This document shows positions 1 to 55,141 of a stretch of DNA of 55,141 nucleotides, one piece after another. The stretch lies in assembly GCF_006345805.1 (NCBI RefSeq), contig NW_021833787.1, positions 1 through 55,141 of the forward strand, in the 5' to 3' direction. Made by a program: the position numbers and the translations under genes. Each line of letters begins with the position of its first letter. Position 1 is the stretch's first letter. Below the pieces are notes generated by a model. That model searched no databases and had not been told where the DNA came from. It worked only from the letters and a program-made list of their open reading frames with translations. The DNA is from Octopus sinensis (Eukaryota).

Positions 1-319
1 GACTGAGCTTTTGTTTCGGGGTCATAACCTTTGACCCATAATTCATCACCCGCTATGATTGTTTTCGAAATGTTTTCATCATTCTCGATGCAAAATCTCG
101 AGATTTTGTGTAATTAAAACCCGACGATCTGATGCTACACATGTTCCTTCCACCCACTGCGGTAAACAGCGAAAGCGAGCTAGAATGTCAAGGGTCAGTG
201 CACATGCACAGCAGAGTTCAAGTTCAATTTGTGTCAAGCAGCTTTACTCTGTGTGCTTTAGCTTCGTTACTATGTCAACACTTCTGACACTTACTGATCA
301 CGGCACGTATATATATGCA

Positions 320-565
320 CTGTAATCCCTCGCCACATCGCGGTTCGCTATATCGCGGTTCAACAATCGCGGTTTATTACTTATTTATTACTTTATTTCG
401 TTGATTCCTTTGTGGTGTTGTTTTGCTTTTATAATGAAATAAATATATACGAATTATAAAAATATTAAATAAAATATACAGTACAGTACTGTGTCTACAT
501 CGCGGATTTTCACCTATGCAGGGGTTTTGGAATCTAATACTCACTCACGATTCGAGGGATTACTC
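320..565. mobile_element. pogo/Tigger-like MITE (non-autonomous Tc1/mariner-superfamily element)
   Basis: Perfect 11-bp terminal inverted repeat GTAATCCCTCG (322-332) / CGAGGGATTAC (553-563), resembling CAGTAATCCCTCG-type Tigger ends; repeated subterminal TCGCGGTT motifs; no ORF. Confidence 0.55.
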
Positions 566-1487
566 AATAAATAAAATTTCCACAGATATACTGGAATGTA
601 GAGATTAAAGAGAGCTGAGAAAATGTACACGAGCAATGAGACTTCCATCGAGTAATAGGCTTTTTTGTCAAACCTGCTTGTAAAGAATTTTATGAATACT
701 GTATAAACAGTATGCTCAGATGCTGCACGGATTTTTGTCAGTGAACAGGTCGCGGTCTTAAAGCGGCGAAAATATTTTGACAAATTAAACTTAAATGTTG
801 AAGTGAATCGAACTGCTTTTGTGTGTTTCTTAAATGGCTTACAAACACCTTCCACGCTGCAATTGTACAAACACCATCGTCCCTTTAGAATTTTAAATTT
901 ACCGACGCTATTCTACACAAAATGTACCAATGAAGGAGCTATCATATGAACTGATGCCAGAGTAAATTATCAATGCAGTGTAAATCTTATTGGCCTGCCG
1001 CTCTTGTGTTCATTTTCTGACATCGTACAAATATAAACCAACGAAGGAACTACCAAGCTCAATGCAAGTGAACCAAGGGTTAAATAGCAACAATGGCATA
1101 TCTATTGCTGAAGCGAATTATATATCAATGATATGTAGAGGGACTTTTTTTTTTGAAAAAAAAATATAGATTTAAAAAATGCTAAAAATACTAAAAAAAA
1201 ATATATTTCCACATCAGAGGGAAATTTTCTGCGATGGTGATGAGAAGAATGCGATCCCTTAATAAATAGATGACATATGACATGGTATTAATTTTCAATT
1301 GACATCAAATAGTAAATGCCTGCCAGGGAGATTCTTCGGTAATCAGGAAGATTTCGTATTAAAATTTATTCCTCTCTAAGCGAAATATTCTGAATATGAA
1401 ACTCATACATAATAATATTCCGGATGATTATCGTTGAAGGTTTTCTCAATACATAATTTTCACAGGGAGAAATGCACACAATAGATG

Positions 1488-1520
<33 letters not shown>

Positions 1521-1624
1521 TATATATATCAATGTACTTATACATACATACATGCGTACATACATACTACATATAAAATATATTTGAGTATTAATATATC
1601 TATAATTATAAATGCACGAAATGA

Positions 1625-1673
<49 letters not shown>

Positions 1674-2272
1674 GCATATATACATATCTATATATACACA
1701 CATCTATTGTGTGCATTTCTCCCTGCACATATATATATTTATATATATATATATATATCAATTATATATATACATATATATATATAATATAATATATATA
1801 TATATAATTAATATCAATATTATATATATATAATATATATATATTGCATATATATATATAAGTGTTGTGTGTGGTATAAAAATATGTTGAAATATACGCA
1901 CATATATAGGTAGGACATATATATACCTAATTTATACTAACTCATAAACACTCGCATATATGGATACGTATGCATCTGTGAACGTACGTACGAATTTGTA
2001 CGTTCAGTCATACATACATGCATACATACATATGCACATACGTACATGAATACATGAATACATATGTATAACTGTGAATCAATGTGACTGCATATATAAA
2101 TTTAAACAGCATGGAATCTTTAATGAGAAAAAAGAATTCATGATAATCTAGGTCTCCGCTATAATCTGACAAATTCGTGTGGGTGATTTGACTAAGGATT
2201 TAATGACGTTGCTTACAGCCCCTTTGTAATTTGTCGTATTGTTGGTGAGATGAATTCTTTGAAAACTAGATC

Positions 2273-2350
2273 TATGTATGTATGTATGTATGTATGTATG
2301 TATGTATGCATGTATGTATGTATGTATGTATGTATGTATCTATCTATCTA

Positions 2351-2391
<41 letters not shown>

Positions 2392-2392
2392 A

Positions 2393-2473
<81 letters not shown>

Positions 2474-2502
2474 CCTACCTACCTACTTACCTATCTATCT
2501 AC

Positions 2503-2533
<31 letters not shown>

Positions 2534-2543
2534 TGTATGTATG

Positions 2544-2574
<31 letters not shown>

Positions 2575-2701
2575 GTATGTATGTATGTAAGTATGCATGT
2601 ATGTATGAATGTATCTATCTATCTATCTACCTATGTATGTATGTATGTATGTATCTATCTATCTATCTACCTATGTATGTATGTATGTATGTATGTATGT
2701 A

Positions 2702-2734
<33 letters not shown>

Positions 2735-2740
2735 ATCTAT
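2273..2740. repeat. Compound tetranucleotide microsatellite (TATG)n/(TATC)n/(TGTC)n/(TC)n
   Basis: Directly visible; explains the MYVC/YLSI pseudo-ORFs. Confidence 0.95.
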
Positions 2741-2891
2741 AAATGCATGCAGATATAAATGGATGATATTACTAAAGATTCTTTTAGACACTTTAGCATA
2801 ATTATCTCGACGGCTTTGAAAAATCCGTGCAATCTTATTTGACTTCATAATGTCCAGATAATTCTTCTTTCATACACACGCGTACGTATAA

Positions 2892-3135
2892 ACTGTGTGC
2901 TCAGTAGCGTGCATACCAGCAACATGGTTCCGGGTTCAGTACCATTACGTGGCACTTTCGCTTGACAACCGATGCTGGTGTGTTTACATCCACGTAACTT
3001 AGCAGCTCGGTAAAATACCCGATAGAATAAGTACTGAGCGTACAAAGAATAAGTCCTGCTGGTCGTTTTGTTCGACTATAGGCGGTGCTCCAGCATAGCT
3101 GATGTCAAATAACTGAAACAAATAAATGAATATAA
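2892..3135 (+). mobile_element. SINE family 1, internally deleted copy
   Basis: Degenerate tRNA-like head (CATGGTTCCGGGTTCAGTACC) joined directly to the 3' body (CCGATAGAATAAGTACT...GGCGGTGCTCCAGCAT...ACTGAAACAA); matches 44263-44686. Confidence 0.8.
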
Positions 3136-3220
3136 GAATATATATACGTACGTACATACGTACAGATACACATAATTATATGCATCTATATATATATTAT
3201 ATATTATATATATATATATA

Positions 3221-3410
3221 CCGTTGGCGATTTTTTCCCCTCTGTCTTCCCTTCTCTGGATCTTTGCTTCTCCTATATTTCCGACGAAGAGCTCCGCTCG
3301 AAACGTTAAACCCTCCTTCTTTCCTTCTTTCCTGAGCGTCCAATAATAGTATATTTGTTCCACGTCCTCGTATTGTGTTTTTTTGTGCTTTCTTGTTTGG
3401 ATTAACTTCA
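3221..3410 (+). mobile_element. Hammerhead-bearing short (TA)n-embedded element, subfamily A (Penelope pLTR/retrozyme-like)
   Basis: HHR-like motif at 3278-3311: TTT CCGACGA A GAGC-TCC-GCTC GAAA C GTT AAA; followed by CTGAGCGTCCAATAAT; both flanks are (TA)n. Confidence 0.75.
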
Positions 3411-3435
3411 TTATATATATATATATATATATATA

Positions 3436-3650
3436 ATAAATAAAATCCAACAAGAAAGCACAAAAACACAGCACGCGAGGACGTGGAACAAATATAGTAT
3501 TATTGGACGCTCAAGAAAGAAGGAAAGAAGGAGGATTTCACGTTTCGAGCGGAGCTCTTCATCGGAAACATAGAGAGGACAGATCCAGAGAAGGAGAAGA
3601 CAGAGGAAAAAAATCGCAAACGGTACACACACACGGTCAGCATTTTTGCA
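3436..3650 (-). mobile_element. Hammerhead-bearing element, subfamily A, inverted relative to 3221-3410
   Basis: Minus strand reads TTT CCGATGA A GAGC-TCC-GCTC GAAA C GTG AAA (about 3536-3569); homologous along its length to the preceding copy. Confidence 0.75.
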
Positions 3651-3654
3651 TGTG

Positions 3655-3685
<31 letters not shown>

Positions 3686-3735
3686 ATATATATATACACA
3701 TATATATATATAACATAATCTATTATGTATATGTG

Positions 3736-3766
<31 letters not shown>

Positions 3767-3769
3767 GAC

Positions 3770-3837
<68 letters not shown>

Positions 3838-3937
3838 TATATATACATACACAGACCCACACATGTGTATGTATGCTTGTCTGTCGATATGTATTTAGAT
3901 GTTTACTTCATGTTTTCATATATATATACTCAACAAG

Positions 3938-4006
3938 CCGGTGATTGAACTCACGACCTTACGTTCGGGAGCCGAATTTTCTAACCACTAAGCCACGCGC
4001 CTTCAC
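3938..4006 (-). mobile_element. Isolated tRNA-derived SINE head
   Basis: Minus strand GTGAAGGCGCGTGGCTTAGTGGTTAG...GTGAGTTCAATCACC: A-box and B-box-like motifs, no clean acceptor stem. Confidence 0.6.
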
Positions 4007-4130
4007 TGTGTGTATGTTTGTGTGTGTATATATATATATACATGCGCACAAACACACGCGCTATCTACTAACCTAGCCATCCATCCATCCATCCATCCAC
4101 CCATTCATCCATCCTTCCATCCGTCCGTCC

Positions 4131-4215
<85 letters not shown>

Positions 4216-5053
4216 CCTATCTATGTATCTATCCCTCTATCTCACACTCTCTCTCTCTCTCTCTGTATATATATATATATATATATACATACATCCGTCC
4301 ATCCGTCCATCCCTCCATCCATCTGTGTATACATATATTATTTCATATTGACGTCCATAAAAACAAAATATATATTTTCGCTATTTAAATTGCATATTTC
4401 TTGAATACACAACTGTGTGTACATTTAAAAGTTTATAAAATCGAAAAAAATTATTTTTGTACCGAAATAAACGAATCAAGAATATAGAGACATAAATGTT
4501 TCTAAAATCCGTTAGTACGAATTCCTTGTAATGTTATTAACCATAAAATATTCCATACTGTATTTCATGTCACTTGCAGACTTTTTATTAACAAAACCCG
4601 ATATAGAGTTTTCTTTGGGAAATTAAATTTACTTCAGCGAAATAAAATTGTCTTGCATGTGTTTGTATACATGCATGTGAGCGTGTATGTGAGCGTGTGT
4701 GTGTGTTTAGATGCATGTGTATTTTGTGCATGTTTGTGTGTTTTTGTAAACATATATGTATATATATATGTATGTATGTATATTTATATATGCATATAAT
4801 TATATATATGGTTATATGTATGTGTATATATTTATATGGGTGTATGTTTACGAATGTATATGCATATATACATATATATTTATATATGTATTTATATGTA
4901 TATGCATATATATGTGGGTATATATATGCATATATGTATATACACACACAGGTATGTATGTATGTATGTATTTATGTATATATATATATTCCACCCTCTC
5001 CTTCTGTTTCACTCTCTCTACCTTTCACTGTCCATCTATTTCTCTGTCTCTCT

Positions 5054-5100
<47 letters not shown>

Positions 5101-5579
5101 TGCATATATACGAGTGTGTATATATGCTTTGTTGATATGATGTAGATTCACACATACACACATACGCACATACAATGACATACAAACATATATTTCACAT
5201 CAAAGAACACAGAATTTATTAACATTATGCCGTAAAAAAATTCTAAATATTTTTTATATATATTCAGCATCCATGCTCGTGTGGTGCGAATATTCAAAGC
5301 CAATTAAATTAATTTAACTTTTAGAAAATTACAGAACTAACATAAGTATTCTACTCAGTATTTCTCCTATATTAGTATTTGATAGTTGTTTTCTGCAATA
5401 AAGCTCTTAGTCACTATGTATTTTTTACCATACTATTATAGTTTAAATCAGAGATTATCGACTTTGCTGCCATTTTTTTCTTGTGTTTGTATGTAATGGA
5501 AACTATGCCGGCGCTTTCCTCATTATCTATTTATACATTTTGTACAATTTCTTCATTTTATATATATATATATATATGT

Positions 5580-5772
5580 GGAGAGTTTACGAAAAAACAA
5601 AAGACGAAGACAGGTGCTGTACAAAACAAACAGATGTATTAGTATAACGCCCAGGAATAGAAAATGTCTTTTACGTTTCGAGCCTACGCTCTTCTTCACA
5701 AAGGGACACAGGAAAACAAGGAGAGAAACAAATAGAGAAAAAATGTGTGTAGTGGCTAACGATCTATCATGG
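5580..5772 (-). mobile_element. Hammerhead-bearing element, subfamily B
   Basis: Minus strand CTTT GTGAAGA A GAGC-GTAG-GCTC GAAA C GTA AAAG (5668-5703; C3>G); 3' end abuts (TA)n; homologous to 17688, 33923 and 47471 copies. Confidence 0.75.
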
Positions 5773-6252
5773 ATCCTATATATTTGTTGACTAGCTTTTT
5801 CTCGTCGCTAGATTACTGGTAGCAAAGAAATTTTCTAAATTTTTGTTTGCTACCCTGGAATTTATTAATAAAGCTATAAAGATTTTTAGCAAATTTTGGA
5901 AGGAAATTCGGCAATTTTTGTATTTGCTGCCGATGAAAAATTCCGCACTTGCGCGGTGGATTTTGAAAAGTTATAACATGTAAACACGAGGCATGTTCTG
6001 TATCATCTCGTCTTTATATGTTAATCTTGGCTTTCCTGCTGATGAGAGCTTCGCCTAGTGAATTTTTTTATTTGCTGAAGATAGCTTGAACAGATAGTAC
6101 AGGAAATAGACGGCAAATGTTTTTATTTTTCATTCCCTTTCGAAATTAGCCCCAATAGTGGTTTGGAGTTTAACGACCCCTTCTAGCGGATTAAATGTAC
6201 TGTTATGGCCATCTCTTATGTGTTTCAATGTACACTGGATATATATATGTAT

Positions 6253-6300
<48 letters not shown>

Positions 6301-6351
6301 GCGTGTGTGTGTTTGGTGTGTGGTTTGTGTATATATGCATACATTATATAA

Positions 6352-6884
6352 CGTCGGTTCTAGTTGATCGGATCAACGGAACAGCCTCCTCGTGAAATTG
6401 ACGCCCAAGTGGCTGAGCACTCCACAGACACGTTATTCAAAACGTAGTTTTAAAGGAAAGATGCGGTGAAAGAATACAGCAGGTTTCGCCGCCATACCCT
6501 GCCAGAACATCGTGGAGCTTGGAATGTTTTCGCGCAATAAACATTCTCAATGCCCGGTCTGGGAATCGAAACCTATATCTTTATTACCCACAAGGGGCTA
6601 AACATAGAGGGGACAAACAAGGACAGACACAGGTATTAAGTCGATTACATCGACCCCAGTGCGTAACTGGTACTTAATTTATCGACCTCGATAGGATAAA
6701 AGGCAAAGTTGACCTCGGCGGAATTTGAACTCACAACGTAACGGCAGACGAAATACCACTAAGCATCTCACCCGGCGTGCTAACGTTTCTGCCAGCTCAC
6801 CGCCTTGAATCGGTCTGGGAATCGAAACCGCCATCCTATGACCTCGAGTCCGTTGCCATAAACACTGGGCCATTGCACCTCCAC
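6352..6884 (-). mobile_element. SINE family 3 (tRNA-derived), interrupted by a family 2 SINE
   Basis: Head GTGGAGGTGCAATGGCCCAGTG...GGTTTCGATTCCCAGACCG; 3' part GCTGTTCCGTTGATCCGATCAAC; homologous to 34442-34700 and 53322-53652. Confidence 0.85.
6574..6810 (-). mobile_element. SINE family 2, full-length, nested insertion with 19-bp TSD
   Basis: Minus strand GGCGGTGAGCTGGCAGAAACGTTAGCACGCCGGG...GAGTTCAAATTCCGCCGAGGTC; TSD CGGTCTGGGAATCGAAACC at 6555-6573 and 6811-6829. Confidence 0.9.
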
Positions 6885-6904
6885 GCATACATATATATAT
6901 TTAT

Positions 6905-6958
<54 letters not shown>

Positions 6959-7029
6959 TATATTCGCACCCTACCACACACACACACATATATATATATA
7001 TATGTATACATAGTATACATAAATACGTA

Positions 7030-7230
7030 GTTGTGTCATTTGTGTCTGTGCTTTTCGGCTCTCCCCCCACCACTTGACAACCGGTCTTGGTAAGTTGAAG
7101 TCCCCCGTAACCTAGCGGTGTGGTAAAACAGGGCGACAGATTATGTACGAAATAAGTGTGGGGAGCAATTCGTTCGGCTAAAACCCTTCGCGGCGCTGAT
7201 GTGGCATGTCCGCTATTAGGTGACTGAAAA
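7030..7230 (+). mobile_element. Old degenerate SINE family 1 3' body
   Basis: CTTGACAACCGG...CCCCGTAACCTAGCGG...GTGACTGAAA aligns by eye with the family 1 body. Confidence 0.55.
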
Positions 7231-7277
7231 AAATATAGAAGATTATACATCGTTGCTATTATGTTAAAGTGTCGTAT

Positions 7278-7559
7278 GTCCAATGGAAACTGAAAGAAGC
7301 CTGTCGTATATATATGTATATATATGTATGTGTGCGTGTATGTTTGTGTCTGTGTTTGTCCCCCTAGCATTGCTAACCAACCGATGCTGGTGTGTTTATG
7401 TCCCCGATACTTAGTGGTTCGGCAAAAGAGACCGATAGAATAAGTACTGGGCTTACAAAAGAATAAGTCCCGGGGTCAAGTTGCTTGATTAAAGGCGGTG
7501 CTCCAGCATGGCCGCAGTCAAATGACTGAAACAAGTAAAAGAGTAAAAGAGTAAAAGAA
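7278..7559 (+). mobile_element. SINE family 1, 5'-truncated
   Basis: GGAAACTGAAAGAAGCCTGTCGTATA...GGCGGTGCTCCAGCATGGCCGCAGTCAAATGACTGAAACAA plus (GTAAAAGA)3 tail. Confidence 0.9.
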
Positions 7560-8059
7560 TATATACGTAAGTACGCAGGCACACTCACAAACACACACAT
7601 ACACACAGAAACAAACACACACATATATGTATATACACATAAATATGAAATGTATATATACGAAAGTGGTCACGATTCCTGTGTGTATACACACCTGTGT
7701 GTATACACACCTTGTGTATACACACCTGTGTGTGTATGTTTGTCTTACTGACCGTGTGTCTCCACGTTTGCGATTGTGTGTACGGGTGTTTGTCTATCCA
7801 TGCGTTCATACACAGACAATTTACCTGATTACTATTAAGAAGTGGCCAATATACCTTATAGAGAGACTGCAATCAAGTAGAAGCGCTGTTGTGCATGAGT
7901 GAGGTGGGAAGAGGCTGCAACACTTTATTGGCTTTTCAACTTATTTACAAATATTTTGTACACATTACCTTCAGAAAATCTTATTATCCTTATCAAACGA
8001 CTGATAAAAATCCATCTGCACTGCGTATGATTTCGCCACCAGCATCACCAATGCTAGAC

Positions 8060-8378
8060 GTGTGTGTATGTATATATATATATATATACATGTACATACA
8101 TACATATACATATACATATATATATGAATATATACCTATGTATATATAATGCAAACATATATATATACATGTTTATATATATATATGTATATGTATATAT
8201 ATATATAAATATATAAATATATATAATATATATATATATATATGTGTGTGTATGTATATACATATGTATATATGTGTGTGTATATATATGTATACATGTA
8301 TATCTATATATGTATTTGGACGTATACATATACATACATGTATATCAATATACATACACAGACATATATGTATATAGT

Positions 8379-8411
<33 letters not shown>

Positions 8412-8649
8412 CATGCGCACAACATATATACCTGTCTATGTTGCACACACACACACACATATACAGATACATGTCTGTATTGAATACCTGCTTACATACA
8501 TACACCCATACATGTAGGTGTGTATTTATTGATATAATTATACGAATGTGTGTAGAAAAATTCAAATAAAGAATTATCTATTTGCATAGGCGTACATATA
8601 TATTTGTATGTGCATATATATGTATATATGTATATATACATACATACAC

Positions 8650-8680
<31 letters not shown>

Positions 8681-8745
8681 ATATAATATATATATATATA
8701 AACAAAGATAAATGCGATACAATAAAATTAATTATAATCGCCAGT

Positions 8746-8834
<89 letters not shown>

Positions 8835-8902
8835 GTATATATATATATATGTATATATGTATATATGTATATATATATATAATATATATATATATATTAT
8901 AT

Positions 8903-8989
<87 letters not shown>

Positions 8990-9063
8990 CATATATACAT
9001 ATATGCATATGAATAGATATCAAAATGTATAGACGCATGAATGTCTATGATATATTATACATA

Positions 9064-9141
<78 letters not shown>

Positions 9142-9240
9142 CGAACATATATCACATACTTATATGTATATATAAACATATCCATATATGTGTGTGTGTT
9201 TGTGTGTGTAAGTGTTTGTTTCTATATGTATATGTGTGAG
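8060..9240. repeat. Long degenerate (TA)n/(CATA)n microsatellite field
   Basis: Directly visible; similar fields at about 1.5-1.9, 4.7-5.1, 20.5-22.5, 30.2-30.7, 32.4-33.0, 35.6-37.0, 42.1-42.6 and 52.6-54.3 kb. Confidence 0.95.
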
Positions 9241-9440
9241 TGTTTGAAATGACATATTCTGAAAGATTTTTTTTTCTGTACATGTAGAATACATATAAAA
9301 TCCATTCTAATAAAATATACACATCGCCCTTCTTAGATGTTATACCGAATACCAGAATCTGTCTCTGCTCAATTATATTCGCTGTTTTTCATTCCGATAT
9401 TTGGGGCGCCATACATTTTTTTTTGCTTTCTATAAAGAGC

Positions 9441-9441
9441 A

Positions 9442-9483
<42 letters not shown>

Positions 9484-9499
9484 TAAATAATAATAATAA

Positions 9500-9534
<35 letters not shown>

Positions 9535-9730
9535 AAATAAAAATAATAATAATAAATAATAATAATAATAATAGTAATAATAATAATAATAATATAATAA
9601 TAAAATAATAATAAAAATAAAAATAATAATAATAATAAAATAATAATAATAATAAAATAATAATAATATAAAATAATAATATAATATAATAATAATGATG
9701 ATGATGATGATGATGATGATAATAATAATG

Positions 9731-9767
<37 letters not shown>

Positions 9768-9834
9768 TAATAATAATAATAAAATAATAATAATAATAAT
9801 AATAATGATGATGATGATGATAATAATAATAATG

Positions 9835-9901
<67 letters not shown>

Positions 9902-9985
9902 TAATAATAATGATAATAATAAAAATAGTAAAAATGGTAATAATAAATACGGTGATAAATAAATATAATAAATAAATAAAATAAT
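9441..9985. repeat. (AAT)n/(GAT)n trinucleotide array
   Basis: Directly visible; source of poly-L/N/I ORFs. Confidence 0.95.
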
Positions 9986-10358
9986 TTCTTGCTTAAATCT
10001 GTGACTTTTAGTTATTTAGTCGTACGTCTTATAACGGATATTGCGAACAGAATGGCGTTGGTTGCAGGTTTGTAATTGTCCGTTTGTTTCTATGGTTGGC
10101 TGCGTGTGAAGACGTCGTGTGCAGTAACGGTGGATTGTCTGCGGGGCGAAAAAAAAACATTATTGAAAGTGATATCACGTTTTGTAGCAGATGTTTAAAT
10201 CTTCCGTCAATATCAAAAATCGAGAATTTGTTATCACGTGCACAGACACGCACACAACAACGCACACGCACATACAAGCAGGCACATACACACACACACA
10301 CACACATACGTATATATAACTATATACATATATATATATACATATTATATATATATAC

Positions 10359-10392
<34 letters not shown>

Positions 10393-10393
10393 T

Positions 10394-10424
<31 letters not shown>

Positions 10425-10624
10425 CTCTGAACGAAGTATAGACAGTAACTGCACGACAATGTGAAGTATATTTGCCATCTAAATATGGCTAACCACTAAG
10501 GGTGGGTGTTAATGTAGCTTGTAGCCCCAGGAGAACATCTTCTCCAGCTGGCTATTCACACACTTTCTGTGCCCTATCGGTATTTGCAAAGGGAGGTCAT
10601 CCTTCCTCGTCAACCTAAGTGATA

Positions 10625-10669
10625 CGCACGGACTACAGTTTCTGGGTATTGACTCATCATCGGCGCTCG
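10625..10669 (-). ncRNA. Candidate minimal type I hammerhead ribozyme in an unclassified GC-richer segment (about 10485-10695)
   Basis: Minus strand GCG CCGAUGA UGAGU-CAAU-ACCCA GAAA CU GU AG UC|CGU: stem I GCG/CGU, stem II with one A-C mismatch, self-complementary ACUGUAGU stem III, GUC cleavage triplet, U4>C core variant. Confidence 0.55.
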
Positions 10670-10959
10670 ACAATCACCGGTTTTCGATGGAAGGGTCCCA
10701 ATGCAAATATTTATATCCTTTTTCCAGTGATTTTTCGTCACTGATCTTGAAAAAAGTGTATCCGAGCAATAATAAATATACTTCACATTGGCGTGCTGTT
10801 ACTGTCTGTACCTTGTTTAGAGATTTATTATGGCTTCTTTACACTTTTTCAAGATCAGTGACGAAGTTTGAATTTAAACGCTTGGAAAAAATCTCACATA
10901 TTCTTACAGTTCCACTTACATATGTAGGTGTATACGCGTGTATATGTGTGTGGTGTGTA

Positions 10960-11006
<47 letters not shown>

Positions 11007-12318
11007 GTATGTATATACGTATGTATGTATATGTACGTATGTGTACGTATATGTATGTACATGTACGCATATATATGCATATATGTGTATGTATATGTAT
11101 GCATGTACGTAATCAGGGGTGTATATGAATATATATATACATGCATACACACAAATGTGCTTCTGAATGCATATCTACCAGGAAATTCAATTCATCTCGA
11201 AGCTATAATAAGAATTTCTGCCCAATATTACACCGATCTTACTGATAGAACTTTTTTCATAATTACACTTGTCTGCATGCGATTCTGCCAATAAAAAATT
11301 TATTAGGATCTTTTTTGTTCTTAGAATAAAGATAAGTCACAAATATTGCTGTGAATTTGATCCAGGGCCCCATTTTAACGGCTTATCAGATGCTAAGGTA
11401 TCTGCTGCATAATATAGAGATGTCTCGTTTCTATTCTTCATCGATATCGTATTTTGTTTCTCTAATGGTTAATCCATAACGTAAAAGAATATTTCCTCAC
11501 CACATTAGCCAATGGTTTTATCGGTTTCCGTTTCTATCTTTGGAATGGTCTGTAAATTCTGCAAATCCAAACCTGTTGCGTTATCTGACAAAATGCAAAA
11601 AACTTTGGGAAATATATAGCATTAGAAAAGCTCATTCCATATGAGATTTTGTGATTTTGATATATACCTTTCCTAGATTTCATCATTTCTCGCAAAGCGC
11701 AATTAGAATTAATTATTTTGCAGATAAAATGCCATCATTTAGGATAATCTCTGTTACTCTAATAGTTGAATAAATTTGTTCTCTTGGCAATGGCCTGGAA
11801 GCAGCATAGGATTAACTGTAGAATAGAATAAACACATGTTTAGAGCATCAAGTAAAGAGGGGCTTTATAAAAACAACTAGAACGACAATAACAACTACAA
11901 CTACTCGTCAATTATTCGATAACAAAATTATCTCCCCTTTTTTCTTTCGTAGTCACTGATAGCAACCTATAGGTCTTTGTTTCCCTTCTCTCTCTAAAAT
12001 GCAAAAGTAAATTAATTATCACTTCTATGGTATAGCTGATTCAGTGCAACAACCTATAGCGAACCTGTTTTATTTTATGACACACCTTAATTATTTCATT
12101 TAGTTAATTATATTCTTTAACAATTAGTTAATTATATTCTTTAATGAATCGCATAACTAAACTCTTCCTACTTCAAAACGTAAGCACGTCTGTCGCATAA
12201 TTAAGTAGTTTCTAATTTGATTATGCTTCGCTGACGAGGTAGTATATGGCAAAATCATAATCATAATTATCTCCCTTTCCTCTGCCGGACATCAGATTTT
12301 TCAGTTGTTCTCCCATGT

Positions 12319-12639
12319 CTTTTTATTCTTTTATGCTTTCATTTGTTCCTCTCATTTGACTGCGGCCATGCTGGAGCACCCCCTCTTTAGTTGAACAGGA
12401 CTTATTCTTTGTAAGGCTAGTACTTATTCTATCGGATCTTTTCGCCGTAAACAGACCAACGTCGATGTTGGGGGACAAACACACATACAACGGGCTTCCG
12501 TCTACCAAATCCACTCACAAGGTTTAGTCAGGACGAGGCTATAGTAGAAGACACTTGTCCAAGGTACCACGCAGAGGGACTGAACCTGGAACCATGTGGT
12601 TGGAAAGCAAGCTACTTACCACACAGCCACTCCTGCGCC
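12319..12639 (-). mobile_element. SINE family 1, near full-length
   Basis: Minus strand GGCGCAGGAGTGGCTGTGTGGTAAGTAGCTTGC...GGTTCAGTCCC head and GGTGCTCCAGCATGGCCGCAGTCAAATGA 3' body. Confidence 0.9.
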
Positions 12640-13254
12640 ACTGTAAATTATTTCTACTTGTTTTGTAAATTATCTCACTATCTATGAGAATCGCTAACAA
12701 CATTCGCTAGGTGGTAGTTTTCTTTCTCTAACTAATAGGGTCGTGTCCTCTTAAGTGTATATAAATTATGTTGATATCATTCAATACACAATACAAGGCA
12801 CTTAACATGCTAATGATACGAAGTTTATCTCGATGAGTAAGCTCGGAGAAGAAACCTAAAGAAATAACTTACAACAATGGTGGGTAGGGGGCTTAAAACA
12901 GCTAGAAATAGCAGCCAATAAATCTCTCTTTTATTGAGCCAATTACGCGCTAATTAGATTACTACATAACCTTTTAAAACAATAATAAATAAATGAATAA
13001 ATGAGGAAATAGTAACGCCCGTATAGCTTCCTAATAAAAGACATGATGATCACGGGTGGATTTCCATTGATGAGGACAAATGATGGAATGGAATAAACGA
13101 AGTTAACAAAAATGGACGCTAAAACAAGAGCAACGTCGTCGTCGTCTTCGTCATCATCATCATCATCATCATCATCATCAACAATAACAACAACTCATAG
13201 CAGCAACAGCGTCGCTACGATTCTAACGTAATTCAACCGTTGAAGGAGTTGCGC

Positions 13255-13282
13255 TTTATTATTATCATTATTATTATTATTA

Positions 13283-13350
<68 letters not shown>

Positions 13351-13380
13351 CATCATCATCACCATCTTCATAATTATTAC

Positions 13381-13427
<47 letters not shown>

Positions 13428-13551
13428 CATCATTACCATCTTCATAATTATTACCATTATTATTATTATTATTATTATTATATCATCATCACCATCTTCA
13501 TAATTACCACCATTATCAATATTATTATTATTATTATCATTATTATTATTA

Positions 13552-13589
<38 letters not shown>

Positions 13590-13621
13590 CATCATAACCA
13601 TCTTCATAATTACCACCATTA

Positions 13622-13681
<60 letters not shown>

Positions 13682-13711
13682 CATCATCATCACCATCTTC
13701 ATAATTATTAC

Positions 13712-13752
<41 letters not shown>

Positions 13753-13838
13753 CATCATCACCATCTTCATAATTACCACCATTATCATTATTATTATTAT
13801 TATATCATCATCATCACCATCTTCATAATTATTACGAT

Positions 13839-13870
<32 letters not shown>

Positions 13871-13997
13871 ATTATTATTATTATATTACCATTTTATTAT
13901 TATTATTATTTTTTTTATACTATTATTATTATCATCATTATTATTATTATTATTATTATATTATTATTATCATATTATTATTATTATTATTATCATC

Positions 13998-14028
<31 letters not shown>

Positions 14029-14166
14029 ATTATTATTATTATTATTATCATTATTATTATTATTACATTATTATTATCATCATTATATATTATTATTATT
14101 ATTATTAATTATTATTAATCATTATATTAGTCTTCAATATTATTATTATTATTATCATCATTATTA

Positions 14167-14246
<80 letters not shown>

Positions 14247-14330
14247 TTACTATTATTTTCAATCATTATTATTATTAATTATTATTATTATTATCATTAG
14301 TATTATTAATTATTATTATTATTATTATCA

Positions 14331-14367
<37 letters not shown>

Positions 14368-14369
14368 GA

Positions 14370-14403
<34 letters not shown>

Positions 14404-14430
14404 CATTATTATTATTATTTTTATATTTAT
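13255..14430. repeat. (ATT)n array with higher-order ATATCATCATCACCATCTTCATAATTA(TTA)CCA units
   Basis: Cassette recurs about six times between 13345 and 13835, each separated by variable (ATT)n. Confidence 0.9.
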
Positions 14431-14932
14431 TTTAAAATCTTTTTTTTTCTGATCGCCCAGCTTAACAGGTTTTATGGAGTCAGTCTCTCGTTAAGATAAC
14501 TATCTTGTATATAAATGTGCATCTTTAAAATAATCATCAAGAAATCCACCATCATTTATATACTCGATCGTCTAATTATCAGGCTGGCAATCTACAAATC
14601 AAAATATTTAGTAGTAGCAGTAGTAGTAGTAGTAGCAGTGGTGGTGGAAGTGATGGTGCCGGTGACAGTAGTAGTACTAGAAGGAGTTGTTTTTGTATCA
14701 AGAACGTAATATATATATATATGTGTGCGTGTGTGTGTGTATAAATACATGTATAGATATATACATGTATATATGTATACATACATGTATATATACATAC
14801 CTACAACATATATATATATATATATATTTACATATGTGTATATAAATTTGGACATATGTCTATATGTATGTATATATACATATGTATGTGTATATATGCA
14901 TATATATATATACACTCAAACACCCAAGTATA

Positions 14933-14973
<41 letters not shown>

Positions 14974-15504
14974 TATTTACATATGTGTATATGAATATGC
15001 CTAGATGTCTATATGTATGTATATATACATATGTATGTTCATATATTCATATATATATATATACATATATACATAAGCACACATATACGCACAAAGAGAC
15101 ACGCACGCACACACATGCCCACACACATGCACACTCACACATACTCACAACATTTTTTTAGCGTCAAGAATTTAATAATGATTCCTAGTCATAAAGAATT
15201 GCAAAGCTAACTTCTCCCAAAGCCTGTTTGAAGAATTTCATATGCTGCTTGTGAAGAGAAAATTATAACGTTTATTGGAAGTGATTTTGGTAAATGACTC
15301 GTGAAATGAATTTTACAAAATGTCTTTATTTATTTTTATTGAGATTAAATCCGCCATTTTGAAAATTGCGGGGACTTAGTCTTAGATTTACGCTTATAGT
15401 TTAATGTAATTAACAGAGTCGTTATTTTACATCTTGGAAGTTGGTTAAGAATAATGGTAAACATAAATCGATTCTGTGTATGGTAATGCGGATTGAGTGA
15501 TGGG

Positions 15505-15709
15505 AAGATATAGGAGGGAAGAGAGAGAGAGAGAGAGAGAGAGAGTGAGAGAGACGGAGAGAGACGGAGAAAGACGGAGAAAGACGGAGAGTAAGAAGGA
15601 TTGAGAGAGGATGGGGAAAGAAGAGAAGGGAGAGAGAGAGGGAGAGAGAGAGGGAGAGAGAGAGGAGAGAGAGACGGAGAGAGAGAGAGAGAGAGTGAGA
15701 AAGAGAGAA

Positions 15710-15762
<53 letters not shown>

Positions 15763-16480
15763 ACGGAGAGAAACGGAGAGATAGAGGAGTAAGAAGGATT
15801 GAGAGAGGATGAAAGAGGTTGAGTGAAGGGAAGAGGGGAAGGGATTGAAGGAGAGAGAGGGAAGGGGCGAGGAAGTGAAGGGGAGAGAGAGGCAAGGAGA
15901 AAGAAGCGAAGGGAGAGAGATAGGGGAGAGAGATGGAGAGGTAGTGGAGTAAGAAGAAGGATTAAGAGGGGATGACACGGAGGTTGACTGAAGGGAATAG
16001 AGGAAGGGATAGAAGGAGAGAGAGGGAAGGGGTGAGGAAGTGAAGGGGAGAGAGAGAGAGAAGGAGAAAGAAGGGAAGGGGATAGAGAGTAGGTGAGGGA
16101 ATGGGGGGGAAAGAGAGAACGTAAATGTTAGTTACAGAGAATAAGAGTGAGAAAAGAGGGATAGGATGAGAGAGAGAGAAATGAATAGGAATAAGAGAGG
16201 GGAGAGAGAGGGTAGATGGAAGAAGAAGGCTGGGGGAGAGAAAAAGAAAGTGAGTTAGACGAAGGAGAAAGAAGAGAAGGACAGGGAGATAGGAAAGGAG
16301 TGCGAGAGAGTGGGAGGGAGAGAAAGACAGAGAAAAAGCGGGAGAATGAGAATAAGTGGAAGGGAAAATGGAATACGGGGGGAGGAGAGAATAACGAATG
16401 AGAGAGAAAACAGCATAAGAGAGAGAGAGAGAGAGGGAGAGAGAATGAAAGGCGAATGGGAGAAGGAGAGAGAGAGAGGG
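15505..16480 (+). repeat. Polypurine (GA)-rich low-complexity tract with internal duplications
   Basis: About 1 kb almost devoid of pyrimidines on +; GGAGTAAGAAGGATTGAGAGAGGATG occurs twice; a block of about 100 bp recurs near 15815 and 15980. Confidence 0.9.
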
Positions 16481-16757
16481 TTTAAATAAAATACGGGAGA
16501 TCTCAAGAACGTTTTAGTTGAGGTTATAAAGTGTATAACTAATTAAACACATACACACAGGTGTATATAAAAAACACAGCCTTCCCCAACTTGGGTGCAC
16601 ACTGTATAGAAGTCAATTAAATATATATATCTGTATGTGCATCGCCATGCAAGTAGGGATGCTTGCTGACATGCAGAAGCCTTCAAAAGAACACATACCA
16701 TATATGCATACGTAGTAATGCCTTGTAGCCATGTGGTATTTCGTTATGCAACGATAA

Positions 16758-17140
16758 TCTCTCTATATAACGCTGAAGTTGTCTGTGTATTGCAGGTTTG
16801 GTAGCCTTCAACTAACCACTATCTCCTCCGAGACCCTGCGGCGCAAGTTGACCAAAATTGAGAGTATGATAGAAGAAGGCTTGCTCTTCCTTCCGTAGAA
16901 GAAAAAATTCAAATCGGACCATGTTAACACCAAAACATATTTACATCAAAAAGGTACTTTTTTTTCCATGAAAATCCCTATTTTTAACGATTTATTGACT
17001 GCTGTGTCGCCATTTTTCAGTGTATTTCAACCAGAAAAATGTTCACTTAACAAGCTACATAATGCAACATTTTTACTTTTCAAAAATTCCAATTCTAAAG
17101 GATCGAAAGAAACCCGAGCAACGCCGGGTGATAGTGCTAG
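16758..17140 (+). mobile_element. Non-autonomous Helitron, copy 1
   Basis: 5'-TC start, 3'-CTAG end, inserted between A and T, no TSD, subterminal GC hairpin CCCGAGCAACGCCGGG (17113-17128); closely similar second copy at 43131-43519. Confidence 0.85.
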
Positions 17141-17687
17141 TATTCTATAAAGGATATTGTTGAAATTACTTCCAGAGAAATTGCAGCCTGCTCTGAAGTT
17201 TTGCTACACGGTTTCGTATCGAAACGTCGGACGTAAACAAACAATCAGATCATGGACAAAAATGGGTAATGAGTCTATACGCCATATTTCGGGAGGTTTT
17301 GCCCCTTCATAAGCACCCGTCTAACTAATTCTCGCCTCCGTACACATTACTTATATTGCCACCGCCGATAGCGGTGTTAAGTTATTGGCTATACCGATTG
17401 GCATATGAAACGCATCCCTTGAACCTGGTATATAAATTATATTAATGACTTATAGGCACGTGGTATTTTGTTAAACAACCAAAATATACTGTAGAGTATA
17501 TTAAATGTTTTAATAAGACAAACCACGTCCTACTGTGTTAGCACGGCTCTTTAAATTGTTTTGTGGAGGTTATTTCAGTGGAACGTGGTGTTGACTAATA
17601 CATACATGCATACATGCGTACATACGCATGCACACTTGGAAAACACACACACATATATACGTATATGTATATATATATATATATATA

Positions 17688-17833
17688 TTCTCTCCTTGGT
17701 TTTTCTGTGTACCTTTCTGTAGAAGAGCGTAGGCTCGAAACGTAAAAGACTTTTTCTATTCCTGAGCGTTATACTAATACATCTGGTTGTTTTGTACACC
17801 ACCTGTATTCGTCTTGTTTTTTTCGTAAACTCT

Positions 17834-17836
<3 letters not shown>
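17688..17836 (+). mobile_element. Hammerhead-bearing element, subfamily B
   Basis: CTTT CTGTAGA A GAGC-GTAG-GCTC GAAA C GTA AAAG (17713-17748; A6>U); flanked on both sides by (TA)n. Confidence 0.75.
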
Positions 17837-17872
<36 letters not shown>

Positions 17873-18465
17873 CTCTACTACCTTAATGTTCTTAAAATTT
17901 GAATAGACATCTTTGTCTATATATCTACCTTCTCTATAATGTTATCAATTGATATGAAAATTATGTATTAATGGAAAACCTCTATAAATGCCTGATGATT
18001 GCTCAACATTTTAAAACTGTTGTAATAATTACAATATTTAATAAAATGATGTAGCGTGAAACGATCGGGCCAAATTACCGAAGTTATTCTTGTTGCTTAT
18101 TTTGATTATATATATATATTGTTAAATAAATGATTCTTTTTATGCTCAGTTATAATAGAAATTAGGTTTAACACTGCAGTGTATTAATCTATTATTCTTC
18201 GAGGAAAACAAAAGACTCCGGCAGAATTTGAAATCCGAACGTAAAAGACTCGCGAAATGGTGCTACGCCATCACAATATCTGCAGAGATAAGAGTAAGAC
18301 TATAAAGGACAATAACAACAGCACCAGCACCATTAACAGCAACAACAACATCAACAATACTACGACAAACAACAACCATAATGATAGGAATTCAACCAAA
18401 TAATGGAAAATTCTTCAACTTCTCAAAACGCCTCTCATGTATATTTTACTATTACTGGTCTTTGA

Positions 18466-18860
18466 TGGGGCAAAGAGCTGAGCGAACCGTTTACATTTTG
18501 GCGGATATTACGGTTGAGTTCGAATTCTGCCGAGGTCAACTTTGTACTTCATCCAGCCGGAATCGATAATGTAAACACTAGTTGATCACTGGAGTCAATG
18601 TAATTGATTATCTTCTTGGACTTTACGCTTTGAGTTCAAATTCCATTGAGGTCGACTTTATACTTCATTCTTCCGATAAAATAAATACTAGTTTATACTT
18701 TCAGGATGGTTAGAGTATCAGGAAAAAATGTCTTTCGCTATATGTTCCGGGTGTTTACGTTCTGAGTTTAAAAATCTACCGGTATTAAATTTGCATTCTA
18801 TCCCTCCGTGTTGCAAGCGAGAAGATCCCCGTCATGTCATGTACTGGGGTCAAAGAATAT
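18466..18860 (+). mobile_element. Cluster of old degenerate SINE family 2 fragments
   Basis: Repeated GAGTTC(G/A)AATTC...GAGGTC(A/G)ACTTT motifs near 18515 and 18632, and a weaker one near 18764. Confidence 0.65.
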
Positions 18861-19109
18861 CCCTTATGACATCTCTCCTGGCTATTTCCGTTCTAAGAAC
18901 AACGTCTCCTATAAGAATGGCGTTACCCAGTCGTCACACGAAAGCGGTAGTGTTTCCTTTCAAAAACGAGGAGCTTGTTGACTGGAATTTTGCCCGCTGG
19001 GGAAACTGGAAGTCGTTCACACACAAAACAATTGGTTCGGCCTGCGCATTCAGTCAGGGGGACATATTGTGAAATTCGACTGATGCAACACTAGGCATTT
19101 TACCACATA

Positions 19110-19674
19110 TTGGGTTATCCAGAAAGTTTGTGCTGATTTATAGTAGCTTACATTTCGACTTATTTTAGAACATGGTTGAGTCCATAAAATAGGATTTGAC
19201 TACACCTCCATTTAGAGCCTAGTTTAAGCTATATTTTCGTGGAAGAAGATTTATGTTCATATAACCTGTGTCAATTCTGTAACCCTTTAAAATGGTAGAT
19301 AAGACAGTTCATTTTCGGCACTTGATAATTTGGGAATTAGACAAAAATTGCTGCAGCTCGGCTGGGATGTGTTACACCAACCTCCATATTCACCAGATAT
19401 TGTCCCTTCGGATTTCCACTTATTCAGGTCTCTGCAGAATAGTCTTAATGTAAACATTTCAATTCCTTGGATGACATAAATAGACACCTTAATGAATTCT
19501 TTGCCATGAAACCACCTCAATTCTGGGAAGGGGGTCTTTTCCAGTTAAAGGAAAAATAGAGACGCATTGTGCAACAAAATGGTTCATATTTGGTTGATTA
19601 AAAATGTAATGGCAAGTATTTATTGGCCTTTTTCTTTCCTTTAAAAATCGGCACGAACTTTCCGGACAACCCAA
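19110..19674 (+). mobile_element. Internally deleted mariner transposon with both TIRs and TA TSD
   Basis: TIRs TTGGGTTATCCAGAAAGTTTGTGCTGATTT / AAATCGGCACGAACTTTCCGGACAACCCAA; TA at 19108-19109 and 19675-19676; + strand remnant from about 19342 reads QKLLQLGWDVLHQPPYSPDIVPSDFHLFRSLQNSLN (mariner HPPYSPDLAPSD motif). Confidence 0.9.
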
Positions 19675-20596
19675 TATAAACGCCCCTACAATATTTGATT
19701 TCCATGAGGGTGCTGTATGTTATACAATATAACAACAGGGAAAACTTAATCACGTATTTCGTACCAACCCCTATCCGAAATATATCCATGAGGAAGTTTG
19801 GATTTAAAGACAGCAGACACCACTGCAAACATATAGCAACGATCCACTGATCCATAAAATGGTTCGGTACATTTTGTCATCGAACCCAAAAGGACGAAAG
19901 CCAAAGATGAAACCAGTAGGAATCGAACACTCAGAGCAAAGATTGGGATCAAATACTTCGAGATAGTATAACCAAATGCTTCGCGATTCTCTCCAATCAC
20001 ATGCAGTGCTATGCCGCATGAAATGGTGATTGACTTATAAAACCAAAAACAATGTTATATTTCATATCAGCGCCATCTATCTATATTAGTGCAAAAAAAT
20101 GTCTGGGGTATAAACCCGAGAAAATTACCGACGTCCACGTAATCTAAAGATTGAGTTTATCTTCATATTTCATAGGAGAATCAACATGAAAAATTCGGTG
20201 GTGATGATGATGGTGGTGGTGGTGGTGGTCCTGGTGGTGGAATAACGATCTTGTGTGATGGGATTACCATAATGTCCATTGTCACCAAATTTGGTAGGAA
20301 ACATCAAATAATGATGGGGGAGGGGCAGCGTTTGGTGAGAGGTGTGTGTGGGAATAATACTATGTAATGTTATTTTTTCAATCATTATTATGAGCAAACA
20401 TACACATACACACACACAACACAACACAAACACACCCACACACAACAAAACAAACACACATGCACACACTCACACACACACATACACACACTCACACACC
20501 AAGGCACGCAGGCACGTAAGCTCGCACACATACCATTACGTAGAAAACTGCATCCATTTATATATATATATACATATATGTATACATCTATATATA

Positions 20597-20659
<63 letters not shown>

Positions 20660-20669
20660 TGTATATATA

Positions 20670-20738
<69 letters not shown>

Positions 20739-21273
20739 ATATATAATATATATATATCATATATCTACATATGATATATCATATATATGTTAGATATATA
20801 TATGTATATATAATACATATAATATATATATATCTATATACACAAATGTATATATATACACACATATATATATATATATATATCGGAAAATACACATGTA
20901 TATATGCGTATGTGTTCGAATGCGTGTATGGGTGTGTGCGAAGGGGACCGGTGACATGTATCCGCCTGTGTTAAAGTTAGATTACTATGGTGATAAAGAG
21001 ATAATGTTAATCTGGGGATTATGCGTTCATTATATATCAAAAGAATTTTCTTTTCGCCATCATCTCCGAGTTGCTGGCGGTCAGAGTCATTAAGAATCAA
21101 AGTATGAGACATCAGACACACACGTTGAAACAAACACACCGATGCACGCACTCACGCGGCGACACATTAACATACAGATTAGCACAGAGGTGTACGTCAA
21201 TGTAACACAAATTCAAAGACACACATACATCAGCACCTTCGCAAATACATACACGTGGATCTCTCTCTCTCTC

Positions 21274-21328
<55 letters not shown>

Positions 21329-21445
21329 TATGTATATATATATAACCATATACACACACACACACATATATATATCTATAACTATGTATATATATATATA
21401 CATATATGTATGCATATATATATATATATTAATATATGTATACAA

Positions 21446-21477
<32 letters not shown>

Positions 21478-21523
21478 TATATATAAATATGTATATATAT
21501 ATAAAAATATATATATATAGTAT

Positions 21524-21576
<53 letters not shown>

Positions 21577-21689
21577 TACATACACACACACATGACTATG
21601 TACGTATATATAACTATCTATACATGAAACAAATATAAATAGAAAAAGTGAGATATACAAACATACATATATATGTATATATGTATGTT

Positions 21690-21748
<59 letters not shown>

Positions 21749-21867
21749 TATATATATATACATATATAGGTAGATAGATAGATAGATAGATAGAGATAGA
21801 GATAGATAGTTCTATGCATATGTACACAGAGATATATTCATGTGTGTATAAACATACACACACACAT

Positions 21868-21929
<62 letters not shown>

Positions 21930-22189
21930 GTATGTACGCATAATACGATACATATATACATTGATGAGTGTTGTGTATGCGCGAATGTATGTAAAAAATA
22001 CGTGACTGCTACGAAGGAGCCCGCATTAGTGAAAAATACATGCACTGATCGTAATTAAATTATGATAAAGTGTTTGGTAGGGAGACATCGAGGGAAATTC
22101 AAAGGAATCGACAAAATATTATACAGAAATGTATATTATAAGAGAGAATGAGAGAAGAGTGAGAGCAGGAGAGAGGGAGCAATAAGAAA

Positions 22190-22267
<78 letters not shown>

Positions 22268-22295
22268 ATATATGTATATATATATGTGTATATAT

Positions 22296-22340
<45 letters not shown>

Positions 22341-22360
22341 TATATATATATATATATGTT

Positions 22361-22394
<34 letters not shown>

Positions 22395-23242
22395 ATATAT
22401 ATATATATGTATATATATATGTGTATATATATGTATATATATATATATATATATAGGTAGAGAGAGGCGGATAAGATTATGAGAACGTGTAAATATAACA
22501 CTTGGAACATTGTTTGAGGAAAATATAAGATGACATCTATATATGGGCATTACGTCATTTTGCTCATCATCAACAGCACCATGTGCTTTATTAATGTCAT
22601 CAATATCATTTTCACCGTTGTCAGCATTGTCATTCCTCCGCATCATCATCGCAGCCGTCTTCGTCTTCGTTGTCATTGTGTTTGTCTGCATTGCTGCCGT
22701 TATCGCCTTGACAACGGTGAAAAATCACACACGCATGGTGTGATTTATATATGTATAACTGAAAAAAAAAAGACCCGAAAATCCTAATTTTCCAACGATC
22801 CTTCAGGAAGAACACGCCTTGATAAACTCAGTGGCTACAAAGTACTTGAGGCCAGGAAGTCAAAATTTGAAGCTTAAAATTTGAACGTACGGAGACAATA
22901 TTTACATGTTGCTAGAGGAAACATGACTAGATCTCATAATGCAGGGAAATGGTTGCATAATCACTTAGCTGCACGCTTGGAGAACTACGTTGCATCGAAA
23001 CAATTGTAAAGACTGAAAATAAGTGACGAGCCGTACTGCTAGTTGACTCCAATTTTTTTCGACTATCTGTTCACACAAGACAGAAGTACAAAAATAAAAC
23101 CAAGAAGTACATATCAATAATACTACTTCTGGATAACACAGGCCGAAATCTGAAGATGGGCGTGCTTTATGCTGTACTATACTACACTCTTAACAAAACA
23201 CACCACAACTATACACACACATATATATATATACCATAACTA

Positions 23243-23447
23243 TAGTTAATCCAAACATAAACAAAGAGAAAACACAATAAGGCGAGGACGTGGAACAAGT
23301 ATAGTATTATTGGACGCTCAGGAAAGGAAAGAAAGAAGGAGGATTTCACGTTTTAAGAGGAGCTCTTCGTCAGGAACATAGAAAAAGGAAAGGTCCAAGG
23401 AAGGGAAGACGTTGAAAGAAAATCGCCAACGATACACACACGGTCAC
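23243..23447 (-). mobile_element. Hammerhead-bearing element, subfamily A (degenerate ribozyme)
   Basis: Minus strand CTGACGA A GAGC-TCC-TCTT AAAA C GTG (23343-23377); body homologous to 3436-3650; TA/CA repeats flank. Confidence 0.7.
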
Positions 23448-24141
23448 GCACACATATATATATGTGTGTGTGTGTGTTTTTGTGCGTGTGTGTATACTAT
23501 TTCTATATAAGTACCAGCTCATGTTTTATCAAACAAAGAATAGCTAACGAAGAAAATTCTTTTAGAGATAAAATTAAAGAAAAACAACAAAGAAATGTGT
23601 ATTACGAGCTTAAGCAAATTAATTAGGTCTCTAAACGATAATAATAAAATATATTCAATTGGCTGGGAGATAATTAGTAGAGCTAAGCCGTATGCTATAG
23701 AAAGAAAACGATGAAACGTTGAAACGTACTAAATATTCACGTCAAAATGCAATGTGATAAACTCTAGGCAGGAACGTGGATAAGGTGCCTTCATAAACAT
23801 AAATATGCTTTAATTAAATACAAGTAAAAGCATTATACTTAATTAAACAAGAAAATTATAAATTACTAGAATGACACTCGTGTAAACAAAAAAGCAAATA
23901 ATAAACCATAATTAATAGGATACCTCTAGAAAAAAAATTCTCCTTAAAATATGTGGAGATGTAAGCTATCTAACCGTGACCTATTTAAAACTACACCTCA
24001 CTCTACATACCAAACTTAGCTCAGGTGTGCCATGGGTCATAAAAATACAACTGTTTAGCGAAACACCAACAATTCCAAAAAGCAATTTATTCATTGAACT
24101 TCCTAAGTTCTTCAGCTTAACTTCGAATAGCAGTAATCAAT

Positions 24142-24225
24142 GACCTTGATGATACTGTACTGACATTAACACCAGCATTCATATTTAACAATGTGCAGCC
24201 GATGTAGTTGAAACGCGCGTAGGTC
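24142..24225 (+). ncRNA. Candidate type I hammerhead with long stem II (degenerate, C3>U)
   Basis: GACC UUGAUGA U ACUGUA...UGUAGU U GAAA C GCGC G UA|GGUC: stem I GACC/GGUC, palindromic stem III ACGCGCGU. Confidence 0.55.
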
Positions 24226-24306
24226 TACGAGAGATGGTGTAAATAATTGTTTAATAAAATTATAGATGTGGAAAATATCCTTTCTCCCGATTATATTTAA
24301 TACTAT

Positions 24307-24376
24307 ACGCCGGGAGCGGGGATCGATCTCACAATCTTAGTGATCGTGCGTGCAACACCCTAGCCAGCTGAGTGGG
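24307..24376 (-). mobile_element. Degenerate tRNA-derived SINE head
   Basis: Minus strand CTCAGCTGGCTAGGG...GTGAGATCGATCCCC: A-box and B-box-like motifs. Confidence 0.45.
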
Positions 24377-24991
24377 AGTAAGTTGTACGAACACATTGAT
24401 GAAATATGTGAACAGCTCCGTTGCAGCAATTGTGGTATATTAACGCATCCACCACAACGATCACCACTACGTTTCCTATACGCAACCCAAACGGCAGCAT
24501 AAATCCTTAAGAGAAAAAATTGAACATTTCGAATTCTTTAGTGAGTAATTGAAGACAACAGGAGTAATGAACATACTCAACGGCATTTAGTCGAAATCTT
24601 AAAATAAAATATTTGTTTTTACTAACAAATTAAAACCAAAAATTTTCGAGAAAGCTGTAACTTAAAAAATAACGTTTGAAAGCAATCAGTAGAAATTATC
24701 TCTAATACGAAGTGATATGAAAGTATTTGAACAAACGTTGTAAGCATTTGAAAATTTATTTTCGAAATCGAAGTACAGAAAAAAAAAACCAAACAAACTT
24801 ACAAAGTAAGAAAACAAAAGCCCCTAAAATGTGTGAAAAGGTTTAAGTGGCAATTTTTCACATATAAAAGTCCAAAGCTATTACAGTATCAGAAGAGAAA
24901 GTTGTTCTTGAACTCAAAACAAGAATCCGTTGAGAAAAGTCGCTGGGCATTCATTCCGGCGAGTTAATGATTCTGTCAGTTTGACGCATTT

Positions 24992-25040
<49 letters not shown>

Positions 25041-25041
<1 letters not shown>

Positions 25042-26929
25042 CACTATCACCGCTCCTCTTCTGCTTAGCCTTAATACCTCTCTCAAAACTGCTCAATGAT
25101 GCGCAGTACGGATATAAAATGTTTGATAAAAATATAAATCATCTCATTTACATGGATGATTTAAAGCTCTTTGCAAAAAATGACCAACAACTCAATGGCT
25201 TACTAGCGATTGTCAAACAATTCAGTGATGACATCAGAATGCAATTTGGCCTCGATAAATGCGCAAAAGCTACCTTTATCAAAGGAAAAATGGCAGAAAC
25301 ATCTAACGTTAACCTTGACCAGCAGAATGTCATAAAAGAATTAGACCCAGCAGAGAACTACAAGTATCTAGGGGTAATTGAAGGAGAAGGAATAAGGCAT
25401 TCAGAGATGAAGGAAAGGATCAGGGGAATGCTATCGCAGAGTAAGAGCAATACTCAAGACAGAGCTGAATGCGAGAAACAGGATCGAAGCGATCAATGCA
25501 TTAGCCATACCAGTCGTGACTTACAGTTTCAGTATCGTTAACTGGTCAATTACTGAATATGTAATCTTGACAGAAAAATACGAAAACTGTTGACAATGCA
25601 TAGAATGCACCACCCTAAGGCAGATACAGAACGACTTTATCTGCCAAGAAAAGAGGGAGGCCGTGGACTTTTACAACTGGCAATAACAATGAAGATTGCT
25701 ACAATTGGCCTAGACACCTACCTGAAAAACTCTGAGGACTGGATGTTAAAACTTGTCTCAAAACATGAAAACAAGAAAGCATCATACTCAGTAACAAAAC
25801 AGGCAAAGGAATATCTAAGTGAATTCCGAATACAACAAATTTCGGAATTAGAGATAGACATACAAGAAACAGGCACAGAAAAAGCTAAGCGCATGAAAAC
25901 CCGTGCTAAATCTGCGGCCTTAGATATTCTGAATGATAAATGGCAAGAAAAACCTCTCTATAGCAAATACCCAAAGAGAGTAAATAATGCAGATGTTGAC
26001 AAAGCCCTGACCCATCAATGGCTAATGGCCTCTGGCTTAAAATCTGAAACAGAGGGGTTTATCATAGCAGCTCAAGATCAATGCCTACCAACAAGAAACT
26101 ACCAGGCCAACATATTAAAGATCAGAAGCATCCAACGTGTCGTGTATGCAAGCAACAAAATGAAACCATTGACCATGTGGTCTCCAAGTGCAGTCTTCTA
26201 GCGCCTACAGAATATCTCAACAGGCACGATAGAGCTGCACAATATATTCACTGGGTAATCTGTAAAAACCTGGATTTGCCCCATGAAAAAAACTGGTGGG
26301 AACACAAACCACCCCCGGTGCTTGAAAATGACCACATCTCACTCCTCTGGAACTTCGCCATTCAAACTGACAGAAAGATAGATGCAAATAGGCCAGACAT
26401 TATATTGAAAGACTTCAAACAAAGAACATGCCTCCTCATTGATATGACTGTCCCAATATATAAACGTATCTGTCCCAATATATAAACGTATCTGTCAAGA
26501 CCTACCAAAAACTGAGCAAATATAAAGATCTTGAAATAGAAATCAGCAAAATGTGGAAGCTGAAGACTAAAACATTACCTGTTGTCATAGGTGCCCTGGG
26601 AATGATAGCAAAAGGGGCAGATAGCTACCTAACTCAGATACCAGGAAACCCCAAAATGGCAGAAATTCAAAAGATAGTGCTCATGGGAACTGCTCATATC
26701 CTACGCAAAATACTTTCTATGTAATCTCAAGGTTTAAAACATAATTTTCGGTTTAAAAAAAAAAAAAAAAAAAAATTTTTAGACATTCATTAGTACAACA
26801 CCCCACCCCCCAAATATATGGCACACTAGGCATAACAACAACATGAACTTCCAGCCCTGTTGTCTCTTGAGGTCTCTGGGTGAGACTTGGAGCCAACTTG
26901 TACAAATATAAAGCAAAAGTCAAACATAG
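25041..26929 (+). mobile_element. 5'-truncated R4/Dong-clade non-LTR retrotransposon (RT C-half, CCHC finger, restriction-like endonuclease), frameshifted
   Basis: SLSPLLFCLALIPL, HLIYMDDLKLFA, YKYLGV, LYLPRKEGGRGL, CRVC...ETIDHVVSKC, RHD, NRPDII, KYKDL, VVIGALG, TAHILRKILSM* (stop 26722-26724); (TAA)n on both sides. Confidence 0.93.
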
Positions 26930-26944
26930 AATAATAATAATAAA

Positions 26945-27386
26945 AATGCCCTGATGCAGTACCAGGCAGTGGCTCTCATGGCTTCTGATCTTAAAACTGA
27001 TTGGAAGTGTTATCAGGTACATTGTTTTGTCTTGGTATAAAAAGATGGGCTACAACAAATATTCTGTTCAATACCACAGATTTACTTGTCAGTTGTTTGA
27101 CCATAACCAGTTGAGCATGTCCCTTGGTGGCTGACGAAATAATGATAATAATAATAGGCTACAGCAAATATTCTGCTCAATACCACAGATTTGCTTGTCA
27201 GTTGTTTGACCTTAACCAGTTGAGCATGTCCCTTAGTGGCTGACGATATGTGCATCTCTGATCACGAGCAGAGGTAGTGGGGGAGCATCATAGCCATGTG
27301 CTGAGAGGGATTCTTAGAGGTTTGGATAATTCACCTCTGGAAATATTGGTGTTTCGCTCAACATCCTTAAACAACCCTTATTCAGG
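26945..27386. mobile_element. Unclassified non-coding repeat within the Dong/R4 cluster, with a 90-bp duplication
   Basis: 27048-27137 duplicated at 27157-27246 with a TAA-like spacer; preceded by (TAA)n. Confidence 0.5.
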
Positions 27387-27700
27387 GAGAAATACCAGCC
27401 ACTGCGGGAGGAGATAAGAACGTTATGGGGCATGAGGAAAGTATTTGTGATACCAGTGGTAATTGGTGCATTAGGACCGGCTACAAAGGGCTTTGAAAAA
27501 CATATAAGAATATTGGAGCTGCTGTCGGACTCGAGGTGATCCAGATGACAGCATTGTTGGATACAGCTCGCATTCTATGGAAGGTATTGTCTCTTTGAGT
27601 CACAGAAGAAGGCACTACTTGAAACCTTTGGTGATTTGTTATTGCCTGCTTTCAAGTAAAGAATAACCGGTAATTAAGAACTATCCGAGAGTCTTTAAGA
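27387..27700 (+). mobile_element. 3' end of a second R4/Dong-like family
   Basis: EKYQPLREEIRTLWGMRKVFVIPVVIGALG...EVIQMTALLDTARILWKVLSL* (stop 27596-27598), short 3' UTR, then (CAA)n(TAA)n. Confidence 0.8.
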
Positions 27701-27723
27701 ACAACAACAACAATAATAATAAT

Positions 27724-27787
<64 letters not shown>

Positions 27788-28329
27788 GCTATGCCAACAT
27801 TATGGAATAACAACAGAAAAAAGATGGTATAGGCACACACCAGAAAAGGTCACAGAAAACGAGAAAGCAACCATACTCTGGGATATGCCGATACACACAG
27901 ATAGAGAAATTAAGGCCAACAGACCAGATATAGTTGTCAGAGATCATGAAGAAAAAAATGCTTTCTAATTGATGTATCAATACCGCAGATGACAACGTGT
28001 CTCTAAAAGAAATGGAGAAACTCTCAAAATACAAAGACCTGGAAATAGAGGTAACTAGAATGTGGAACCTGAAAACAGAAACAATCCTATCATAGTAGGT
28101 GCATTAGGCATGATAAAAAAATATTCAGACAAATACATAACAAAAACACCAGGACTTACAAACACATATAACATACAGAAAATTGCACTACTAGGCACTG
28201 CACACATCCTACGCAGAACACTTTCCATACAATAACCATCAGAGCATCACAACAAATCACAGCACATACCCAAGGCACACAGAGCTGCGCTCGGTAGTGA
28301 AGTGAAAGCACGCTATAAAAATAAAACTA

Positions 28330-28332
<3 letters not shown>
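27788..28332 (+). mobile_element. 3' end (RLE domain) of a third R4/Dong-like family
   Basis: LCQHYG...WYRHTPEKVTEN...ILWDMPIHTDREIKANRPDIVV...KLSKYKDLEIEVTRMW...VGALG...TAHILRRTLSIQ* (stop 28233-28235); (TAA)n on both sides. Confidence 0.9.
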
Positions 28333-28402
<70 letters not shown>

Positions 28403-29189
28403 TAAATATTATGGTTTCTGATTTATGCCACCGTTTTTCGATGGGTGGGGAGTAGACGAAACCATCAACCACAATTCTTAACTTGTACTTTATTTTACCG
28501 ATCTCTGAAAGACGAAAGACAGAGTTAACCGCAGGGAAGTGGGATTTGAACTCAGGATATAAAACGTTGAAATATATATTTTCCCGATGATCTATCACCC
28601 TCGTCAAACAATCTATAATGAAGGAAGAAATGTGCCAAAGGTACTACAGGAAGCATATTCCCTATAAATGAAACCATTAAATCAGGAGCAGCGCAAGGAG
28701 AGAATTCAAGAACTAATCATGGGCGTATTTAATGTAGAAAAAGCTAATAAAAGACAAATACAAAGAAATTAAAAAGAAAATACGAAAATATTATCAGGAA
28801 AGGTTCCTAGTTTTGGTCAGCCCTTGTGCAGGTCCTGCGCATGTGAACCTTCTCCAGTACTCACTCTATAGTGTCTATAAGTGTCAATGCGCTCCCTTGC
28901 GGCTCTTAGGTGGATTAATGGTATTACGGCTACCATGACTAGACTTGAGATGAATACTGGAATCGTTTCCGCACCGTGTAGGCAGGATTTGAACTCAGAA
29001 TGTAGGGAACCGGAAGATATACCTTATGGCACTTCTGCTGACACGTCATCAATTCTTCCATTCTCACACCAGCAGAGCGGCGTGCAATGAAGTGTTTGGC
29101 TCAAGAACACGACGCAACGCCCGGTCCAGTTGTCCAACCGTGACCGCAACACGTGGACCTCTAATCTATTTGCGAAGAATGGGATTAAT

Positions 29190-29805
29190 ATTGGTTTCAA
29201 ATATTAGACGAGGAACGGGTTAAGTTGATTAGATCGACTCCAGTACGCAACTGGTACGTATATTATCGATCCCGAATTAAAAAAGGTAGAATTTGAACTT
29301 AGAAATAGAGTCAAACAAAATGCCGCTAAACATTTTTCTCTGCGTGCTGACGTTTCTGCCAGCTCGCCACTGTCAAATATTCTTTTCTACTCTAGGCACA
29401 AGGCCCGAAATTTTGGGGGAAGGGGACCACTCGATTAGATCGACCCCTGTAATAAAATGATAATGATATTATCAATCTCCAATTAAGGAAAGGCAAGGTC
29501 GACCTCGGTAGAATTTGAACTCAGTACGAGCGACAGACGAAATGCCGCTAAGCAATTTCCCTGCGTGCTAAAGTTTCTGCCAGTTTGACGCCGTTAAATA
29601 TTCTTTTCTATTCTAGGCAAAAGGCCCAAAATTTTTGGGGAGGGGCCGGTCGATTAGATCAACTCCAATACGAAACTGGTACTTAATTTATCAACCCTTA
29701 AAGGATGAAAGGCAAAGTCGACCACGGTAGGATTTGAACCCAGAACGAGATACAGACGAAATGCCGCTAAGCATTTCGCCCTGCGTGCTAATGCTTGTGC
29801 CATCT
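29190..29805 (-). mobile_element. Head-to-tail trimer of SINE family 2
   Basis: Three units with AAATGCCGCTAA...CTGCGTGCT...TGCCA heads; junctions T(C/T)AAATATTCTTTTCTA at about 29373 and 29594. Confidence 0.8.
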
Positions 29806-30168
29806 CTGAGCCCTGTTTTAGATTAATATTAAAACTCAATTCACTACTAGAAATAAAACAATAAGTATAAATACACTTGCTATCTCCGTTATATTCTAGA
29901 ATCTCGACATCACAAACTGGAAGTTGAATGTATTTGAAGATATTTATATAGAGACAACGAAAACCAAACGCATTACATAGTTCTGAATCAAATAACGAAA
30001 TATGATGGAGGAAAAAAATATATCAACATCACAAACAAGACAAACGGTGAGTGAAAGAGAGAAATCTGAAGAAAACATACAACGGTGAGGCTGGGAATAT
30101 ATTTGTGAGGAGGAAAAATGGTAGGATTAATGGAAAAATGAATCAGGAAGAAAAACCGGGAAAAAATA

Positions 30169-30251
<83 letters not shown>

Positions 30252-30373
30252 CTCTCTATCTATCTATCTATCTATCTACCTATTTGTGTGTATATATATA
30301 ATATACACACACACATAAGTATATATACATATGAATATATGTATATGTATATATATATATGTATTTGTATAAA

Positions 30374-30407
<34 letters not shown>

Positions 30408-30611
30408 CATACACACATAAGTATATATATATATTTACATATATACACTTATATACATATATATATAAATATATATATATATTTACATATATATACACAT
30501 ATATACACATATATACATGAATATATATATATGTATATATATACACGTGTATATATATATGTATGTATATATATATATATATTATATGTGTATATATATG
30601 TATAGATAATG

Positions 30612-30680
<69 letters not shown>

Positions 30681-30999
30681 ATGTATATGTATCTTGAAAA
30701 ACAAAGAATAGATGAGAAACTAGATACACCGAGGAAAAATCGGTAAAGACAAAGCCAGAGAAAAGATAGAAATACAAAAGGAAAAAAAATAGAATCGGAA
30801 TTCGAAAATATGGTGAGGAAAAAATAGAGAAAATCCACTTCATATTCAATATACCGTAAAACCGACAGAGAGGAAATAAACCGGAGTGAAAGTAAGCAAT
30901 GGTTCAATGACACTGCGCTAAAAGTAGAAGAATATGGTCTGGTTTTAGCAGCAATAGACCAATTCTTAACCAAAAATTATTACGAAAATAAATAAGGAC

Positions 31000-31180
31000 A
31001 GCCGCAGGTGTGGTTGCGGAGCTACGAAATTCTATTTGCAAGCAGCTGGTTCTGGATTCAATTCCAGTGCAAGGAACCGTGCTCAAGTGTGGTATACAAT
31101 ATATCCGGGCCGACTAATGCATTTTTTCTTTGAGTGAATTTCGTAGACAAAACTATGGTAATCCGCAATATATGCGTACA
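31000..31180 (+). mobile_element. Degenerate SINE family 1 head
   Basis: GCCGCAGGTGTGGTTGCGG...GGATTCAATTCCAGTGC...CGGGCCGAC...GAGTGAATTTCGTAGAC. Confidence 0.6.
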
Positions 31181-31227
31181 CACATACATACACGCATATA
31201 AATATATACATATGTGTGTGTGTGTGA

Positions 31228-31261
<34 letters not shown>

Positions 31262-31357
31262 TTACATATATACATACATATATAAATATATGTATATAAT
31301 TTTTCATTCATTTTATCTAGTTTCAGCTCACGAGCTGTGGCCATGCTGGGCACCGCC

Positions 31358-31402
<45 letters not shown>

Positions 31403-32025
31403 AAACGATTTCTGTTCAATCTGCGTTCAGCTCCATCTTCAATTCACCAATAATATTATATATATATATATGTATATATATATATTTACATATATACGCA
31501 TATATTTACATATATACATACTTATATGACTAGACGCACAGATAGATACATTGATGGATGGCCGGAGATGTGTTACATATATAGATACAATATATACATA
31601 TACATATATATGCGTGTATATATTATATATGCGCATATATATATATGTGTGTTTGTGTGTGTGTTTATGTGTGTCTTGGTTTGTGTGTGAGTAAATGTGT
31701 ATGTGTATCATTTTATTTACTTCTGTGGCCAAGCATTCTATATTTTGTATAACTGTGTTATATTATCACGTCACCTTTTTAATTTACTCTTTGTAGCATA
31801 ATTACAAGAGAGAATGTGAGACTAGAAATGATTCCAAAGCCTCTCTGTTCCCACATCTCATCTTGTAAACGCGTTTCTCCATCCGCTCACGTACATTGTG
31901 ATCCTGCTCTGTATTGAACTGTCTGCTCGCATGACTGCTTGTCTTGAAAAACAAAAAGACCTTTCCATGTTTCTCCATAAGTAACGCGTTCACTTTCCAG
32001 TATGACTGAATGCTGACGAAGAGAG

Positions 32026-32064
<39 letters not shown>

Positions 32065-32667
32065 AGGAGGAGACACAATGAGACCAAGGTACAGACTGAA
32101 ACCAAATAATATAAAAATAATTCTTCCCACACACACACACATACAAAATAACACATATATACAAATGAACAAACGAAGAGAATATGATATGCAATACATA
32201 AAAGTTAATATAATAGCAATCGTAGAAGTTAAGTTAGTTTAGCTTCTAATTATTTATTTTTGAAAAAAATTTTATTGGCTTCGCTTTCATTGAATGTTTA
32301 AAGCTAATGACTATTAAAAAAGAAATGGTACTTTGAAAGCGGCGTCGGATAACTCAAAGTCAACAACAAACGCAAAACTGTCTCTGCGATGTTGTTGCAC
32401 ACACTTCCATGAGGACACACACACACACACACGTATATAGATATATATGCGTACATATGTACATACACAGACAAACAAACGCACATATATACATATACAT
32501 TTATTTGTATATTCATACACACATATACACACACATATGTATATATATATATATATATACATAATTACAAACACACATATACATATATACATATATATAC
32601 ACATACATATATGTATATATGTATTTATATACATACATACAAACATACATATATATATGCATACAGG

Positions 32668-32699
<32 letters not shown>

Positions 32700-32740
32700 C
32701 GTACATACAAACAAGTATACATATATCTATATATACATAC

Positions 32741-32771
<31 letters not shown>

Positions 32772-32845
32772 TACACCTATATGTACGTATATATTAGACG
32801 GGTATTCATATGTATATATGAATGCCTGTACTTTATAACACACCG

Positions 32846-32892
<47 letters not shown>

Positions 32893-33500
32893 CCATATAT
32901 ATGTAGATTTTTGTATCTATATATGTACACACTCTGCGGCCATCCTTCCGTGCGTCTAGATATATATGTTTGTGTATATGCATCTATGTATGTACGCAGC
33001 TATCTCTCTATCTGTGTATCTAAGCCTCCATTCAAAGAAAGAAACAAACACACACACATAGTAATTCATCACACTCGTCTTTTTGTACACACCAAACATG
33101 TCTACGTATATATATACATACAAATATTAATAACAAAATCCGTATCAATCTATTCCTGTTACACCGAAACCTAGTCTTCAAGGTAAAATTTATTTCAACA
33201 TAAATTATTTCAATATTAGCTTTCCATAGTAATATTTCTCTTTCGAAATTCATCTTGCGTGTACATCATTTCATGTCTATTACATAAACTTTTACATTAG
33301 GGTGTATCATGCACAGGATAAACGACGCTATTATAATACGGGTATATTTTCAGGGATATTATTATACACGCGGGGAAGGAAGGCTCTCTCTCTCCCTCAC
33401 TTTCCCATTCTATTTATTCTTACAGGCAAGGGTGTATTTACATACATACATTCATATATATATATATACACTCACGCACATCTATCTATCTATTTGTCTG

Positions 33501-33593
<93 letters not shown>

Positions 33594-33888
33594 ACATACA
33601 TATATACATATATATATATATGCATATATGCGTGTATATATGCATACATTTATATGTAGGTATAAATATAAATATAAATGTATACAAATATATATAATGT
33701 GCTTGTCTGTGTGTTTAAGTATGAATGTGTATGTCATTTCTCTATCTTTTCATCTATCTTCCTATATATCTATCTCTCTTTCTATCTTTCTATCTATCCA
33801 ACTATTAGTCTATTTCAAACACACACACACACACACTCTCTCTCTCTCTCTTTGTACACACACACACACACACACACACATACACACA

Positions 33889-33922
<34 letters not shown>

Positions 33923-33925
<3 letters not shown>

Positions 33926-34132
33926 CCATGTTGATTCGCTAGCTTCTGCACGCATTTTTTTCTCTCCTTGTTTCTCTCCGTGTTTCTTTACTGTGTATCT
34001 TTCTGTCAAAGAGCGTAGGCTCGAAACCTAAAAGACTTGTTTCATTTATATTCCTGAGCGCCATACTAATACAATTGTTTGTTTATATTCCACCTGCCTT
34101 CGTTTTTTGTTTATTTTCATAAAGCTTCCCGT
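33923..34132 (+). mobile_element. Hammerhead-bearing element, subfamily B (core decayed)
   Basis: CTTT CTGTCAA A GAGC-GTAG-GCTC GAAA C CTA AAAG (33999-34034); (TA)n on both flanks. Confidence 0.72.
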
Positions 34133-34441
34133 TATATATATACGTACCTACATGCTGGTCTTCCCACCTCCCTTTCACTCTCTCTCTCTACTGAAGCAAT
34201 ATGCTTCCAATAAGACACTCCCTCTTTTTTCCATCTGGAACCTTCTCTGAACCTCAATCTAATGCCTTCACTCTGCACATTCTCTTGATTTTCATTCATT
34301 CTTAGTTTTGATTTGCTTATTCTCTCATACACGCACGGACCATCTCCGTTCTTTCGACGATGATTTTAATGACTTTATTCTTGACTTGTTATATTAAACT
34401 TAGTTTCCGTTACACCTTTCAATTGCCTTATATATTCGTAT

Positions 34442-34700
34442 GTGGAGGCGCAATAGCCTAACGGTTAGGGCAGCGGACTCACGGTCATAGGATCGCGGTT
34501 TCGATTCCACCCAAAGATCCACGAAGCTCCGGCAGGGGCATGTGCGAACCCTGTTGTATTATTTCAGCACAACTTTCTCTCTCTCTTTCTTCCTGTTTCT
34601 GTTGTACCTGTATTTCAAAGGGCCAGCCTTGTCACACTCTGTTTCACGTTGAATCTCCCCGAGAACTACGTTATGGGTACACGTGTCTGCGGAGTGCTCC
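34442..34700 (+). mobile_element. SINE family 3
   Basis: GTGGAGGCGCAATAGCCTAACGGTTAGGGCAGCGGACTC...GGTTTCGATTCC head; GAATCTCCCCGAGAACTACGTT body. Confidence 0.85.
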
Positions 34701-34818
34701 TAATTTTCCTACGATACTAAAGTCACGTAATATATAACATACCATCACATGATCAACTTTTTAGAAGACCTTGAGAAAACCAAGATATATCGCTTCAACA
34801 CATAAACACACACACACA

Positions 34819-34858
<40 letters not shown>

Positions 34859-35397
34859 CAGTATTGGTTATATCTAAAATATAGCTTGCCTTCATTCAAC
34901 TTTGGGTGTTTCGAATCTCTACCGTAACTCTCTCCCGTTTTGGGGTCACCAGACATCGTCAAATCCCTTCTCATTTCTTCTTCCCTTCAAGCTTAATTTA
35001 TCTCTCGGGCTGCATAACCAACAAAAGGTTCTTTCGGATATCTCTCCCATCCTGCGCACATCTCATTTCTCTCTGTCCGACACTTTTCCACATACTCGAA
35101 CGGGTGGGAACATTCTAAGACCATCCTCGACTAGATATTGCTATGCCGGCCTTATCTTCTCTCTGCCATTCAAAACCTTTTCGCTGTTGTTCATCTGAAG
35201 AGCAACCTTAAGCAACCTCACACATGAGCCTCGAAAAATCAAATTTCTTTGAAGGCCTACGAGTACACGATTTAACTTCACCCCTCCTTGGTCAAGTGGA
35301 TAAGTACCAGTAATATAACATGGCCAGTGGTAGAGGGTCTTACTTGAATGACATTTAGATGCTCTTGTCAGTATGTTGAATCACTACAGAAAATCTT

Positions 35398-35426
<29 letters not shown>

Positions 35427-35428
<2 letters not shown>

Positions 35429-35640
35429 TTAATCTCCTCCAAAAAGCACGACAAATAACAATAAAAACGTGAGGTCGTGGTACATACAAATTATTAATAA
35501 GACGCTCAAGGAAGGAAAGAAAGAATGTTTTACGTTTCGAGAAAAGCACTTCTTCAGAAATCGGGGACAGAGGAAAGTCCAAGAGAGACGGAAGACGGAA
35601 GAAGAAAATCGCCAACAATGTACATGTAGTTAATTTTGGA
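35427..35640 (-). mobile_element. Hammerhead-bearing element, subfamily A-related
   Basis: Minus strand TTT CTGAAGA A GTGC-TTT-TCTC GAAA C GTA AAA (35528-35560; intact core, damaged stem II); (TA)n on both flanks. Confidence 0.72.
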
Positions 35641-35644
35641 ATAT

Positions 35645-35705
<61 letters not shown>

Positions 35706-35828
35706 ACATAATATATATTTATATACACACACACATATATATATTTATACATATTTACATTACATGCATACCATAAATACATACCTACATCATAGATATT
35801 TTATTTATGCATATACATATATATAACA

Positions 35829-35867
<39 letters not shown>

Positions 35868-35885
35868 GCATATATATATACAAAA

Positions 35886-35925
<40 letters not shown>

Positions 35926-36596
35926 GCATATTATATATAAAACATACATATAATATATAATATATATATATATATATATATACATATTTTTTTATACGTA
36001 TACATATGTGTGCCTGTGTATATATATATGAATATGGATAGGTAGATGTGGGATAGGACTATGTAAGTCAGAACTTGTTATATATTATACGCAGTGTGCC
36101 CGTGTGTGAGGCGGTAGTGCTGGTGGCAGCGGTGGTGGTGCTGTGTGTGTGTGTGTATATATATATACGTGAGCCTGGGTTTGTATGTGACTGCGAACCT
36201 TAATGCATGCAACCACACATAAACTCATATGAAATAATTTTCTATTTCTGATATTTTTCAAATAGCAGCGCTCGGCATCGAGGAGGACGCTGATTACAAA
36301 GATAGGAGAAGCCTTGGGCAAATAGATTTAAGTGTCTCGCTCAGGATATTACAGAAGTAATAACCAATAAGCTATTTCGTTGCTCCCCATCAGATTCAAT
36401 TTAGTTATTCATATGTACATATGTATATGGATGTGTGTGCGTCTGTATATATCTGTGTATAAAGGTATCTCTATATATTCATTTGTCCATTTGAATATTT
36501 ATATGAATGAAGATATATATTATATATATATATATATACATATGTATATTATATAAATGTATATAGATATGTATGTGTATTTATATATATAAATAT

Positions 36597-36638
<42 letters not shown>

Positions 36639-36696
36639 CATATATATACATACTATATATACATACATACATACATACATATACATATATATATAT

Positions 36697-36751
<55 letters not shown>

Positions 36752-36845
36752 TGCATATATTTAGAGGGGAGAAAGTGTGCGAGAACGAGATACGTTGCAT
36801 CCATTCATATATAGATATATATATATATATATGCATATATGTTAG

Positions 36846-36905
<60 letters not shown>

Positions 36906-36929
36906 TATACATATATGTATATATAATAT

Positions 36930-36965
<36 letters not shown>

Positions 36966-37923
36966 GCATACATGTATGTATATATGTATGTATGTATATA
37001 TATATATAGGTACGCACACACATACATGTGTGTGTGTGTGTGTGTATTTACTACTTAATTCCCTGAAGGTTATGCGTATGTTTTGCGAATTTCAGAATAT
37101 ATTTATTCGGTTTACATTTACGTATTCTAAAACCCCCATACACACACATGCACACTCAATGACGTACATACACATACGTATATACACACTTTAAATATAT
37201 ATATATATATGTCTGTGTGTGTTTGTGCGTCCGCGTTTGTATATGCTCTCTTTGTACGTTATGGCTCATGTGAATGTATCTATACATCCTCATGAGATCA
37301 AGACAGATATCAGAAAGACAAATGGATGAGTGAAAGTGAGAGGGAGAGATGGAGAGATGGCGAGAAAGAGAGAGTAAAAGAGAGAAAGAGAGAGGGGAAG
37401 AGAGAGCCAGAAAGAGAGAGAGTAAAAGAGAGAAAGATCGAGGGGAAGAGAGGGAAAAAGAAAGAATTTTGTTAGATGACAGTTTCTACTTCATACAGAA
37501 AGTATCAAGAATAATTCTCAAAGACAAATGTAAATGGCGGAGAAAGGCATCCTATGTTTAGTTTGGTAAAATATTTTCGTTGAGGTTATTGCGAAATTAG
37601 CTTTGTTTTAATATGTTTTTATTAATTCCTACACATCTCGATTTGGAAATCTTGATGTTAGCAAATATACGTTATTGATTTGGATCGAATATATTAATTT
37701 CTGGTATCGGGTCGCTAACAAAAGTCTTCGGAACTGCGAGATGCCGCTTAAAACGACCCAAGTTCTTATTTTACAACCATTTCTTATCGTACAGACGAAC
37801 CACGGCTTGCCGAGATTTGCACTAAGCTTTTTGACATCGTTTGAATATAGAACCTGTATTGTGTTGTATTTTTTGGTGGGTCATTTTGCAAACAAACAAC
37901 ACACGCGCATGTTCTATTTCAAT

Positions 37924-37972
37924 TCGGTTGTCAAGCAATGTTGGTGGGGGGTTACAAACACAGACACACAAG

Positions 37973-38024
<52 letters not shown>

Positions 38025-38180
38025 CATACATATATACGACTTCTTTCAGTTTCCGTCTACCAAATCCACTCACAACGCTTTGCTCGGCCTGAGGCTACAG
38101 TAGAAGACACTTGCCCAAGGTGCCACACAGTGGGACTGAACCCGGAACCAAGTGGTTCCTAAGCAAGCTACTTACCATAC
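37924..38180 (-). mobile_element. SINE family 1, partial
   Basis: + strand TTCTTTCAGTTTCCGTCTACCAAATCCACTCAC...CTTGCCCAAGGTGCCACACAGTGGGACTGAACCCGGAACC. Confidence 0.85.
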
Positions 38181-38624
38181 GGGGGAGTTTGGAGTGTATT
38201 AAATCGATCCGGTCATTGAGTGTTATTTTATTTATCGATGAAGGAAGGGACAACAAAGCAATATATACCACAGCAAGATTTAATCATCGTAGACTGTGAA
38301 GATACGTAACGTAATACTGTTACACGTTCCGTCTTTTCTCTGCCATTCTACCGAATTGTTACCAATCAACGCAACTCCCTTCCGCCTATCACTCTACGGT
38401 ATGTTTTACCACACTATTGTTAGACGTTTTAGTCTTTCAATATTCCGTTGGTTAGCAATCAACAGCATGATATTTAAATCATAACCTCCAGCAAATTATC
38501 CACCAATCAATAGCGATGTATGTTAGTTTGTTTATCACGCTACAAGTTGTTAGAAAGATTGAGTGTATGATATTTAACCTATCACTGCATCATTTATTGT
38601 TCCAATTCTCTTCAACATTTTTTA

Positions 38625-39395
38625 GATTTACCAATCTACTGCAAGATATCGTAGGCGGTGATTCTATCATTTGTTCTCCCAGCCCTCAAAAAGGCATCAT
38701 ACTTTACCAAAGCATCAATATTCCAGTCTACCATCATACAATAAATTCTACCAACACAACTCCCTACAGGATAGTATTGTCCTCCACTCTATCAGCTATT
38801 GTACCAGCCAATGCAAAGCATTTCTGCAATTATTCTACCAATGCATTACAAGACATTTTAATGTGTCAGTGCCATTTCCATTCTACCAATTCACTGTATG
38901 ACACTTTAATAAGTCTCTCAACCAATGTATTTAAATGTATTCCAAGAAAAGTTAGTCTGTAACACCTATTTTCCCCTCCTAAACTCCACAAGACATTTTA
39001 GTATGCTACAATACCAAATCTTCTATCAATCCACTACAAGGGACTATAGTTCGCCAGTCTAAGGTTTGTTCTACCAGTTCTCTACAAGATACGTAACTTT
39101 ACCAACCCAACAGTCCTTCCAATAACCTATTGCAAGGAAAGAAAGCTTGTTTGTTGTTCTACGATATCTTCTACTAAAGCACCGCAAGATATTTTAAACT
39201 GCCGTTCGTCCGTTCGTTCAGGCCAATGCTTTATAAAACAAAGAATTCTTCAAATGAGATTCAATACAATGTATTTTAGTTTTCAACTAATCCAATGGTA
39301 GACATTGTAGTCTACCATTCACCAAATGTTTCTACCAGTCCACTGCGATACATTTTAAACCAACCTTATCGCTTCGTCTACCAAACTCACTTCCT
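38625..39395. repeat. Degenerate minisatellite, period about 48 bp (TTCTACCAAT...CTACAAGACATTTTA)
   Basis: TTCTACCA-like anchors 48 bp apart at 38833/38881, 39021/39069 and 39282/39330. Confidence 0.65.
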
Positions 39396-39534
39396 GCCCG
39401 TAGCAACAACAGCGGTAATGTTTGATCTTCTTTTGATATTGGCAAATTGTCACATATTATGGTGGAAGGGTTTAGGGAAAGAAACCGGTCCCAGTATTCC
39501 ATTCCACGAATCATGGTGGGATTAAAACTGTCAA

Positions 39535-39560
39535 AACTACTACTACTACTACTACTACTA

Positions 39561-39593
<33 letters not shown>

Positions 39594-39755
39594 CACCACC
39601 ACCATCACCGACACCATCACCGACACCATCACCACAACTACAACTATTACTACTACTACTACTATCACCACAACCGCGACCATCACCACCACCACCACCA
39701 CCACCACCACCACCACTACTACTACTACTACTATCACCACAACCGCCCCATCCCA

Positions 39756-39796
<41 letters not shown>

Positions 39797-39818
39797 CACT
39801 ACTACTACTACTGCTACT
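39535..39818. repeat. (CTA)n/(CCA)n trinucleotide array
   Basis: Directly visible. Confidence 0.95.
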
Positions 39819-42373
39819 GTATTGATAATAGCACAACTACTTGGATTTCCAATTCAGATTTGTTATGATCAGTCCGAATTTCTAAGGGGAGCGATCATCC
39901 TCGTTACTATTGTTTCAAACATTCCGACTTGTTATTCTTGGTCGTTATTGTCATAACATTTCCGCTCTCGCACTCTGCGGGTCATTTTCAATTATGGCTT
40001 CCTTCTGTTTAAAGCAAGCTTAGAAATTTCCTTCATGAGTTACGTCAAGTCAACAAGTTTCATGTTCTCCCCATTCTCTCCTTCCTCACCGTTAACCTTT
40101 CCTCACAATTTCTCTTTTCTTTTCTCTCACTCAACACACGAGGCAAGAGAAAAGCTTTGTCCAATCCACGGATTGTTTGTATTCATTGCAATCCGGAATG
40201 CAAGAAATTCCTCAGCCCATTACTTGGAGAGAATTTACCTATTTTGCTCTTGAACAAGTAGTGCTAATTAACAAGCCATAAGATGCATCAGTATATGTAT
40301 TTTAGATATTAGGCTTGTTTTGGAGTGTGATATCATGTTCATGACATGATGTTGATTGAGAAAAAAGGTACATACTTGACTATCCTCGTTGTATTCTCTT
40401 AATATTCTTTCTGAAATTGTTCTTTGCTATAAGTACTATTGCGTAGCGATAGATTATTCTCTATGTTGTCAGTTGTAGTAATAATCTGGTGGATTTCCGG
40501 GCAGCGGTTGTTTTTTTTAACGCTATGGGCACTGCAGGATTGAGTGGTACTGTTCAGTTGTCGAAACCACAGCGATATCCGTTTCGGCAGCCGATGATGG
40601 AAATACGCATAACTTATGCTCAGATGTGCAATTCTAATCTCGTTATTCTGGGTTGTCCTACATTCTTGTAAAGTGGAACGTGTCTGTGGATTCATATTTT
40701 GTGATGATTGCTTAGCTTAGTTTGGTATTGTTTCGTTTTTTTTATAGGTAATTTAATTAGGCTTGGACAAGGCTTAGGTTTTTCTGTCTAGCTTTGAGAA
40801 GTTCTATGGCACAATAATGGCTATTACTTCACCATACAAAAAAAAAATAAATAAATAACCCTGTGTTTGTCATGTATCTCAGGAAAGAAAATTTACGCTA
40901 CAATTGAATTTCCAAAGAAATTGTATCCGAAGAAAGTGTAGGATTGTGACAGTTGCATCTGGGGATTATTAGAGAGGGACTGCCTTTGGATTATCGTACA
41001 ATCAAAATTCAATTAGCGTATGAAATAATGTAGCCCTACGTAAAGAGCCGACCGTCACCGTTGAAATATAATGGATTGGTCACACGCGCCATAATTTTGC
41101 TAATTGTTTTAGGAGCTAATTTAATCGTAAGCTGACATTCACGCCCCTAAACTCTCCCAATATGCGACCCATCATCACATCCAAGTCGGAACAACACATT
41201 GATTCTAATGAAAACTACCTCGGTCAAGAATATAACGTACTTCTGATTCAGGAATTTAATCCACGATATTAAGGTCGTGAGGCTAATACGGGAACAATTA
41301 TGACTGGATGGTCAAAGCTGGAGCGTCTTGGGTTATGGTGTGAATTGTGTCACAAATAAATGGGAGTAAACAACATTACCAGCAACAGTAATAATAACGA
41401 TTTAGCGTACATTAGACAATATACTTATAAAATTATAATTGAATAAATTCGGTGATGGTCACCGTGAAACGTTTTTGATAAGAAATATATTCAATCTCTA
41501 CTGCCAAGAGGCTGGCTAAATGATAGTAAAATTATTCAAGAAAGCAACGAGAAACGCGAAACTATTAAACAGTAAGCCTCCCGTTTGAATCCAAGCGCAG
41601 AGCTAGACTGGCCTTTGATCACAAGTCTGTAGAATCCAGGCCGATTTGAGACTAAATCCCTTCTATAATAACTAATGTATTTCTGCCGTTAAGTGTGTCT
41701 TCTAAATACTGTATATTTAACAGACATTTCATTAGTTTGTAGTCGGAGAATCCACCCTGTCTCCCGTCCGCCATATTTCCACTGCTGTTTTGTATCAATA
41801 GAAGTTTTATCGATATTACACCACTGTGGATTCGATATGGAAGCATAGCTGACGTTGGCGGGGATTTTGGAATGATTTCAAACGGTCACATTAAACGTTC
41901 TATATCCATAAATCTTCGTTTAACAATCAGTTAAATGATATTAGAATTAATATCGTTGGATGACAATAAAAACTGCAGCGGTAAATGTATCATTGCTTAT
42001 GAAGTGCAACGAGGAAGAAGATAAATTACTAAACAACAGAACCAAAACATGAAGACAATGTGGGACGATATACATACATATACACACACATACATGTTAT
42101 ATATATATATATATATACATATACACACACATACTGTATATATATATACATATACACACACATACATGTATATATATAATACCTAATACACACATATATG
42201 TATATATATATATATATATTATATATATATATAAATTTGTGTATTAATTGTTTATATATATACGATATATATATATGTATAATATATATATATAATATAT
42301 AGTATGTATATGGTGTGTATCGCTCTATCAATCTAGTTATCTCTCTCCTCTCCTATCTCTCCTCTCTCTCTGT

Positions 42374-42404
<31 letters not shown>

Positions 42405-42557
42405 CTGTAACCAGGATATATATAATAAAACGGCATTTATACAGAGAATTCCATGTAAGCAATTCAGTCAATCAGCAGATAGAAGAAAAACACACATGTA
42501 TACATACATAAAAACATATATACATACATACATATATACATACATATACATATACAT

Positions 42558-42608
<51 letters not shown>

Positions 42609-43130
42609 CATGCACGTATGCATATGTTCGTTTAAACTAATAAAAGTTTTACATACACATCAGGGAATTCCAATGTAGGAAAAAACTGCTTGATATATGA
42701 CCTACACGGTATAGCATAACATATTACATTAATTTGATAGAAATAAACATTGCAAAACTATCTCAATGGAAAAATATGCTGTAGCTGTTGAATAAATAAT
42801 TGAAATTTATAAGCATTCTTCTCCGCCATAATGGGTAGAGATATGAGGCTAATCATTGGTCAGGAGCATTATTTGAAGATTGGAACGGCGTGTCGATGAA
42901 TACAAATCGAAACTGGATGATGTTTGTAAAACAAACTTTCGCTTGGAAATACTGCCTAGCAAAAATAAGATGCATGGTCAATATACTGTTAATCTTATCG
43001 CGCCATTAAGGCAGCCATGATGTGGTTGTCGTGTTTGCTAGTCATAAAGGTGAAGTCATACATTGTACGCTTGTGAACGTTACATTGGGCAATGGAGGTC
43101 ATCACTGTACAATAAATGTGGTAGTATATA

Positions 43131-43519
43131 TCTCTCTATATAAAGCTGAAGTTGTCTGTGTGTGTGTAGCAGGTTTGGTAGCCTTCAACTAACACTATAT
43201 CCTCCGAGACCCTGCGGCGCAAGTTGACCAAAATTGAGAGTATGATAGGCTTGCTCTTCCTTCCGTAGAAGAAAAAATTCAGATCGGACCATGTTAACAC
43301 CAAAAATTATCTACATCAAAATGGTGCTTTTTTTTCTATGAAAATCCCTAATTTTTAGGATTTTTTGACTGCTGTGTCGCCATTTTTCGGTGTATTTCAA
43401 CCAGAAAAATGTTCACTTAAAGAGAATAACAAGCTACATAATGCAAAATTTTTACTTTTCAAAAATTCCAATTCTAAAGGGTCGAATCAAACCCGAGCAA
43501 CGCCGGGCGATACTGCTAG
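43131..43519 (+). mobile_element. Non-autonomous Helitron, copy 2
   Basis: A|TC...CCCGAGCAACGCCGGG...CTAG|T; homologous end to end with 16758-17140. Confidence 0.85.
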
Positions 43520-44262
43520 TAAGTATATAAAGTTGAATGTGTTGTAAATAATGGTAACATACAAAAGATGACCTGTTACATGTTCGGGTCATTGTGTGAC
43601 CAAACCGGAAACCTCATTAAGCTTGCTTGGTGAGGCGGTTGATTAATGGACACACTGCCGGATAAAAAAGCAATACCTGGCAAAGTCTGGAAGAACTGAA
43701 GGGAGTCAACGGCCATCCGATAAGAAACATTAACATACTGGGCAAAATTCTTAGCGGCACTTAGCGTTCTAGATTAATGATTTGAGTTCAAATTTCGCCG
43801 CGGTCGTCTTTGTCTTTCATTCTTTTGCCAGTTGACAATAGGAGGCCACGAAATTGCTGGCCTTGTGCCAAAATTTGAAACCATTATTTGTAAGAACCAA
43901 AAAGGAAAGGAAGATAGACGACTTTTACGTTGTATGTGGAAAATCCACGGAATGAAAGGTGAGGTTGCAACTCGGGAAAAACACATAAATGGAGGGTTCG
44001 CGACCCTTGTTTTCTATTCAGAAAAAAAGCGCCAGGGTCGTGTGAGGATGGTGATTGTACTGGGGGATGCTGACTGGTTGGAAGTCTTTGTCCAACCAGG
44101 CTGAAGGATGGTGTTTCTTTTGTTCTTTTAATTGTTAATGGTTTCAGTCATAGTACAGCGGCTATGCTGGAGCACCGCGAAAAGTTAAATCACATATTCT
44201 ACACCTGAAAAAACGCGACATGGGATCACAGGATGATAGTATCACAATAAATGACGGAATAT

Positions 44263-44481
44263 ACTCTTTTACTCTTTTACTTGTTTCAGTCATTTGACTG
44301 CGGCCATGCTGGAGCACCGCCTTTTAGTCGAGCAAATCGACCCCGGGACTTTTTCTTTGTAAGCCCAGTACTTAATCTACCGGTTTATTTTTTGCCGAAC
44401 AGCTAAGTGACAGAAACGTAAACACACCAGCATCGGTTGTCAAGCAATGCTAGGGGGACAAACAAAGACACACAAACACAT

Positions 44482-44515
<34 letters not shown>

Positions 44516-44686
44516 ATATATACGACAGGCTTCTTTCAGTTTCCGTCTACCAAATCCACTCACAAGGCATTGGTCGGCCCGGGGCTATAGCATAGGACAC
44601 TTGCCCAAGGTGCCACACAGTGGGACTGAACCCGGAACCATGTGGTTGGTTAGCAAGCTACTTACCACACAGCTACTCCGGCGCCT
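44263..44686 (-). mobile_element. SINE family 1, full-length (tRNA head, CCTTGGGCAAGT segment, internal microsatellite, GTAAAAGA tail)
   Basis: Minus strand AGGCGCCGGAGTAGCTGTGTGGTAAG...GGTTCCGGGTTCAGTCCC...CACCTTGGGCAAGTG...(TA/TG)n...GACTGAAACAAGTAAAAGAGTAAAAGAG. Confidence 0.92.
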
Positions 44687-45164
44687 CTGTAAATATATAA
44701 AGCTAAATATTATTTAAATCCGGCTTGTTCGATTAAAAACCAAGATTACAAACTCTCTACCAGAAACCCCATATTAAGGAACCAGAAAATAGTAAATGAT
44801 ATATACGAAGTAAATGATATATGCCAGTATAGATGGAGTTAGTGATCGGAGGAGAGACAGGCAAAAAAAGATATATAAAAAAACATAACTTGAAGGTCAC
44901 GTGCATGAACGAAGAGAAACAGAGAGAAGGAGAGGGGAAGATAACGACAGAAACATTGAAACTTGTGGCGTCAGATAAGCCAGCAGCGAATGAGTGGCGG
45001 CAAAAGGGCGGCGCCATAACGGCTAACGGAGACGGTTCAGGCTTTCATTAGAACATCGGACAAATTCCTTATGGAATTTCTTCAGATGCTTTACATTCTT
45101 AGTAAGAATTCCGCCGAGTATAGCTATGTCTTTTGTCACCACAGGGTCGGTACAATAATGTAAA

Positions 45165-45587
45165 TGGCGGCGAGCTGGTAGAAACGTTAGCACGCCGGGC
45201 GAAATGCTTAGCGGTATTTCGACTGCCGCTACGTTCTGAGTTCAAATTCCGCTGAGGTTGACTTTGCTTTTCATCCATTCAGGGGTCGATTAAATAAGTA
45301 CCAGTTACGCACTGGAGTCGATATAATCGACTTAATCCGTTTGTCTGTTCTTGTTTGTCCTCCCTGTGTTTAGCCCCTTGTGGGTAGTAAAGAAATGGAA
45401 ATAGGTATTTCGACCCTCGCTACGTTGATAGTTCAAATTCCGCCTTTGTCGACTTTACCTTTCATCCTTTCGGGGTCGATTAAATAAGTACCAGTTACAC
45501 ACTGAGGTCAATGTAATCGACTTAATCCGTTTGTCTCTCCTTGTTTGTCCTCTCTGTGTTTAGCCCCTTGTGGTTAGTAAAGAAATA
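45165..45587 (+). mobile_element. SINE family 2 dimer (full copy plus 5'-truncated copy) with 13-bp TSD
   Basis: TSD GGTACAATAATGT at 45149-45161 and 45588-45600; second unit restarts at the internal GGTATTTCG site. Confidence 0.9.
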
Positions 45588-46214
45588 GGTACAATAATGT
45601 GACAGTCAAACAATGAAGTCCGTCGTAACGACAAATCTCCATCGCCACAAAATTGCTGGCCTTGTGTTTTGATCAGGAACGATTATACAATCCAACAACT
45701 GGCGAGGTTACGTATTTAAAAGATTAACTTTGAAATTATGTGTTTCTTGATTCGTTCGCACTCTATGGAAGTAAGAACAACCGTTTTCTATTCAGCCATA
45801 ACATTAAATCAAGCAAATCATTCCGACCAGAATTAAACAGACGGAAATATCGTGGGCCGACATTGCGTAATATAAGCGCTGAACATAACAAGAATGATTT
45901 GCGACAGGAGGTTCTGTTTCGGTTCGCTCTTTTTACGGCCGGTTAACTTCGCCGTTTCTCGTTGAAGAGGAATGAAGAATATACGAGACTTTCTACAGAT
46001 ATAGGATTTTTTTTCTTTTATTGTAACAAATTAAACAATTAATTCTAATATTGCACTGAACATGAATCATGGAAATACTTGGCTGTCAAGGAAGAAGAAG
46101 AATAATAAATCGCCTGATTATATTTAATGTGAATTATTTCCTTAACAAGAAGAAAAAAAAACAACAACAACGAAAACTAGAAAATATAAACAAACAATTC
46201 ATAACTAACAAATC

Positions 46215-46222
46215 TAATAATA

Positions 46223-46288
<66 letters not shown>

Positions 46289-46377
46289 GTAAGAAGGAGG
46301 AGGAGGCGGAGGATGAAGAGAAGGAAGCCAACAGTATAATAGTAGTAATAGTTGTTGTAGGAGTAAGAATGATAATA

Positions 46378-46447
<70 letters not shown>

Positions 46448-46634
46448 TATAATGATAGTAGTAGTAGTGATGGCAGTAAAAATATTAATATTAGTAAAAC
46501 AACAACTACTTCTACTAAAATAATAATGATAATAATAATAATAATAATAACAAAAACAACAACAACAACAACAACAAAAAACAATAATAATAATAATAAT
46601 AATGATGATGATCATGATGATGATAATGATGATG

Positions 46635-46689
<55 letters not shown>

Positions 46690-46830
46690 TAATAATAATG
46701 TTAATAATAACCAAAAGTAGCATCTTCATCAGGTGCAGTAGTAGTAGTGGTAGTAGTAGTAGTAGTAGTAGTAGTAGTTAGTAGTGGTGGTAATAGTAGT
46801 AGTAGTAGTTAGTAGTGAATATGATAATAA
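46215..46830. repeat. Compound (AAT)n/(CAA)n/(GAT)n/(AGT)n array
   Basis: Directly visible. Confidence 0.95.
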
Positions 46831-47356
46831 ATGTAATGATAATTAAATATTTGAAAAATGAAAATAAACGAAAGGCAGAAACGAAAATCTAAAAACAAAA
46901 TCACAAAAAAGCAAAAAACAAAAAACAAAACAGCAATCAAAACAAATATGATTTTCGTATTAATTGTTAGAAATTAAAATTCCAGCAGCTTAAGCATATT
47001 TTGCAACAAATTAGGCGAAATCGAGTTTAGAAATCGATGGCGTTTATGATTGATTGTGCAACATTGTAACTAATTGTTAGAGTCACGTGTCTGCTGCACT
47101 GAGACAAATAATTTATCAACGTTGGGAAAAGTTTGTCATGGAGGCTTGGTGGTGGTGGTGGTTGTGGTTGTGGTGGCTGTGTGGTTAACAAAAGCATGTT
47201 TCAAACCACATGATTACGAGTTCACTTCAACTGCGAGGATCCATGGGCAAGCCTCTTACACTAAAGCTCCAGCCAGGCCACAGCCTTCTGAGTGGAATAG
47301 GTAGAGAAATACTGAAGGAAGCATGACGTCTGTGTATGTATGAATGTACATATGTA

Positions 47357-47426
<70 letters not shown>

Positions 47427-47470
47427 CTTTTAAAGATTTTATCCTCAATTGTTAATTTATATATATATAT

Positions 47471-47654
47471 AACGGGAAGGTTACGAAAATAAACAAACGA
47501 CGAAGGCAGGTGGAGTACAAACAAACAAATGTATTAGTATGGCGCTCAGGAATAGAAATAGAACAAGTCTTTTACGTTTCGAGCCTACGCTCTTCTTCAG
47601 AAAGATACACAGAAAAAAACAAGGAAAGAAACAAGAAGAGAAAAAAAATGCGTG
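47471..47654 (-). mobile_element. Hammerhead-bearing element, subfamily B, intact ribozyme core
   Basis: Homologous to 5580, 17688 and 33923 copies; 3' end abuts (TA)n. Confidence 0.8.
47569..47604 (-). ncRNA. Minimal type I hammerhead ribozyme (36 nt), intact core
   Basis: CUUU CUGAAGA A GAGC-GUAG-GCUC GAAA C GUA|AAAG: stem I CUUU/AAAG, CUGANGA and GAAA conserved, palindromic ACGU at stem III, GUA triplet. Confidence 0.75.
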
Positions 47655-47759
47655 ATTCAAAGATGTAGTTGAAAATAGTTTTCTGACATGGACGATTGGA
47701 CGCCTTTTGAATACGGGATAAGAGCTACTTGAATCAAGATAATTCACCAGGTATTAAAA

Positions 47760-48270
47760 TGCTGACATTAGGACTGTTGTATTGTCTGAGAACTCTGTAA
47801 AGGGTGTAAGTTGTGACATGGACAGCTGTAACGGGGACTATGAAGCTGTGACCAACAGGAAGCGCCACAGTAGGCGTTCTGACTGCGCCCGTATCCCTGG
47901 ATTCATCTCCTCATCTCTAAACTGGACGTTAGGCTCAATTCAGACGGCTGTGTCTTGCTGCTTTAGACTGTGAACAAACTCTGGCTGGAGAGGATTGTTC
48001 CTGGAAGGCTTCATGTGTGGCAGAAGGATTCGGTTCCCTGCCATACCGGAAAGTGTCAGATGTTGCCTAAGAATTGCACCGACCTCATTAGCACCAATTT
48101 CTGGCCTCTTAATTCCCCCACGATTGTAACACCGTGGATTGCAATATATCGTGTGCGTATGAGAAAGCCAACGATAGCTCCACCTGTAAAAGCAAAGCAG
48201 GGCTAGTGACCAAGACCAAGGAGTTGTTCGAACATCTTCCCAGGGACACAGTACGAAACGCATGCTTCAA
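47760..48270 (+). pseudogene. Tc1/mariner-superfamily (maT-like) transposase remnant, internally deleted
   Basis: N-terminal RKRHSRRSDCARIPGFI, then WLERIVPGRLHVWQKDSVPCHT...FWPLNSP(frameshift)DCN, matching the FQQDxAPxH and WPPxSPDLNP catalytic motifs. Confidence 0.7.
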
Positions 48271-49069
48271 GACCCGGATCGATTGACCCCTTCCTCACAA
48301 AAATCCTAGCCTTGTGCCTATAGTAGAAAGGATAAACAGGGTGCTCCGGCTAAACTTGTCAATGTTTATATCCTTTGTATTATAGTTCCAGATACTTTAA
48401 TAACATATGACGTTCAGTCAACGCTGTAGAAATAGCAGTTAAATCCTCTTTGAATTCAGGGTTACCTCTCACATTAATAATGTATCAGTGTAATATAAAA
48501 TTTTAGAGAAATGGCTTTCAATTACTTTGACACCAACGTTACTTTTTGAACTTATAAAGCCATCACCGCTTCCCAACGCGACCACCACCACATTATAATG
48601 CGCGATATAGGTATAATAGTCTTGTCATTTTCATTTTAGTCTATGACATTTATCGCCCATTAAATCCCCAGAGCAATCAATAATGATTAATATTTACAAT
48701 AATTTTGGTAATAAAAAGATCAATAAAAGTTGTAGACGGGATGTATTGAAAAATTATTCATGTATTGAACAGTTGTTCACCTCAGAATTTGAATGTCTTT
48801 CGTCGTTTATCTAATTACATATCGATAGGTGTATGGTCATTATTCTGTTTACATTATAACTATAATACGCCTTGATCGATCCCATTGGTCAACATATTTG
48901 ATATGTCGGCGTACTAGTGACAAAAATCTACTTGGACCAGAAGGGAATAGGAAATATCAGTAGATCTCCCGGTTCGATGCGAAAATTATTATGTTGCAAT
49001 TGTCGCAGGAATGTTCCCAACTTAATTGTTGCTACTCTTCGGCTGTACAAGCCGTAGCTTTTTCTAGAT

Positions 49070-49283
49070 ACAGTTCTATATTTAAGAGATGAGGAATTGT
49101 TGTGCATTATTTACATTTGACGAATATTTGTCCTCATCTTGTTTGTTGTTGATACGAGGTTTCGGCTGATATACCCTCCAGTCTTCATCAGGTGTCTTGG
49201 GGAAATTTCAGGTCACTGCCTGGAGTTGAGCTCGGAATCTTGGGGTTAGTAGCCCGCGCTCTTAACTACTACGCCATATGCCC
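49070..49283 (-). mobile_element. tRNA-head plus hammerhead composite short element
   Basis: Minus strand tRNA-like head GGGCATATGGCGTAGTAGTTAAGAGCGCGGGCTACTAACCCC...GAGCTCAACTCC (49283-49210), then ACAC CUGAUGA A GACUG-loop-CAGCC GAAAC (49195-49159), then an AGAUGAGGA/UCCUCAUCU hairpin. Confidence 0.65.
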
Positions 49284-50878
49284 CTGGTAATAATAACAAC
49301 AACAACAACAACAACAACAACAATAATAATAATAATAATAATAACATCGAAAAATACATTAATGGTTTTAATTGATAAATATTAATTCCTATCCTTATCT
49401 AATTTTAAATAAAAAATGTTCTCTCGCCGGTAAATTGAATGCTGTAGTTTATTAACTGCAGAGTAATTTCTGATCTCAGCGCGCCAAACTGAAGGCATTT
49501 GAAAGATACACATAAATGTAAATTGTAGAACTTTATACATGCTGGATTTCGGTCGAGCGTTCTGTATCTAGTTCTGGAAATTATGTTTTATAAACGACAG
49601 ACTATGCTGATGATCTTGCAGATGTTTACGCATCCATATATATAAATATTAACAAGTGAAACTAATTAGTAAATAGGTAATCGTTTCTTATTTCGTATAT
49701 TTTCATTTGTCTTGCTTATTTTTACACTTTGGTTTTTTGCAGAGTTTTTTCTTGAGAACACATTCTTCGTGGAAAATGGCGATTTAACGACTATATCTAG
49801 CATATAGGCTGTCCACTTTTAGTGGTCAGTCCTCTAAATTGTGTGTGTGTGTATATATATATATATGCATGAGATGAGGAGGTCTGCGGTGGTTGGAATT
49901 TAACTCAATCGAGCGTTGATCTCTTCGAATCATTCTACCCCTGCACTAATGGTCAAACACATCATTATCCACACTTGATCAGACCTTGGCATGGCAAACG
50001 AAGTCACTAAGACACTGAAAAGGTTGCGATCAACGACGAAAGAAATTTGACTGACAAACAATCCACCGATTCGTTAACGATCACATTAAATAAACGATCG
50101 ATTAGTTAGTTTGGTTCGATAATTAATCAGTTCACTCAAAATAAAGAAGTGCAATTGAACCTGTGCGTGTGTTATCATTATTAGTATAACGATCCTCCCA
50201 AGACACAACAAAATATTCCAGTATTTGTATTTCTCTTATATTTCTCTCAGAATGTTTCCCAGAGATATAACCGTTTTTCACACTAGATGTCATAATATAT
50301 TCAGAAAGTTATTCTATTTATAAAACCAAATTAATTAATAATAGTTCGACTATTACTTACTGCTTGTTAATTAACAAGTTAATTTATCATTACTCAATGG
50401 AAAACCGAGGACTTTTCAAAAGCATATAAATATTTAATTAACAATAAAATTTAATTAACAATAGAGCTACTATCAGTCCGTGTAATATTTATGCAAAATG
50501 ACCCGTTCCAAAGTACAATATTCCGGAAATGTGTAAATAAATTAATGTATTTATAACCGAACTCGTCTGCTCTGCTGCGTGGAGAATTGAAGAATTTACT
50601 TGCTTTTGGCAGATATGAAAATGGCAAAAGAAAATAGACCCAGGAAAATTTGCAGCGCATTTGCATACTTTCGCAGTATCGGCAGAATGCTATTTCGCCT
50701 TTCAGTAAGTCAATTGCCACTTCAGTGCTTCAACATGGATATGAATTTACTGTATTTTGGATATTTGCAACATTCGAATGCATAGAAATAAATAAAATAC
50801 AGATGATGGATGATTTAACTGTGGTAACGTAACACAGGACAACCAAAGGAAGAAGTTACACCTTCTATGTTAACTTTA

Positions 50879-51685
50879 TTACACGTTGATGTGGTGTAAG
50901 AGCCGTGTTAGACAGTCCCTGCCACAGCGAAAGCCATGCTGATTTGCATTCAGGAGTTTGTGGGTCTCCAGGAAGTCAGCTATCCTTGATCTTACTACTC
51001 TTTCAAACACTTTAATGATGTGGGAGGTGAGTGAGATTGGACGATAGTTGACTGCGAAGGAGCTGTTTCCCTGATGAAAACCGGAAAAACAGATTAGGAG
51101 CTGTTTCGGTATATAACCTGAGTCTAATGAATTCTCCAGAAGTTGGTCAGAGGGACTGTAAGTTGCTGTCTACATTCCTTCAGGTGACTAGCGAGGAATC
51201 TATCAGGGCCTACAGTAGAATAGTATTTGACCTTATTTATGGCTGCTGTGATGTCAGAGGCGGTGAAGGTTATGTCCAAGATTTTATGTTGGGAATCAAC
51301 TTCGTTGGCTTCTCTTACGTCAATATCAGTGGGATCACTAAAGACAGAGCAGTATTGTTTCTGCAGTATTTCTGCCATTTCTTTAGCATCGTGTTGGGGA
51401 ATGCCGTTATCATCAATCAATGGCCCAATGGGTGAGACACCTGTTCTATTCTTATTTGCATAAGAATAGAATACTTTTGGGTTCTGTTTGATATTTTTTA
51501 TTACCCACTGTTCCTCCGCAGCTCTTTGGTTTTCAATGGAGGTTTCCATGTCGGTCTGCAGATTTTCCGGTTTCGGCCTTTCATTGTTTTGAATGTAGAT
51601 GTTGCATGTTGGAGTATTTTAATTGTTTGTTTTTTTATTGAGTTTTCTGATACGCCTGGTGAATATCTTTTACATTTTAGGGAGC
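50879..51685 (-). mobile_element. CR1/L2-type LINE ORF2 internal fragment (tether plus RT domains 0-2)
   Basis: KQNPKVFYSYAN...AEILQKQYCSVF...GPD (ORF 51124-51549), then after a frameshift NYRPISLTSHIIKVFERVV...NANQHGFRCGRDCLT. Confidence 0.9.
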
Positions 51686-51686
51686 C

Positions 51687-51722
<36 letters not shown>

Positions 51723-51946
51723 ATCTATACATATGTATGTATATATATATATATATATAAAAGTAGATAAATGGTACAACAAGGCACCAGTATTTACTGG
51801 AAAATAGCAATCGTAAGAAATACGACGCTATTGTATAGCTTCACTGCGTATACACTAGCAAAGATGCGTGTGTGCTACAAACACGAAAAAAATTTGTCTT
51901 ACCTCTAGGAAGAACATCTGATAAATGGACAACCTAGGATCGGATA

Positions 51947-52017
51947 ATGCAGGACCGGTTTCTGACTCTTCAAATACGTTTGACAACGTAAATTTGATTA
52001 GTCTTCATCAGCTGCAT
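51947..52017 (-). ncRNA. Type I hammerhead ribozyme, intact core, extended stem II
   Basis: AUGCAG CUGAUGA A GACU-[UCAAAU..ACGUU/AACGU.AUUUGA]-AGUC A GAAA C CG G UC|CUGCAU: 6-bp stem I, palindromic ACCGGU stem III, GUC site; stem I can extend via CUAGG/CCUAG (52025-52021 / 51938-51934). Confidence 0.8.
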
Positions 52018-52607
52018 ATACCTAGAAAAGATTTCAAATGTTGCTGCATCTATGGCAGAATACTCGTCTGAACGCCAAAACGTTAACAGAACGAGAACAG
52101 TGAAATATATATATATACTTACTATAAACATATAAGTATGCACAAACATTTATGTATATTTACATATATCTGTATAGACACATATATCTCTGCATATATA
52201 TATACATATATTTACATATACGAATCGCGTCACGTTCGTCTTCGTGTGCATATTCCAGCATGAGAAGACGTATGCGACATCGTCCGGCTGGAATTTAGTG
52301 CTTTAATGCATCATAAATACGAAAAAAAAAAGCATAAAATATTTACTCGTATTATTGCTACCGACGCAACCTTAAGTAGCTGCTATAAAACACACACAAA
52401 CAGCAAGACACAAACACACACGCACACAAATACACACGCACACACACACACATCCAAACAGGCACACACATACAGAGGTGTGTTTTTATGACAAATTAGG
52501 TTATTATGGTCAGTTCCGTTTCCACACTAGAGTAAACAAACATTGGCAATATGCGAAATTAAACACTTACACACACACACACACACACACACATACACAC
52601 TCAATAT

Positions 52608-52653
<46 letters not shown>

Positions 52654-53117
52654 TATATATATAGTATATATATATGTGTATATGTGTGTATCTTCATGAT
52701 AATCAGTGTGATTATTTGGTTCGACCTATTTGGTGTTTTGCATCTTTTAATATTATTTTTTCTACGCCCTAGTTTTGTGTATATATGCATACACACGTGT
52801 ATATGTATGAGTGTGTGCGTATGTGCGTATATATTATATTTTATATACGCATACTTATATATGTGTGTGCATATATATATATATATATATGCGTATATGT
52901 ATATATGTGTGTGTGTGTGCGTGTACGTAAGTATGTGAGATTTATACACTATATGTACTATGGCATATGTATACGTTACAGACATACATGCATACTACAT
53001 ATACATACACTAGCATACTAAAGGCATACATATATATATATATGTGTGTGTGTGTATATAGTATATAATATAGGTGTGCGTGTTGTTTGTAATATATATA
53101 TGTTATATATATATATA

Positions 53118-53150
<33 letters not shown>

Positions 53151-53153
53151 TGT

Positions 53154-53201
<48 letters not shown>

Positions 53202-53321
53202 TGTACGTATGTATGCATGCATGTCTATTTATACGTACGTCCATAGAAAGTGACGAAGAAAAGAGATATAGCAACAAGTTCCTACTTAAGATGTAAATCA
53301 CTCCATTCTGATGCCGTGATG

Positions 53322-53652
53322 CGGTTCCGACGACGAGGGTTCCAGTTGATCCGATCAACGGAACACCCTGCTCGCGTGTACCCTTAACGTAGTTCTCGGG
53401 AGATTCAGTGTGACACAGAGTGTGTGAATGCTGGCCCTTTGAAATACAGGTACAACAAAAACATGAAGGAAGAGTGCCAGAAAATTGGGATGAAAGAGTA
53501 GAGCAGGGATCACCACCGCCACTTAACGGAGCTTCGTAGATCTTTAGGTGTTTTCGCTCAATAAACACTCACAACGACCGGTTTGGGTTTGGAAAGTGCG
53601 ATCCTACGACCGCGAGACCGCTGCCGTAACCACTGGGCCATTGTGCCTCCAC
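53322..53652 (-). mobile_element. SINE family 3
   Basis: Minus strand GTGGAGGCACAATGGCCCAGTGGTTACGGCAGCGG...; 3' GTTCCGTTGATCGGATCAACTGGAACCCTCGTCGTC. Confidence 0.88.
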
Positions 53653-53963
53653 TGCAGTGATCGAAGACAGCAAAAATAAGAACTCGTCTGGATATTTAAA
53701 ATTTTATGGAGTCTTTTATTGCTGCTGAAATTCCACATTCACACAAATGATAAATAATTCATGAGATAATTTACTCTTTAGTTTTTCTCTCTTATTGGAA
53801 AAATCTGAAGAAATTATGTCACAAAATATCCAGTGGCATTTGGTATCGAGAAACGTCCCTGCCTTTTGGCAGTATCAGACAAATATTACCAATATTGATA
53901 GCAAGCAATCACGATTTTTATATCTACGTCTATGTATAAGCAGACGTCACCTCTATGTTACAT

Positions 53964-53995
<32 letters not shown>

Positions 53996-54010
53996 GCATA
54001 TGTATGTATA

Positions 54011-54054
<44 letters not shown>

Positions 54055-54120
54055 CTATATATATATATATATAATATATATCTATATATATAATATATAT
54101 ATATATATATCATATATATA

Positions 54121-54210
<90 letters not shown>

Positions 54211-54734
54211 TAAATATACATATATATATATGTATAGCGAGAGAGTGATACTACATATATATATATATATATATATATGTTTTGTGTGTGTTATCTAACA
54301 GTTATATGTATATATTGATATTTTCATGTGTTTACACACACACATATATATGTATATATAAATGAGTCTGTCAATGTATATATTTGCATATTTCTTTGAG
54401 TCTATGTATCTGCCTAACTATATTTATATGTGTGTGTGTGTATGTGTCTACCTCTGCATGCGTTTGTTCTTTTCCCGACTCACAATTTTTCAGTCTCTTA
54501 AACTTATCCTCTGACATAAAACATTACTAAACATTTAACTTCACATGTTTGTTTTATGAACACGAGTTTATTTTCGTGGGATTCGCATCTATGTGTATGT
54601 CGTGTTTGTGTTTGCTTCGATATATTTAATATTTTTTTATATTTGAAGTTAAAAAATAGTACACCTTTGCTGGCAGGTTTATATCTAATAACTGTTATAG
54701 GGCAATGTTTTACCATAGTATAGAGGCTGATATA

Positions 54735-55030
54735 ATAGGTAGTTAAATGGTTTTATATGCAGACACGAGGCTTAGATTTGAAGGATATTCGCATAACCGT
54801 GAGTTCGATTCCTGGGGGGTGTTTTGGCCTTGGGCAAAACACTTTATTTCTCATTGGCTCAGGGTTCTCAACTGACAAAAGTCAGGTATGGCTGTATCCT
54901 AAATGGCCGGCCTTTTCACTTTCCATGTCACGCTGAATCTCCCTGAGAACTACATTCAGGACACGTGTGTCTGAATGATTCTCAGCTACTTACATGTTAA
55001 TTCAACGTGCAGGCTGTTCCGTTGGTCACA
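54735..55030 (+). mobile_element. Degenerate SINE related to family 3
   Basis: GTGAGTTCGATTCC B-box, CCTTGGGCAA, GTCACGCTGAATCTCCCTGAGAACTAC...GCAGGCTGTTCCGTTG. Confidence 0.65.
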
Positions 55031-55141
55031 CAGAAACAAAAGACATACACACATATACACGCACATTTGTTTGCATGTATTATGCAAGATTTCTTGCCAA
55101 TGGTGAAAGATCCGGTTTCAAACCTAGATTCAAGGCTCCGT

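What the first reader, a model, noticed from the sequence alone, without database searches (positions are those of the whole stretch)
3221..47654. Family of ~150-215-bp (TA)n-embedded elements, each carrying a minimal hammerhead ribozyme (8 copies, 2 subfamilies)
Seen: eight homologous short elements (3221+, 3436-, 5580-, 17688+, 23243-, 33923+, 35427-, 47471-), each with its 3' end at or next to a (TA)n tract. All share the layout stem I (CTTT/AAAG or TTT/AAA), CTGANGA-like core, A, GAGC-loop-GCTC, GAAA, C, then usually GTN, followed by a TG(A/G)GCG motif. The stem II loop differs (TCC, GTAG, TTT) while the GAGC/GCTC stem is perfect in six of eight. Known: minimal type I HHRs with almost no stem III and a palindromic loop characterise Penelope-like element pLTRs and animal retrozymes and are thought to cleave as dimers. 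Inference: a high-copy, non-autonomous, ribozyme-processed retroelement that targets or generates TA microsatellites, invisible to ORF-based annotation.
Basis: partly seen in the sequence, partly recalled or inferred. Interest (0 to 1): 0.85.

Follow-up and report, generated by a model that had tools for sequence, protein, structure and literature searches.

The report
Ribozyme-bearing Penelope ends in TA repeats
Eight short repeats here, each ending at a TA microsatellite, carry the known stripped-down hammerhead self-cutting RNA motif and are likely the protein-less ends of a Penelope-type jumping gene; this is a known kind of element, though the commonest form in one subfamily has a core change predicted to blunt cutting.

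Summary
In detail: eight homologous 148-208-bp elements in two subfamilies, 8 of 8 with a (TA)n tract at the 3' end (background 9.6%, p~7e-9). Each carries a motif with the layout of the minimal type I hammerhead published for Penelope-like element (PLE) pseudo-LTRs. Between subfamilies the hammerhead (75%) and a CCTGAGCG box (91%) are conserved; the rest is 46-55% identical. Public assemblies give roughly 10^4-10^5 times single-copy depth, also in a related species. The same motif lies just 3' of PLE ORF remains in 3 of 80 fetched metagenome loci; no PLE ORF lies in the window. Corrections: only 1 of 8 copies is fully canonical. All copies span the uncut site (56-107 nt of 5' sequence), so they are not cleavage products, and none is head-to-tail. 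In subfamily B, core position 6 reads U in 96-99% of contig depth (2 of 4 window copies), against 1 of 85 contexts from other sources. Best reading: ORF-less solo pseudo-LTR units likely copied in trans into (TA)n from uncut RNA. Known kind; the U6 core is the one open point.

The parts
3220..3407 (+). Copy A1; min-HHR with C3 at 3281 and position 17 at 3307; U4C core variant; TA on both sides
3408..3439 (.). (TA)12 tract shared by A1 and A2, which sit tail to tail
3440..3636 (-). Copy A2; C3 at 3565, position 17 at 3539; U4C and G17
5580..5775 (-). Copy B1; position 17 at 5672; C3G change, A6 kept
17689..17836 (+). Copy B2, 5'-truncated (56 nt upstream of the cut), inside (TA)n on both sides; U6; position 17 at 17744
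23244..23445 (-). Copy A3; position 17 at 23347; stem II damaged, G12A, G17
33924..34131 (+). Copy B3, reaches the shared 5' motif; U6, G8A, palindrome broken; position 17 at 34030; TA on both sides
35431..35619 (-). Copy A4, divergent (64-67% to other A copies); canonical core, two stem II mismatches; position 17 at 35531
47471..47654 (-). Copy B4, the only fully canonical min-HHR
47569..47604 (-). Hammerhead of B4: stem I CTTT/AAAG, C3 at 47600, A6 at 47597, N7 at 47596, extra A at 47593, stem II 47592-47581, GAAA, self-complementary ACGT, predicted cut after 47573
47543..47550 (-). CCTGAGCG box (example copy), 91% identical between subfamilies; role unknown

Best explanation
These are ORF-less ~200-nt repeats with a fixed 3' end at (TA)n and an internal minimal hammerhead motif, likely solo pseudo-LTRs of a Penelope-like retrotransposon that are likely copied in trans by that element's reverse transcriptase and GIY-YIG endonuclease from RNA that the ribozyme has not cut. 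Inferred cycle: (1) a unit is transcribed into its downstream UA run; (2) the PLE endonuclease nicks a (TA)n tract, on either strand because TA is self-complementary; (3) reverse transcription starts at the constant 3' end, 92-103 nt behind the cut site, and runs to the unit's 5' end or stops early; (4) the hammerhead, which has no stem III, is predicted to be silent as a monomer, and core changes (U6 in B; C4 and G17 in A) would further spare the template. Shown: layout, constant 3' end, TA flanks, uncut site in all copies, abundance. Inferred: enzyme, transcription, priming, ribozyme activity.
For: The layout matches the features of PLE min-HHRs in PMC4209133: extra nucleotide between 9 and 10.1 in 8 of 8, G10.1-C11.1 in 7 of 8, ACGT palindrome in 7 of 8, U-rich 5' flank. 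Hammerhead and CCTGAGCG are conserved across subfamilies (75%, 91%) against 46-55% elsewhere. In one search, of 28 core and stem II positions (47573-47600) only N7, the free position, and position 6 appear among the listed variants of 5% or more (14 rows not shown). In 85 distinct contexts of GC<47%, C3, G5 and A6 appear in 72, 78 and 78, and stem I pair 2 holds in 67 through four pair types; 13 GC-rich contexts show no such core. Three of the 80 loci with flanks carry PLE ORF remains upstream on the same strand (L090 RT plus GIY-YIG; L046 and L084 endonuclease pieces, the last only E=0.001), so short ORF-less copies are the norm for this motif. Six of 8 copies reach the same 5' motif, CGTTGGCG in A and CGYTAGC in B, and none extends into shared sequence beyond about 16 nt further. 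The size equals a described 218-bp pLTR, and pLTR-only mobilisation in trans is described (PMC3846280).
Against: No PLE ORF in the window (149 of 183 candidate frames scanned by Pfam; tblastn with the L090 proteins, best E=1.2), and no genome was held, so the partner is unidentified. Contig depth falls towards the 5' end, from about 60-68k to 4-5k times single copy, which fits heavy 5' truncation as well as divergence of the T-rich part. No head-to-head inverted copy, typical of PLE insertions, lies in the window (against 9 of 60 metagenome loci). No promoter or target-site duplication was identified. Covariation among the 8 copies is not significant. The hammerhead's stem II has pairing probability <=0.18 in 7 of 8 full-length folds. 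The U6 share may be inflated because contigs drop minor variants; 2 of 4 window B copies have A6.
Confidence: 0.5

Rival explanations
1. The copies are passive, dead-on-arrival 5'-truncated 3' ends of several full-length (TA)n-targeting PLE families; no dedicated short element exists.
For: PMC4209133 reads single min-HHRs as probably truncated PLEs. The HHR lies about 100 nt from the 3' end, as in listed Hydra-clade elements. Depth declines towards the 5' end. Two of 8 copies are truncated.
Against: Six of 8 copies stop at about the same 5' motif and 0 of 8 extend into coding sequence. The listed loose ends at 47604-47618 continue into related purine-rich (sense: pyrimidine-rich) sequence, so part of the depth decline is divergence.
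Confidence: 0.3
2. The copies are dispersed monomers of a non-LTR retrozyme: tandem master arrays give cut-to-cut circles, which a PLE reverse transcriptase copies once around, restoring the ribozyme junction.
For: The size is within the retrozyme range and solo monomers are common (bioRxiv 10.64898/2026.07.22.740005). A unit-length copy would have a defined 5' end. A 17-nt stretch before A4 matches its own 3' end at 14 of 17 positions (by eye, post hoc). Two single-copy-depth contigs join the 5' part to the TA flank (table 5c).
Against: No tandem in the window. The 2 joints listed in 4 runs are internal skips, with no 3'-to-5' junction in the run guessed to be RNA (contigs drop rare forms and B4 lacks the first ~25 nt). 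In the passages read, coral retrozymes use canonical HHRs and the minimal ones are assigned to PLEs (PMC7229834). U6 and G17 are predicted to impair the cutting that this cycle needs.
Confidence: 0.13
3. The motif is not ribozyme-derived; the repeat is a SINE or MITE-like element whose conserved hairpin is a protein-binding site that resembles a hammerhead by chance.
For: No Rfam hammerhead hit; no significant covariation in the window; 7 of 8 copies depart from the canonical core or stem.
Against: The same stem II and GAAACGT are preceded by an unqueried hammerhead core in most AT-rich metagenome contexts and lie 3' of PLE ORF remains. N7 is the freely variable core position. No pol III B box was found, and the two ends are unlike each other in the alignments.
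Confidence: 0.05

Closest known systems
Minimal hammerheads (min-HHR) in PLE pseudo-LTRs, Cervera and de la Pena 2014, PMC4209133
   Same: Type I, no stem III, palindromic 15.2-16.2, extra nucleotide after A9, G10.1-C11.1, short stem I, U-rich flank, mostly single dispersed motifs. The Acropora Neptune example has nearly the same 4-bp stem II.
   Different: All 56 aligned representatives have A6 and none has G17 (their descriptor required A6). Here U6 dominates subfamily B contig depth and G17 occurs in 2 of 4 A copies. No ORF-linked copy was found here.
Hydra-clade PLEs, including Hydra-1_Obim (Craig et al. 2021, PMC8557442)
   Same: (TA)n insertion; HHR about 100 nt from the 3' end; known from an octopus.
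   Different: The listed Hydra HHRs have a 3-4-bp stem III with a loop, not the zero-loop ACGT; the Hydra-1_oBim motif differs in sequence.
Naiad PLEs (Naiad_Obim, Naiad_Ovul; PMC8557442)
   Same: (TA)n preference; present in octopuses.
   Different: They lack canonical HHRs; the Naiad_Obim 3' end seen in the supplement does not resemble this element (by eye). The Naiad_Ovul end was not seen.
Neptune-type PLE in locus L090 (clade name from recalled motifs) and related metagenome pLTR ends
   Same: Same GAAGAGC...GCTCGAAACGT motif 3' of an RT plus GIY-YIG ORF.
   Different: A profile of their sequence downstream of the HHR does not hit the window copies, and 0 of 54 have a TA run at the matching distance.
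Non-LTR retrozymes of animals (PMC7229834; bioRxiv 10.64898/2026.07.22.740005)
   Same: Non-coding, 200-300 nt, type I HHR, PLE-related, solo monomers occur.
   Different: Defined by tandem repeats with working HHRs and circular RNAs; no tandem is seen here.

Membership tests
PLE min-HHR motif | Extra nucleotide between 9 and 10.1; G10.1-C11.1 pair | tested here: met
   8 of 8 and 7 of 8 (one G-U)
PLE min-HHR motif | No stem III; palindromic 15.2-16.2 | tested here: met
   ACGT in 7 of 8
PLE min-HHR motif | CUGANGA and GAAA core, H (not G) at 17 | tested here: inconclusive
   Exact CUGANGA in 3 of 8, G17 in 2 of 8; U6 in 96-99% of B-type contig depth
PLE min-HHR motif | Self-cleavage as a dimer, none as a monomer | not testable with these tools
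   Needs an in vitro assay
Penelope-like element | RT plus GIY-YIG ORF sharing this terminus | tested here: inconclusive
   None in the window; genome not held; the same motif is ORF-linked in 3 of 80 metagenome loci
Penelope-like element | Constant 3' end with variable 5' truncation | tested here: met
   92-103 nt 3' of the cut in 8 of 8; 56-107 nt 5'
Penelope-like element | Partial tandem or head-to-head inverted copies | tested here: not met
   Only one tail-to-tail pair across a TA tract
Hydra clade | Insertion into (TA)n | tested here: met
Hydra clade | HHR with a 3-4-bp stem III as listed for the clade | tested here: not met
Neptune clade | Homology of the pLTR downstream of the HHR | tested here: not met
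   Profile from 24 of 31 downstream segments: no window copy hit at E<=20
Non-LTR retrozyme | Head-to-tail tandem units | tested here: not met
   no 3'-to-5' joint listed
Non-LTR retrozyme | Circular RNA | tested here: inconclusive
   One contig-only run guessed to be RNA, no junction listed
tRNA-type SINE | Pol III A and B boxes | tested here: not met
   0 of 8 B boxes, one loose A-box match (patterns recalled)
Rfam hammerhead families | Covariance model hit | tested here: not met
   None at E<=10 for the best copy

The most novel reading that the evidence does not exclude
A SINE-like parasite of Penelope-like elements: a solo pseudo-LTR that reached about 10^5 copies after its master lineages disarmed their own hammerhead (U6 in one subfamily, C4/G17 in the other) while keeping the fold, because a cut would destroy a 200-nt template. 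The hammerhead shape would then serve as a recognition or dimerisation element for the PLE reverse transcriptase, which would make the open question of what PLE ribozymes do testable with natural cutting and non-cutting alleles.
Probability: 0.22. Interest if true: 0.62.

Novelty: new member of a known kind. Interest (0 to 1): 0.3.

Why it matters
As a class this is known: minimal hammerheads in PLE ends occur by the thousand in animal genomes, and TA-targeting PLEs are described. Locally the family covers 2.7% of the window (1512 bp, one copy per 6.9 kb), and is probably filed as an unclassified SINE in repeat libraries (a guess; I could not see the library of PMC13282606). The one point that could matter: the role of PLE hammerheads is called unclear in PMC8557442, and this family offers abundant natural alleles (A6 or U6, U4 or C4, H17 or G17) in one sequence context. 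If the non-cutting alleles spread best, cleavage is dispensable or harmful for these short elements. A search for 'hammerhead', 'A6U', 'ribozyme' listed 2 papers; in the one I opened A6U refers to twister, the other was seen as a listing only. A search for 'hammerhead', 'ribozyme', 'octopus' listed no study of this family. Lunse et al. 2017, the largest survey of such variants, was not available and may already cover it.

Tried and rejected
Whole-genome count: no genome held. Rfam: only chance microRNA-type hits from TA palindromes in the 150 of 464 rows shown, none for hammerheads. Viral contigs: 38 pattern matches, none with the full hammerhead layout by eye. Exact B-type pattern with A6 in metagenomes: 0. 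The relaxed pattern gave other animals' families, none matching this element beyond the motif. CCTGAGCG as an anti-ribozyme strand that pairs with the 3' side of stem II: predicted at about 0.75 in A1 and A2 but <=0.03 in the other six, so rejected as general. Neptune assignment from a CCAGCACC-like word: profile test negative. The two RT remnants in the window as partners: one has a zinc knuckle and a PD..D motif and follows (TAA)n, the other is a short LINE-like piece; neither is PLE-like or adjacent to a copy. Organism: a protein search named no close relative (best 60%), so 'octopus' remains my inference from recalled repeat content. Run search: no RNA holder listed on record; it was run with the LINE stretch 25000-27000, not with the element. 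Run X18 is only guessed to be RNA; its contigs cover the element deeply and the unique flank 47670-47781 not at all, which shows neither strand nor ends. The comparison of 5' extension in the metagenome family did not run and was not repeated. Earlier findings by sequence and place: none.
Full report
Setting. The window is AT-rich animal-type DNA (33% GC) with 142 tandem-repeat rows. No genome is held. I take it for an octopus from recalled repeat content; no call shows this, and a protein search named no close relative.

Observation. BLAST and profile searches recover exactly the eight copies named. Subfamily A (3220+, 3440-, 23244-, 35431-) is 64-82% identical within, B (5580-, 17689+, 33924+, 47471-) 78-88%, and A to B 52-62%. 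The stem II pattern occurs 5 times against 0 in 100 shuffles. A TA run of 10 nt or more lies within 30 nt of the 3' end in 8 of 8 copies (background 9.6%, p=7e-9) and of the 5' end in 5 of 8 (p=4e-4). A1 and A2 sit tail to tail on one (TA)12 tract; being on opposite strands they cannot form a ribozyme dimer in cis.

The motif. Each copy reads stem I (TTT/AAA), a 7-nt core, an extra A, a 4-bp stem II, GAAA, C, GT, position 17. These are the features that Cervera and de la Pena list for minimal hammerheads in PLE pseudo-LTRs (PMC4209133; I read parts 1-2 of 4 of the text and parts 1-2 of 3 of the supplement PDF). That paper reports thousands per genome, mostly single and probably from truncated PLEs, inactive as monomers and weak as dimers. 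Between A and B the hammerhead is 75% identical (421 of 560 pair-columns) and the CCTGAGCG box 91% (116 of 128), against 51%, 55% and 46% for the 5', middle and 3' parts, which points to selection on the master elements. Against: pairing is 91% over 80 cells but covariation among eight copies is not significant (43 of 500 shuffles); Rfam has no hit; in full-length folds stem II has probability <=0.18 in 7 of 8.

Outside control. After collapsing 121 matches to 98 distinct contexts, the 85 from loci under 47% GC show the unqueried core: C3 72, U4 53 (C4 25), G5 78, A6 78 (U6 1), N7 mixed, G17 0. Stem I pair 2 holds in 67 of 85 through C-G, G-C, U-G and A-U. The 13 GC-rich contexts show no core. 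Many of the 85 belong to one family (46 share one loop), so they are not independent. Of 80 loci with flanks, three carry PLE ORF remains upstream on the same strand: L090 (RT, Pfam E=5e-8, plus a frame with GIY-YIG-type motifs), L046 (E=3e-12) and L084 (E=0.001). So the motif marks PLE 3' ends and mostly occurs without an ORF. These families are not ours: 0 of 54 have TA at the matching distance and a profile of their downstream sequence misses our copies.

Abundance and variation. Contigs of four public runs were laid on 47430-47880 at 80% likeness: 12,448, 11,751, 4,759 and 2,626 records. Against single-copy depth in the unique flank (57.9 and 48.8), depth over 47510-47557 is 56-69 thousand-fold and over the hammerhead 96-169 thousand-fold. 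The tool warns that this is no copy number; I read it as 10^4-10^5, in line with one copy per 6.9 kb here. Runs X2 and X3 match the flank without a difference; X7 differs at 20 of 220 bases, so it is a related species, and it holds the family too. Depth ends sharply at the TA tract, does not drop at the predicted cut (47573), and declines towards the 5' end (4-5 thousand-fold at 47638-47653). Among listed variants of 5% or more (14 rows not shown), only two fall in 47573-47600: N7, which reads A, C, U or G, and position 6, which reads U in 97.5, 96.4, 98.4 and 99.2% of depth. Two of the four window B copies have A6, so the contig figure is probably inflated, but U6 appears to be the majority form.

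What this changes. Only B4 is fully canonical. A1 and A2 have C4; A2 and A3 have G17; B2 and B3 have U6; B1 has G3. Changes at position 6 gave low activity in PMC3088659 (section 8 read; it tested A6C, not A6U), and G17 strongly impairs minimal hammerheads (PMC3884650, search listing only). All copies keep 56-107 nt upstream of the cut and 92-103 nt downstream, so the copied RNA was uncut or religated. Six of eight reach a shared 5' motif and none runs on into coding sequence. The two joints listed are internal skips; two further contigs at single-copy depth link the 5' part to the TA flank, and one repeats the 70 nt around the hammerhead (table 5c), so tandem forms are at most rare in these data.

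Mechanism. Best reading (0.5): solo pseudo-LTR units copied in trans by a PLE RT and GIY-YIG endonuclease that nicks (TA)n, primed at the fixed 3' end from uncut RNA. Mobilisation by pLTRs alone and a 218-bp pLTR are described in a rotifer (PMC3846280, passages). Rivals: passive truncated ends of full PLEs (0.3), retrozyme monomers from circles (0.13), not a ribozyme (0.05). The first two share the PLE origin, which I put at about 0.8, or over 0.9 with the retrozyme reading.

Comparison. Craig et al. 2021 (PMC8557442; passages, sections 6 and 11, part 2 of 59 of the supplement and term searches, the file being cut) describe (TA)n-inserting Hydra and Naiad PLEs, both with octopus members. Hydra hammerheads have a real stem III, Hydra-1_oBim differs in sequence, and Naiads lack canonical ones, so neither is the partner as listed. 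Retrozymes are tandem (PMC7229834, passages; bioRxiv 10.64898/2026.07.22.740005, part 1 of 5 and passages). An O. vulgaris annotation lists 31 recently active Penelope-like families and 893 unclassified SINE families (PMC13282606, parts 1-2 of 3); its library was not visible. Lunse et al. 2017 was not available; I saw it only as cited in PMC6765202 (passages) and otherwise recall it, and it may cover this family and the U6 variant. PMC11014351 and PMC11662667 (passages) added nothing.

Verdict. Real, well above chance, and a new member of a known kind. It works like the 3' pseudo-LTR of a PLE; clade and partner are open; it fails the tandem test for a retrozyme. Interest 0.3. The boldest reading left open is a short PLE parasite that spread after disarming its ribozyme (probability 0.22, interest 0.62).

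Noticed in passing
window 24993-26721 (+): Frameshifted, 5'-truncated non-LTR retrotransposon (RT, zinc knuckle, PD..D-type endonuclease motif) directly after a (TAA)16 tract; resembles the R4/Dong type (name recalled). Nearest proteins 55-60% identical, up to ~1240 aa.
   Followed up: partly
window 50882-51618 (-): Decayed LINE-type RT fragment (Pfam RVT_1 E=2e-5).
   Followed up: no
window 47782-47880: A separate repeat of about 260-320 times single-copy depth begins 130 bp upstream of copy B4.
   Followed up: no
window 47661-47880, run X7 record 25: The matching contig of the related species stops fitting at 47661 with 109 further letters, a weak hint that copy B4 is absent at that site there.
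   Followed up: no
window 47557-47565, loose ends: Contigs show a further B-like subfamily not present in the window, with CCCGAGCG in place of CCTGAGCG and a different spacer.
   Followed up: no
window 35618-35634 and 35415-35431 (-): A 17-nt stretch just before copy A4 matches the sequence at its 3' end at 14 of 17 positions: a decayed target duplication, the tail of a preceding unit, or chance in AT-rich DNA.
   Followed up: partly
window 3306-3540: The tail-to-tail pair A1/A2 would form a long hairpin if transcribed; this gives the top Rfam microRNA-type hits, all below gathering score.
   Followed up: partly
L039-L158 (for example L040, L047, L056): C at core position 4 is common (25 of 85 contexts) in an unrelated min-HHR family, and 9 of 60 loci carry an inverted hammerhead within 200 nt upstream.
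   Followed up: partly
L090:1373-3627 (-): Frameshifted PLE with RT, CxxC linker and GIY-YIG-type endonuclease, hammerhead about 680 nt after the stop, in a metagenome contig.
   Followed up: partly
window 29285-29806 and 45213-45586: Tandem pairs of ~190-220-bp SINE-like repeats.
   Followed up: no

Follow-up and report, generated by a model that had tools for sequence, protein, structure and literature searches.

A type I hammerhead motif in a 5'-truncated repeat of the retrozyme type (428-nt unit) in Octopus sinensis

The hammerhead motif and the repeat copy that carries it

The DNA analysed here (the window) is a stretch of 55,141 nucleotides from Octopus sinensis (assembly GCF_006345805.1, contig NW_021833787.1, positions 1 to 55,141), which carries towards its end, on the minus strand, a type I hammerhead ribozyme (HHR) motif (Table 1). 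A preliminary description of this DNA listed a 6-bp stem I, its extension past an internal loop to a distal CUAGG/CCUAG stem, an intact CUGAUGA and GAAA, and a canonical GUC site, and all of these are present, with GAAA at 51962-51959 and C17 at 51953, so that the predicted cut falls between 51953 and 51952. In the hammerhead numbering as used in PMC4209133, the type I features C3-A9, G12-A14, A15.1-U16.1 and an NUH triplet are found in the motif. The innermost pair of the distal stem is a G-C private to the window copy (1 of 161 copies with letters there), G-U being found in 156 of the 161.

Table 1. Features of the repeat copy and its hammerhead motif, in window coordinates
Feature	Position	Strand	Remarks
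5'-truncated 355-nt copy of a 428-nt retrozyme-type unit	51750..52104	-	unit 277-428, then 1-202
Type I hammerhead ribozyme motif	51934..52025	-	fold, descriptor, covariance model
Stem I, 5' strand AUGCAG	52012..52017	-	partner of 51952-51947; 165-169 of 170 copies have a standard pair at each position
Catalytic core C3-A9, CUGAUGA	52005..52011	-	every position kept in 167-170 of 170 copies (sample partly picked for an intact core)
Stem II arm, 42 nt	51963..52004	-	A52004·A51963 facing at 10.1/11.1, its base
G12-A14, palindromic ACCGGU (predicted dimer-forming stem III) and C17	51953..51962	-	
Stem I, 3' strand CUGCAU	51947..51952	-	pairs with 52017-52012
Predicted hairpin just before the fixed 3' end of the family	51762..51798	-	folds
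Fixed 3' end, TTATAT (about 51755), followed by a (TA)n tract	51730..51760	-	
Flank rich in (TA)n, next to the truncated 5' end	52105..52120	-	

The motif had also been called near-textbook, a term that does not fit, as two adenines face each other at 10.1/11.1 where a G-C pair is usual, and as the Rfam model Hammerhead_HH9 gives 23.3 bits (E = 0.008 in a 2-kb search) against a cut-off of 52. Because A52004 faces A51963, stem II begins one step inside the core, and a G-C pair sits one step further in. From the A·A outward, the arm consists of 4 bp, a 2x2 internal loop, 5 bp, a UU bulge, 6 bp and a 4-nt loop. The internal loop occupies the position of loop 2, 4-5 bp from the core; a contact between loop 1 and loop 2 is among the type I features. 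The ACCGGU stem III that had been proposed stands in part: the palindrome is there (51959-51954), while the stem itself is only 1-2 bp long and is predicted to be unformed in a monomer. No Rfam family reaches its gathering score anywhere in the window. The motif is beyond chance; the fold of its 92 nt has z = -3.4, with none of 200 shuffles equally good, and a strict hammerhead descriptor found 0 matches in 30 block-shuffled windows.

The motif was first thought to stand alone, outside any recognised repeat, a view overturned by its position within a 355-nt copy of a 428-nt, circularly permuted repeat (unit positions are numbered from the cleavage site). A pattern with both core halves has 112 exact matches in the genome and a pattern just 3' of the cut has 147, the reversed-pattern control giving 0 in either case. 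From a DNA search of the genome, which returned 1,136 candidates, 40 were scored, and 39 of these are other places with 92-95% identity along 180-191 of 192 nt, which refutes a single copy. Ninety-eight distinct 3'-of-cut matches were examined; 81 span the ribozyme, 65 of the 81 have an intact core, and 25 match the pattern with both core halves too. By a hand mark-recapture estimate there are about 360 ribozyme-bearing copies in the genome, probably a lower bound.

The window copy is 91.4% (52104-51953) and 93.6% (51952-51750) identical by blastn to a natural unit of this family (L090). It differs by 3.0% from the column majority of its subfamily, which is more diverged than the subfamily with a paired 10.1/11.1. 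As it is shorter than the unit and lacks a partner hammerhead, it most probably represents a passive insertion in decay. The (TA)n tract at its 3' end is the likely insertion target, and the adjacent hairpin, which folds in prediction, may be a candidate start signal for reverse transcription.

Of the two origins initially suggested for the motif, a Penelope or retrozyme terminus agrees with the Penelope-derived retrozyme favoured here, whereas a retained intronic ribozyme does not, the motif being multi-copy and under the HH9 cut-off. A conserved intronic hammerhead of the HH9/HH10 type was rejected for the same reason, that the motif is not a single locus. We consider it extremely unlikely that the motif is a domesticated, host-selected intronic ribozyme like those of vertebrates: HH9 (RF02275) is indeed the best Rfam hammerhead match, and the type I topology is shared over the whole model (1-77 of 77), yet the score is far too low, and a mobile repeat with hundreds of copies contrasts with a conserved single locus. 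Furthermore, the private changes of the window copy are ordinary in number (the 3.0% given above), its stem I is the weakest of nine copies, and no host-gene exon is evident in the list of window ORFs, which are ORFs and not gene models.

Other repeats lie in the same window. Broken LINE-type reverse transcriptase fragments occur at 25041-26485 (+), with an RVT_1 match for 25041-25538, and at 51124-51618 (-); the latter was rejected as part of the element, as microsatellites lie between the two and other copies lack it. A minimal hammerhead of the type found in Penelope-like elements (PLEs), belonging to another very common repeat, is located at 47600-47573 (-) and has an extra A after A9, a 4-bp stem II, an ACGU palindrome and a GUA site; decayed relatives were seen near 17725 (+), 34011 (+) and 5691 (-).

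The 428-nt unit and the anatomy of its insertions

The length of the unit is set by a natural head-to-tail dimer (L089/L090), in which both cores are intact. True dimers are rare, this being the only one verified for both cores; three further loci (L134, L135 and L167) span two hammerheads as judged by length. A triple array (L028/L029, G000:C4:114663315-114666505) was rejected as the repeat unit, since its period of about 525 nt takes in about 200 nt of TA-rich flank and so reflects a later local tandem duplication. The unit contains no open frame across the six frames and, when folded as a circle, has z = -4.9 (0 of 60 shuffles as good). Within the size range of non-LTR retrozymes (about 150-450 bp), it has one type I HHR, no protein and no LTR, and every testable feature of this class is present in the 428-nt family at family level. 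From a sequencing run labelled as a second organism (X8), one contig shows 26 differences in an alignment covering 230 nt of the element, which hints modestly that a related organism may have the family too. Contigs of four putative RNA runs overlap the L090 element in all four cases, broadly in three, and are uninformative on transcription, strand and circles.

Insertions were surveyed at 109 distinct loci, chosen for carrying the ribozyme, after 8 duplicate loci had been removed. The 3' end lies at unit positions 195-205 in 82 of them, at 245-272 in 10 and elsewhere in 17, the fixed 3' end thus being 200 nt beyond the cut site. A 3' anchor was found in 62 of the 109, comprising 44 TA-rich ends, 9 tails (an optional sequence of about 65 nt) and 9 others, mostly other microsatellites. 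The 5' ends are scattered over the whole unit. Raw length exceeds 428 nt in 48 copies, 35 are clearly over-unit, and in 23 loci an inverted piece adjoins the 5' end. The copies hence bear the marks of Penelope insertion, namely 5' truncation, inverted 5' pieces, an optional tail and a microsatellite target. For PLEs, 5' truncation, partial tandems, an inverted 5' copy, an optional tail and a bias to (TA)n are described in PMC8557442; according to PMC11167929, the PLE protein nicks AT-rich DNA, and reverse transcription begins at two internal RNA sites, resulting in the tail.

An RT/EN ORF abuts the unit at none of the 109 loci, and the unit occurs in none of 60 GIY-YIG loci (30 from a first set and 30 of a second PLE family). 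These two results indicate that the 428-nt family is non-autonomous, and an autonomous PLE was rejected on the same grounds. PLE ORF pieces are found near four of the 109 loci (L022, L075, L141 and L172), none abutting, and were rejected as partners, being at least 670 nt away, in mixed orientation and from different families. The unit might instead be the solo pseudo-LTR of an autonomous PLE whose ORF-bearing copies escaped sampling, which would account for PLE-type ends, tail and inversions; PLE copies are mostly 5'-truncated, and 109 loci of an estimated 360 or so were examined closely. However, no ORF separates the repeats, the unit being joined directly to itself (L090, and 35 copies clearly over-unit), and the two zero counts above speak against this explanation as well, so that we regard it as quite improbable.

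A candidate for the mobilising element exists in the same genome. This PLE family (L049, L178-L207 and L281) encodes RT and GIY-YIG domains (in L281) with a cysteine-rich linker of the Neptune/Nematis type, its copies end in TTATAT followed by (TA)n with an optional tail of about 60 nt (of 18 classed, 11 have the tail and 7 end at TA), and it has GAAACCGGTC in common with the 428-nt unit. Beyond this sequence and the short TTATAT end, the unit has no similarity to the PLE families sampled; as longer homology was not found among these, the family is only a candidate mobiliser, to which we infer a link.

The same PLE family (L049, L178-L207 and L281-L284) carries a hammerhead-like motif with the core AUGAAUA, where A3-U8 replaces C3-G8. 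It lies about 290-350 nt after the end of the GIY-YIG ORF (in L178-L207), has a stem II of 2-3 bp, a stem I of 5-6 bp and the same GAAACCGGUC, and occurs in 21 of 30 loci; not being of the CUGANGA form, it was recognised by eye and then counted. A natural U3-A8 is reported in the hammerhead and PLE literature, and within the limited part of that literature covered here the A3-U8 form was not met.

Stem II, stem III and the predicted need for dimers

In the fold of the isolated 92-mer, stem I has P = 1.0, the core CUG pairs with the CGG of the palindrome (P = 0.95), and A15.1-U16.1 has P of about 0. In the 355-nt window copy, P of stem I is about 0.17, the lowest among nine copies tested, the other eight ranging from 0.48 to 1.0. 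For the natural L090 dimer, the unconstrained minimum free energy (MFE) structure is a double hammerhead with a 6-bp ACCGGU stem III (-138.8 kcal/mol), whereas two monomers reach -133.0 kcal/mol when stem III is left free and -121.0 kcal/mol when A15.1-U16.1 is closed; two window 92-mers co-fold via the palindrome (-54.5 vs -48.6). The window hammerhead is thus predicted to cut only as a dimer, a single copy staying off. A short or weak palindromic helix III is reported to need dimers (PMC4209133, PMC7229834): axolotl retrozyme monomers were cleaved to 6-22% and dimers much more (PMC7229834). Counting against the proposed activity, only one of nine Xenopus retrozyme dimers was cleaved (10.64898/2026.07.22.740005). 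The window copy had been put forward as the strongest single candidate for activity. With hundreds of copies in the genome, an A·A base, no partner, and stem I so weakly formed in its 355-nt context, it is instead a poor one.

The A·A at the base of stem II is not peculiar to the window. Among 81 copies, a set chosen outside the core, 10.1/11.1 is A·A in 46, A-U in 26, G·U in 2 and of other kinds in 7; the states commonly met are A·A, A-U, G·U and U·U, and G10.1-C11.1 does not belong to them. Across 170 spans the main forms swap, so that there is either an A·A base with a U-A fifth pair, or an A-U or G·U base with an A·A fifth, and a 4-bp helix is retained in both. In a tree of 105 of 109 rows (4 poorly aligned ones dropped; midpoint root; bootstrap not settled), 51 of the 54 paired copies fall into one supported group (97/88). 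Divergence among paired copies is 0.062, as against 0.088 for A·A copies, which suggests that A·A is the older state.

A second, more diverged hammerhead family (L091-L095, L097-L102, L104-L106, L109, L110, L113, L114, L116 and L120) has the same A·A-framed stem II, in many cases with an internal loop of GA/AG, and its copies run into (TA)n some 170-200 nt beyond the cut. It is unalignable to the 428-nt family. In a sample of 20 rows, with two loci counted on both strands, an A precedes G12 in 20 and follows A9 in 18. When these rows are aligned with the window motif (21 rows), 19 have a G-C pair inside the As, and the next pair inward changes on both sides (CG 9, GC 7, AU 2). As the arrangement recurs in a second family with two-sided changes in a pair, we do not interpret the A·A stem II as decay. 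A base pair at 10.1/11.1 is not strictly required, since U·U occurs there in nature (PMC3088659, PMC7229834), and hammerheads with a single extra nucleotide following A9 have been described as well (PMC4209133). In the literature covered, no natural hammerhead with A·A at 10.1/11.1 was found, and A·A is at most a candidate novelty. We offer only tentatively, as possible rather than probable, the idea of a natural, dimer-active subtype occurring in two retrozyme families, with an A·A-framed stem II and an internal loop in place of loop 2, where the ends of the copies would be the footprint of a Penelope RT copying a retrozyme circle. Through the common ACCGGU palindrome, a retrozyme RNA might also pair with a PLE RNA into a mixed double hammerhead.

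A third family, retrozyme-like, young (90-99% alike) and of about 360 nt (L103, L107, L108, L111, L112, L115 and L117-L119), combines a 4-bp stem II of canonical form with a TTATAT end and a tail, and its copies include true tandems and inverted pairs. As a candidate active ribozyme, it ranks above the window motif.

The same Penelope-derived repeat could carry the hammerhead merely as a passenger that no longer cuts in vivo, over-unit copies then stemming from read-through of tandem loci and not from circles. In line with this, an excess of conservation in the hammerhead over the rest of the unit is not significant (shared variants in 2 of 32 versus 43 of 354 columns, Fisher p = 0.56; private changes 2.5% versus 3.0%), and four different states at 10.1/11.1 have founded subfamilies. 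Nor do 5' ends peak at the cut site, where about 3 true ends were found among 8 of 98 rows within 0-5 nt, near background, in an ungapped walk in which indels mimic ends. Also, HHR cleavage of a PLE RNA required protein and yet was dispensable for insertion of the PAc element in vitro (PMC11167929). Against a mere passenger, the 11 core positions show no shared variant, the 4-bp helix of stem II is kept while its register slides between subfamilies, the natural dimer takes the double hammerhead as its MFE structure, and the pair inside the A·A changes on both sides in the second family. Weighing these points, we think a passenger role unlikely.

Relation to known retrozymes and Penelope-like elements

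The closest parallels are metazoan non-LTR retrozymes (Cervera & de la Peña 2020, PMC7229834), such as those of mussel (350-390 bp) and axolotl (Rtz331 and Rtz353), with which the 428-nt family shares a short, AT-rich, ORF-less sequence with one type I HHR, a weak palindromic helix III, a dimer-favoured fold, a highly self-paired predicted circle and the presence of PLEs in the genome. It differs from them in consisting mostly of dispersed copies of 0.5-1.7 units instead of long tandem arrays, in having A·A at the base of helix II (U·U in axolotl Amex2) and an internal loop, within a stem II arm of 42 nt, in place of a short loop 2, and in that its circle is a predicted one.

In its insertions, the family resembles PLEs with a C-terminal GIY-YIG (Neptune/Nematis; the Poseidon element PAc; PMC11167929, PMC8557442), with 5' truncation, partial tandems, an inverted 5' piece, an optional tail, a fixed internal 3' end, (TA)n targets and an HHR within the repeat. 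Unlike these, it has no RT/EN ORF, its tail is about 65 nt long versus 30-40, and extended homology to the PLE families sampled is lacking. The unpaired nucleotide after A9, the long helix II and the palindromic 15.2-16.2 recall the minimal hammerheads of PLEs (PMC4209133), in contrast to which the window motif has a second unpaired A before G12 and, as in canonical type I hammerheads, a full 6-bp stem I, an internal loop and a distal stem.

We favour as the probable explanation that the window motif is a type I hammerhead in a 5'-truncated copy of a protein-free, 428-nt non-LTR retrozyme, which was likely copied into (TA)n by a Penelope-like RT-endonuclease and is predicted to cut as a dimer only. 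The 428-nt family would then represent a new family of animal non-LTR retrozymes, non-autonomous Penelope derivatives with predicted cleavage; retrozymes have been described as PLE derivatives (10.64898/2026.07.22.740005).

In the process that we envisage, the two ACCGGU palindromes of a tandem transcript would pair into a 6-bp stem III, giving the predicted double hammerhead, and multimeric transcripts of tandem loci would be cut to 428-nt monomers able to circularise, as work on retrozymes and PLEs implies. A PLE protein may then nick AT-rich DNA and prime reverse transcription internally, at the main end or at the tail end, extension proceeding for a variable distance and in some cases making more than a full turn of the unit. 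The window copy would be one product of such PLE reverse transcription.

The ends of the insertions fit the two-site internal priming seen in vitro for a Penelope element (PMC11167929), and their pattern bears on how retrozymes move, a question described as open in 10.64898/2026.07.22.740005. Moreover, the natural variants at 10.1/11.1 (A·A, A-U, G·U and U·U) occur in one backbone and so allow a simple comparison of cleavage.
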